The notes below the pieces were generated by a model. That model was not told where the DNA came from and did no database searches. It saw only the letters and a list, made by a program, of their open reading frames with translations. Of a stretch of 64,000 nt of DNA, positions 1 to 64,000 are shown piece by piece. The stretch is taken from contig BDGG01000018.1 in assembly GCA_001949185.1 (NCBI GenBank), positions 588,693 through 652,692 of the forward strand, in the 5' to 3' direction. Positions within the stretch are counted from its first letter, which is position 1. Each line of letters opens with the position of its first letter. Position numbers and translations under genes: made by a program. This stretch comes from Ramazzottius varieornatus (Eukaryota > Animalia > Tardigrada).

Positions 1-186
1 CATAAGTGTTCCTGACATGCTGACGAAGAACCGGTTTCTCCTGCTGAGTGTGTACGATGGTTGTCGTAGCCGACGTATCGATATGAGTCATATGGTGGTG
101 AGTTTGAAGGCGATCAGCAGGAGAAACCAGTAGAGAAGCAACTTCCAGTGAAAAAGTTGTCAGTAGTACTGGCAGATCATCACTCT

Positions 187-235
187 TAAGTGGCGCACGC
201 TTGGGTTGTTATGGTTCTGGGGCGTGCGCGACTTG
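187..235. repeat. Palindromic 12-25-12 repeat, 1 unit
   Basis: taagtggcgcac-N25-gtgcgcgacttg. Confidence 0.85.
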
Positions 236-600
236 AGATGACGACCCAGCACGCTTCGTTGTCCGGCCTGCCTGTTGATAAGCACGATCAGGCCGATATC
301 CTCGTCGTACATCAACGTGAGAAATTGCAAATTGTACATAGCTGGCAGCAAGAGGCCGGCAGAAACTTGTTCTGTTCTAAATTTGAATCGGTGCCTTCAG
401 ACAACGACTAACCGGCATTTCTCGCTACGTGTGATATCATCTCTGTGCTGTTCCGTTCAACTTCATCGCTTTAGTGTTTAGTAGGCATTTCAAGCGATCA
501 TTTCCTGCTTACGCCATCTTGCAAACATTTCCAGTCAGCAAGTATCCGGCATTTTGATATTTCTTATCGTCGGGAATCACATCGACACAAAGGAAGCAGG

Positions 601-1134
601 ATGGAAGGCTCACAGATCCTCGCTGCCATCATTTCCATCTTTATCCCACCTCTGGGTACGTCAGCCATCTTCACTAGCTTGAACGTCTTACGCAATAGTG
701 TTTCGTACTTTTTTGGACTGTATGATGGAGTATGTTTGCAGGTGTGGCCATCTACAAGGGAATAACCCGGGACTTCTGGTAAGTCACACAGGTTCAGCAG
801 GCAGTGCGTTTCTGACAGGTCGCACGCTACACCGCCGAGGCAGAGCGGTCGTAGGATTATCCTGCCGCGCGTTCCCCTTCGGCCTGCCACGCTTGCGCTT
901 TTGTTTTCTGGTTGTGGAATGATCAAGCTATTGATTTCTGGATTTCTGTTTTGATTTGCAGGATCAACCTGTTGCTGACCATCCTGTTCTTCATCCCAGG
1001 TATTACAGCAGAGGCTGCAGTTTGTTCACTGGAATAGTTTGGGATCTCTAAGTGATTCTGATGGCATCGGTTTCACATCCTGGTTCTTGATTGTAGGATT
1101 GGTCCATGCATTGTATCTGATCTGCATGACGTAA
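601..1134 (+). CDS. Pmp3/UPF0057 (YqaE/RCI2/LTI6-like) small hydrophobic membrane peptide, 55 aa, 4 exons (601-655, 742-778, 962-999, 1097-1134)
   Basis: Manual GT-AG splicing gives MEGSQILAAIISIFIPPLGVAIYKGITRDFWINLLLTILFFIPGLVHALYLICMT*, matching the Pmp3 signature (IxxxxPPLGV...FWINLLLTILxxxPGxxHAxY). Not in the ORF track. Confidence 0.9.
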
Positions 1135-1828
1135 CAGGAAGATGATCACCTGGTCGCCGCAGGTCTTGCAGCCATGCTGGTTCCTCCTTTTTATAAACGA
1201 CATTTTTAGTTCTACATCGTATTCCGTCTGAGCAATAATTCATCGAGGCAATATCAATATCATGGGGATCGAAACCCTTTTTCTGACTGGCATCTTTACT
1301 GACAGGAAATATGTACCGCTAACTTTCCCCTTGCTGTTTGAATTTTACTAGCTAGTCTCTTTGGCTGTTTGACCGTTTTGTGCCTTTGTTGAGCCGGTTC
1401 AGAGCTGAGTGTTTTCACAAGGATGGAATGCAGCTTTGTAGCGGTTTGATCAACCGGAAAACTGTAACGCATAAAACTATCGCAGTGGTGTTCGGCTCAA
1501 TGTACGAAGGCAGATTTAAACTCGTATACTGTATTAAAAACGTGCACACAGACTCTGGTGCAAAGTAACCTTTGTTATTGCAGATGCAAATACGCATTCG
1601 TGCAAGAAGTTTCCAGTTCCTTGAAGCATCGACGGTACTCTGCTGCCTACTCAAACCAAAACTCCGAGGCCTTTTATACTTCGGTCTGAAGAGATAACCT
1701 TGCCAACGAATGGCCGGTAACAGCTGTACGGGGGCAGAAGTTTAGAAGTTTTGGTTGAAGAGGGTTGAAGAGATCGATACCGAAAATTCGACTCTCAAAC
1801 CGTCGAAGGTCATCGATGGAAGAAGTAC

Positions 1829-2539
1829 GTGGCAGCAGCGTTTTTGGACTTCAGAAAAGCCTTTGACTGTGTCTTGCCACAACAAACTGCCAGCAGCGCT
1901 AAGCAGAGTGGGTGTGGGCTGACTAGCTCGGTAGTTCTTCTGCTCGTACTCGAAGGATCGGTCGCAATTCGTCGAGCTCAGCGGATGAAGGTCCGAAGAA
2001 AGAACCACACTCTCCGGAGTACTACAGTACCAGAGAACGTCCTGGGTCCGCCACTCTGTACGATCTTTCTTGTGGACTGCCTGCAGTACGAAGAGCCCCA
2101 GCCAAATATAGAGGTGAAAGCGGAAAAAGAACTCTCCGCGGATGACCCGATGGTTCACGCCGTCGGGAAGACCTCCCAGGAAGCCATCGCAAATCACAAC
2201 ACGGCACTGATTAGGAACACTGAATGGGTAGAAGGGCCCGACCTGACCTTCAACAACGGAAACTGCGTCCACATGGCCACCGCCTCAAGCGGAAGCAGGA
2301 GATGGATTGACTTGTCCACAGACACAGCGAAGCTGGGCGGACACCAGCTGGAACAAAAAGGGTACGTTCGGTACTTGGGTGTAAATACGGCCCAATACCT
2401 GCAATGGAACCAACACTTGGAGCAAGCCAAGCAGAAGTCAATGCGGGAATCTGCTAACTGGATGACGCAAAGAAAGGTCTTCCCAAAGAAGCACGGCTTG
2501 CTCTGTACCACAGTGCACTATGCCTTTAGCTCCGCTTAA
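1829..2539 (+). pseudogene. Degenerate non-LTR retrotransposon reverse transcriptase fragment
   Basis: Motifs FLDFRKAFDCV, VPENVLGPPLCTIF (GVPQGSVLGP-like), SADD (decayed YADD), YLGV..L.WNQH; catalytic motif mutated and no full-length ORF. Confidence 0.8.
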
Positions 2540-2602
2540 CTACGTCTATATCGTGGGGCTGTACCGGAATTCCCTCCAAGGTGTCTAGCAGTCACGTGAC
2601 AG

Positions 2603-2802
2603 CAGAGCCGGGCGCAGAAAATCGGGGGTGTAAGTGGGAGCACCGATCATCGAGTTAGTAGGCGAGGGGGCGAAAGCGAGATTGGTTTACTTTAGCGTTT
2701 GTGGGTGGTGCTCATGGATGGACCAACCCCGATTTTTCCCCTTCGCCTACTAACTCGATCGGCGCGCCCACTTACACCCCTGATTTTCTGTGCCCGGCTC
2801 TG
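2603..2802. mobile_element. 200-bp hAT-type MITE
   Basis: Long inverted repeats cagagccgggcgcagaaaatcgggggtgtaagtggg / cccacttacacccctgattttctgtgcccggctctg; flanks cgtgacag and cgttgcag resemble a decayed 8-bp TSD (6/8). Confidence 0.75.
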
Positions 2803-4677
2803 CGTTGCAGGCCAGTAAATATTGCCTGGCGGGGATAAAATGCTTCAGTGCTTCCAATCAAAGATCCCTGGCCAATCAACTGCAGCAATGTGCCGCAATT
2901 AAACAATCGGTGATATCAGGCCATGGGTGGAATTCATTAGCCTGTCACGTGACTGCGCGAAACCTTGGAGGGGATACAGTAAGGTTTGTGCGAAATGTTA
3001 ACTGACCCTTTGGCAAACTTTGAATATCAACTAACCACAATATTAACTTTATAAAATATGTTTTTGCACAATGATCGACCAACCAGCATATTAACCGACC
3101 GATTTATGGCCCCACGAAGTGCTGTACATTAACGCTCTGCGTAGGACCGTCCTCTTTGTGTATACAATGACTCAGTTTTTATTCACCTCTCAAGTTTAGC
3201 TTTTGGTCTTTGTGGTTGAGGCTTTTTCTTTGCCTGTATCTCGGTCTTCTCACCAAAGCGACACTATTGACCAGCGGTCAACAAAAATCCAGCACGCTAG
3301 AAAAATTTCCTACGGCTTCGGGTGGTTTCGCTGGAATCTGATGGTTTCGCCTCTTCGGCGAGACACGTACACGGAATTCGCTCAGAAAAAAACTGAAACA
3401 CTAAGGATATTCTCCTCTACCGACGCCAAGCTCGGGATAAATTCTGTTATAACCAGTGTGGTCTGAAAAAAATCAAAACGGCCAGGCCTCCTTTTCAAGA
3501 TTTTGCCTTCATGGCCTGCCAATTATCCGGATTTCGAGATCTCGAATTTTGAATGTCGATTGGCTGGGCCAGCCTTCGCCACACGGTATCAGCCAATCAA
3601 CTTCTTGTATGCAGAAAGAGGACGGTAGCATTCTGCAAAACATGGGAACCATCGTGCTGAAAGTGCTAAAACACCCAACGTCTCTTGTTAGCAGCTTTGG
3701 ATATCTTTGAAAATGAATTTCAGGGTCGAATAGTTTGTTCAGAAGTGTCACGGCGACTAAAACGCGTCGAATTTAAGGGATGTAGCGCAGTTACTAATCG
3801 GCATTCTATAATGTCGGGAATGTGAACAAACGATATCTAACATCAGTTGGCCACATCGCTGGTTATGATATAGAAGTAGTTGGCATTTTGGTCGCGCGAT
3901 ATTCATGGTCGGCATTGTCATTAAACGATATTTTGAGCAGGAACTCTATACCGTGCGTTCGTCGACATGTATTTCTACTTCTGTGCACCAGTGTGGTTCG
4001 CTTTGGCAAAGAACATGGAAATGATCGAGATGGCCCAACGCAAGGCTGTTAGGGTGCTGGCCGACTGCAAGAGCGGAACTACGACGGACGAACTGTTTAC
4101 GGAATGAGGGCATCGAGAAAGTGGGGAGACGTTGGAAGAGACTGGAAGGCCTGTAGCTCTACAGTCCGGCATGGGCGTCCTACGGTGTGAAGTCAAAGGT
4201 TGAGTGTCCCCAGGGATGATGCGGGACAAAGAATTATTCCGAAGGCTGGTGGTAAACTGAAGAGGAAACTGCGCTGGAGAAAGCTTTGATGCGCTCTCCG
4301 TTCAGTTGTGCTTTTGCCAAGGCAATCTGTTGGTCGGGTAGTTCGTTAAGAGACGAAGGGATATCATCTGGACGAAGGCGCTTCTGTGGAGGAGAAAGAG
4401 GGACCTCGAAGACTGAAGAGCCCTGTCGATCGGAAACTTTCACTTCGTCTTCCGAAACAGTCTCATAATTCAAGTCGCATTTCGTCTGATCAGAAGCTTC
4501 GGAAATGGCGTCATCAGCGACCTTGGCATTACGGCGGACGTATTTTGGTCTGAGTGCTATGCTGTGCTTCATGGAACTTCCGGGATCTTTCCGCTTGGGA
4601 GGAAAGCCTTTGGCCTTGCGGCTACGTTTGGGAGGCATGGGCGTGATAAGACAGAAAAGAACAAAGAGATATCAGGA

Positions 4678-4730
4678 AAATTAGCAGCAGAACATACAGC
4701 AGAGCAATTAGCAGCAGAACATACAGCATA
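4678..4730. repeat. 27-bp-period tandem duplication (aattagcagcagaacatacagca x2)
   Basis: Directly visible. Confidence 0.8.
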
Positions 4731-5689
4731 CAGAAATGCAAACAGAGGATAAAAGAAGAGGAATCAAATTCAAAAGGAGAAAGGATAAGCTGAATGGGTT
4801 GGCACGAACATCGGACTGCGATGGGATGTTCATCAAAGTGCGACGATAAAGGAACTTTAGGATATGTAGGGATACCCAATCAACACTTAAAAGCCAAAAA
4901 CATTCGAACGCACATCGAAAGGGAGTTCCAACTCGGACAAAGTTACGAGCGGATCGCGAGCAAATGAATAATGTAACTCTGTCGAGAAGACTCAGTTACC
5001 GGCAAACCGGCATGTACAAACACATGGGTGAACGAGTAACGTACAAGCTATCAAATACATAGCGATAAAAGTATTACAACGAGTGAAGGAGGAAGCCGAT
5101 CCAGCGTTAGCCACAAATAAGCAAGCTTATTTCCCATTATTTAACTTGTACCATATATGCCATAAAGGACTTTCTTGTACTGTGAGGCTTCAGGAACTTC
5201 GCGGGACACGTCGTTGTACGCCCCAAGCTAAACCCCGGTCTGGAAATGAAACCCTAATAATCCCCTCAGAGATAATTCGCGCTTACTATGACATATCCCG
5301 CGGAACTCGTGAAGTGTTCCGGTATAAGCTCGCTGGTTTCTAGTTAACCGCTTCAAATTGATTTCTCTTACGATGTGGGTATAGTGATCCTATCTTCAGC
5401 TAATTTTTCATGTAAAAAGCTGTTATGATTTCGGGCCAAATAATGACTCATTTTCTGGAGATCGAGGAGGCCGTTGACTGGATTGTCGAGGCTGAATAAC
5501 AGCGTTCAACAGTTGAGAAGACTGAAGTAGAAGGAATCGCTAATGAGGCTGTTTTACCTGTAAATTGCTCGGCAAATCTGATCCGCCATCGCATACTGCG
5601 TATGCACGACACACGATCCGCAGTAAGCTTCAGTGCGGTACATCGTTCAATCTGAAATCGATCAAGCAAGACCACTTAAGCCATTCTGA

Positions 5690-8104
5690 CAGGGCATTAA
5701 CGCCAGTCTGTCCACTCTGATCCTCAAACCAATAAGATAGCATGATAGAGCAGAGTTTGCTCCACAAACTGAGATAAACTAAATCGGCGAAATAAAATCC
5801 TGCAAAACGCCACAGGAAGCGGAAGTGACGTCAAATTCTTACATCGACATGACATGACCAACTATACTAGCACAGTCTAAAATTTCACAGAACTCATAGA
5901 AGATAAATTTTACAGAGGTGATACTGATCGTAGAAGTGATGGAAGCAGAGAGGAGCTTTGCACCAGCCGCACTTAAGCAAAAGCCGGTCGTCGCAGTTTT
6001 CATGGTCGGAATGACCAGTCAACTTCTTGAGGAAAGAGAATTCGGTAGGATTTACATAGTCAAAGGACTCGTCAGTATAGCCGCACAGATGCCAGGCCTG
6101 GTTCACTAGGTCTCCATACCGGGGAGACTGAAACTGTTGGTAAACCAAAGAATGCATCTTGAGGATTACGTCTCGATGATGAACTTGAAGTGGAAGGCTG
6201 TGCAAAATGATGAAACTGGAGATCTTCCGGAAGAAGTCTTTATACATTCGGAAGAAGAGTCTGTCCAGTGGTTGGATATCACCAGTCACTTTCGGAGGAA
6301 TCGTGATCATTTCGTATTCCAGTTCTTCAGGCTTGAATTCCAAAACAGCTTCCTGGTCAGAATAGGTTCTCCACGAATCGGCTAGCAGAATGCAGCGATC
6401 TTGCACATGAGAAAACAATATCTTTTCACACCATTCCAAGTAGAGCTTCTTTGTCATCTTGCCCGAAGCCGAAGCAGTGACATACAGGTTGTCAGCTTTA
6501 AACATTGTCCTTGCCACAATAGAACCGAAAACGCTTTTGTCCTCCTGTAGAGTGATCCACAGTTGTGGGAGAAACTTGCGCGTGCCGGGCGAAATGGTCA
6601 TTATAACCGTGTAGCTATGCGTCATGGAGTTCTCCGACTGACAGATCGCAAGAATATGTTTTGCGCCGGCCAGATGCAGTGTGCGCCTTGGTCTCATCTC
6701 GTAATCGAACCCAGACTGATCCGTGTTCCACATACCGTCCAAGCCGTAATCTGAGATCCTCGATCTGACAAGGGCGACACACTCCTCCGCAGTTTTCTTT
6801 ACTTGCGGGGCTTCTTGAATGTACTTGTCGGTCACGAACTTGGTGATCTTCCGATCGACGATGCCGTGATACCTACAATATCGACCCCGTTAGTGTGGCG
6901 CAGTAACTCGTGAGCAGAATTCTCGGTTGAAGTGATCTGCGTAAGCAATGATACATATTTCATTTTAATACTTCAATGTGTTTACCTCTTCAACTTTCCC
7001 ACCCAGTCCGGAGACGCCGTGAAACCTACCAGGCCAATGGTTCGGTTCGCAGTAACAGCCCAACGTCGAATATCCATATCCTTCACAATATGAGGCTTCT
7101 GTTTGGCCAGAAAGAACTGCTTGCCAGTCTCCAAACGCAGCGCCTTCAGCTTATTATATCTGGAACCGCCCTCAGCAACATGTCGTTCCCATTCTTGGAG
7201 TTGTCGAATACTGGTGACTTTCTTGAACTTGGTCTGGACACACGAAAGGCTACGTCGTTTCTTCGTAGCGACATTCCTCCAGAAATCGACGGAGCGTTTC
7301 TTGTAGTCGAGGGTGACTGCGTTACTTGGCGGCTGTTTTGGGTTCGGTATTCGCGGGACATAGAATTCGTTGGACGATGGTTCCGTTCCACTGGAGAGAG
7401 GCTCGACGACTTTATCTTCTTGGCTAGGATTTTCGTCGGGTTCAGCCAGCTGATTAGACGCAGCAACCAACTTCTCGAACTCGTCGAACGTCTGCATGTC
7501 TGTTTGCAGTTCATATTGCAGGTCTTCTTCAAATGCCAACGAAGAACTACCTGCTCGGTTGATTTTAACATCCATAAATCCTGAAACAGAAACAGAAAGG
7601 TGGAATATCTCATATCAACGTCAGCCATAGTAAACGGCAACAGTACAATACCTTTGACGAGTTCTTTTAACTGCTTATCAGCCTCGCTCGGTTGTCCATC
7701 CAGTTGGGAGAGCTGCTTGTAGTCCTCCTCCAGAAGCTTCAACACATTCATCGGATTAACGGAATCCATTTCGGGCGACAGTGGAAATCACGCAGCAACG
7801 GAACGATGAATGTAAGAGCAATGAAGCAACAGGCACAGCAAAACTGATTGCGCTTGGTTTAGCGTAGAGTACAAGAGCAACTGGTTCAATTAATATCAAA
7901 TCAACCATCAGGCAATCAAATCAGTTGATTTGCTGTCACACTGGTGATCCGCCCTGAATTTGACGTCACTTCCGCTTCCTGTGGCGTCTTCCTGGATTTT
8001 ATTTCGCCGATTTAGTTTATCTCAGTTTGTGGAACAAACTCTGCTCTATCATGCTGTCATATTGGTTTGAGGATCAGAGTGGACAGACTGGCGTTAATCC
8101 CTTG
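5690..8104 (-). mobile_element. Tc5/Tc4-like (pogo group, Tc1/mariner superfamily) DNA transposon, full length, ~150-bp TIRs, TNA flanks
   Basis: TIRs ~5690-5838 and ~7956-8104 are near-perfect reverse complements; termini CAGGG/CAAGGG flanked by TGA and TAA. Confidence 0.9.
5894..7769 (-). CDS. Tc5-like DD37D transposase, 3 exons (7769-7652, 7580-6986, 6872-5894), ~560 aa, no visible disruption
   Basis: Spliced frame MDSVNPMN...ELVKG|FMDVKIN...WVGKLKR|YHGIVDRKITKFV...; HTH/CENP-B-like region; triad WNTDQSG, LLADSW, IQPLD with 37 residues between D2 and D3; C-terminal Cys/His cluster (CGWCKAPLCFHHF). Confidence 0.88.
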
Positions 8105-8566
8105 TAAGAAGTACCACTCTGAGTTGGTGGCGATGCCACATAACGTGAGGTTCAGCACTTTAATTTCTGTCCGGACGTCCTTACAAAGTCCTGCATGACC
8201 GTCTGGTGTTGCTCTAGGAAGGGATCTGGGCAGCGGCTCAGAAATTTCTCTGTACGAGAGTGCTCCCCTCCCTGTTGTGATCCCGACCTTAGCTAAATCA
8301 CCAATCAGCTCCGCCCAGTGATTTGTTGCCATATAAGACCTCCATTCCGGGGCACCGCCCCTGTCTTGGGGGCTTGGAGGGATTTGGGGCAGATACACCG
8401 CTGAATTGGGGATGCTAACCGACGAAATTCAGTCTCGCAGTCGCAGACAGCCAAATTTTCTTGATAACCTAGGCGCAGCCCAACCTTACGTATAACTGTC
8501 CGCCACCTACATTGTGAGCAGGATACACGACTGCCGGCAGTGCTCAGTCCAGTTCCGTAGATCTCT

Positions 8567-10111
8567 ATGTGGAAACCACTGCAGAATACAAAGTCTGTGA
8601 CTTTGGTTCAAGGATGTCTCTTCGCGATTACGGCTTTTATCATTCTGATGACCGTCGTGGCCTACCATTCATACCTGGTGTACCGAGTACGGATTTCCGG
8701 CCCTCGCACTACGCCGCCCGAGGCCGTCCTCAGCGACTTCAGTGTCCCACCGTGCTTATTCGGAGATTTGCCCTCTGCACGACAACAACCAGTCCTAAGA
8801 GTGGTGGTGGTGGTCTACTTCTCCATTCCACAGAAGAGTACGTATCTCGATCAGCTCAAGTGGTGTATGCGCAGCTTACTGGAAATGGCCGAGACCGAAC
8901 CGCCCTTATGGCGCACCGACCTGATCATTTATATGGAGAATGTCACCCTGCCGCAAGTTTTGGACCTCGGCTGTAGCACGGCTCCTCGACGAAATGCCTT
9001 TCAAGTGTATCCTGGTACAGTATGCGCGGGTTCAAAACCGGAAGCTGGAGACGGAATTTCGCGACAGTATTCGATTGATTCCAGTACACAGAATGGGAGC
9101 TCGGCTAATCAATTGATTATGGTCGTTCTCCCAGTGGTGCACCCAGCCAGCCAATAACATTGGAAACGTGCGCCACTTGGGAAAACAAGCAGACTCGACT
9201 AAATCATTTTCCCAAGTGGCGCACGCCATCGGCCAATAACAATGAGAACGTGCGCCTTATGAGACATCGATCTTACGATCAGGCGCAATTCGGTGACCGA
9301 AGTCCTAATTTGAGACGGGTTTTGTTCTTTTCCAGAATACGAGCGAAATCTTCAGGAGCAAATGAAAGAATACCCATACCTCGACTCGATTTATCCCCTA
9401 GTGGAGCACTCGTCCAGCTATTCCAAGTACGACTTTGTGGTACGTTCTGACCTGGACGTCTTCTTCACTCCGGCTTTCGCTGGGTGGATTCCACCCAACT
9501 GCGCATTTGTAACGGGGAACGGAGGCTACAGCGACACCTTCAACATGGAGAAGCTGGCGCATGTGGCCAGCTACAGCGGTATCCACTTCAACGCTTCAGT
9601 GCGCAACGTTGGCTCCACATGGATCGGCACACCGCAGTTGGTGGCCAAGGTGGCTGAACGGACAGTTCACTGGATGGTACACCTGAGCAGGATCGAGTTC
9701 TCGCCCAAGCAGCGCACCATAGCCTGGTGGGGTGGCGCTCCCTTGTGGATGGAATGGCATTATGGTGTTCTGTCGATGTACGGAGGTCACTTGGCTGTCA
9801 ATGAGGTCCTCGAATCAGGTAAACGACATCCGTATCTCAAATTGGACCTCGATCATCCCACTACCTCATCGGCGAGTTGTACGGTTGATGGACCTTTACA
9901 TCTTCATACCTACCAGTCTAACGTCTACTTTAGCAAGTCTGAGTTTAATAACCGCAAGTATGTTGGCGCCAGTGCTCTTCCTGCTTTCTTGAATAGCACT
10001 AGATGTGATTACGCTGCCTATCTAGCTGCCGATTCGTTGGTTATGACTTCTGTGGGATTGGCCGAGAGGTTACGTTCCGCGAAGTTAACCACCCTGCAGA
10101 AAAGAGTTTAA
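8567..10111 (+). CDS. Type II membrane protein with DxD motif, glycosyltransferase-like, uncharacterised family; 2 exons (donor ambiguous near 9015-9066, acceptor 9335)
   Basis: N-terminal TM (GCLFAITAFIILMTVVAY), WRTDLIIY, then YPYLDSI...YDFVVRSDLDVFFTP...GNGGY...NVGSTW...WHYGVLSMYGGHLAVN; the intervening intron carries the palindromic repeat. Confidence 0.7.
9131..9261. repeat. Palindromic 12-25-12 repeat, 2 units (82-bp period), intron of the DxD gene
   Basis: Units at 9131 and 9213; spacers 25/25, linker 33. Confidence 0.9.
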
Positions 10112-11409
10112 GTGCCAGTATAAAAGATGTGCTTTATCGAAAGTAAACTTTCCCAAGAGTCTTCCTACTTCTGCATCGTCCGGGCTCTGGATTCACACGG
10201 CTGCAAGTCAGACCATCGTACATGGGCCAAGGCCAATGCAAACTCTGCAGAAACAGTCCGTGTCCGTATCGTTGACCCTGACAGAAAGATGGTATTTCGG
10301 ACTTTGTCCTTCTTCGGTCTGTTGAACATGAATTCGAATTTCGTTAAGAATGGGGTTGCTTTCAGCGTTTTTACTGTGGGAAAGGCTCGCCTTTTTGTGC
10401 GATCAGAGACCAAAGCCAAGAGAATGTACAAAGATTCTTGGTTCTACACTGTAGAGCTTGCATCATGAGACTAGTTGGTACGGTGGAGCTGCATAACAAA
10501 AGTACAAGATACCTTGGCGTTGAATGAAATTATGACATGCGCCTCTCGCTTGGAAACGTTGAAGGCTGCATTGGTAGCGAACAGAAAACGAAGCCCACAG
10601 CAGCCATCGAGGAAAAGACTACGCGCATAAGACATCCATCTTATCCAGCCACCCATACCACAAACCAGCAGATGGCAAAGCAGACAAGAGCCACTTTTAC
10701 TACCATAGACCAGTCAAGGCGTTGACCTTCTCAGCCGAACAAACCTGCGGCGAATAGGGATAGGAACTGTGGAGGCACATAAGCACCACGCTGGCGGTTT
10801 GGCCGATTGACACTGACCATTCGACAGACTACATCAATGACGAGCACACTCCAAGCAACTCACGATTGCGGACACTGGACAGTGGGCAGCTTACGCCTTA
10901 CGGTTTCGGTGTAAGCAGAGCAGATACATCAATCAATTGCACCTTCTTGATCCCATGTAATTACCTCGTGTTTTCGCAATTTCCCTTCTGGCTAAATATG
11001 TCGTTCAGGCATAGGACCGCCCCTGATGGACACGGCCTTGATACTTGTTGTTTAACAAGGTCGTGCCGACCTGGGGCGCTTCTTCATGCCTGGCATTTGA
11101 CTTTTTCGTTACTTAAATTGATGTCAGAGTCAGATGGATTGTGATGGACAACTTTGAATGGCTCCTGAAGTTTGCTATATCGTTCGATTCTGACGTTGAA
11201 AAGTTATCCAAGAGAGAATGCTGCAGCCTGCAGAAGTCTGCTACGCGTGAGGGTGGAGACCAGACTTCGAGCCATGTTGCACAAGCCAGACTGGACTGCG
11301 CCACTGCACCATAGCGACCCAACTCTGCCACCTCACCGTCCTCGCCGCTCGCAGCACAAGACTAAAGCACCCTTACTGGCGCAGAAGCCCATTCCCAAAG
11401 TCAAAAAAA

Positions 11410-13150
11410 GTGATTGAGATAGCCCCGACAGAGTTCAAAGCCTTGATGCGGTACTGTTTCCCCACAAAAGACTACCTGTCGTACGAGAAGCTGGCGTCAG
11501 TGCTCGATCCCAGTCCCACTTCCGCACCTTCCCTCTGGAGGAGAGTCTTTGACCGACAAGCTGTGCTGGCTGTCTTCTACCAGCTGGACTATGCTGCCGA
11601 TGTCCCGCGAGTGTCGAAATGCATACGCATTCGCAAGGAGAGGAACTCCAGCCTGCAGTATGTCTTGGTTCCCACCGTCTATCTACACGGGCAAGAACTG
11701 TCCGACTCGCATGTGTCGGCTATTCTCGGCTCCGCCGTACTTCGCAAGCCGGAAGATGTAACCAGGCTGCTAGAAAGCCTGGATACAGCGGGTATGGAGG
11801 AGGAAGATGGGCTAAAATTCTGTTAATAGGCAATTCTGATGAAATCTTTAAAATTATCTCGTCCTGTGTTTCTTTAACGGAACCCAGCAGTCTCTTCGCA
11901 CTGCAATCGCAATTCACCGCCACTCCTACCCGCACTCTGCAGCCAAAGCCTAATATCTCCTTCCTTCCGGTGGTGTCCAGCCACCGAAAGGTGGAAGCCT
12001 ACCAGCTTCAAATGAACAAAGTTGTTTCTTTGCTTTAGCCATCCTTGAGAAGGACAAACCAAAGCAGCATAAGACCCGACGGAAACGACGTGATATGCCG
12101 GTCAGAGGTCCTTCGCCTCCTGGCCAGATTATAAGCACAGCCTTTGATGGCGGCTCGGGTATCGATGCATCCCTTTCAGCAAAATTGACGGTCAACTTCA
12201 CGAATTTCTGACTGAATAAATTGGGCTTGTCCTTACGGATAAAATGTTTGGTCTCTATGGGTTCCTGAAGCAGCCAAGCGGTCCAGTTCCTCCTGAATGC
12301 ATTGAGCTTCACAACACAACCGCACCGTGGAACTTCTCGGTTCCTGGTGAGGGCAAAGTAGTCTTACATGAGCTGTACCCTCAGGTTCTCATTGAGGAAC
12401 AGGCCATGCTCACTCTTCAGGTACGAACGTGTCGACATAACGGCTTCACAATATGGCGAGTCGGACGATGAATTCACCCACATCAACACTGAAGACGTGC
12501 GCCGCTTGGGAAAATAATCAAACTCGATCAGATCGCTTTCCCAAGTGGCGTACACTCCCAGCCATTGACACTGAAAAGGTGCGCCACTTGTGGTGACAAT
12601 CTGGCAGAAATCATCTGCCGACGTCCCGTTTGATCCTATGATTTCTTTTATGGTCTACTGAAATCGAGCCGTATTATTTTTAGCGACAGTCTAGCATGTA
12701 CAAATGGTTCATATTCATCCAGCTCCTCGGCGGCGAACGAGGTCTCTTCCGGTTGAGTTCTATATGGGTCAACGACAAGAGCGGCCAAATGATGGAGGTT
12801 CTGGGCAAGAACGCCATCTTTGCTCTCGATCGTAAGTAATGTACACATCGTGATTATTCCTGAGAAAGGGAGTTCCGGAAGGAGAGACAACACAGTTATT
12901 CCTGAGACTTTCGGTAAAATTAAACTGTATACTCAGAGTTTTATTTCTGTTGGTAGAGCATGTAGTGGATGTAGTCAAGGCTGGAATCTTGGCGTTAGCC
13001 AAGAGCGTGCCCGGACGAAATGTATCGACGAAAAACTTTCTTTCGACCAGATTTTCTTCTTGGCGTGGGGCAAATGCCGAAGCCATCCGTGCGGAAGGTG
13101 CTTTGCCCAAGAAAGGACTGAAACGGAGCCTGACTAATGATTCGAAGTAG
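11410..13150 (+). pseudogene. Uncharacterised spliced gene or pseudogene (3' exons splice in frame, 5' part interrupted)
   Basis: ...EEQAMLTLQ|gtacg (12421), tttttag|RQSSMYKWF...IFALD|gtaagt, tag|QHVVDVVKAG...NDSK* join in frame; the upstream frame contains stops; no family recognised. Confidence 0.35.
12497..12590. repeat. Palindromic 12-25-12 repeat, 1.5 units, in a predicted intron
   Basis: Half-site 12497, linker 33, unit 12542 with spacer 25. Confidence 0.9.
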
Positions 13151-13926
13151 TTCTGAATATTCACGCTTCCTTACGTCTTTTGAACCACGGTTGCAGCGTG
13201 GTGAAGACAATCATTACAATACAGTACAGTATCATCGTCAGACTTGTACTCATTGGACTCTGAGTAGTCATTGGTCAGTCATATAATTATGTGATTCGGG
13301 ACTCAGGGCTGCGACATCATAATACAAAAGAAAAGCGGTATTCCGAAAACTATCAAGCTGATGTCTATTATGTCGAAATACATGGGGAGGTGATCGGAAG
13401 AGTAAGCTTGAGGGAGATACCATGCAAAAGCAGCAGGAACACTGAAGAAAACAATAGCGCACACAAGGAACGTCGTCACCCTTCGTCCTTCGCTGACTCC
13501 AGCACCTCTGCTGGAAGATAAATCGTGTCCTTGTTAGAAGCAAGGCCAGTCGAAGTTGTCGAACCCAGGCCGATCGATGTCGATTTCGACATTTCGAACG
13601 GATCGGAAACAAAACGGATTTCTTAGCACTGTTTGAAACGAAAGGATTGTTAATATTAGAGAGAAACTTCATTGGAGTTTATGGGGTCAGAATCCGATAT
13701 ACTGTATACATGAAAGCCACAGTATCACTACGGTATGTTAACTGTGTATAAAAATCAATCGATACTGTCTACGAGAGAGGATGATCAAGAGAGGCCAGAG
13801 CACCATGCAGAAAAGTAGCACAGTACCGCTTTATACTGGTATTACACGTCTACTGAATTTTTAACGTCGTGTCCCAATCAGAAAATGCGAACTGGTATGT
13901 TGGGATTTGATAAAGAAATCCTTGGT

Positions 13927-15352
13927 TTACGGAAATTGGGTAGGTCTGGAGCTCCGACTCCTAACCTCCGTGATGATGAAACTGGACGCTTGCGAAGGCC
14001 GGCTTCCATCATCTCCCCTCACCAATCGGCTACTCAACGGGGAGCTGGAGCCATCTGCCGTCACCGCCAAATCCGAAGCTCGTAGTTGGTCCAAAGGTAC
14101 TCCCCTCAACCGCGAAGGAGCTTCGCATACCGGGCAGGTTCCCGACTTTTCCTTATCACCAGTTCTTCCCACCACCCTACACACTTGTTGCACACCTGCT
14201 GAGGTCTTTACCCAGTCCACCAATGGCTGGAGACCTTCATCGCATTGTAATGGGTTGCCGTATAGAGTAACGTCTTCCAACGCGGTATCGCTGCGCCAAG
14301 CTAGCACGAACTCTCGGGGGATCGCTGACAGACGGTTGTTGTCCAAAAGCAGGAAGCGCAATGCGTTCAGTCGAAGCAGCCCTACATTCAGCAAGCTAGT
14401 TCGTACGGAACACAACCATACCGGTAACATTCACCAAAAACGGGACGGCGCAGATCCAGATGAATTCACCCAAGTCGTTGTTCCACGTGGCGCACGCTCT
14501 CTGTCAATAACACTGTGCACGTGCGCCACTTGGAAAAATGATCAAAACTCGACAAGATTGTTGTTTTCAAGTAGCGCACACTGGCGGCACATAAAAACGG
14601 AAACTTGCACCACTTGAAACAACGTTTTAGGTGGAAAGTATTTGCCACGTTCTAAATCAGGGGAAATTACCGCGAGGAAGGACGATCAACTGGTTTCCCC
14701 TCAAATCCAACCGTTCGACCCTTGTTATTCGATCGAACAGATCGTTTGGTAGTTGACGAAGATTATTGTTGCGTAAGTCCAAAACTCGAAGAAGAGCCTG
14801 ACTGGTAAAAGCATCGACCGATACTTGGCTGATTTTGTTATCGGCTAATGTCAGTGACTGTAGCTTGGGCAGGAACCTCAGGCTTTGCCCGTCGATGGAT
14901 GTAATTTGGTTTTGTCCTAGGTTCAGTACACCCAACTGGGGTAAATCTGCCAAGGATAAATCCGTCAAGCTCCTGATGTTGTTGCCGGTTAGGTCCAGAG
15001 TGAAGAGACGGGAGAGTCCGCTGGCTGTACTAGCCGAAAGTCGTTCGATACCAGCATTCTTCAGAACGAGTTTGTCTAGTCGTGGCAAGTCACCAAATTC
15101 AGGCGGTACGTCCGGTCCGTACGGCTTAGAACGAGACGGCCCTGAGATGACAATCTCAAGTACTTGGACATTGCGATCGAATCTTGTGAGGTCCAGCGGG
15201 GGACTGCGATCCACCAGCTGGCAGCGGATTCGTTTCTGGCCATCTTGAGCAACGTCACACTGACAGGAAGTCGGACATGCCGCCTCAGTTACCCCTCGTT
15301 CCACCAGGATGTAAGAAGCTACGATGAACAGCATCCAGGACATTCCTGCCAT
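13927..15352 (-). CDS. Secreted/cell-surface leucine-rich repeat protein (signal peptide, LRRNT, multiple LRRs, LRRCT); exons 15352-14671 and 14381-~13966; 3' end uncertain
   Basis: Signal peptide MAGMSWMLFIVASYILV..., CPTSCQC cap, repeated LxxLxLxxNxI, LYGNPLQCD...C..PSRLRG cap; intron 14670-14382 restores the frame. Confidence 0.85.
14484..14616. repeat. Palindromic 12-25-12 repeat, 2 units, LRR gene intron
   Basis: Spacers 25/25, linker 35. Confidence 0.9.
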
Positions 15353-17002
15353 ATCCGGACGCTATTCGCGATTTTGACAACCGCAACAAATGCAGCAAAG
15401 AATTCAAACGTTTAAAAAGTAGAAAATTGTAGCAGAAACTAGTGCTGATTGTGCACCAGGAAGTGCTGCAGGTACGCCGCTGTTTGAAGACGGCATTAAG
15501 GCAACGTTCTAGCATTCACATTAACATCTCACTTGTATTTTATTTACTGTATTCCCTCGAAAGTTCTGCGAAACACGTGACTGTCGTGGTAAATATCATC
15601 CGGCGGGGCACAGAAAGTATCTATACCTTCAATCAAAGACTGCTCCCCAGTCAAGTGTAAAGATGGGCGACAATCAAACAATCAGCGGTACCAGTGCGGG
15701 TGCAATTTACTGCCATGATGACGTAATTCGCAGAACTATCGACGGAATACAGTACATAACATTGTGGAACTAATCCATTACAGAAGCACGCGGAAATTTG
15801 AATTCATACTTTGTTTATGTTTCTCATGACACGACAAGCAGAAAATTCAGTGTCTGTCTACCTGGAAAAACACCGCAGTAGCTGACGCGAAAAACATCGA
15901 CTGTTGACTGTTACGATACTGAGTGATTCCTGCGTGTTCTTGCACAGACGAGTACTGCCTTCATAAATCGGAAGGCATCCATATTTTATGGACCATTTAC
16001 GTGGCTAGCTCTGTCTCTCTGACAAGTCGACAAAACGATCTAGTGTGTTCAGTCTTTTCGATCATCCACCTCAAGCCAAAGCACAGCGGCGCTCAGGACG
16101 AGAAAAAACTTGAAAAGAAAATCATTCAAGTTGCGAAGACTCTTTCAACATGCCATTCTATCCCCGTCAATCCAGAAAGGCTGACCAGAACAATGACTAT
16201 CGATACGGCTGCGAATTCCTGTTCTTTCGCCGCTTTAGCTCGCACAGAACAGTCTTATGGGTGATGACGGCGTCTTCCGTATCCCAACTGCAGGCGTGTG
16301 ACTGTTAAAATTTCGGTTTTCGATTGCAAAAGAATTTGCTTTCGGGCTTCGGCTGTAACCAGATACTGTACGAGTACTTTACCATCTGGTTTGCTCTTTG
16401 ACACGCACACAAAATCAAACCGATTGCTTGGGAAACACCGGTTACTGTGTGCAATTCTCGCCAGTTTCTCACCAGTAAACAGATGGTAACCTTGAACGTG
16501 CTTTCCCGTTAACGCTATGAGTGTTTCCCCACTAATTAAACTCAAAACGCTCGATGATGTGTGGCCTACAACAACGTAACGCTGCTAAAAACGACAAAGC
16601 TGACCTTGAAATATTCTGCAGTCGAAGATTCGACAAGAAGATGGATATTATAACCAGATTTGCGAGAACGTAAACGTGAGTATAGTTGCCACTGGACCAC
16701 TGGTGGGATACGCAAGGCAAGCTTGCGGGCAGTGGTCAAGCGAGACGTCCATGACGTCGTCCAGAGCAGTGCCTTCAGGTTCTCCATTGATTGGTACTGT
16801 AGCTCGTTGATTTACTCTGACAACAATTACACACTTTCGTATTAGAGTTTCATGACTTTCATCTCTGCTTTCATCTATCCAAATCCCATCCAACTGATAT
16901 ATTTTCCTCACTGTGGGTATACAAGCAGGAATATTCACCGAACAGCAGATCGAGCCAGGTGTGCATTGCTACTAACGGAGGGAATGCTTTGGGGACAGTG
17001 CA

Positions 17003-20000
17003 ATGAGCGTGTGGATGGTCATCCTTCGTCTTGAGCTTCCGACCGAAGCTCGATCTCCGGCCAGCTTTGACTTTGCCAGTAAGTAACTGCCTCTTGCCCT
17101 ATCATATTATTGTCGTAACCTCTCTTCATGTATCGTTTCAGCTGAGCGCCATTCGAAGCAACTATACGAGCCCGTTGTACCACGCTTCTACGACAGTAAA
17201 GCCGAGTTCCAAGCAGCTGTCAAGAGAGCGCGTGGTAAACGCAACTTCCGCTCGTATCGCATCGAGACATATAGCCCGGCCGACGTTGCCAAAAGGACCA
17301 TGGCTCAAGGAGCCAACGAGAAGCCGGCTATTCGATCCCGACATACATCCATGAGATCGGACACTGGAGGAGATTCGGCTTCGGAAAGCGGTGTTTCAAG
17401 TAAGAAGTCGAAACCAATCTGCTGTCATCAAAAATTTGCTCTTGTCTGACGCTTTTTGCTCTACAGACGACGAATACTGTGTACAGTTCTATTATGGAAA
17501 TCCAAGCGTCGAAATGGTCAAAGGAGTCTTGCATCTGTTTCGCGAGAAGTGAGTTAAAAACTGTTCGAAACTAGGATCTGAAATAGACTTGACAAGATTG
17601 TTTTCTAAAGTGGCGCACGCGTTCAGTCAAGAAGACTGTAAGTGTGCGCCACATGGGAAAGCGATCTTGTCGAGCTGCAATTTATCGTTGGTACTTGACA
17701 TCAAGTCGTCCCGAATTTCGGTCAATGGTATCTTGGACTCTTGGCCTGGTAACTTTCTACACTACTTGCTGTTTTAGTGAGCGCACGTCACTGAAGCCCA
17801 ACGTTGCCCGAAGTTCCCTTCTGTGTATGCTGGCCGTTCCTGCATACCTGTCCACACATGATCTTCTCCGCTTCGCTGCACCCTTCGCGTACGTAGTCTC
17901 CTTCTCACTTCCCTATAGGCCTTCCCCAAGTCGTATTCATTCGTTGCCGAGTCGCTTAACCGGACTGTGAACTGGTTAACTAGAATTTTTCTTCCCTTGT
18001 AGGGCCGAAATTGAAAGGCTAAAAATCATACGAGACCAGACACCGAACCAGTACATGGTTTTACTACGCTTCCGAAGCCAGGTATAAGAATTCATTTAGG
18101 TTATCTTGTTATCCAACGTATGGCGCAACATCGACTGGACGTTTTTCTACAATGCATTCTTTTTTCATTGGCAGGAGTCTGCCGACTTGTTTTACGACCA
18201 TTTCAACGGAGTACCTTTCACATCCATCGAACCGGGCATCTGCCATTTGGCCTATGTGGCCAAAGTGGACTGTGTCCAAGACATGGAGGTAACAGTACAA
18301 AGTGCACTTTAAAAAACCAGAAAGAAGCTTACTTGATTGCTCATGCGGATTTGTCCGTGTAGGGTGGTGGAATGAGTCTGAAGGGCGTCACGGAGTTGCC
18401 GACCTGCGCTTTCTGTCTGGAGAGAATGGTAACAAATTCTCCCACATCGTGTCTCTTGACACCGACAACTATCTGTGCGGCAGACGGAAAATGACCACTT
18501 GAGTTTTCTAGGATGAAGCAGCCAATGGGGTCCTGACTATTTTGTGTAATCATTCCTTCCACAGTGCCTGCTTGGACCAGTGGGTCGATTCAAGCTGTCC
18601 GGTATGCCGCTACTTTCAGACGCCGCAGATGGCGGAAGAACAGGCCTGCTCGACCTGCGGCATGTCATCCGATGTGAGTAGTACAACCTCCCAGGCCACA
18701 GACAACAAACGATGCTAACCCACAGCGCACCTTCTCATGGCTAATGGCTGAGAGGATGCGCCACTTGACAAAACAACCTGGTCGGCTTGACTCTTTTCCC
18801 AAGTGGCGCACTATTACGGCGTTACTTGGCTCATAGCGTGCGCCACTTGCAAAAGCCATCTTGTCGGTCGCGATTACTTTCCCAAGTGGCGCAGGTTTTT
18901 ACTGTTATTGGTCGAGAATGTGCGCCACTTGGCAAACTCCTGGGTTCTTTGTCAAGCAGTCGTTTGATTTTGAGGTTCTATCTTTCGTAGGATCTGTGGT
19001 TATGTGTGATATGTGGGAATATTGGCTGCGGTCGCTATTCGGACAAACACGCATTTGTGTGAGTCGCTCACCGTAAATCCAGACTTTGTCCTCTCACTTC
19101 TTACAAGTTGTGTTTTTTCGTGTCTGTCATGCAGACATTTTGAAGAGACGCAGCACACGTACGCCCTGAACATGAAAACGCAACGGGTATGGGACTACGT
19201 GGGAGACGGATACGTTCATCGGCTGATCCAGGGCCAAGATGCCGACAACAAGGTGGTAGAGTACCAAGCCGGAAGTGGACAGCAGGATGAGAAGCTCGAA
19301 TCGATTACTCTCGAAGTAAGTCTAAGACAAGCTTGAATGGTGGACAAAAGGAGAGGTTCCATTCGAGAACACGCTGAATGGCTTTCTAGTATACGTACCT
19401 CTTAACGACTCAGTTGGAGTCGCAAAGACATTACTTCGAAGAACGGATAGAAAATCTGGCTCGCGCTGGCGAGGAAGAACGCGAAAAGATGAGGAGAAAC
19501 TTTGACGAGCTCTTTGCGAAAGAAAAGCAGCTTTCTGAACAGCGGAGGATAGAAGCCTTGTGTGCTGCGGAACGACGGGCGGAAGAGCTGGGGCAAGAGC
19601 TTGAGGCTAGGCTGACGAAAGAACGCGACGCTTTAGACAAGAAGTACCAACAGGTGCGACCATTTAAAATCCTATAGATGTTTGGGCCGGCAGGTGAGGA
19701 ATCCAGACAGATCATTTTTCAAAGTGGCGCACGTTTGCTGTTAATAACACTGCAGGCATGCGCCACTTGGGAAAACGAACAAGATCGCTTTCCGCAGTGG
19801 CGCACGCTGTTGGATAGTAACAATGAGAATGTGCGCCACTTGACAAGACGATCTGGTTGGAACTGTTTGCCTACGTCCCGTTTGTGGAAGGCTTTAAAGA
19901 CGGTGTTGCTTAGACGGTGACGAAACTGGTCAAGGTGACGAAAGACTTGGAGACTGAGAAACACATGAATGAGTGTCTACGGAGTAATCAGAATGAGCAT

Positions 20001-20326
20001 ACTGCGATCATTGAGAAACTAAAGAAGGAAAAAGAACTGGCCGCGGCTGAAGCATCGAAGGTATGTCGGAAGCCAGCATCATTTCTATGTGTCGAAGAGC
20101 GATGAGAGCGTATTGAAGTGATTGTTTGATCCTACAGGAAATAACGGACTTGAAGGAGCAAATTACCGACCTGATGTTCCACATGCAGACTACCAGTCGC
20201 GTCGAAGAGCTGCCTGAGGCCATACGGCAGGAAATCCAGGAGGGTAACATCAACACACAAGCTTCTGCTAGAAGTGGCGCCAGCACTTCTTCGGCCAAAA
20301 GCAGAGCAAGACGGAGGAACGAATGA
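17003..20326 (+). CDS. BRAP: BRCA1-associated protein (BRAP2/IMP) E3 ligase: BRAP2 domain, RING-H2, ZnF-UBP, coiled coil; multi-exon
   Basis: Start [12 protein letters not shown]; [16 protein letters not shown]; [16 protein letters not shown]...[23 protein letters not shown]; UBP finger [15 protein letters not shown]...[11 protein letters not shown]...[15 protein letters not shown]; [17 protein letters not shown]; [16 protein letters not shown]. Confidence 0.95.
17607..17655. repeat. Palindromic 12-25-12 repeat, 1 unit with long arms, BRAP intron
   Basis: Spacer 25; arms gacttgacaagattgttttc / gaaagcgatcttgtcgagc. Confidence 0.9.
18719..18931. repeat. Palindromic 12-25-12 repeat, 3 units, BRAP intron
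   Basis: Spacers 25/26/25, linkers 32/33. Confidence 0.9.
19721..19842. repeat. Palindromic 12-25-12 repeat, 2 units, BRAP intron
   Basis: Spacers 25/25, linker 24. Confidence 0.9.
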
Positions 20327-20728
20327 GCTGTCTGAACATTTTTCTGGTTTTATCTCCACAGTGGAAATATGCGGTCTTTCGGGGTAGATGTTATCGTTTT
20401 ATGGAATTTCAGTCGAGATGCTATGTTGGTTCGGTAAAAAAGAAGAAGGTATTTCTAAGGAATAAAATGAAACGAAATGGGAGTATTCGTCCACTGCGAA
20501 AACTATAAACAGATGAGAGAGAATGTATCAAAGAATGTGCTAACATGATGAGATTTCGTAAGAAAGGAGCAAATTCCTGTCAACAATAAAAACATCAAGC
20601 ATGTTTTCTGTCGAAAGGAACAAAAATCTGTGGAAGGCTCAACCAGGAACTAAGAATATTCTTTGGCAGTGACGGAGAAGGATTACCCCACGAAATGGAT
20701 AAACTATAATCACAGGATCGAATTCCAT

Positions 20729-20755
20729 GACACGGACACGGACACGGACACGGAC
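20729..20755. repeat. (CACGGA)4 microsatellite
   Basis: Directly visible. Confidence 0.75.
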
Positions 20756-20971
20756 TAACAAAGACCCGGAAGTGCAGTTTCTTGCTCATTGGTCTATTCC
20801 TGCCGCATCTTCTGCAAGACGCTTCGGACGACGCGCAGATCTGTAAGAACGGTCTTGGTAATCTCCTGAGCCTGCTCTTTCCGACTTCCACTGCGTCGTC
20901 TCTGAAGGAGAATGTCAGGGCGTAACAAGAAAATGCCAGCTTGGAAAACAAAGTCAATAGGATTATCTCGT

Positions 20972-21102
20972 CAAGTGGCGCACTTTCCAGTGCCACTGCT
21001 CAACGAATGCTCCGCTCAACAAAAAAAACTGTGGCGAGTTTCACTGTTTTTCTCAGAGGGCGCACCTTCCCACTATCATTACCCGGAAAAGTGCGCCACT
21101 TG
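20972..21102. repeat. Palindromic 12-25-12 repeat, 2 units (first degenerate), ATRX-like intron
   Basis: Unit starts 20972 and 21054 (82 apart); second spacer 25. Confidence 0.85.
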
Positions 21103-22346
21103 TGAAAACGATCTCGTCGAGTTTGTTCACCGTGCCTGTAAATAAGACGCGAAAAATAGTGAAAATATGTATTGCGAAATTACTTGTGAGATGTATTTTG
21201 CAATGAAAGTCTCCAGAGAAGCCATATCAGCAGCAGCGCACAGGAACTTCCCAGCTCGACTTTTAGCAGCATTGAAGAGCTCGGCCAACTTTGCCAGGTC
21301 CACCGACGCTTGTGCAAATGGATTACCCCGGTCCTCAATCGGCGTCTGGCTCGACATCCAGTGGTGCTTGATCTGAGCCAGAACGACGCCATCCAGCGGT
21401 GTGTCGACGGCAGCACTTGTGCAGGTGACGACGGCAGGCGAGCTTGCGGGACGCTGAGTAGGTGAAGTGTTGGAGGCATTTTCCTGCTGTAGCTGTAGCT
21501 GACGAGCAGCTATTTCCTCTTCCTGGGCTTTCTGTCGCATCGGGCCCACGATCTCTCGAAGAAATCTCATGTCCACCACTAACTTGTTGAAAATGTCCCG
21601 GTTCCGATCGTCACGGCTTAAATTTCGTCGTGTCTGCAAAGGAAAGCGGAAACGAACGGTCAGCTCAACACTTACTGCGGGTCTTGGTTGAACTTCCTGA
21701 TCAGGTCGAACCGTCTATCAGTATCGGTACTTCCGTCAAAGGACAGATAGTTGACGTTGGTTTCAAACCCTATCCGCCGTCAATCGGGCGTCGTCAGCTT
21801 CTCCGTATCAATACTGACCAGCAACTCTTCCGAACAGTGCAAAACAGCGATGCGATCCGAAAAGATCAACCTAAAGATCACCTCAAGTCAACCACTTATC
21901 CACCCAAAGACTTTTATAACACTGATGTTAGACTTACACTTTGTCATTCAACGCACGAGCTTCCGACAGAATCTGCCGGATAACGATAGCTTTCGCTCCC
22001 AGGTTGGTCACGAACTTGTCACTGGTCGGTAAGAGACCCTCAAACCAGATAGGCAAGACCTTATTGGCCGACAGTGGTTCTACCCTGCACAAGGCCAATA
22101 TGAATATATACAATAGAGAAAAAAACCACTTCCGGTTGATCAATCAGACTTACACTTCATCACTAGGTTCTGCTTCTTCCTCAACGGTCCCGCCGCTCTT
22201 CTGGCGCTCTTTTCCCGCCTTCTTCTTTTTCTTGTTTGTTTCTCTTATTCGTCGGTTCAAGTCTTGCAACAACAACTGAAAGAAAAACAAAGATCGTATC
22301 AGTATGGATGGATGCTCGGTAAACACATTCGACAGGATTCCTTTTT

Positions 22347-22559
22347 CATGTGACGCACGCGCACGCTATTACTGACTGATAGCGTGCGCCACTTGATAAA
22401 ACAAAGCTGTCGAGCTTGATTGTTTTCCCAAGTACCGCATTTCGTCAGTGTTATTTCATGACAGCGTGCGCCACTGTAGATGATAATCTTGCCGAGTTTG
22501 TCTGCTTTTCTAAGTGGCGCACGTTCACGGTGTTATTAGCTGCGAGCGTGCGCCGCTTG
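22347..22559. repeat. Palindromic 12-25-12 repeat, 3 units at exact 82-bp period, ATRX-like intron
   Basis: Starts 22347, 22429, 22511; spacers 25/25/25; linkers 33/33. Confidence 0.92.
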
Positions 22560-23412
22560 CAACGGTAATTTTGTCGGGTTCCTCTGCGGATTACTGTAAT
22601 TTACAGACATTTTCACGGCTTACTTTCTTTCGCTCTTTTTGTTCTTCCTTCTGCAGACAGCGCGGGTGGAATGTGATCAACTATGCCGTCTTGATGACGG
22701 ACATGAATGGCTTCCTGGCTTTGACGGCTTTGGCTTCATCGGAGCCGTTACAGTGTTTGATGAAGGCTTCGTACAGGTGTGTCTGTTCGGCGGTCAAGCG
22801 CAGCGTAATCAATTACTTGGTCTTGTTGGGAATGGTCTTGGCCAGGATGGAAGCGCCGCGGATCTGCAAGCAGCCAAACAGCGAATGCCGAAGGATGCTA
22901 CTGCGTTCCATCATCAGCCTGACATCGTCCCGAGCAGCTTCCTTCTTGGAGCCTTCAACGATGGGATCGAGGAACTGGATCTTGAACTCTTTGGACGAAC
23001 CCAGCAAGGCCGGCTTAACAAAGTTCACCATGGTGTAATCTACCAAACATTCATTCCCATCAATAATTCCACAAAATTAATCTTTTTATTCGGCAATATG
23101 TACAACCTACATTCATTCAAGTTATTCTGTAGTGGAGTTCCGGTCAAGGCGATGCGAGCTACAATACAGAAAAAATAGACCGTCATCATAGTACCGTTAT
23201 GCTCTACAACAAGAATAAAGCGGACGGTGCTCCCTTACCGTTGGTGTTGATCAACGATACGCACTGCAACGTTTTGCCGGTCTCGCACTTCAACATGTGC
23301 GCTTCGTCACAGACTAGTATGTCGGGACCTACGCCGAAAGTGTATCTTCAGTGCCTTGTTCTATTATGACGAACTGCAAGCTTGGCAAACGAACCCAACA
23401 AGATCGTTTCTC

Positions 23413-23461
23413 CATGTGGCGCAGACTTTCAGCCAATGACACTGTCAGTGTGCGCCACTTG
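23413..23461. repeat. Palindromic 12-25-12 repeat, 1 unit, ATRX-like intron
   Basis: Spacer 25. Confidence 0.9.
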
Positions 23462-24017
23462 GAAAAACAGTCTTATGGAGTTTGCTCGTCTAGCTTCCCT
23501 TCTACTTTTCCCCCCAATCCGTCGAGGTTACCTGGGTCGCGTAAGTACGTCAGCAGTTCTCTGTCCAGCTTGCCACTTTCGGCTTGTTGGCAGTAACTGA
23601 GGTACAAGGAGTAGCCCATAATCAGGACTCCGCCGCTTTCTTTCCAGTCCTTTACGACGCTTAGCTGGTTCTTCTTCGTGGAGTTGTCCGTGTCCAGAAC
23701 GAATGACTATCAAATATCACCAAAACTACCGTCTTCCCAAAAGGGTCCACACCAAATACAGCTCAATCACCAACGGCCGGCAAACGCTAACGACACTGCA
23801 GCTCTTACCTTGAGAGCAACATCCTGTGAAATCTTGGCCATCCATTCTTTCACTTCCGAATCCCAGTTCAGAACGACCGAGGCCGGACAGAGTACCAAGC
23901 AGGTTCTCAGATTCAGCTCCAGCGATGTCAAGACAGCTTGTAGGAACGCCAATGTCTAGAAAGAGGCAACCATCAAGTGGGTCCTCTGCAAAAAACACCC
24001 GACAAAAACTATTTGTC

Positions 24018-24230
24018 CAAGTGGCGCACTCTTGCGAACAATAACACTGCAGTAGTGCGTCACTGCGGAAACCCCCAATCACAACCGTCAAGACCGCTTT
24101 TCCAAGTGGCGCACGCTTCTAGCCAACAACATCGAAAGCGTGCGCCACTTGAAAAGTCGAACAAAGTCGAAATATTGTTTTCAAGTGGCGCACGCTTTCG
24201 ATGTTGTTGGCTGGAAGCCTGCGCCACTTG
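24018..24230. repeat. Palindromic 12-25-12 repeat, 3 units, ATRX-like intron
   Basis: Spacers 25/25/25, linkers 36/30; units 2 and 3 are near-exact reverse complements. Confidence 0.92.
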
Positions 24231-24909
24231 AAAACAATCGTTCGACTTTGTTTGGAGAGCGGCATTTGTTGCCCTCAATGACTTTCTTGACGCGTGAGAG
24301 CCGCACCTGTAGAGTTTTGCCGAGTCCCATGGAGTAAGCCAGTATGCAGCCTTGGTACTTGGCTTGCTGTATACGGTCAACGGACTCGATGACATTGCGG
24401 TACATGAAGCGGACGCCCTCTTTCTGATGTGGCTGTAGACATGTCCACAAGTCGGTATGGACTTGGACCGTCACTGGAATAGGTTCTTCCCCCTCCGCTA
24501 TGACGATGCTTCCGACATCCAGTACGTTCTCCGCATAGTGCTGTGCAATATCACACAAACTAACTCAAAGAACGTGGACGACAAACAACTCCTCTACTTA
24601 CATTTTATGAACGCTTTTCTTCCCACTCAACCAAACGTTCCAACCGTTCGTCTTCCTGAAAACAAAAGCGCAAGGTGATAGATCCACCGATACCTCATAG
24701 CAAGACGAATCCTTCCCTGGCTGTCTTACCTCGATTTTTGCCCGCAGACTTTCCGCGTCAAGTTCGTCGTCCGAAAGAATCCTTCGTTTTGGCAGTTTCT
24801 GAAATCACACAAAACCAACTGCCTATCATTTCGCTCGCAGCGACCGAAGTAAGACCCGAAAAGACCGGAAATGGCAGCCGAGCAAGCAAACTTGGCACAA
24901 TCATTTCAT

Positions 24910-24974
24910 TAAGTGGCGCACCATTCCAGCCAAGGACACTGGCAACGTGCGCCACTTGTAACGTGCGCCACTTA
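24910..24974. repeat. Palindromic 12-25-12 repeat, 1 unit plus duplicated half-site, ATRX-like intron
   Basis: Spacer 25; aacgtgcgccactt repeated 16 bp later. Confidence 0.9.
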
Positions 24975-26032
24975 GGAGAACAATCTGACGAGCTGGATAC
25001 GCCCAGCTCCTAAAACTGCTCTACCTACTGGTGGTTTGATCTTTGGGGACTTGCTGGTACTTGACTTATCCTTGGCGTCCTTGGCCTCGAAGCGAAGACG
25101 ACGAGCTTCGAAAATCAGGCCCGTACTAGTACTGGCTTCAGACGGACTTTCCACATCCATCACTTCCACGTCTGCCTCGTCCGACTCCAAACTTCCCACG
25201 TCCATGGACTCTGTCTCCTCATCGTCCCACACCAGCTTCTCCACTTCCACCAAGGCTGCAGCTGCCCCTTTGGTGGTCCGCTCTTCCGACTTCAACCTCT
25301 TGTTAGCCTTCGCACCGCTCACCGCCGTATCCGACCCGGAAGTCCACGGTAGTAAGACCTTCTGCTTCTGCTGAGACGCGCTGGTCTCATTCCTATCCTT
25401 CTTCGGTATTACTTTCACCGAACTGCTGGAAGGCGTGTCAGCCTCTTCGGCATCCACTTCGAACGGGCTGGCATTCTTCATTCTAGGCTTCACTTCCTTG
25501 TTCTCACTGACAGTCCCCAAGACCTTACGAACACCTTCCTCTTCCTTCATCCCTGACTCATCTAACTTTCTGCCCGCTGTCAGTTTACCAGACTTGCCTT
25601 TGGAGGAAAGACCTACGTTGCCGAGAAGTTCACGGCCTTGATCTTTGAGTTCTTCATCAGTCATGCCGCAGTTGGCGTAAAGGACGTTGAGCAGCTTCGC
25701 GCTGAAGTCTTCGTTCTCCTGAGAGTCTTCGTCAGTGTCAGGCGTTCTGCAAGCACGAATATCTTTGACCAAGTCTTCAGCGTCGGAAGAGGAATGCTCG
25801 TCGATTTCTTGGTCCTCGTCGTCTCTTTCTTGTTTATTCTCTGGGATTTCCGGTTGGCCACTCTCCCTCGCTTCTCGTTCCTTCTTCTTCTTTTCATCTT
25901 CCGCCAACTTTTCAGCGGTTTCTTCGGCTGTCAAGAGTTTGAGGAATTCGTCGAAACCCTCGCCTAGAAAGCCGATACTTCGTAAGTTACAGGTGGGGAC
26001 TTGACGTACGAACTCGTCAAGGTATTTCTTCC

Positions 26033-26081
26033 CAAGTGGCGCACGCTTGCCGCCAAAACGACGGTAACCGTGCGCCACTGG
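26033..26081. repeat. Palindromic 12-25-12 repeat, 1 unit, ATRX-like intron (~26127-25964)
   Basis: Spacer 25. Confidence 0.9.
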
Positions 26082-28789
26082 AGACAACAGAATGGTCGCG
26101 TTTGTTTGCCCAGCAAAAGTCGACCTACCGTCGGTTTCCGCGGGTAAGCCTTCGTCGCTACTATCTACAAGGAAATTGCACTTGAACATGATTCATCCTC
26201 TCAACGCAAAACCATACAAGGAAGAGCCTACCGTAAGGATCGAGAGGAACGCTTAAGGAGACGACTCCCGAAAAACCACGTAGCCCCGCCTCACTTTCTT
26301 CCGAAGATGCACGTCGATGACATTGATGCACCAGTTTTTCGTCATCAAATTCCAAGTCGCCCTGTGACACAGCGCAGAAGATCACCCACATATTCCAGGC
26401 TTCGAAACAAGCGGCAGTAAGGACGACTAGGTTCGCTGCCACTTACCTCGTGGTCCGAAACACTCATGGCTTCCAACAACTGCGTCAGGGCAGCTTCCTG
26501 CAGTGCCAAACAAAAATCAGACGGATTCAGAACCCACCAGGATTGTCAGATTAAACCAGGAGAAAATATGCTGCTCGGACACTTTAATCACTTACCGCTG
26601 TGGCAATCTTTCGGGCTTTTTCCTCTTTCTTCAACTTTTTCTCTTCGCTCAAATCCTTCCCTTCATAGCCCACACCCAGCGCGGCATCCTCCTTCCCAGT
26701 TATGTCGTCCACCTGTGAAATACCTACCATACCACCCATTTCTCCGGGCTGGCCATCGTCTTCAGCTTCGTCATCAGCATCCTCTGAGTCACTCTCCGAT
26801 TCTACAAATTCATCATCTCGACAGGATACTTCCACATGCTCGAACTAACTTACCAGAAATCAACTTACCAGGTGGTGAGACGTACCGGTTAGGGATACTT
26901 TCGTCGCTTTCATCTTCTTCGCTAGACCAAGCACCAGAATCGTCGCGCGACTCAAGCTCCTCCCTCTTAACCTTCTCGTTCACTTTCTCTAAATTCTCGA
27001 TGGCTGTATTCAGATCCACGTTGTGATCCAACAGTCTTCTCAGAGCTAAGGTCAGCTCGGACGGTCTCTCCACCTCGGCAACGGGCTTCTTTCGCAGCTT
27101 TTTGGACTGCACTTCCGGCGGAAGTACTTGGCTGTTTTCTTCGTCTTCCAGCGACATCGTCGACAACTCATGAACCAGATCAACCTGGCCATCCCTCCCC
27201 ATGTCTCCGCCATCATCGTTAAAAACTCCGTTCTCTTCTGCAACTTTCTGGACTTGCTCGAGCGGAACTTCACTCAAAATCCAGAAGCATCTTCGGTTTT
27301 GAAGCTGGAAGCCACGTAGTATTTCGTCGCTTGGTCATCTTGGAAGTTGGACCAGTCGGTCATTTCGTCTTCGCCTTCGTAGCGCTGAGCAGCGTCTTCG
27401 TTCAGTGAATGGACACCAGAGTCCCGCAACGAGACATGGTTGACATGTTCCGCCGTTTCAGCAGGCTTCGCTCCGATACGAAGTGAGGAAAGGGACTCCT
27501 TCAGCGTGCTGTAAAATTCGACCATCCTGCTGCGACTGGCTGGAACGTACCGTCCTTCCCTGCAAACAAAGCCTCCTTGTACAGGTTCACCTACGCAACC
27601 AGAAATACTCGGAGAACAAGCTGAATTTACCTGGTCGTCGTTGTGGAAAGACTCGCCGGCCGAGTGAAGGTGGCTATGTCTGGATGAAGACGCAGTAACC
27701 GCGCGTCCTTCGGCCAGACTCATGGTTCCATTGGGCTTGGAAGCTCCTTCAGAAAAGAGCTGAGGCTGTCGGAAGCCGGATTTGTAAACAAACTTGCTGG
27801 CTTTGCAGCCTTTGCTGATGACGGCATCGAAGACGAGGGAAAGCAAACCAGATTGAAAATTATCCATGAAAAACTGGAAATCGAAAAAGCCATGGAAAAA
27901 GACTGTTTCACCAACCAACAATCAGAACTCCACAGGGTGTGTGGCAGCGGAAGTTGCCAAGTGTGGCCAAGGTAGCCGAAGGGTAGACTAGACCGATGGA
28001 AGCTTGGAGAGCAGCACGTCGAACCATGCATTCAAGAACTTTTTGCCGTCAACTAGGTTTCGATTGGCGTAGGTAAATCGCGCTTACTGTCATCACCGAT
28101 TTTGGCACGCCGCGCTGCACAGCGTACCCAGGTGTTCGCCAAACTTTAACCAAGCAAACGTTTGTTCGCTGCTCGCCGCGCCAAAACTCGTTGTGGCTAA
28201 AGGTTTTGGCAAGCCATTGTGAAGGTCGGCACCTGGCGAGTAGCGAACACCCAACACTGGTCTGTTCGTGCTGGTATTGGAACCGGAAGTCAGTTCTGAC
28301 CGGTGTCCACTCTATCCACTGTTAACTGTTTACATTGTCACCGCTTCCAGCTAGCCGCGATGAGGTTCTGGATCACCGGAACGCCCATAAATCCATCGAA
28401 AAAATCTGACGCAGTTCGAATAAACGGTCCAAAGTACAGATTTTATCGGTTTCGAAAGTTAAGTTCGTTTACTGCTGGAGGATCAGGGCGAAACTAAAAA
28501 AGAAGCTATGGTATTGATACTGTCGGACTGTATTCCAGGATTAAAGATCGTATGCAGTAGTTTAAGAGTTAGCGTTCGAGTAGGGAAAGAAACTACACAA
28601 AACGAGAGGCGTTGAATGCTAAAGGAATGAGGATAAGGTTTAATATCATGGTAAAAAACAGCAGCTAACGGAAGACAAGAAAAATTCCAAGTGAAGTTCC
28701 CTAGTACTGCACACAAAAGTGGTCACCTTTACGAACATCCCGACCGTTGCCGGTCCACTTCGACCGGCGAAAAGACACTCTTTCCGAAA

Positions 28790-30856
28790 TCACAAAGGTA
28801 TGAGATAGCTCCGATTCCCGCTTTTACACTGCACGGCTTTAGCCCACTGCGCCAAGTCCATGGCGAACTCAGTCTGCACACTCTCAAACTTTTTCTGCAA
28901 GAACAAAACGAAAAGCAGGTTACTTTCCGCCTCTATCCCGTAGGAAATATTTATCAACGTAACTGAAAATTTCAAACTAACTTTCGAGGTGAAAAATTTT
29001 CTTGCAAAGATATCAAGCCGAATATTCTGGGCTCCGCAAATCAACTAAGCAAAATCGCTTTGTCAAGCGGCACACGCTGTCGGCCCAGAAAACCAAGACG
29101 ACGCGCCACTTGGACAGAGCAATCGGATTCAACGAAATTCCTCAACTAGTGACGCACGCTGTCTGTCAATAACACAGGAAACGTGCGCCACCTCGGAAAA
29201 GGATTCTGACCAGTTTGTTTGCCGAGTTCCCATTTGTCGAAGAAGTTCATCATTAGTTAGAAGAATGGTATACCTGCAAAACTTGAAGAACACGAGCTTG
29301 GTCTTCTTCCGACAGCTTTTCTGAGCACCAGGCGAAGCTGACATGGAACTGCGGGTTCTCGTAGAAGGTCGGCATGTTGAAGGACTTGAGACACGAGTCG
29401 ACAATGCGTAACAGACTCAGCATTTCCTCTTTGCCGCGTCCAACCTTCAACGCCAGAAACGATCTACAAACAGAAAATCACATATCCAGGGTCGATTTTC
29501 ATAACTTTGTCAGTGCTGACAAAGTACTGTATGACCGTACTGTAACAGCAGACGACTGACGTGCGTATCATTGATTATTAAACCCAATATTGACTCACGT
29601 GTTGGCTTGATCGTTGGTAAAGAAGCCCATCTCGTCGAAACTGTACGGAAACCTAGGAGAAGAAAACGTCAGCCATAAACAATAATCAATAAAAGTCAAC
29701 TACCAGACAACCTTGACTCGCGAAACTTTAGCAATGAATTCTTCCTGCATAACTTTCCCTTACTTTGCATTCGATGTTTTGACAATTTCGGCTTTAAGGT
29801 GCGCCGTGAAGTGGGGAATCTCGTGGTAGCGTAACGTGACAGTTCGCGACATGCTGATATGTGGGTCCTCTATCATCTTCCACTTGACGGGCTTGATGTC
29901 CTCTATACTCATGGCTTCGTTGATCAGTTGGTTGAACAACGAACCGAGTCCATCCAAACGCGCTAAAAGAAGCAAAGCCCCCACATTATACAAGCGGTCA
30001 CATGATAAAAACGCGCAGTTAGAAGTGGAAGCTCGGCAAAACAAACTCGACAGAACTGTTTTCCCCAAGTGGCTGTAAAAGCGCGCCACTTGGAATAACA
30101 ATATTGTCGAATTTAACTGTTTTCCTATGTGGCGCATGTTGCCGGTATTACTGGTCGACATCGTGCGCCACTTCAGACGACAATCTTGCCAGGCTTGGTT
30201 GCTTTTCCAAGTGGCGCACGTTCACAGTGTAATTGGCTGATATTATGCTCCACTGGAGAACAACGCCGTCAGAGTAGGAAAATCACTTCCTACTATTTGT
30301 TTTCTCCATCGATCAATTTTTGACATGAAGTCCGACTTACGGGTAAGGTAGACGAAGGTAGCCCAGCTACCCGGGAAATGTGCGAAGGCTCGAACTCGTC
30401 CAGACTCGGCATCGCTGACAGCGTTGTCGTGCAGTTCCTGCTCTGCACTGTCTCCCAGCGCTTGGTCACAGCCCAGAAATCCCGGAAGGACCGTGGGCTG
30501 TTCTTCCACCCGTTCTTTCGTGCCGTCTTCTTCTGACGAAGTGGTCGAACTGGTGGATGACGGCTTCCGACCAGTCTTCACGTGAATGTCCGAAGAGGCC
30601 TTCTTCGATGATTTCTCCGAAGCCTTTTTCGAACCATCTCTGAAAGTTAACCAAGGATCAGTAAAAATATAGTCCCTCATTGAAGTATACGTTCAGAAAT
30701 GACCCTTCATGTTACGCTGACATGAAGATGACGGAGAATATCTTCTTACTTTTTGCTGCGGGTTGGTTTGGGAGCTTTGTCTTTCTCCTCGTCCGAGGAT
30801 CCGTACTCGTCAATCAGGCGACGTATGGCATCGCGAACACGAGAAACCATCGGCAT
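28790..30856 (-). CDS. USB1: U6 snRNA phosphodiesterase (2H/HVSL family), multi-exon
   Basis: LIDEYGSSDEE start region, GRVRAFAHFPGSWATFVY, two HxS motifs (PHISMSRTV, FHVSFAWC), FFTNDQ, C-terminal VQCKSGNRSYLIPL*. Confidence 0.93.
29064..29194. repeat. Palindromic 12-25-12 repeat, 2 units, USB1 intron
   Basis: Spacers 25/25, linker 33. Confidence 0.9.
30066..30256. repeat. Palindromic 12-25-12 repeat, 3 units (first internally deleted), USB1 intron
   Basis: Linkers 33/33, spacers 25/25. Confidence 0.9.
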
Positions 30857-31747
30857 TTGGGACAGAGGAATCCGAGGAACGGTCTGAAACAGGAAATAAC
30901 ACGGAGTTCGTATGGAGTAGTCGAACGGCAACTCTCGAAGGAAAATGAGTTTAGAACAGAACTGTTACAACATACGTGGACGTCAGATCAAAGCTCAAAC
31001 CTCGATACGAGTCAGACAGCGTCTCTAAAGTTACCGTGGTAAAACTCAGCGTCTCAGCCGCTCCTGGCTCGTACTTCCGATAAAACCTGTTTCAACCGAG
31101 AAACATGCGTCAGCTCGAATGACGTGTTCGATAGATCAAGGTTCAGACTTACCACAACGACGTCGCTCGAAGGTCTGCTCTCAAGCCTGGTTGGACAGAC
31201 TGCTGGAAGTAGAAAACACGGCCTGTTCTTTCATCTTGATGTTGAAACAAAAAAAAAACTCGGGAGTCGGGAGCACTTCTTCGGAAGATTCGGAACCCAG
31301 AGAGATGAGGGATGGATAATAAAGTTGCGAGAAAAGTTATGTGACTTATGTCGGCAAGATCCGACAAGGTTGAATGAGCTGGTAAACACGTACGTACAAC
31401 TGTGACATCATACATTCCTGTTTTAGCTTAGACGCACATGACTCATGCGGGGGTGCGGTGTGATTAATCGCCAGAGTTACTGAAATCGGCATCTTGACGT
31501 CACCGATGAAAGGTTCCTCTATTGATTGAAAGCCTGGGAAAATTATTGATTGATCAAAAGGGAAAAGCAACTTCCGTCAGACCGTCACTTCCGGTGGCGC
31601 ACTGCTTTCATCCCTTCTAATTCATCCGTTCCAGCATGTTCCTCTTTTGCAGAATGCTACAATGAATCGGATCCCGTCCACGATTACCGTCGCTTGAGGT
31701 ATGAACGCTGGCACGTTGGAGCCGAGAGCTGAAAGAAGAAATTGAAG

Positions 31748-34700
31748 ATGGCTCATTCGAATAATCCGCTGGACTTGAACGGGACATCCTTTGATCCCGA
31801 CCAATACCTGCGCAAAGTTCTCACGGTAAGCTGACCTTGCGTTGCGTGCTCACCTCGATTCGTACATGGCTGTTGGCAGGAAGAAGCATTACCAGACCTG
31901 ATCGAGCATGAAATCGAGATGCAGCAGCAGATTAAGTCGCTGGACAGCGATATGCAAACACTGGTCTATGAAAACTACAACAAATTCATCACGGCCACTG
32001 ACACCATCCGTCAGGTAATTTAGAGCATCCGCAATCTACCTAAGGCGGTCTGAAATCTTACACACACTCGCTTTCATTGCAGATGAAACAAGACTTTGGA
32101 GAAATGGAGCAGGAGATGGAGAAGTTAGCCAGCAATATGGCTGCCATCAACCAGTTCAGCGCCAAGGTCAATTCTTCCTTGGCGCCTAATCGGACCAGAA
32201 TCCGCAACCTTTCCGAGACCCATTCCATTCTGAAACGTCTCCAGTTCCTTTATGAACTGCCTGCCAGGTAGATTTAACACCCAGAAGTGTCGTGGTGAAT
32301 AGCAGAGAATTTTCGTAAGGTTGGCCGATGTAACGCGCCTGGTCTTCACGGACCTACATACACCGACATGGACACTTACTGCGAAGCGTTTGTTTGCAGG
32401 TTGAAGAAGTGTTTGGATGACGAAAACTACCGACCAGCCGTCCTCGCTTACTGCAAAGTTCGCTCCGTCCTCGAGAGCTACCGGCACCTCACCGCATTCC
32501 AGCAGATTGATAAAGACTGTCTGCAGATCATGGACACGTTGAAGAAAGCCCTGTATCAGAAGTTCCGCAGGAAGAGCACCACGACGAGAGAACTGGCCGA
32601 ATGCATCGAGCTCTTTACCATGCTGCAAGAACCCGCAGAGATTCTCTGTCAAGAGTTCCTTGCTCATGCTGAAATACGCTTGCTGGATGATTTACAGATG
32701 CTTGATGAGCAACTGGCACTGTGGATCGACGCCTCGACGAGGGAGCAAGCAGCGGATATCAGGACGTTTGTCGATATGGGCTCCAACGGCTTTTTAAGTA
32801 ATGTCTGCTTGGTCGTAGCTTCGTATAACGATATGTTCGTCTGCCGTGTCGAAACCAACGTCCATGAGTAGGTCATCTCTCATAGATTAGAAAGCTAAAG
32901 GATTGTTGCTCACTGAATTTTTCGATGTTTTTCCAGAGAGGAACAGAACGAGGTGGCAAAGCGGAAGTTGACAGGTTTCGTCAGTAACCTAATGGAGCGT
33001 TACTTCAGTTCTGCGAAGCAACGCATCCTTCTTGAGGTAGTGCGTCCATCGAAGTTTTGTCCGATTTAGGACATAGTGTTGATGAAATGGCAGGTCGACA
33101 AACAGAGTCTACCAGAGTCTACAGATCGTTTCTCCAAGTGGCGCACCTTATCAGCGTTACTGGTTGAATGCGTGCGCCACTTGGAGAAACTAGGTGGTCG
33201 AATTTGTGTGTCCAGCTGACCAATTACCATGGAAAATGAAATGTAACCGGGGTTTCTTTTGCAGACTGTGATGTCTTCAACATGCGAAATCTATGTTCGG
33301 GCACTGGACCGCTTCTCTCGGAGGTTACAGGCCATCGACAGGCTGATCACCGAAACAGACTACTCGCGAGTGGGCTTCAGGATGGTCCAAGAAGCAGCCG
33401 CTTTACGCTGCAAACTGTACCTGCAGCATCTCAACAGCCAATTTCAACGTAAGTTAGCCACTTCCGCTCCCTCAATCACCTTTCGCTAACCGATGTATGA
33501 TAAGGATTATGACCGTACTGTCGTTACAGGGACATTGACGGAAGCTCGAGAAATGATCGCAGTCAAGCCCACCGCTATCGATGTGAACCAGAAGCTCCTC
33601 TTGGCTTGCGTACAGAAAATCCATGCCAAGCTGATGGAACGTGTTAAAGGCGCTCAAGCCGATCTCAAGGTTCGTTTCGACCTGTGATATGCCACTCGTT
33701 CTTCCAATACCTTGTTGTCCATTACAGGCGTTTGTCCAGCCGGACGTGATGTTCGCCAGTAACCAGACGTTCCATGAGCACTTCTGCAAGGTTGATGTAC
33801 GAGAAAACATGGTGGTAGCTCACTTCAACGACATGCTGACAATATGCGAGGTACGTGGTGGCACGTTCGATTTTCTAGAATGATTAGGAATAATTCAATA
33901 AACGTTGTGATATTAATACATAAGTTGTCAAGCAATGCATGAAAAAATTGTTTGTTTTGTTTGACCAAGTGGCGCATCTTGTACGTAGGTATCGTATCAT
34001 AATGCGCCACCTAAGTTGGGTGTACTTTAAGAGCGCCTTTTTCAGGAATTGTGCCAGCATGGAGTGGACAAGACCGCCGGTTCGACCCTCCTTCTCCTCG
34101 TCCTCTCTCGTCACTGCCTGGACATGAACCAGTCCTCCATGAACTACGTCATGACTCTTACTCGTGAGCAGTTCGCCACTAACGAGCGCAATGTCCACGG
34201 CGTACCTCCTGTACTCCTCCAGCGAGCCAAAGATACTGCCCAGAAGCTGGTCAACCACTTCGTCTACCAGGAAGGTCTATCTATTTCACAGATGATCCGC
34301 AAGAGCGTGGAGACTCGCGACTGGCTCAACACCACCGAACCACGCAATGTCCGAGCTGTTATGAAGAGGGTCGTCGAAGAACTGACCGCTACGGACGCAC
34401 AAGTTGGCCAGCTGTTTGAAGAAGGAACCCGCAAGGAAGCAGGTATGTATGTTCACCTGACAAAAAGAATTAGAAAATAACTGATCAGAGGGGAAAATCG
34501 GACGTTGGCGGACGAACTCAGCCCGATCGTTTCTCGAAGTGGCGCACACTTCCAGCCAGAAACACGGAAGTGATGCGCGACTTGGGAAAACAATCAAACC
34601 CGTGAAGATCGTTTTTGCAAGTGGCACACCCTCTCGGTTGACAACGATGAGGATGTGCGCCACTTGAGATGACTATCTGGGTGAATTCTTTTGTCGACAT

Positions 34701-35236
34701 CCCAAAGGAAATCTATTTCTGAAGTCGGTTTAATCGTGATATGTGTTCTGACAGGGAGTTCGTCGAGCAGGAGGACGAGGCCGAGTGTAGCCAAGAGCGT
34801 ATCGAGGAGCGCCAAGTGGACGAACTACTCGCCGGTGGATACGAGCTTGTTGAGCAACATTCAGAAGCTGTTTAGTGAAAGGATCGAAATCTTTGGCAAC
34901 GTGGACTTTTCGAAAGTGTCGATCTTGACTGGGGTCATCAAGATCGGGTTGAAGACATTGTTAGAATGTGTGAGGCTGAGGACGTTCGGCAAGTTTGGGT
35001 TGCAGCAGCTGCAGGTGGACGCCTACTACCTCCAGCAGTACTTGTGGAGATTCGTCAGTGATGAAAAGTAAGTCGAGTTCAGTCGTGGAGTTGACTTGCG
35101 GCATGATAACATGAGGACATCTTGTAGTCTGGTCACTATACTACTGGAAGAAATTGTCAGCAGTGCGGCGCAACGCTGTCTGGAACCGGTGTTGATGGAG
35201 CAAAGCGTGGTGGAAGCGATCTGCGATCGCGGGTAG
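31748..35236 (+). CDS. VPS51: GARP/EARP complex subunit Vps51, multi-exon
   Basis: [112 protein letters not shown], ends VEAICDRG*. Confidence 0.96.
33135..33183. repeat. Palindromic 12-25-12 repeat, 1 unit, VPS51 intron
   Basis: Spacer 25. Confidence 0.9.
33966..34013. repeat. Palindromic repeat, 1 degenerate unit, VPS51 intron
   Basis: Spacer 24. Confidence 0.8.
34536..34666. repeat. Palindromic 12-25-12 repeat, 2 units, VPS51 intron
   Basis: Spacers 25/25, linker 33. Confidence 0.9.
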
Positions 35237-36566
35237 ATGATTTCTGATTTGTCAATTTCGCGATGTATCGTGATGCACATTGCGAATAATGTTAGTGATG
35301 GTTTCTCGAATAATGTTGATAATGTTTATGATTGTTTCCTCGTATGAACCCCTGTACAGCTTGACTTATTGGTTAGCGGTTCTATGATGAATCGAAAATT
35401 TCCATCCTGGTACCACCAAGCGGACTTGGTCGTCGAGTCTGATGTTTAGGAGAAGCTATAAATTCCGAAGATCTGGTCGGTACCACCGAAAACCTGACCC
35501 TGTGGAATCAAGAAATAAATACAATGGATCAAGAAAGGAATACAATGGGTTTGCTGGTTTTGTATTCCACTTGGAAATGGCCAATTTTGTATTCCGTTTG
35601 TACTAGTGGAATGATGACGCCATTTCGGTTTTCGAATGCTGACTCATGGCCCACATTGATGAGAACACCAAAATCATATTTTCCTATGAACTTTGAATTT
35701 TGATTGTTCCATCGAGCTGCGAACATCATTTTAGGGAAACTTGTTGCTACTCTTGAAAGAAATAGTTGTCGCTGCAGAACGGCAGCTCTTTGCTTCAGAA
35801 CTGATGGAGAAGGTTTTCGGTAAACACGAGACCTGAATAGTTGCCGGACGGTATAATGCCAAGTCCGGAACCTCAGTGGACGCGTGGAGCATACATCTGT
35901 CAGATGAGCTGACGCCGTCTAACCAAGAAACTTAAACCCACGGGCAAACATCAATCAAAGAAGAGAAACTATTGTACATCACTTACGCCTAATATCCCTG
36001 GAGGAATACAAAGGATGTATTGTTTTGTAGGTCGTTTTTGTATTCCCGTAACAACCTCGATCGGAATAGAAAACTGGACCATTGTACTCCTTCGTGGATT
36101 CCTTATGTATTAAAGCGCATACCCCAAACGACACGGGAGTTAAATACAAAAACGGCCGGCCACCGAATATACCAGATTGTCCGTGGGGTAGCTGCGATCA
36201 TGCACCTTGTTATCCATTAAGTGAGTACGAAGCGTTATTGCAAACTGCAGATTTTCAATGGTGTACGAGAGTCTTCCTCGAACCGTGCCGACTGAAGTCC
36301 ATGCAGACCGGAAATCATCGGCGCCATCTGGCGGGAATTCTGCAGCGCTGGCCAATCAAACACGTGTAGTCTGGCGCTCAGCTCGTGGTTGGATGTTCCC
36401 GCCTAAAGAGGCCGAGCCAACTGTAGCTGGATGACGTCAGCGTGAATACCTCACTATTTCCCCAGCCGGGCGAGCAAGAAATTTTAGTACAGAATTTTCC
36501 CATCTTTCATATCTCGGCATTCCTGATCTTTGTCTTTGCAGGTGTGGACAATCTCCCAACGTCAAG

Positions 36567-37484
36567 ATGAAGCCAACACTGAGCATGTTTGTAAATGTCA
36601 GCTCGATGCTACGCCAGAACCAGGCAGGAGGCAGCACTCCTCGCAGCGGTGCTACCGGAAGTGAGTCCACCACCCACAAGACGACCACTACCACAGGAAC
36701 TACCGGAACCAGCGGAACCACCATGCCTCCCAAGACGGCTTCTTCCACCACAAGCCACACCAGCTCCAGCAGCTCTACTCCTCCTCGATCTTCGACCACT
36801 ACCAGCACCATGAACGCCGCCAAGAACGGAGGTGGCAACAAGATGGTGATGGGCGCCGTCGCCGTCGCCGCTGCTGGCGGAGCTTACTGGTATTTCACCA
36901 AGACCAAGTCCGGTGAACAGGCTATGGTCGATGCTAAGCACTCTACCAAGGCTGCTGCTGAGAAGGCTGCCATTTCTGCCAAGTATGCTGGAGGTGATGC
37001 TTTGGACAAGGCTAAAGATATGGCTCATGATAAATACGACCAGGTATGACTATCATTATTCTATCAATAAATCAGTCAGACCAATTTAGCTGGTTCCACT
37101 GATTGAGTTTACGGGTTGATTGACTTACTGACTTGATCAAAAATTAAAATTGCATTCTTGTCTCAATTGTCTGGTGTATAATACATTGATTGTTGATTGG
37201 TGGTTGATGCTCGACGAGACGGTTTTGCTAGGCGGCGCACGTTTACGTTATTATTGACCGATGGCCTGGGCCACTGGGGAAAGAACGATCCTGTCTTTGT
37301 CGTGTTTGACTGTTTCCAACGTTGCGTACTTTGGCTGGAAGCGTGCGCCACTCGGTTAATCAGTTGATTGACGATGGTTGTTTGATTGTCTTTACAGGCG
37401 AAGGACCTCGCTGATAAGGGTCTGCATAAGGCCAAGGAAGTGGCCAAGGACAAGTTGGACGATGCCCGTAAAGCCTTGAAATAA
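36567..37484 (+). CDS. Group-3 LEA-like protein with S/T-rich linker, one TM helix and 11-mer repeats; exons 36567-37043 and 37398-37484; an upstream exon is possible (acceptor at 36541)
   Basis: Spliced C-terminus AKYAGGDALDK AKDMAHDKYDQ AKDLADKGLHK AKEVAKDKLDD ARKALK* (exact 11-aa period); TM MVMGAVAVAAAGGAYWYF. Confidence 0.75.
37229..37354. repeat. Palindromic 12-25-12 repeat, 2 degenerate units, LEA gene intron
   Basis: First spacer 25, second shortened. Confidence 0.8.
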
Positions 37485-37940
37485 ATATGTGTTAGTCTAC
37501 GCCGTTGGCCCGTAAGACTTTGAATCCGTTTCCCGAAACAGTGTGGACAAGATTGACGTTTTATTTATCCTGTCTCAATGTCTGCTACAGTGTTCAGCGC
37601 GGTTTGATATTTACCTTGCTAAAATTCACCGTTTCTTCGTTATCAATCCTTTTGGTTCTTCTGATATCACAGGTGCTGACTGTTTAACATCATGCTTCCC
37701 CATAAAGTAGTCCGAACTAACTTGAAAGACCAGATCCGTTTTGGGCGAACAAGGAAGCAGGAAGCGATATCGCCGTAAACGAACTGATGTGTCTAGCTCA
37801 GTTTTTATTCCTTCCATCTTTCCTTTTAACAAGTAGCGTACTCAGTCATGCAGTCCAGGTTGTTGCAGCAAAACAACGAAATTTCGAACACTCATTGTAA
37901 TCTGGGTAGTCGGCAAACAAACTTAGCAAGACTGTTTTGC

Positions 37941-38072
37941 CGAGTGGCGCACGTTGATCGTCTTATTGACCGGACGCGTGCGCCACCTGGAGAATTGATC
38001 TTGGCGAGTCTGATTGCTTTGCCAAGTGGCTCGTGTGTTGCAGTGTTATCGGCTGAAAGCGTGCGCCACTTG
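37941..38072. repeat. Palindromic 12-25-12 repeat, 2 units, downstream of the LEA gene
   Basis: Spacers 25/26, linker 33. Confidence 0.9.
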
Positions 38073-38118
38073 GACGAACGATCTGGTCGACTTTGTTTGC
38101 GTAGGGGGTTCCTTCTTA

Positions 38119-39007
38119 CGAGGGGATTTTTCCAATCTGCCGCCTCTGATCCTCAAACCGACATCACAGGTGGATAGAGAAGAGTTTTCTCTATAGTCTG
38201 AACCGGAAACCTGGTCATCTTTCCGTTCCTGGAATAAACTGCAGGAACCGGAAGTTACGTCAAAATTCCAACACAGGTGGCGCTACAAGTTAACCTGTTA
38301 CTTCCGTCCTCGTAAAGGTATCTAGTGGAAAATTCAAAAAGACATTAAGGCAGTTAGATGGTACAGAAATGATGAACATCATAGAAATGGTGAAAACAGA
38401 CTTAACAGAGGCGACCTTTGCACCACCCACAGACCAGAAGGACAGTATTCTTACAGTTATTATGAATGCAGCGGCCATTCAGCTTCTTGAACATGAAGCT
38501 TGTGGGGTTCACATACTGTACCCGTTCATCCGTATATCCCGACTTGAATCAGGCACGTACAATTAGGTTCTCGAATCTGGGTGACTGAAACTGCTGATAA
38601 AGTAAGGAATGATGTTTTAGGATTACGTCCCTATGATGGACATGTACAGGAATATCATTAACAAACACGAAATTTGAGATCTTTTTAAAACATCCCTTGT
38701 ACATCCGGAAGCAAAGAACATCCAACGGCTGGATACTACCAGTCACTTTGGGAGGTATGGTGATCATCTCCTACTGCAGCTCTTCGGGCTTGAGTTCGAT
38801 AACAGCGTCCTGATCGGTGAACGTCTTCCAGGAGTCAGCCAGAAGGATACAGCGGTCTTCCATATGCGGAAACAACACTTTTTCGGACCATTCCAGGTAG
38901 AACTTCTTCGTCATTTTTCCCGATGTCGACGCAGTGATGTACAGGTTATCAGCTTTGAACATCGTCTTCGATACGATTGGGCCAAAGACTTCCTTCTCGA
39001 CGCACAT
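38119..39007 (-). mobile_element. Truncated Tc5-like transposon (one TIR plus 3' half of transposase, with a stop)
   Basis: TTA|CGAGGG terminus, ctctgatcctcaaacc and ccggaagttacgtca blocks shared with the 5690 TIR; protein fragments VFGPIVSKTMFKADNLY...LLADSW...IQPLD homologous to 5894-6872. Confidence 0.85.
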
Positions 39008-39370
39008 GTTTGCTCCTTCGTTTTATAAGACTTTTTACCGTTGCTCAGTAGATAGCTTATTCTAATGGCCTAGCTTTGCGGGACAGTGGACTTTAGCCTA
39101 GCTCTGATACACATACAGTACAAGACTGTAAACTGTAAACATCCCAGACAGTACGCGTACGATGCTGACAATAGCGCAACAGAATGACCATGGAATATGA
39201 TGTTGAAGTTGGGTAGCTAGACGCGTGAACTGCCCCAATTTTCCATAGTTTTCCACAAACCGTGCAATGATTAGCTCTCTGTCACAAAAACTATCTGGGA
39301 AGAAAAAGGAGCAGGACGTAAAAGCAGAACTGATCGACCACGATCATCTTTGTAGCGCCAGTTAACGTTA

Positions 39371-39548
39371 TTGGTCGCAAATGCGTCACGTGGAGACTTC
39401 CGGGTCGGCGAAGGGAAACGATCGTGCGAGTTACAAGTGCAGTAGATGGACGTGCAGTGGATCTAGGCCGGTGATGGTGCAAAGTCTGGAAAAATACGTC
39501 AAAGCGGTGGAACACGCGGAGAAGAAGCTTCGAATTCATGCGGGAGAA
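39371..39548 (+). repeat. Diverged dispersed repeat, copy 1 (copy 2 at ~51197-51364)
   Basis: ggtcgcaaatgcgtcacgtggagacttccgggtcggcga...gatggacgt...ggccgg.gat..tgcaaag aligns by eye with 51197 onward. Confidence 0.6.
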
Positions 39549-40253
39549 GCGACTGACGAACTTGCACGCACAGTACCACCTTGCCTTAATTTTTCGGCGC
39601 GGCTCTAGGGTTTGTCATTTGTAAGGTCCACTTCCTTGTCGGGTATGTTTTAGAGTTTGAGAGGTAGTGCAGGTTACCTTCAAACTTTCTGGTGGTGAAA
39701 GCGATCTTCACCAGGGCGCGGCAGAGTTCTTCACTTCCGGCTATACTTTCGGTTTTTCGTCAGCCACTGCTATTGCGACCCCACACTGCGATGACTGATT
39801 CCGACTTTAGGCTCCGAGCTGCCTTAATTCTGGTAGTTGTAAAGTACCTGCATTTTTTCCTGCTACAGAGAGCACAAGCCTCCCAGGTCCTCCTTCTAAA
39901 CCTTCAACTTTCCTTTTAATCCCTTCAGCCTTCGCAATCTCGCTGATGAATAAATCACTCTTGCTACTCTGACGTCACAGGATGTGCTAAGTAATGAATC
40001 GATACAAAAAACTTCCGATTCTTCTGCTGACCACAGGACAGTCACCGCAACGACACGAAACATTCCTATTCTGGACGCGAAACAGCGTCAGTGGCTCATG
40101 ACGTCATCTGAGTCTTGTTCAAATTCAGCATTCTCGATTCTTCCGGTCTATTCCGGATAGCCTTTGTGAGCTGGCACCGGGAAGATACTCGTCTCTATAC
40201 TTTGGTAGACGAGTCTGGTAGCGCATTTGTTCCGGCTGTCTGAATTCTGGGCA

Positions 40254-40929
40254 ATGGCAGATTCGAGTGAGCCTTTCGATTTGAACATCTGTTCTCTCCA
40301 TCTGACAATCGATGATCTCCCAGATGAAATCTTAGTGGAGATTTTTGGGGAACTTGAAGCCCTACAGCAACGTCTCCTTCAGCGGTAAGTCCAGTTGATG
40401 TAATGCGTGCTCGCTGTTTCATGTGAAAATACTAACGGGTTTTTCTCCTCCAAGCACTTGTGCACGATGGAAGAGAATTTTGCTAAGCAGACGTCTTCAG
40501 CTGGTCGTGCGTATGGATGTGAAGATCGAACTAAAGGGCAAAGATCCACGGTTTAAGTTTTCGACATTCCCTGCTCTGGTGAAACGAGCTACTTGCTTAT
40601 GCCGCAGTCCTCACATCGGCCGTTGTTCTGATGATCTGCTTCCAGTTTTCCGCAAGATCCTTCATAACCGAACTACGGTGATTCAGCTAAACTGGATCGA
40701 AAATTCCGAGAGCTACAGTCTGATTGAAGCCCTGACTGCCTGGGTGGCTGTTTTTGCTCTGGTTAGTCAGGTTAAGACTCCTGCGAAAGATGGCACACTG
40801 GCGGAAGGGGCGAATCTCACGCACGTCATGCTGGACAACGCGGTGGCTATAGATGGGCTTCACAACTTGATCGTCTTAGCTCAAACTCGCACCGGACGTG
40901 GGAGCGATCTATGGCGAAATCATGAGTAA
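40254..40929 (+). CDS. F-box protein (exon 40254-40384, exon from 40455; 3' end uncertain)
   Basis: Splicing gives MADSSEPFDLNICSLHLTIDDLPDEILVEIFGELEALQQRLLQR|TCARWKRILLS, a canonical F-box (LPDEILxxIFxxL...CxRWxxI). Confidence 0.75.
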
Positions 40930-42124
40930 GTGCCCGTATGATTAGCGGTCGGATTGTGCTTCTGTTCACCATCGGATCTTCAAAGCAAAACGTATGATTG
41001 GACTTTGTCCTGCAAAACCTTCGGAGTACTCTATTCGCGCAGAGTACAGCCCCGTTAAGATGGTGGTTCGAATGGAAAAAGCAGATGAAGAAACAGAGAA
41101 AAGACAGGATAGGCCCGAGTCAGAGAGAAATAATTAAGGGATTGCGAAACCTGTCAGGGACGAGGTGTCAGGATCAGGAAATCCATTTAAGAATAGGACA
41201 ACATTGGCAGAGCATCAACGAATCAGTGGATGGACTTCCTGATCTTCAGCTTGACGCCTCGTCACTGACAGGTTTCCGCAATCTCTCAAATGATATTCTG
41301 GAAAGCTTGATATCAAGTTATTCTCCACTCGGAAACAAAACTTCCGAATGGAAACGCACATTGCATGCAGGAAACGAAGCTATATACAGGGTACATAGTG
41401 TGGTTGATCGGTCCAGAGGGAATCGGGAGTCGTAAACGAGCCAAAGATCGAGGGGGCTAACCTCATACCACATGATTAGACCAACCACAGGGATTAGAGG
41501 AGGTAGAGGAAGTGACGAACCGCTGTGTATACCGTAGAGCCGCAAAACATGGAAGCCGTAGAGGCACTTACAACTACTAATGAACATTACCATTGGTGTA
41601 ACAGCACAGAGACCACGCCCCGGCAGAGTCGGTTACGTTACGGTAATTATGTGCCTTACGGAACCGATCCTTAACCCTCGTTAGCTGACTCTAGACGGGA
41701 AACCTCCAATAAGTCCTACCGAAGAAAGCAGGAAAGGATGATGCTCCGATATGAAACAGATCCTTTCCAAAGCGCGAAAAGGAGAGCCGTAAGCGGCAAA
41801 ACTTTTGACGAGTCAAGCTGCTTACGCAATGGAGTAATTCCGGTTTAGAAGCCCTTATGTGTCACGTGCCTTGTCCATCCGTGAGCCATGTCTGTGCGCC
41901 GACGTGGTTCGATATTTAATTACGGTAGCAGCTCCGCAGTGAGCTGTATTTAGGTGCTTGCCGGATTTATGTCACAAACGCAGGCGCTTCATGTACCTGC
42001 ACACATAGTTAATGCGCAGCGGCTCGATCTGTCAGGTTAAGCCAAACTGTCGGTTTCTCCTAGCGGCCAAAGGTCATCCAAGGTCATAGGTTTGACCTCG
42101 GATCTCAATGGAAGCTAGTCCGGT

Positions 42125-42976
42125 ACAGATGTGATGCGAGCAAGAGGACGTCGCCATGAAAAGTCGCCGCATTCAAATTAGGAGTTGTGCATGCTGGGTG
42201 TAAGTGCAGCCAATGACCTGCCCGTGCACACGTTGAGTTATTAAATGAAGCCGTGACTCATACAGCCCGTACCACTCATGTGTTCCCCGGTCGAGTCGCG
42301 CATCCTGTTGGCTTACAGATCCTCTTATTGCGCCACTGTACCGTCACTCACTACCTTCGTGAACTCGCACCGAGAAGGCCTGAGCAGTATCCAAAACATT
42401 CACCCATTAACCTGCGTAGGTCCTCCCGATTTGATTCGACATTGCTTTGAGGGGACAGTTTTAATTACGGAAAGGGTTACGAGGGTCAGAAGTACTAAAT
42501 GATCTCTCCCTCTCGAGCTTAATGAAGCGGAATATCCAGGTTCCGTCCGGAAGAGGCTGTCTTAACGTCAGAAGAAACGATAGCACAGACTGTCCGGCGT
42601 CAACACCCATCCTGTGGTAAACCGTAACTGGCGATCGCACAAGAGGACACGTAAACCTGTTCCGTTCTCAGTGATAACAAAACATTTCAGAAGGCAATGA
42701 CGCAAATCAGAACAGAATCGAAGAGGTACTGTTATACTGGAAAAAGTCTAGTAGGAAAATTTGAAATTTCCGAAAAGAGGTAATTGTTTACCAGAAACCA
42801 ATCAAGGTCTCCATGTTGGGACTCGATCAGCTGAAGACAGTGTGCCAACCTGATCTACTCGACTCGAACGATGAGTGCAAGCGTGGCTCAGCTCTGAGTT
42901 CAGCGAGCGTGTGCCACGAAGTTTTACTAGCCAATACGGCAAACCACGTGACTTCGTCTTGCGCAAATCCCATCTG
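42125..42976 (+). repeat. ~850-bp diverged dispersed repeat, copy 1 (copy 2 at 60329-61197), decayed minus-strand coding frame
   Basis: Colinear similarity from gtgatgcgagcaaga.gacgtcgccatgaaaagtcgccgc to aaccacgtgacttcgtcttgcg.aaatcccatctg. Confidence 0.85.
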
Positions 42977-43097
42977 TATAGTCAGGCATGACTTTATCAT
43001 TGCAAGACTGGCGTGACGTACGTACGCGTTCCTCTACCCCTCTAGTCTCTCTGGACCAACTGACAAATTCCGGAAATCCCTAAATTTGGGCTCATTC

Positions 43098-43293
43098 CAC
43101 GTCACCCTGTGACGTCACAACATCACGTGACCAAGAAAACTGCAAGTTGTTACACTAAAAAGCTCAGCTGTTTGTTCAATCACGTGACCCTGCGATGTCA
43201 CGTCATCACATGACCGATGAAACTGCAAGTATGGACGCAAACTCGCACAATGATCAAAACACGTGACCCTGTGACGTCACATCATCACGTGAT
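43098..43293. repeat. Three degenerate ~80-bp tandem units containing TCACGTGA (E-box) and TGACGTCA (CRE) motifs
   Basis: cacgt(g/c)accctg(t/c)ga(c/t)gtcac..catcac(g/a)tga at 43098, 43181 and 43260. Confidence 0.7.
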
Positions 43294-43325
43294 CACCGGA
43301 AAGCACTACTGTAAGGTTTCTGGTG

Positions 43326-43769
43326 GAGACTTGGGCCGCAGGTCAAAAAGGACACTGCCTCTGCGCTGCAGAACTTCTGGGTTGCTGCGTGCTGTGCTGC
43401 GCTGCGCTGCAAGAATCTAGCCAAAGTTACGCTGTCGCATACCTGCACCGCAGCGTGAAGCGGACAGGAGATTTCCGCAGCGCATCTGCTGCATTCGGCC
43501 AAGACCTAAAGAACGGCGAATATCGGGCTTCGAACTCCAGGTCTGTTGCTAATTATCACCACCACGGTTACCAACCTGACCACGAATTTTGAAGACTACG
43601 GTAAAATCGGGACAGTTTGCCTATGTGCAGCGCAGTTGCACTAGAGGGGAAAGTATCGGCAGTGCAGCTGCCTAGCCTTCTGGCTCAAATGTGCAGCGCA
43701 GCGCAGCACGCAGCAACCCAGGTCTGCAGCGCAGAGGCAGCGTCCTTTTCGACCTGCGGCCCAGGTCTC
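43326..43769. mobile_element. ~445-bp MITE-like element with ~80-bp GC-rich TIRs
   Basis: gagacttgggccgcaggtcaaaaaggacactgcctctgcgctgcaga... and ...tctgcagcgcagaggcagcgtccttttcgacctgcggcccaggtctc; no TSD identified. Confidence 0.75.
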
Positions 43770-44746
43770 TAGCCCTGATAATGCTATCCGTTTTATTTTA
43801 GTTAACCTTACGTTCGGCCAAAATAGATGGGGCTTTGCCCGGTAGAAAAACTCCCAATGTGTCGCGCTGTCTACCTCTTCATCGCACGCAGACGACGTTT
43901 GTGTTGCGGTCATAAATAGTTCGGTCGTCTGGCGGAAGACGAAAATAGGCAGGTTGTGAACTTCCACGACGGAACCAAACGCACGGTGCTCTAAACTTCC
44001 CGAAGCCTTATCCACCGTGTACACTGGCTAATGCCTCGGTACTCACGAAACGGACCCCCCTTCGTTCCGTTTGTCACAATCGAACTCGCTATCCGAGCTC
44101 CGTAGATGCGAACTCCCAAACATACACCTTTCATCACCGTCCATACGGGTTACCACCAGTGGACTGCGTAATGTGAGCCCGGGCAGCGACAGGCTAAGAT
44201 TCCGGTCAATCAGACAATCAAAGTGCTTGCGTGACCAACTACTTTTTAACTTGGTGGGGTAATTACTGCAAGCTAGTTTAACATGGGTGGGCAGCTAAGC
44301 TGGCTCATCGTTCTGTTTGAAAACGCGTCCGTTTGCTTTCAACGGTCATGTTTTGAAGCTAAAAAGATTGCCGACGACCGGTCGAAATTTTGAGTCTTCG
44401 GGAAGTTTATAGCCCTGTCCAAGAGAGCATACAGAGCAAATGCTGCAGTAGGCCACATGCGGTGTATGCTCGCTTCGGCGACTCGCCGCCAAACCGAGAC
44501 AATAAATTCGACCATTATCCGAAAATTCCGTTGAATGGCTTAGAATAAGCACATTAAGTTGCCAGTCCCCGTTCACTCTCCGACTGTAGCTAACAAGCGG
44601 AACCGGAATCGTACGTGAAGATTTCGTTGTAGGTTAAGTTATCACGCACGCTAAACTTTCCTGCAGCTAGGCTGAACAAGCAAATTGAGTTGCTTCCGAT
44701 ATTTTCTTCTCCGAAGCTTATTTTCCTTCGCGGATACGCTTGAACC

Positions 44747-45790
44747 ATGGATAGAAAAACAACTTGTGTGCTTCTGATGTCCAAAGCTATGTCTTATGAG
44801 GAAACTGTTCTGATGCTGTCCCTACCGAAGGTGGAGAGGCCACTGAGGATACCGTTTGACTTAACGAGATAGATGATTCGGATGTATGGGAATGGTTTCG
44901 CTTCACACGAGAAAACATCCCTCGCTTGAAAGAAGGTTTCGGCATACCTGATGTTGTCAGTCTGGAGAACAAATCACTGTTTGATGGAGTTGAGATCCTC
45001 TGTATTCTCCTTGGACGACTTGCCTATCCCAGCCGATACACCACCCTCAAGCTAATTTATCGGCGAAGCAAACCGGAGTTATCAATGGCTTTCAGCTGGA
45101 TTGTAGGTCACGAGGAATCGAAGTTCGGGCATCTTCTCACATCCCTAGATTTGTGTTGGCTCAAAGCAGCAGACATCTCTCTCTTCTGCAAAGCAGTACG
45201 ACGAAAGGGCGCACCGCTTCGCGCTGTGTGGGGTTTTATCGACGGAACTTTTCGTCCCTGTTGCCGACCGAAAGTCGATCAGAAAACCATTTACAGTGGC
45301 CACTACCGTCTGCATGGCTTGAAGTTCCAGTCCATGATGACGCCTAATGGATTGGTTGTTAACCTGGACGGGCCGTGGCCTGGCAGACGCCATGATTCAG
45401 GTAGCTGGCTCATGTTATGTTTAGCCGAAGTGGCGCAGGTCGTCAGTGCTACTAGCTGAAAGCGTGCGCCGCTTGGGAAAACGATCTTGCTCAGCTTGTT
45501 TGCCAATTTGAAAAAATTATGTTTCAGGGATGCTGGCTGAAAGCGGACTGCTGGACCTTCTCAAGAACAAGATGGCTGAAGTCGGTGCAGTTTACCGTCT
45601 TTATGGAGATCCTGCATATCCCATCTCCGAATATCTAGAAGCTCGGTTTCGCGCAGGCGCTGCAGAGCTGTCCGAGGAAGAAACAGACTTTAACAAGGCC
45701 ATGGCAGGAGTACGCATTGCTGTAGAATGGGGTTTCGGGGAAGTCATTCAGCAGTTCGCCTTTCTGGATTATTCTAAGAATTTGTATAAC
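44747..45790 (+). pseudogene. PIF/Harbinger DDE transposase (HARBI1-like); frameshift near 44862, intron 45401-45527, C-terminally truncated
   Basis: FRF, LGRLAYP, VWGFIDGT.RP.CRP, YSGHYRLHGLKFQ, GRRHDSG|MLAESG, LYGDPAYP, FNKAM..VRIAVEWGF. Confidence 0.88.
45427..45475. repeat. Palindromic 12-25-12 repeat, 1 unit, Harbinger transposase intron
   Basis: Spacer 25. Confidence 0.9.
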
Positions 45791-46906
45791 GTTCTAAGTC
45801 TAAGAAGCGAGAGCACCTTGATTATTGACTTCACTATAAGGCAAGGAATGTCAAGACGTTTGGTAAAGGTAGGAAAGTACGCAGGTATAAATTCACCTGT
45901 AGAGCTCATCTCGAAGCGATGCTCAATCTTCAGACCTTTCAACGCTTCCATCATGACAGCAGCCATCAGTTCATCTCGCTTACGGTTAGATTCGTCCTTC
46001 TGCTTGTCAGCTTCCATTCGCTTGAGTTCCAGATCTTACTTCATTTTGTTTTCTTCGGCCAGACGAGACTCACGGCCACGCTCTACTTCCAGCTGTTCCT
46101 GCTTGAGCTGCAGCTCCTTCATCTTCACATCTGAAGAACCGTCCAAGAAAGTCCTGATCATGTGATTATAGCTAGTACGTTCACGCTTTGGTGTATTGGT
46201 GACTTTTTCGTCCGACTTCCCACCTAAAAGCAACACATTTCGTGTGCGCCACTTGACCCGGGTCAAGTGCCGCACCTGGGATTCGATGCCTGTTGCAATC
46301 TCTCACCATTTCACCCAAATACCCATCTCAGTAATGGCAGCGAGATCTTACCTGAAACTCGAAAAACTTACCGTCCAGAGGATCAGGAGTCAGCTCACGA
46401 GCTCCATTGAAGCGACGTTTGCGCTTGCTGAAGGTGGTCGCGTCCATCATCTTCTTGTCTTTGCGCGACTGCTTCTCATCTTCCAGCACCTTCTTGACAG
46501 ACTGCTTCTTTCGACGCTTCCCTTCATGCTCTTTGAGGTAGTTGACTAGCTCAACCAACAGCTGCTCTTTTTCTGTGAAGGTCCCGGGATCTCCCGATTT
46601 CCACTCGTCAAGGCGATTCGATGCCTTGAACGTCTTGATCATTTCCGTCGACTTGTCTTTGGCAGAACGGGCAGTCTTCAGCTTCATCCCAGCTGATCTG
46701 AGCTTCTGGAATATATCATTCCACATCTCTGTATCGGTACCTGCGAAAACTTCCACTGCGGTGCGATACTGACGAAGGAGGCGAACTTGGCTGTCCTCGT
46801 CCCATTGTAGTCGTGATAACTTGGCTGCAGCTCCTCCGCTTGTCACCGATGCTGGGGATCCCACTGCCAATGCAGCGTCGACAGAAAACTCTTCCTCGTC
46901 CTCCAT
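45769..46906 (-). pseudogene. Harbinger-associated Myb/SANT-like (trihelix) protein with coiled-coil tail; intron 46371-46224; in-frame stop 46036-46038
   Basis: WDEDSQVRLLRQY...WNDIFQKL...TARSAKDK...FK...SG...EKEQLLVEL; lies tail-to-tail with the transposase, as is typical of PIF/Harbinger elements. Confidence 0.75.
46244..46275. repeat. Palindromic repeat remnant, Harbinger Myb gene intron
   Basis: gtgcgccacttg-N8-caagtgccgcac. Confidence 0.7.
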
Positions 46907-47278
46907 GTTCACTTTCCTTCCCCTAAGGAAGACCTGTGACGCTGTACAAGAAATAATACTACAACAAAGAGCAGGAACGTCAAATGATCACCATAAAATG
47001 AATTTATGGCGAAATCAAAAATCGATTTTCGAGCCACAACCTTGAATAGTTGGGCAACCATCATGCTTCCCAATGCTATCTAACCGGAATTCCGACTCCC
47101 CTTATTTTCGGAAAATAAGGGGAGCTCCGGGAAGCAAATTGTAGTTACACGTCACAAAAGGGGCGGAGCAAGCCTTAGCTACAGTGGGAACGTGAGCGGG
47201 GACTGGCAACTTAATGTGCTTAATGTTGTTAAAAGAATCGTCCATCCATGTGGTTCGTCGACTAGGCCGTTAAAATTA

Positions 47279-47618
47279 CGAGGTAGACGACATAATTCGG
47301 GCATAGCGGTTTTCGCACCATAATTCGGGCATGTATTTTCTCCGCTCCTGTAGCGAGTAGTCACCTGTTTCTTGCTTCCGGAGGTAGATCAATCTCTCTT
47401 TCCAGAGTATTGATAGGTCTGGGAACAACAAAACATCGAAGCTCAGAGGAATTTGTCTTGGCATGAAGATGGGTCTGTGCAATGTTGAACAGCTTAAAGT
47501 TGTATCAACCCACGTACGATGAGGAATCAATCAAGTGTCGATTACAATGATCAAACGTTTTGCGTTGCCCGAATTATAGTGCGAAAATCGATATGCCCGA
47601 AATATGTCCTGTACCTCG
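47279..47618. mobile_element. 340-bp mariner-type MITE with TA TSD
   Basis: TA|cgaggtagacgacataattcgggcata...tatgcccgaaatatgtcctgtacctcg|TA; ~53-bp imperfect TIRs. Confidence 0.8.
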
Positions 47619-47989
47619 TACAAGCAACAACTGTTTTTGGATTTGCGGTTCATGTCGCCCATAGGAAGCTAGCCTGAGAGAAGCACTCGTACCGCCAAAC
47701 CGGACAATGAGTGGACACGTACTAAATTCACAGGTACCCGGATCGGTACCTGCTCAAAATATCGTTTGACCACAATGCCGGATCATGAATATCGCGTGAC
47801 CAAAATGCTAACTGACTTTATATTAGCCAGTCATGTGGCTGACTGATGTATATCGTTTGCTCGCATTCCTGTTGATGCAGAAAAACGATGTTCCGGTATA
47901 GTACATAGGGGGCGCAAAAAGTGTTAAAGCTGATTTTATTACAAATTGCTGGTTCGCCTGAACTTCACAACCTTTAAAAGTAAGCATCA

Positions 47990-48520
47990 CTCTATGCAGA
48001 AATTCCGCTGTAACAAATGCGCTGTGTGACTTGGCCTTATCGTGGTAAGGCAATTCCCCCCGAATTCCGGCTTTCGGACGGCTGTTTCTCAGGATCTCAC
48101 ACAGAGGTTTCGAACAGTTTTCGATGTACAACGCGGCATTCATCGACGGTTTACGAGGTAGCTTTGTTTTGAAAATAACTCCGTTCTGATCCAGGAAAAA
48201 CTCATACATATGCTTCTTGTCAAGTTCTTGATTCTCCTCGGTCGCCGTAGTACCGTGGGTGCGCCACTTCCTTACTCGATCCATTCCTTGTTCTGCTCCT
48301 TCCATTTTGGGTCGTAATAATAGAGGATTTGTCGCCAGTCACTACATCGTACTTTCCGTTTGACTCTAGAGTAGGAAGCATCTGCTCACAACAACCTACT
48401 CTCTGCTGACGTTGGTCCGCCGTCAGTCCATGAGGCACCTACCGAGCACAAATTTTATGCAAATTCAGATCATCGTGTAATATCTGTTCAACAGTTCCCA
48501 CTGATATCCCCAGTTCCTTC
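47990..48520 (-). pseudogene. Mariner transposase relic
   Basis: GTVEQILHDDLNLHKICAR*VPHGLT (WVPHEL-like), VVTGDKS, FFLDQNGVI, YHDKAKSH (HDNARPH-like); frameshifted. Confidence 0.85.
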
Positions 48521-48601
48521 GCTAGATTCTCGACCGTGATGGGCACGTTCTAAACCCTGGGCCTGGTACTTGTACTTGGAACTTGTAACTGTAATTCGTA
48601 A

Positions 48602-48728
48602 GGGAGCGTTCAAGTATTACGTAAGATACGATCAAAGGCGCCGAATGGACCCCCCTATCAAAGTTAAGCAATGAATGGGGCTTTGGTCCATTCGGTCGTC
48701 GAATCTTACGTAATACTTGAAAAGTCCC
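48602..48728. mobile_element. 127-bp Harbinger/Tourist-like MITE
   Basis: TAA|gggagcgttcaagtattacgtaaga...tcttacgtaatacttgaaaagtccc|TGA; GGG/CCC ends with TAA/TGA flanks. Confidence 0.7.
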
Positions 48729-48851
48729 TGATGCAACTTGTATCTGCATTTTGTACTTGTAACTTGTAAAGGTAAAATGAAATTCTGTGAAAAATGGGTG
48801 GTAAACCAAACATTTGGGACGCCAGCAGATAAAATTTACAAGATCAATGTA

Positions 48852-49704
48852 CTAAGTGGGACACGTTGCCCGCCGATACCGATGAAAAAGAGCGCCACTT
48901 GAGATAACAGTCGCGCACGCTATGTTTGCCGGTCTCCTGTTCCAGAAACAGGTCGACCAACTCGCATAGTATTTCGTACATGAGCTCTTCTATCAGTAAT
49001 AAAAGGAATTGCCGCAGCGGCCTGGCTTCCATTCTGACAATGCAAGTATGTTCATCCGCCGCATTCGAAGCTGCAACGCCAGCACAAAGCTACATCAAAA
49101 TTCCTTCACAGTCTTGCCGAAAAACCTTGACTGTTCATGGAATAGATAATATACGAATTTAATTGACGCCGAACAGATGGTTTTCGGTACAATCAGTTTT
49201 GGCGCCAACCGCCAACTGCCAACCGCCAACTGCCAACCGCCAACTGCCAACCGCCAACTGCCAACGAGCATACTGTCGGCATGATGACAGTGCCTTCGAG
49301 GTATTTTTCTCAAACACGCATTGGTTTCTTGGTTTCTTGGTTTCTTGCGCTATTCAGAGAGCAACTTCGAGGCAGTCTACCAAAAACTGATCTTTTTAGG
49401 GTTAGTTTTTGAAAACAGCTGAGCGAGGCTCACTGCGCGGCGATGTGCTTATCACTGATGAAAATGATGTTGTTGTCTTACAGAAAAATCTGACGACAGA
49501 TGTGTCTGAGATATTCCACTCTTAGAACATTTCAGTGCCTTTGGGAATTTTGTTCATCGTTGATCATAGAAATTATGACAAGTATGTACACAACGTTACA
49601 GGCGTTGTTCCTGAAACGGAAGACCGGCAAGCATAGCGTGCACGACTGTTATCTCAAGTGGCGCAGTTTTTCATCGGTATCGGCTGGCAACGTGCGCCAC
49701 TTAG
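48852..49704. mobile_element. 853-bp non-autonomous element with ~99-bp TIRs whose outermost ~50 bp are one palindromic-repeat unit; TA flanks
   Basis: 48852-48950 and 49606-49704 are reverse complements (~88% by eye); tgTA|ctaagtgg...ccacttag|TAca. Confidence 0.7.
49204..49265. repeat. (GCCAACC GCCAACT)4 alternating heptamer minisatellite
   Basis: Directly visible; a separate (TTGGTTTC)3 lies at 49321-49344. Confidence 0.85.
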
Positions 49705-51196
49705 TACAATAGGACAAGCGGTCGCGACAGGCCTCAGCTCATCTCACTTGACATTAACTAAAATTCCGTTAGGTATAAGTTCCGTTAGAGTGCTCAATAC
49801 GTACTCGTGTACCAAGCTGGAACAAAAGATCGAGAAAACATTGCGATTTGTTCTAATCAGTTGCCGCATTTATAAAACAGTTTCGTCACGTGTACTTCGA
49901 CTTTCAGCTGGCGCACCAAATAATAATTTGCCAGGCTAGGCATTAGGACTATGATTTTTTGATACACAATCTCGCAAAAAACACAATGACCGAAGTAGCC
50001 AATGTGTCTTACGGCATGTCACCGAAGGAAACGGATGTAACGAGATATATGGAATGGCCGTTTTAAGTTTCACGAAATGTCCTTCGGGTCGCCAGAAAGC
50101 TGGGTTGGGCAAGCAGAAAATAGAAATCAAGGCATACTTTCAATAACCAATATTATTAAAACGGAGCAAAACCGAAAATGCTGGTGTCGTTATGCTGAAC
50201 TTGGTTTGGGTTTCAGAAATATTTAGCCCTCGAGGGCGGACCGTAAGAGTTGCGAAAAAATTTCTACTTTTTGGACGACCTCTGTATGACTCGAAAGAAT
50301 TTGTGTGAAAATCAAACAAAATGAAATTTTTCTAATGGCTTCAACTTCGCACCCTAAAGGACCTCGTAAGTCCAGTTTGTTCAGAGCGAGACCACGTGCG
50401 CTATCTAGTCTGAAATAACCATAAGTGTCAATATTTGTACTGCCATTCTGCTTTGCTTCCCGTTTTCGTTTTTCCACATCATCAACAAGCTGCGAGCGAA
50501 CCGAAGCGAACGGCTTGTAACACACATAAAGTGCTGGTTTTCTTTTCAGTCCCGTCCCGTTCAAGACCATTGCCTACCGAAGATGCCGATTTGAGTTATT
50601 CGGCTATTATACCAGTCTCTTCAATAACCCGTCTCAGTACAGAGATAGTTTGATGAACCCTTTTCCGTCATCCCACTGCTCGTGGGTTCGTCCACCCATG
50701 AGAGTTCTGGATCTGACCGAAACGAAGGAAGCGCTGGAACAAGCCGTCGCAAACTCCATCATCCAGTCCTTGCCGCCCCTTCCGAGCTCCATATGGGACA
50801 CTTTACGTGACAAAGTACGCGAGCTCTCCACGGTGTCGCAGATGAGATGGAAAGCAGAGTTGATAAGGTACTGTACGGGTTCACTGCCTCCTACCACGTG
50901 CTATAACGTTGATTTTTCTGCAGGAAGGAAAAAAGATTCTCCACGGCGCAGGCGGACGATATTAGCCTGGAAGACGTTGAGTGGAGTCAGTTGGGATGCC
51001 TGACCCTGCTGTTCTTCTTGTGTTTCGATGACGTACGAATTGTCGCGAACTGATAACATAACAGTTAAGCCAAAGCTGTTTTTCCGCTAGCTTTTCGCGG
51101 GCCATGCAATGGTTAGCAATCTTAAACATCACTAATATTTCGGAAAGAATAAAAGCATCAAAACTGATCGATCATCATTTTTGAAGCGACACTTTT

Positions 51197-51364
51197 CGGT
51201 CGCATGTGCGTCACGTGAAGACTACCGGGTCGACGATAAAAACGATTGGCGCCAGTCCCGATCGCAGTGGATGGACGTCTAGTAGACCGGGGCCGGAGAT
51301 GATGCAAAGCCTGAATTCGAAAACACCCTTTTAAAATACAAGGAAGTTTTCTTCATGCGGGAAG
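51197..51364 (+). repeat. Diverged dispersed repeat, copy 2 (see 39371)
   Basis: Alignment by eye. Confidence 0.6.
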
Positions 51365-51553
51365 GAATGATAGATTGTCAGCCTAGGTCTGTACACGCGC
51401 CTGTGAGCATGGACAAAACTGTGGACCACGGAGCGAAAGCGGCACGGGACAGCTGAAGTCGACCAATCAATTAAATCAATCGCCACAGCGCCGCTCTCGC
51501 TCGGTGGCCTACAGTTTTGTCCAGGCCACAATTAGGCCAAGCGCGTGTACATA

Positions 51554-51868
51554 CCCATTACGGCGGTGATGTTCATAACGTGACCAATCAAGGGATCAAA
51601 ATTTGCTGNNNNNNNNNNNNNNNNNNNNNNNNNNNNNNNNNNNNNNNNNNNNNNNNNNAAGATACCTCTCCAAATGTGTGTTTTAACTTGTATTTCAGAC
51701 AAGACGGTCGGAACAAGCTCGAAGTACAGAGGAACACCTGCTGAATGCCAAACAGCTGATTGCACCGGAAACGGCAATCAAGGCTTTTGATTGCACCGCC
51801 CTGTGTTGACGTCAGCAAATTTTGATCGCTTGATTGGTCATGTTACGAACATTTACTGTCGCAATGGG
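51554..51868. mobile_element. MITE-like inverted-repeat element spanning an assembly gap (N at 51609-51658)
   Basis: cccattacggcggtgatgttcataacgtgaccaatcaagggatcaaaatttgctg vs cagcaaattttgatcgcttgattggtcatgttacgaacatttactgtcgcaatggg. Confidence 0.65.
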
Positions 51869-52858
51869 CCAATGGTACCACCGCAAGTTGAGATTTGGTA
51901 TGCCAATTCTTCAGTTCGTGCTTGCGGCTCTCGATATCTTTTTCGACCCTGACATAACTGTTCACGGTAGCAATAAGGGAGAGACTGATCTTCCTATTCT
52001 AGCTTGTCGTTACTCTTCTCCGGCTTATCTGTCTCCTCGTTTAACGTGGTTCGTAAAACGACCGTCGTACCGTCAAGGTGGGCGTTTTTGTTTCGATCTG
52101 GGCCGAATTCGCACTTGCCATTTTGACAAACCTTCCTATAATGAAAAACCATAACTGCTACATTCATCTGCAAAATAAATGTCACAGTAATCGGAAACTT
52201 ATGCAGTTAGCTCAACCCACCGAAATTTCGAGGTTCTTGTGGGTGATCACATTCGACTGTTTCTTGACCTTCTCGAAGGCTTATGCGTGACTTTGTGGTT
52301 CTTCCGTGGCCATCTTGCACTGTCTCAAGTGTAGAGAAGTCCACCTAAAACATTTTATTGTTGAAAAAAGGCTAAAAAGACAATCAGTCGGATGGCGTAT
52401 TCGGACAACGCCGGCTTACCTTCGTCAGAAGCTCAAAGGGTTGCTCCATGTGATTTCGTATAGCTTCCATCGCCTTCATGTTGGCTCCTCGATTCAAGAT
52501 ACTGTAGCTTTTAAGCGCATACTTTCTGTTGAGATGATCAAATGCTAGAAGAAAACCGAACAATTTTCACGAAGAACTAGAAGAATACGTACAAGGAGAA
52601 TACAAACAAATAGCTCGGCAAGACGAATTTATAGACCGTCACGTACCCGGAACCAAAGCATCATTTTCTTGCTCGTGATCACACCTCCGTGATCAGGCCG
52701 TGGGTCTCTAAGGTTGTCTAAGATCTTTCGCTCGAACTCCTCTTTTAGTTCACGGATATGATCGAGGTACATCTCGGCATCACGCACTGTACTGTGTAAT
52801 GAAAGAAGAGGTTTATAAGTTGCCTATAATTCAGGCCTACAAGCTCGACCTGACCATT

Positions 52859-52926
52859 TAAGTGGCATACGCTCTCATCCAGTAACAGCACTTGAGAAAA
52901 CAATCTTGTCGAGTTTGTTTGTCGAG
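52859..52926. repeat. Palindromic repeat, internally deleted unit with intact right arm
   Basis: taagtggcatac...cacttgagaaaacaatcttgtcgagtttgtttgtcgag. Confidence 0.75.
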
Positions 52927-53473
52927 CTCCGAATGTTATGGCTGAAGCCATACATAACAACTGAAGTTCGTCATCGGTAAGATTTTATTTTTTGTCGACG
53001 AATCCCGCGAATCGAGCTGAAAAGGGCAGCTAGAAACCTTTGGGCTTTCTGGTGGTGAAACGAACAGGGAGTCCATCTTTGCAAGAGAAACTTAGTGCTT
53101 GCAACTTCACTTCCGGTTCCTTGATATTTACTGCAACTGGAAATGCGTACCAGATCACAACGACTAACACACCATTCCGCCGAAAGAAAACACAGACTTG
53201 ATCGGGGGGTGAGGGGTGATCGGATGAGGATGTAATGCAGGTCTTACAGAGAAAGACAGGACAGGCGGTACCGGGACGTGGTGGCAGAGCCGCAGTAGTC
53301 TCACGCGGAACTTTGCTATGAGAATGCCGAGATCTCTTTTTCTCCAGGCCCGAATACATAAATCATGCGATAAGGGCCTAATGCGCTTCGTCTACACAGG
53401 CAGGTCTGCTAAAACACTTCCTCTTTTCCAAAATTTGGGAACTCAGCGAACGAACTCGACAAAATTGCTTTCC

Positions 53474-53522
53474 CAACTAGCGCACATTGTTAGTGTTTCT
53501 GGCTGAAAGCGTGCGCCACTTT
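53474..53522. repeat. Palindromic 12-25-12 repeat, 1 unit with both arms
   Basis: Spacer 25. Confidence 0.9.
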
Positions 53523-54670
53523 GAAAACGATATGTCGGGTTCGTTTGCCGAGATTCCATTTCGGTAAAATCTTTGGTGTAATGTTCTCGTCGAACTGTTC
53601 TTCTTAACGGAAACCTTCGCAATTCTTCAAGGAAGTGCTCGGAGCAGAAGCACTGCAAGTGCGAGCTTCCAGATAGCGAGGTTGCTTTTAGGTGAACTCG
53701 CATGTACAGCTTACTGCACCCGCGTTCCTGTAGACTGCTACCTCATAGCATGCACGTGAAGAAACAAAAGAACCACACACTATAGATTCCTGACCGACTA
53801 AATGATGGATACCTCAGCTTTCTAGAACCACTTGACATTATAAAGTTAATATTCCATTGTAATATAACTGTTATCTCGACCCATGTACCGAGTTGCGCGA
53901 GTTGTCGGAAGAGATGAGGATTGATGGCTCAGTACCAGACTGCCCGGCGTCTCGATCCAGCAGTAACTTTTCTCTACGTTGGTAGATGTCCTTGGCCTTC
54001 ATGCAGACTGGACTGTAAGACATACCCAGTCCAGTATCTGGGAACTAGACTGCAAAATATTGCGGCGTATGAGGAGTTTTTTCGGACTGGGTATTTTATT
54101 CAGTGGTCCAAATTGTTCAGGAAGCGATTTTATCGTCTGGGTCAGTTTTGGGTCGGTTTGAAACGGCTGACGCAGACTTGTGCATCAGTCATCTGGTCCA
54201 AAATTCAGAGTGGATTGATGGTTATCAAGTTATAAAATCATGTTTCTTGCAACGCTTGCCGCAGAGCTAGCCAGGCTTGTACAATCTAAGACCGGCTCCT
54301 GTTACAACCTAGAACATGGAAAGTAGTCGGCTTCAGTCAGGAAGATCGAAGTTAAAACAAAAGGAAGATGATTTCAAGGCGGAAACGAAGCCATTTAAAC
54401 ACGAGCGCACGTGGCAGGCTTTCGCGATCAAATACCGAACGTCCACTCCTACTGCTTGAAACGGACTGGTAAGCCCGTGTGGCTTGCCAAATTCATTCTC
54501 AAAAATAACCCACGCGGACCCATCAACGTGAAACCACGCTTCCTACAGGGGTAAGTGGTCAGCAGAAAGAGTGACCACTGGTCAGTTATTACCTATGTAA
54601 CGGTCAGCAGACCACAGCTGACCGTTACTGTTACTGTGACGGTTACCACAGCTCACCGTTTGGACGCTCA

Positions 54671-55380
54671 CGAGGGTATTTAGCCAATGCTCCAGTCTTA
54701 TTTCACAAACTGAAACGACAGAGAGGTAGAGGAGAGTTCTCTCTATCGACTAGGATAGACCAGGTCGGCAGAAAAAAATCCTGGAAGACACAACAGGAAG
54801 CGGAAGTGACGTCCAAATCTGGGCGAAACATCGGCATCAGTCAAGTAATTTGATTGTTTGCTGGTTGATTCGCTATTTGATTGGTCTGTAACACTATATG
54901 GGTAGAAGAGCAGCTGATCACCACAGTTTCGATTGTTGTGTCAAACTTTGTTCTCTTTTCTCGTTTTCTCTCCTCCAGTTATCGCAGACATGGATTCTGT
55001 TAACCCCTTGAACATCCTAAAGCTTTTGGAGATGGACTATGAACAGGATTTTCAACCCAACGACTCTCCAAGTGACCATGACAAATTGCTCAAGGCACTC
55101 ATCAAAGGTATGGTAGGCTTGTTGATAAGGTATACACTTGAAGCCTATCCGAATCCATCATTTGCTTGCAGACTTCCTGGATATTCACATCAACCAAGCT
55201 GGAAGTCCGATCTTGGCCAGATCCAGCCTCTAGATGTGCTGTGTTTCCGAATGTACAAAGGATACATTCGAAAGGTGTCAAATTGGATATTTCTGAACGA
55301 TCAACCTGTACAGGTTCACCATCGGGACGTTATTCTCAAGCTGCATTCGCTGATCTATCAGCGGTTCACTTCTCCTAGGT
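54671..55380 (+). mobile_element. Internally deleted Tc5-like transposon (TIR and exon 1 fused to the C-terminal catalytic segment)
   Basis: TCA|CGAGGG terminus, caggaagcggaagtgacgtc block, MDSVNPLNILKLLE...LIKG|gt, then IQPLDVLCFRMYKG...VHHRDVILKLHSL. Confidence 0.85.
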
Positions 55381-58300
55381 TGCCAACTTGGTTGCCAACT
55401 TGAGAGCCTGATGTTGTTATTTACGATCTGTTATGGATTTTGCGTTCAAGCCTGGTTGGAATATCTTTTTGGCTGAGCTGCTTTTGAGAACTTCAGTTTA
55501 GAACCTAAATGTTTCGCTTTGAATTGCTTGAATAGCTGATCCTTGCTTAGTGTCCATGTGACAACCCAAGGCTGTTGGGCGGTGCAAACTTGAGTAAAGT
55601 TTGATTCATCAATGGTTCAGTAAATCCAAAAAGTTTTGGGTTCAAATAACTCATCGGTTTAGCTTCCGTTCAAGGCCACCCTGGCAGCGGTTAAGGTCAT
55701 GAAAATAGTCATAAACTAGCATTTATCGCAAACAACGGGCGAAGCGCTCATTCATCGTATGACGCGCACTGCGTAGAAAAATAAACGTTGGCATGCAGAG
55801 AGGCAGAGAGGAATAAGTGAGGAGCCTGGCTTTATACTCACCCCGCAGACATTCGGACGGCAACAATGACCATGCCGCAATATACTTCCTTAAATAAAAA
55901 TCATCGTACTGTGATGCTTCATTGACTTCGCGAAGTACGTCATCATACGCGTCAAGTTGAACCCCGGTCCGAAAATTTTGCCCTACCAACCCCCTGAGGG
56001 ATGTTTCGCGCGTACGATCACGTGATTCGCGAAGTTCATGAAGCATTACAGTACGAGAACTTAACAGCAGATAACCGAATAGCCAAAAGAGCGGGCTACC
56101 ATTCGATGCTAATTACAAAATCAAAAGAAATTTGCGGCGTGGTTTGTAAGCAGTGATGTCGATGTTGCGGCCAGACTCAGAGAAAGGCCAGAAAGGAGAG
56201 ATTTTCGACCTTTGAGCGTTTTTTATATAATTCAAGGCCTGATTGTCCTACGTTTCTCGTTCAAAAACTTGAAGGCTTCTTCTAGTGCGGTTTATGCAAA
56301 CGTTTGTTTCAGAAATTATTTCCGGCTTCGTATCGAATTGAGAACTCGAACGCTGTGTTCAAGAACACAGTGCTTGAATGAATCCGCTGTCTATTCTCTT
56401 TCCACCTTTCCCCCGTTAACCAATTGAGGCCAAAGAGTTTCACGGGCTCAACCGCTGCAGGAGTGGCTTTGTTCCGCTCATGTCGTTGCTTGTCGGAAAA
56501 AAGATATGAAGCTTTTCGAGAAACCGTGTTATCAGTCGTCCACCCTACATTTCGGCATTGTTTCGATAAAATTGCTATATCGACCAGCAATTTAATCCAG
56601 AAGTGCAGGTGAGTAGACGACAGTTTTTGCCAGAGGGAAAACAGCGAAAAATTCGCACCGGAGGGGCTACACGGCTGCGCCTCCCTAGTCGCGTGTTGAG
56701 TCTCGGCTTCCTCGGAACATTTTTTCCAGCCACGTTATTTTCAAAGATTGCGAAGGGGATAAATAATGAAGCTAAAATAGCTATGAGAACGAACATACAT
56801 TCAGCCGAGAGCGCCCTAAAGCTTTCGAGGTAGTAGTCATTTAGCGAAACCACTGTTTATAAGCCTGCTGATCGTGCACTTCCATCAACACTATCGCAAA
56901 ATCTCAGAGAATCGGCAATGTACGAAATGAAATAAAACTGGGAATCCGTAGATGGCGGAGTTCATCGACCTGTCGGGATAAAGTGATTGACGGGAAACTC
57001 AAAATCCTTCCGCGTTTGCTTGACTACATATTTCGGTTTATTCTATTGATCCTTATTCTTTTTGACGAACTCAGACAGGACAACTGTGTCTTGTTTGGGG
57101 ACATGCTATCGGGGTTCTTGTGCAGGCCGGGTTCTCGATAGAAGATCGAGGTTGAACTCGGTGAATCGGTTAGTTTCCGCTAACACAGTGAAAAAGAGAA
57201 TACAGTACGTCACGAGCCTTGAAACTTTCAGCTGGCTCGTGCGGCAGAACGAACGAAGGGAATAAATGATAACAAACTCAGACACAGTTGTACCATAGTA
57301 ACCATGCATGCGTAGCCGGCGCACTTGTTACCCTACCAGCAAGGGGTAAACCCCTGGAAAAGCCTCGCTCAGTGTGCCCGTAACTCGAAGGAACATGACG
57401 ACTTCATAGATAACTGACACCTAAACGGAAGAATTTTATGCACTCATGTCTGTAGTCAGGAAACCTCTAGAACCAAACTATACGAGAACCCAGAATACAA
57501 ACTGTGTAATGAACGATGCCAAACGCCGTGGCACACGGTACCATGTACTGAAACGATCTCCGCACTCTGTACACCCTTTACCTCCTGCTGCATCGCACTT
57601 CGGCGGTTTCGCAGCCTCCGTGCTCTCTGGAATTGTCACAAGTACTGTACTTGAAACAACAGGGGGCTAGGGTACCTGTACCCCCTGTCACCTCCGTTTA
57701 CCTAAACCGCTAAATCGAGGCCGGGAGCAGCGCCGTTGATGAGCTGCTATACCAGGCCTTGGGGGAGAGTGGAACACAGGTTCGAGCGGTTGACGGATTA
57801 CGCTATGCGAATATCGAAGCGGGGAGAATGTTCGTTTCGTCATCGACCATACGACCGAAACCGAGGAAAACTGCAGCGCCAGCAGAATAAATGTATTCCT
57901 GCAGGTCATGCTTTGAAAAAGCCAGACCATGACTTGATTTCTCGACCTTTGGCGTCGTTGCTGGTGGGTCCTCTTCTGCCACCTATAGAGGCTGGCGAAT
58001 CATTTAGGGTTTAGGCACGCCGGGGTTTGCAGAAGGCGAGGTACTGCAGCCATACAGTGAACAGCACCGGTCAGTGTTGCGGAGAGCCCGGGCAGATATA
58101 CTTCAGACGACAGGGGGCTGCGCCCCTGTAACCCCTGCCGTATTGCACTTCTGCGGCTCGCCACCTTCGTACTCTGGAACCGCAAAATCGAGGCCCGAAA
58201 CCGCACTGGCCGGTGCTGGACAGAGGATCCGTTACATGTCTGGAATCGGAATCGCTCGGGTTAGAGCGCCACCCAGCCCGAACTCGCAGTTCTTGCCTGA

Positions 58301-59494
58301 GAACAGGAGCTTCGCCGCCTCCTCGGTGACTGATTCTTGAAGGAGGCAGTTCGTCGCAGGAGGTGCGCTGGTGTTGCAACTACGCGAAACTTCGCTTCGC
58401 TCGGTTACACAAACTTGTAACAACCAATGTCAACCATCAGCGCACCTCCAGCAACTCACTGTCACCGCTATTATTGTACTCTCGCGATACACGCGGACAT
58501 ACCTGTGGCCAGGCATAGTGCTGCGCAAGCCAATGTGACAAACTGCTGGTGCCCGTATGTAGTGTTCGTCATGTGACCATCGACCTGCAGTCGGATCGGC
58601 TTATTCGGGCGAATTCAGCCTACGTAACGGTTCCATGGGTGCAGCGTAAGTACACGGCTAAAACATCGGTTTGAGCCGTGACGTCAGAATCAACATTGCC
58701 ATTCCCTAACTGTTTGTCACATTTGAGTTTTCCAGCGCCATGGATGCCTGTGGTGTCATCCCCGGCTGTGCTGGCGCAAACAATTATTTTTCGTGCTAGT
58801 AATTGGAGCCGAACCGATGTAAGTAGCATGTACGTATGCTGCAATTAGGCTAGTTTGCCTGGTAAAATTGGCGAATTGTCTCTTTCTGGCCATACCAACC
58901 CGTGTGCTTTGCTGACGTAATGAGCCATACATCTGAGGTCTCGCTGCTAACACGAAAAATAATTTTTTGCGCCAGCACTGTCCCCGGTCACGGTGTACGT
59001 TATGGATGGTGATTGCTGAATCGATCTACCGGAAGGGGGGGGGTGGGGGGCTGTATGGACGTACGATATCCGTATAACCGCGTGTATGGCGAGAGCACAG
59101 TAAGTCGCTCACCCAGCCGCAGGCGTCTTCTTCATCATCGAAAAATGTTTGCATCACGATAACCAGCTCGTCAGATCACAATGTTGGTCGATTTAGCAGT
59201 AAGCTGATCGGCAAAAGCGAACTTTAAAGGTCACATGGTTGTCAGCTTACGACACTATGAGTACGTTCACGCAGCCACATACATCCGTTTCGGTTAACGG
59301 CGAAGCGTGTGTGTGCAGATGCGTGAGATTTTGTTCTGATGCACTGGGTATAACGCGCCAGCCAATGGGCATGCGTTTGGCTCCGAGTCCGCCCCAAAAA
59401 TTGCCATTCCTTTGTGGCCAAACTTGACATGGGGACGTTTCCGATTAAGAACTCCTCGCTTCGTTCGGCTTGATTACCTTATTGGAGAGGTAAC

Positions 59495-60046
59495 AAGTGC
59501 GACGACCTTTAAGAAAAAGGGACCTGTTTTTCCGCACCATGCGGTTTCCTTCCTACAACGTGTGCCACCGGACTAATGTTCGGAAAAGGGATAAATTGGT
59601 CTTTTTAACTCTTTTAGATAAACAGGGCTTGGTGGTGATGGTAGAGATGCAGACTGAAAAGTGCAAAGCCTGCACGAGTTTCCGCGCCTCAGCGGCTGAA
59701 AGTAACGTGGGTCTGGGAAACAAGCTGCAATATCACTGGGCATGCTGACGAAACGCTGACTTCTACCCGAAACAGCTGCATGGCTACTGCTCAATGTTCA
59801 TGCTGGCAGTATACCCGTTGGTGGCGTGGCTTGCTCACAGACTGTGGTAATTTTTACCATCAGAGGTGTGAGAACTCGTGCGGCCCTTGGACTCCCCAAC
59901 TTGCATTTCTGCCACCATCTACAAGTCATGTTTATCTGAAAGTTCAGGCTATTTCTTTTCTGAGCATTGGGTCGGTGGCACACGTTGAAGTACAGAAACC
60001 GCATCATACGGAAAAAAGGCAAGTTTTTATAAAGGTCGCCACACTT
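59495..60046. mobile_element. ~550-bp element with ~110-bp imperfect TIRs
   Basis: aagtgcgacgacctttaagaaaa...tgcggtttc...caacgtgtgccaccg vs cggtggcacacgttg...gaaaccgca...tttttataaaggtcgccacactt. Confidence 0.65.
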
Positions 60047-60328
60047 ATAGCAAAAGTCATCGTACTTAACACTTTCGAATAAGTAATAAAGTAACAAGTG
60101 CGCCGGCAAAATACGTGTTTCTGGCCGTTTTTGCCGGTTCCTCCATTTCCGCTGTCGTACGTCACCACCACCTTGTCCCCGCAGTCCACTACTACGTCTT
60201 CCGTATCCGCTGCAACCGCGTTCACCATGGTATTGTCCACCGCCTCTTTGTCCGATGCATCGACCGCCACCACGTCCAGTGTGAGTTTCTCCAGCATATC
60301 CGTCCACTGCTTTCTTGCTGTGTCGGAC

Positions 60329-61197
60329 ACAGGTGTGATGCGAGCAAGACGACGTCGCCATGAAAAGTCGCCGCATTTGAACTAAGAGGAGTTGTGCACG
60401 CGCTGGGTATAAGTGCAGGTAATGACTTGCCCGTGCACACGTTGCGTCATTAAATGAAGCCGTGACTCGTACAGCCCGTACCACTCATGTGTCCCCCGGT
60501 CGAATCGCGCACCCTGCTGGCTTATAGATCCTCTTATTGCGCCACTGTACCATCACTTACTACCGAGTGCACCGAGAAGGCTTGAGCAGTATCCAAACAT
60601 TCACGCATCAATCTGCTTAGGTCTTCCCTATTTAATGACGTTGCTGTGAGGGGATGCTTTTAATTACGGAGAGGATTACGGGTGGCAGAAGTATTAAATG
60701 ATTTCTCCCTTTCGAGCTTGATGAAGCGGAATATTCAAGTTCCGCGCGGGAGGGACTGCCTTAACGTCAAGAAGAGACGATAGCACAGACTGCCCAAAGT
60801 GTATGCTCTGCTGAAAACAGCCGTCTTGTGGTAAACCGTAACTGGCAATCGCACGAAAAGACAGGTAAACAAACCTGTTCCGTTCCCAATGATAACAAGG
60901 CAATTCAGAAGAACAATGACGAAACTCAGAACAGAATCGAAGAGGCACTGTTCTACTGAACAAAATCTCGTTGGAAAATTTGAAATTTCCGAAAAGCAGT
61001 AATTGTTTACCGGAAATCAATCAAGCCCTATATGTTGAGACTTCAATCAGCCGAACACACAACGTACCAACAGGATTACTCGACTCGAATGATGAGTGCA
61101 AGCGTGGCTCGGCTGTGAGTTAAGCGCGTGTGTGTCACGAGGTTTTACCGGCCAATACGGCAAACCACGTGACTTCGTCTTGCGTAAATCCCATCTG
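60329..61197 (+). repeat. ~850-bp diverged dispersed repeat, copy 2 (see 42125)
   Basis: Colinear similarity with 42125-42976. Confidence 0.85.
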
Positions 61198-61738
61198 AAT
61201 CTTGCAGGGAGTGAATGCGTGACAGCCTGCGAAACGGGCCAGTTGTGAGGATGTAAGGTGGAATATTGTAGGAACTAACCGAGCTTTTACTCTTCGCTTG
61301 TCCGACTGCGATGGGAAGAATTGCCTTCTTCCTAGGCGAGAAGCACGGAAAGAGGAACTTCACCGTGCTCCTGGATTCGGTGTTCCGCGTAGGTCAGTTT
61401 TTCGTGGACCTGCAACGATTACAGCCGATTTAGAGACATTCATCACAAGACAAAAGCTGGCCCAAGGTGGACGAACCAAGATGTGCAACTTACATCCAGC
61501 AACAGCTCCTCCACAGACTCCATTCTTGACTCAAGGCTTTGCAGTTTCTCCATGAGCTGCTTCTCGGCCTCGGTCACGACAGGGTTGGCCGTGAAAACTC
61601 AGCTTGAAGGGAGCTTATTCTAGAAAGCAAAAGTTGCTTTGTGGCTTCTCTAACAGCGGAAATTCTCATCAGTTCAATATGCGAAAGTAACTTGGATAAT
61701 CGGAACCCTGGCAAACAATTTCGACGGAATCGTTCTTC

Positions 61739-61787
61739 CAAGTAGCGCACGCCTCCAGCCGAAAACACTGGAAACGTGCGCCACCGA
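61739..61787. repeat. Palindromic 12-25-12 repeat, 1 unit with arms
   Basis: Spacer 25. Confidence 0.9.
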
Positions 61788-62051
61788 TCTTGTCGAGTTC
61801 GTCTGCCGAGCTCCCTTTCCCGAAATCCTGTTGAAACGCCTATTCTAACTCAGAATTCAAAAGCGGACAAACCGAGCTTGGAGTTTGACAGCCTCGCTCT
61901 CGAGATAGTCAGCATAGTCCATGTAATTAGCGAACTGCGCGTTGGTATCCTCGGCTCGCCTCGGTCCTCCATATCGTCCAGCAGTTTCAACGACTGCTTC
62001 TTCCGGACTTCATTCCTTGAATGCCTATTCGTCAAGAGTAAAAGCTAAGAG

Positions 62052-62096
62052 TATACAAGGACAGCAGGATCTCCGTATACAAGGACAGCAGGATCT
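62052..62096. repeat. Tandem duplication of gtatacaaggacagcaggatct
   Basis: Directly visible. Confidence 0.8.
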
Positions 62097-63237
62097 AGAT
62101 GCACCGCAGAGTCGGAGCGCTTTCGTACCTGATATTGAGTTTTTTCCAAAGCGCTGCGTTGTTGATCGTAATACTGCTCTCTGAAGACATCCATACCCTG
62201 TGCGACGATATCTTGGAGTTCCTCGGAAGACAAGTGGTCAGCGTTGCTGTACCTGTAGAACAGAAATATCCCTGGCGAACCTGTGCAAGTTTGCCGAGAA
62301 CTGCTTCTTACATGAGAGAAGGGAGGCTCTTATCACGCCGCAGAACATTCCTGTAAACTCGTCAAAGGGAACCTCGTTCGAAGGTTTGACACGACGTGCG
62401 AACTCCTGACTGTCCGCGAACTGAGGAAGAATCATACTCGGATCCAAGATAGATTCCTCTCTTTGATTTGAAGAGGCGACTGAGCTGTAAAACGGAAACC
62501 ATTAATTTTGTTGATCTTTGTGCGGGCACAACATAGACGTACCGTAAGTTCTGGATGGTCACATGGCCATTCGTCGCCATCGAAAGTATCAAGCAGCTTT
62601 GCGAATCACTTGGAACCATACGTTGGGTAATCAAAGCCACTTCGTCTCCAAAAGGACAAAACCAAGCTAAGAATATTTCGCAAAGAGCCATCAACCGCAG
62701 TTGCTTAAGCTTCAGCGGAAGGATCCAGACTGGCCACAGTCCGAACAACGGACTGNNNNNNNNNNTGATACACATGTCCACTGGAAGACAATAGAGACCT
62801 TGCAAAATTCACGAGACGGGTCAAACAAACGAAGCTTCAAACGAAACGATTGCTATAAAAAATGTTTAAACATTTTGAATTTGTAATTCATGTCGCTATT
62901 CACGAAACGAATGGGGGTTTCGTTCGTGAATCACGAAGGAAATTCTCCGTCGATTTGTAATGAGCACTAATACCCGTGAATAATTGCTTTTGCTGGCAGC
63001 AGCCGTAGACAACCGTGAATTGTGCCCGGTTAGCGTCGGACCGTCAGAACGATCAAGCAAGCAATCAAAAGTGCTTGCTTGCCTACACTTTTTTAACTTG
63101 GTGGCCTTATTACTGCCTGCAAACTCTTTGCCAGTACCACTATTTTTTATGCTCAATTTCATTTCAGTCTTTTCTGAAGATAACTGGTTTTGAATCTTGT
63201 TGTTCCGTGTCTTCTCACTCACACATCTAGGTGGAGC

Positions 63238-64000
63238 ATGGCGGAGTCGACAAAGAAGAAGCGTGGTCGACCACCGAAGAAATCTGCTGCCGACAAAGAA
63301 GCCGAGAGGATGGAGAAAGAAACTTCCGCGAAGACTGCAGTGGATTATCAGTCGCGTATGGATACGCAGCTCTTGCGTGTTACCAGTAAAGAAAATCCAT
63401 TCCGTCACAGCCTAAACAAGCGTAAGGAAAGCTGGTGCTTGATAGCCGTGGAGATGACTGACCACTTCAAAGGTGAAACCTTCGACGATCGCCGTTGCAG
63501 GGAAAGAGTCAAGGTGTTGATGAAAGCTCGTCGTATCGATTCGGAAAAGAAAGTTACAGGAGTCGGATCGCTTGTCCTGTCTGAAGTAGACACCTTACTG
63601 AACAGCCTTATCGAACAAGAAGACTTTACTACGAACAATGCCAGCGCTGAGAAGGAGAAGGAAGAGCAAAGCAAAGTGCTGGTACAGACCATTCAGAAAG
63701 ATGCCTTGGCCACCATCAAAAAGCGCACTGTCTTGATTAACGGTATGTGTTGATTGATTGGTTTGAGCTTTGATTCATCATGTGTTATACAATATAGTAA
63801 TCACCCCAGTTCACAGTATGCTCAGCATATGAGTCCCTCGATTTCTACTCACAAAGTACCATACTTTTCAAATTTTGTTTCTACGTTTAGAGTCGGACAC
63901 AGCGGATGAACAGGACGGTGGCTCACCAGTGAGAAAGAAACCAAGCCCAAAGAAGTTACATCTAGTTGCGCCGTACAAGAAACGTAAAACGGAACCTGTC
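63238..64000 (+). CDS. AT-hook plus Myb/SANT-like (Harbinger-type trihelix) protein; exon 63238-63742, next exon from ~63891 runs off the window
   Basis: KKRGRPPKK AT-hook; DTQLLRVT...PF...KESWCLIAVEM...DDRRCRERVKVLMK...TG...SEVDTLL; phase-1 GT-AG intron keeps the frame. Confidence 0.7.

What the first reader, a model, noticed from the sequence alone, without database searches (positions are those of the whole stretch)
9016..37397. The palindromic arrays fill the long introns of host genes and avoid exons
Seen in sequence: 20 of the 27 loci lie in introns I can delimit (DxD gene, 12.4-kb gene, LRR, BRAP x3, ATRX-like x6, USB1 x2, VPS51 x3, LEA, Harbinger x2), and none lies in a confident exon. 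In BRAP and VPS51 every intron longer than ~150 nt contains an array, while the 55-130-nt introns do not. The arrays sit inside the intron and leave the splice sites free. Density is higher in the gene-rich 9-38 kb segment (19 loci) than in the transposon-rich 38-64 kb segment (7 loci), the opposite of the ordinary TEs here. Inference: because each array is palindromic, it can fold out of the pre-mRNA on either strand and restore a short effective intron length. That could make insertions splicing-neutral or functional (structure-assisted splicing, ADAR substrates, or Drosha/Dicer hairpin precursors). Exception: Pmp3 intron 2 (183 nt) has no array.
Basis: partly seen in the sequence, partly recalled or inferred. 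Interest (0 to 1): 0.75.

Follow-up and report, generated by a model that had tools for sequence, protein, structure and literature searches.

The report
Old palindromic transposon crowds tardigrade introns
In this stretch of a tardigrade genome, a third of the introns carry old copies of an already catalogued palindromic mini-transposon, which accounts for their length, and its paired 11-base core has changed about three times less than the rest, likely because a protein binds it; a splicing role remains untested.

Summary
The window is Ramazzottius varieornatus. Of 27 loci, 19 lie in the 57 introns I delimited and none in an exon: 3.7 loci per kb of intron against 0.21 per kb elsewhere (conservative p=4e-4). 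The repeat is already catalogued as a ~123-bp non-autonomous DNA transposon (ramVar1-0, -7 "Sola" and 55 further library rows, Peona 2024 supplement). That paper's main text does not mention introns. The long-intron link is mostly circular: minus the array, those introns have a median of 104 nt against 75 (p=0.15). Units are predicted to fold on either strand, but the 11-bp core shows 0 compensatory changes in 385 arm pairs, there is no strand or G·U bias, and 9 of 10 multi-unit arrays are head-to-tail rather than palindromic. An inner 8-bp stem does covary weakly (p≈0.004-0.009). The unexplained point is that the core carries 9% mismatches against 26-31% in the spacer. This holds in inner and non-intronic copies too, while the element's ends have decayed. 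That pattern points to sequence-specific protein binding. One window only; no genome-wide test was possible.

The parts
9093..9305 (.). Two-unit array in the 321-nt intron (9015-9335) of the DUF7164 'DxD' gene (+)
   Evidence: Pfam DUF7164
12482..12629 (.). 1.5-unit copy in intron 12421-12683 of the 12.4-kb gene (+)
   Evidence: model only
14456..14647 (.). Two-unit array in intron 14382-14670 of the LRR gene (-)
17575..17677 (.). Single copy in BRAP intron 17549-17777
   Evidence: RNA joint
18725..18936 (.). Three-unit array in BRAP intron 18674-18990
   Evidence: RNA joint
19684..19881 (.). Two-unit array in BRAP intron 19654-19913, flanked by an exact 4-bp direct repeat (left end profile score weak)
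20933..21136 (.). Array in intron 20902-21183 of the ATRX-like (SNF2) transcript (-)
   Evidence: joint in one run, table 5c
22310..22590 (.). Three-unit array in ATRX-like intron 22276-22623
   Evidence: RNA piece starts at 22624
23376..23498 (.). Single full-length copy filling most of ATRX-like intron 23374-23531
23980..24260 (.). Three-unit array in ATRX-like intron 23956-24306; the third unit is a recent inverted copy of the second (96% in the spacer)
24871..24996 (.). Copy with an extra half-site in ATRX-like intron 24799-25028
   Evidence: RNA piece starts at 25029
25996..26114 (.). Single copy in ATRX-like intron 25964-26128
29025..29233 (.). Two-unit array in USB1 intron 28895-29273 (-)
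   Evidence: RNA joint
30038..30265 (.). Array (one spacer-deleted unit plus two units) in USB1 intron 29963-30340
   Evidence: RNA joint
31559..31604 (.). Weak half-site between the USB1 and VPS51 starts (E=0.008); may be chance
33087..33220 (.). Single copy in VPS51 intron 33040-33264
33957..34011 (.). Degenerate copy (E=0.02) in VPS51 intron 33851-34045
34498..34704 (.). Two-unit array in VPS51 intron 34443-34754
37210..37364 (.).
45406..45509 (.). Copy filling 104 of 127 nt of the intron (45401-45527) of a Harbinger-type transposase gene
   Evidence: DDE_Tnp_4
174..273 (.). Copy with unassigned context
37907..38103 (.). Two-unit array about 420 nt past the last gene's stop; not in a delimited intron
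48815..49710 (.). Two copies (48815-48937, 49617-49710) forming a local inverted duplication, 89% alike; non-intronic
52834..52933 (.). Partial copy, probably in an intron remnant of a degenerate CCDC113/96-like paralogue (-)
53437..53557 (.). Best-preserved full-length element: 121-nt palindrome with an exact 4-bp direct repeat on both sides; likely non-intronic
   Evidence: z -6.65
61701..61817 (.). Copy in a predicted intron of a minus-strand gene (model only)

Best explanation
The arrays are old copies of an already catalogued ~123-bp palindromic non-autonomous DNA transposon of Ramazzottius varieornatus that sit inside otherwise normal-length introns, and their paired 11-bp core is likely kept intact by a sequence-specific binding protein rather than by base pairing. 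Shown: identity with the ramVar1-0/-7 family; location in 19 of 57 introns and in no exon; normal residual intron length; core mismatch of 9% against 26-31% in the spacer; exact 25-nt spacing; no core covariation. Inferred: (1) a transposase supplied in trans spread the element, probably leaving 4-bp target duplications; (2) internal duplication between short similar words near the element's start and just after the second core made the 82-bp head-to-tail arrays; (3) exon insertions were purged, while intron insertions were tolerated because they are spliced out and fold on themselves; (4) the excess over intergenic DNA reflects insertion into transcribed gene bodies and/or loss from promoter and UTR DNA; (5) the core was constrained after insertion, most likely as an inverted pair of DNA binding sites for a transposase-derived or host protein. 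The protein is not identified.
For: The window consensus of the central 47 nt equals ramVar1-0 by eye. There are 8 curated rows ('DNA transposon', 103-125 bp, TIR 40 bp to whole length; ramVar1-7 = Sola, 4-bp TSD, 56-bp TIR) and 49 raw rows, including tandem forms -10, -25, -48 and -50. Exact 4-bp flanking repeats occur at 2 of 17 loci against 5 of 272 cross pairs. Residual intron median is 104 vs 75 nt, p=0.15. Core 68/726 vs spacer 253/825 mismatches, p=4e-26; 147/561 in the columns that do not vary among published subfamilies, p=1e-15. A core-free PWM recovers 33 of 35 units in leave-one-out above 12 bits and finds no core-less unit, so this is not ascertainment. The gap is not due to base composition (G/C 6.1%, A/T 6.8% in the 8-mer). 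Spacing is 36 in 29 of 32 pairs. In-place constraint: star-like copies (p≈0.4), neighbouring units no more alike than distant ones (57 vs 54%), inner half-sites as conserved as outer ones (7.7 vs 11.8%), termini only ~30-55% conserved, target duplications decayed at 15 of 17 loci. There are 0 double changes in 385 core pairs. A REPET hAT consensus carries the element just after a GTACGT word that looks like a splice donor (by eye), as the window's Harbinger carries it in its intron.
Against: One 64-kb window and 33-35 units; no genome was available. The intron enrichment is not significant inside the RNA-laid stretch alone (p=0.29), and the comparison class holds young transposons and unannotated exons. 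The inner 8-bp stem covaries (p≈0.004-0.009; four regions tested), and inner G·U pairs lean to the sense strand (34 vs 23), so pairing may matter somewhat. A palindromic core reads the same on both strands, so the lack of orientation bias (15:14) cannot separate DNA binding from RNA binding. TSD support is weak (mean match 1.59 vs 1.29 of 4) and is 'Unclear' for 7 of 8 curated rows. A sample of 34 copies would also look star-like if there were many small subfamilies. No binding protein and no autonomous partner were found.
Confidence: 0.55

Rival explanations
1. Purely selfish relic: the core is the transposase binding site, conserved only because copies with intact cores were the ones remobilised over a long period. 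Intron location is insertion preference plus tolerance, with no host role.
For: Catalogued as a DNA transposon with many subfamilies that differ in the outer arms but share the core. Two exact 4-bp duplications. The family's ends differ symmetrically between subfamilies, which could give the inner and outer covariation.
Against: Cut-and-paste mobility should preserve the termini and leave fresh duplications (general knowledge of TIR transposons). Here the termini are the least conserved part, 15 of 17 duplications are decayed, and internal half-sites of tandem arrays are as intact as the outer ones.
Confidence: 0.22
2. One reading: the hairpins are kept because they shorten the effective intron and help splice-site pairing in a genome tuned to ~75-nt introns.
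For: Strong predicted folding. Residual lengths are near the norm. Intron enrichment. Weak inner-stem covariation. Structure-dependent introns exist in fish (PMC4691745, abstract and opening text seen).
Against: No compensatory change in the core; 36 of 69 one-sided core changes pair on neither strand; no sense-strand bias in folding or G·U. Non-intronic copies are equally conserved (n=5). Elements are local internal hairpins, not bridges between intron ends, and end-to-end graph distance is no shorter than in shuffles (11 vs 14, p=0.92; a blunt measure). Normal residual length is what any insertion into a short intron gives.
Confidence: 0.13
3. The hairpins act as regulatory double-stranded RNA (ADAR substrates or small-RNA precursors) in essential genes, as proposed for palindromic transposons in C. 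elegans introns.
For: The hosts include housekeeping genes. C. elegans palindromic repeats PAL5A_CE, IR3_CE, CELE1 and PALTTAA3_CE are enriched in essential, highly expressed genes and occur in edited regions (PMC6239182, passages). Some RNA contigs from other loci carry copies (loose ends).
Against: dsRNA-binding proteins are largely sequence-blind (same paper), which does not explain an invariant core. Stems are short and imperfect in most copies. There are no editing or small-RNA data for this species here.
Confidence: 0.1

Closest known systems
ramVar1-0/-6/-7/-8/-16/-23/-26/-39 DNA transposon consensuses of R. varieornatus (Peona et al. 2024, PMC11071193; seen: main-text passages, section 6, supplement Tables S1/S3/S4 rows)
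   Same: The same element: same core, spacer, ~123-bp palindrome and tandem forms; 57 library rows carry it (every number from 0 to 34).
   Different: The paper catalogues consensuses only. Its main text has 0 occurrences of 'intron' or 'MITE' and does not treat location, tandem growth or the conserved core.
Palindromic DNA transposons in C. elegans introns: PAL5A_CE, IR3_CE, CELE1, PALTTAA3_CE (Reich & Bass 2018, PMC6239182; passages seen)
   Same: Palindromic non-autonomous elements in introns/UTRs of essential genes, predicted dsRNA, function unresolved; insertion preference and DNA-level effects are discussed there too.
   Different: There, several unrelated families with long duplexes are involved and structure rather than sequence is the shared trait. 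Here one family occupies a third of the introns with a sequence-invariant core at fixed spacing.
Bridged (AC)m-(GT)n introns of teleosts (Lin et al. 2016, PMC4691745; abstract and opening text seen)
   Same: Intronic complementarity proposed to aid splice-site pairing.
   Different: Those repeats sit at opposite intron boundaries and bridge them. These are internal local hairpins of transposon origin with unique flanks.
MITE-borne transcription-factor sites (PMC5950925) and foldback elements with internal tandem repeats (Tetris, PMC4079207); search listings only
   Same: Transposons that spread protein-binding motifs or grow internal tandem arrays.
   Different: Plant promoters or Drosophila satellites; here the copies are mostly intronic and the protein is unknown.

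Membership tests
ramVar1-0/-7 non-autonomous TIR DNA transposon (MITE-like) | Sequence matches the catalogued consensus | tested here: met
   Central 47-nt window consensus equals ramVar1-0, and the outer arm matches ramVar1-23/-39, compared by eye
ramVar1-0/-7 non-autonomous TIR DNA transposon (MITE-like) | Short, non-coding, long terminal inverted repeats | tested here: met
   121-nt full copy folds end to end, z -6.65; no Rfam match in the window
ramVar1-0/-7 non-autonomous TIR DNA transposon (MITE-like) | High copy number, dispersed | tested here: met
   27 loci in 64 kb; 57 library rows; genome-wide count not run
Sola superfamily (as curated for ramVar1-7) | 4-bp target site duplication | tested here: inconclusive
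   Exact at 2 of 17 loci vs 5 of 272 cross pairs; mean match 1.59 vs 1.29; 'Unclear' in 7 of 8 curated rows
Sola superfamily (as curated for ramVar1-7) | Termini shared with an autonomous Sola element (Repbase rule, positions 1-11) | not testable with these tools
   No genome and no autonomous partner available
Structure-bridged introns (Lin 2016) | Complementary tracts at opposite intron boundaries | tested here: not met
   Copies are internal: medians 47 nt from the 5' and 34 nt from the 3' site; end-to-end distance not shorter than shuffles
Structure-bridged introns (Lin 2016) | Pairing, not sequence, is conserved (covariation) | tested here: inconclusive
   Core: 0 of 385; outer arms not significant (p 0.06-0.44); inner 8-bp stem p≈0.004-0.009
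Structure-bridged introns (Lin 2016) | Splicing depends on the structure | not testable with these tools
   Needs minigenes
Introner elements (element creates the whole intron; definition recalled) | Element ends coincide with the splice sites | tested here: not met
   23-199 nt of non-element sequence remain in each of 19 introns; intron positions in relatives could not be compared
Edited or diced intronic dsRNA (C. elegans type) | A-to-I editing or small RNAs on the repeat | not testable with these tools
   Only assembled contigs, which skip the introns

The most novel reading that the evidence does not exclude
R. varieornatus has co-opted one ancient mini-transposon into a genome-wide intronic cis-element. 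It would sit in roughly a third of all introns (about 23,000 if the window is typical) and present an inverted pair of 11-bp sites exactly 25 bp apart to a dedicated protein that marks transcribed gene bodies, for chromatin organisation, protection from silencing, or co-transcriptional splicing.
Probability: 0.3. Interest if true: 0.75.

Novelty: new member of a known kind. Interest (0 to 1): 0.42.

Why it matters
The element itself is catalogued, and palindromic transposons in introns are known from C. elegans, so the basic picture is ordinary. Two points were not found in my 10 paper searches or 3 look-ups of earlier findings. First, one family makes up 39% of intron bases in this window; the window's mean intron of 149 nt is close to the published genome mean of 158, so it may shape the intron length distribution of the whole genome. 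Second, its core appears constrained after insertion. If that holds genome-wide, a radiation- and desiccation-tolerant animal keeps tens of thousands of identical binding sites inside its genes, which is directly testable by population data, footprinting and editing.

Tried and rejected
No whole genome was held, so no genome-wide count, nearest-sibling test or intron-length histogram was possible. Exact paired-core pattern: 0 matches in metagenome and viral contigs. Tardigrade genomic relatives: 80 VPS51 loci were kept of 184 confirmed in metagenomes, none tardigrade-like (best near-full-length identity 47-49%); the HMM finds nothing in their 333 kb. Rfam: none. No run was on record as RNA ('no RNA holder listed'); the contigs are taken as transcripts because they skip GT-AG introns. 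Substitution types in run X11 (A>G 18, T>C 19, C>T 20, G>A 19) are exonic strain differences, not a test of editing. The H. exemplaris miRNA list has no 8-nt core match and its repeat table no 10-nt core match (cells cut at 400 characters), a hint that the family is lineage-specific but no test for Ramazzottius small RNAs. Graph-distance 'effective intron length' was uninformative because shuffles fold their ends equally close. A likeness of the core to the CTCF motif is recalled, not from a call; I set it aside because the most conserved positions here (98%, 97%) fall where I recall CTCF being loose, and one recalled key base differs. Centromere-box and pairing-centre analogies (recalled; one search gave only general passages) were not testable. 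Arm-to-arm conversion as the cause of core conservation was rejected because it predicts shared double changes (0 seen). Paper searches; the exact-core search gave 0 papers holding two of its three terms. The library lacks most subscription journals, bioRxiv supplements were closed, and files 13-17 and 19-27 of PMC5531438 were not searched, so a description may exist elsewhere. In PMC5531438 and PMC5034306 I saw passages only (plus S3 Table and S1 Data of the former); neither describes the repeat in those passages.
Full report
Organism and genes. A VPS51 exon is 99% identical to RvY_18400 of Ramazzottius varieornatus, 81% to Hypsibius and 75% to Paramacrobiotus. No whole genome was held. I built gene models by GT-AG and open-frame search. 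BRAP (600 aa), VPS51 (same length as P0003), the modelled part of USB1, the DUF7164 gene, the LRR gene, the 12.4-kb gene, the 187-aa gene, Pmp3, an F-box-like gene and a Harbinger-type nuclease splice into open frames. The ATRX-like introns were set by hand. Contigs of 4 runs from 3 studies, laid on 17501-34000, skip 15 listed introns (38 more joints not shown), among them four array introns, and one run joins across a fifth.

The repeat. An 11-mer and its reverse complement occur as pairs: 36 with at most 4 mismatches against 0 in shuffles. The start-to-start distance is 36 in 29 of 32 pairs, and 46 between units in 8 of 15 cases, giving an ~82-bp period. The window consensus is a ~123-bp palindrome with ~57-bp arms and a 9-nt loop; the best copy, 53437-53557, folds end to end (z -6.65). 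Nine of 10 multi-unit arrays are head-to-tail, so arrays are tandem repeats of a palindromic unit rather than single palindromes.

Observation. The HMM gives 27 loci. Nineteen lie in 57 introns of 11 genes, 0 in exons and 8 elsewhere. That is 3.66 per kb of non-array intron against 0.21 per kb of other non-exon DNA (p=2e-12); within 8.5-37.5 kb it is 18 vs 1 (p=1.5e-6). In the RNA-laid stretch alone the test is not significant (p=0.29), because almost no intergenic DNA is there. Of 20 introns over 150 nt, 18 hold a copy; the exceptions are Pmp3 (183 nt) and USB1 (151 nt). After subtracting the array, the 19 introns have a median of 104 nt (range 23-199) against 75 for the 38 free introns (p=0.15). 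The arrays therefore make long introns rather than choose them. They are 39% of intron bases, and the mean intron is 149 nt against 158 published for the genome (PMC5531438, passages). With 13,917 genes at 5.02 introns each, a third would be about 23,000 introns; this is an extrapolation from one window.

Identity. The supplement of Peona et al. 2024 lists the element. Eight curated rows are classed as DNA transposons of 103-125 bp; ramVar1-7 is called Sola, with a 4-bp TSD and 56-bp TIR, and the TSD is unclear for the other seven. A further 49 raw 'Unknown' rows include tandem forms. By my count of those rows, 57 of the 897 library entries carry it. None was hit in the Hypsibius table (cells cut at 400 characters). 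The main text has no occurrence of 'intron' or 'MITE'. In the window, exact 4-bp flanking repeats remain at 2 of 17 loci against 5 of 272 cross pairs, which is weak support. A REPET hAT consensus carries the element just after a donor-like word, echoing the Harbinger intron here.

Testing the RNA-structure idea. Array introns are predicted to fold well (mean z -4.9; free introns -0.05), but equally on the antisense strand (-4.5, p=0.40). The core stem forms in 27 of 29 intronic units, and orientation relative to the transcript is 15:14. In the core, 315 of 385 pairs are unchanged, 70 are changed on one side and none on both (4.5 expected). Among intronic units, one-sided changes keep G·U on the sense strand 18 times, on the antisense strand 15 times, and on neither 36 times. 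The outer arms show no significant covariation. The inner 8-bp stem does: 132 Watson-Crick cells against 118, and 25 alternative pairs against 16 (p≈0.009 and 0.004, 33 units after dropping two local duplicates), with G·U 34 sense to 23 antisense. This is the best evidence for pairing. The published subfamilies differ symmetrically at some of these positions, so it may predate insertion.

The unexplained signal. The core has 9.4% mismatches and the spacer 30.7%, or 26.2% in 17 columns that do not vary among the published consensuses (p=1e-15). A profile without the core columns recovers 33 of 35 units in leave-one-out and finds no unit lacking the core. Base composition does not explain the gap. 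Copies are star-like, and neighbours are no more alike than distant copies. Inner half-sites are as intact as outer ones, the termini are the least conserved part, and five units outside delimited introns keep the core equally well. Neutral decay predicts uniform loss, remobilisation predicts intact ends, and selection on pairing predicts covariation. Constraint on sequence and spacing after insertion fits best, as for an inverted pair of protein-binding sites. This is inference: no protein is identified, a palindromic core cannot be assigned to DNA or RNA by orientation, and many small subfamilies could mimic a star.

Comparison. It works like the palindromic transposons in C. elegans introns (PMC6239182, passages). 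It is not a bridged intron of the teleost kind (PMC4691745), and not an introner, since unique flanks remain. Its membership of the ramVar1 family is met; membership of Sola is inconclusive. Three look-ups of earlier findings returned nothing.

Verdict. The long-intron link is mostly circular and the splicing role is unsupported but not excluded. The part worth following up is the intron bias together with the conserved core. Interest 0.42; the co-option case has probability 0.3 and interest 0.75 if true.

Noticed in passing
window 20794-28083 (-): The ATRX-like transcript is spliced, but my model has no open frame: an apparent frameshift near 27275 (run X11 has one extra base there; X1, X2 and X5 match the window) and in-frame stops near 24607 and 21782. 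It may be a transcribed pseudogene or a strain allele.
   Followed up: partly
window 20136-20901: One contig runs from the BRAP last exon through the last ATRX-like exon, suggesting overlapping convergent 3' ends.
   Followed up: no
window 43098-43292: An unrelated tandem repeat with an 83-bp period and short internal palindromes, nearly the same period as the intronic arrays.
   Followed up: no
window 2602-2803, 43326-43769, 47277-47620, 51569-51852, 55904-56056: Better-preserved inverted-repeat elements (85-93% arms) of other families lie outside the delimited introns, the opposite pattern to this family.
   Followed up: no
window 52100-53090 (-): Degenerate paralogue of RvY_08083 (CCDC113/CCDC96-like; 85% over 49 aa) lacking about 140 residues.
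   Followed up: partly
window 36567-37484 (+): 187-aa gene with a hydrophobic segment and a charged helical tail; its only homologue hit is a 155-aa JGI protein (40%); no LEA family match in Pfam.
   Followed up: partly
window 8561-10111 (+): DUF7164 gene (E=2e-68) with a single intron; its origin was not examined.
   Followed up: no
window 44750-46950 and 63236-64000: Harbinger-type nuclease (DDE_Tnp_4) with a convergent partner gene, and a second similar partner gene at the window end (by eye); a weak core remnant lies at 46242-46275.
   Followed up: partly
window 42100-43000 and 60330-61200: Two diverged copies of an ~900-bp unclassified repeat (seen, by eye).
   Followed up: no
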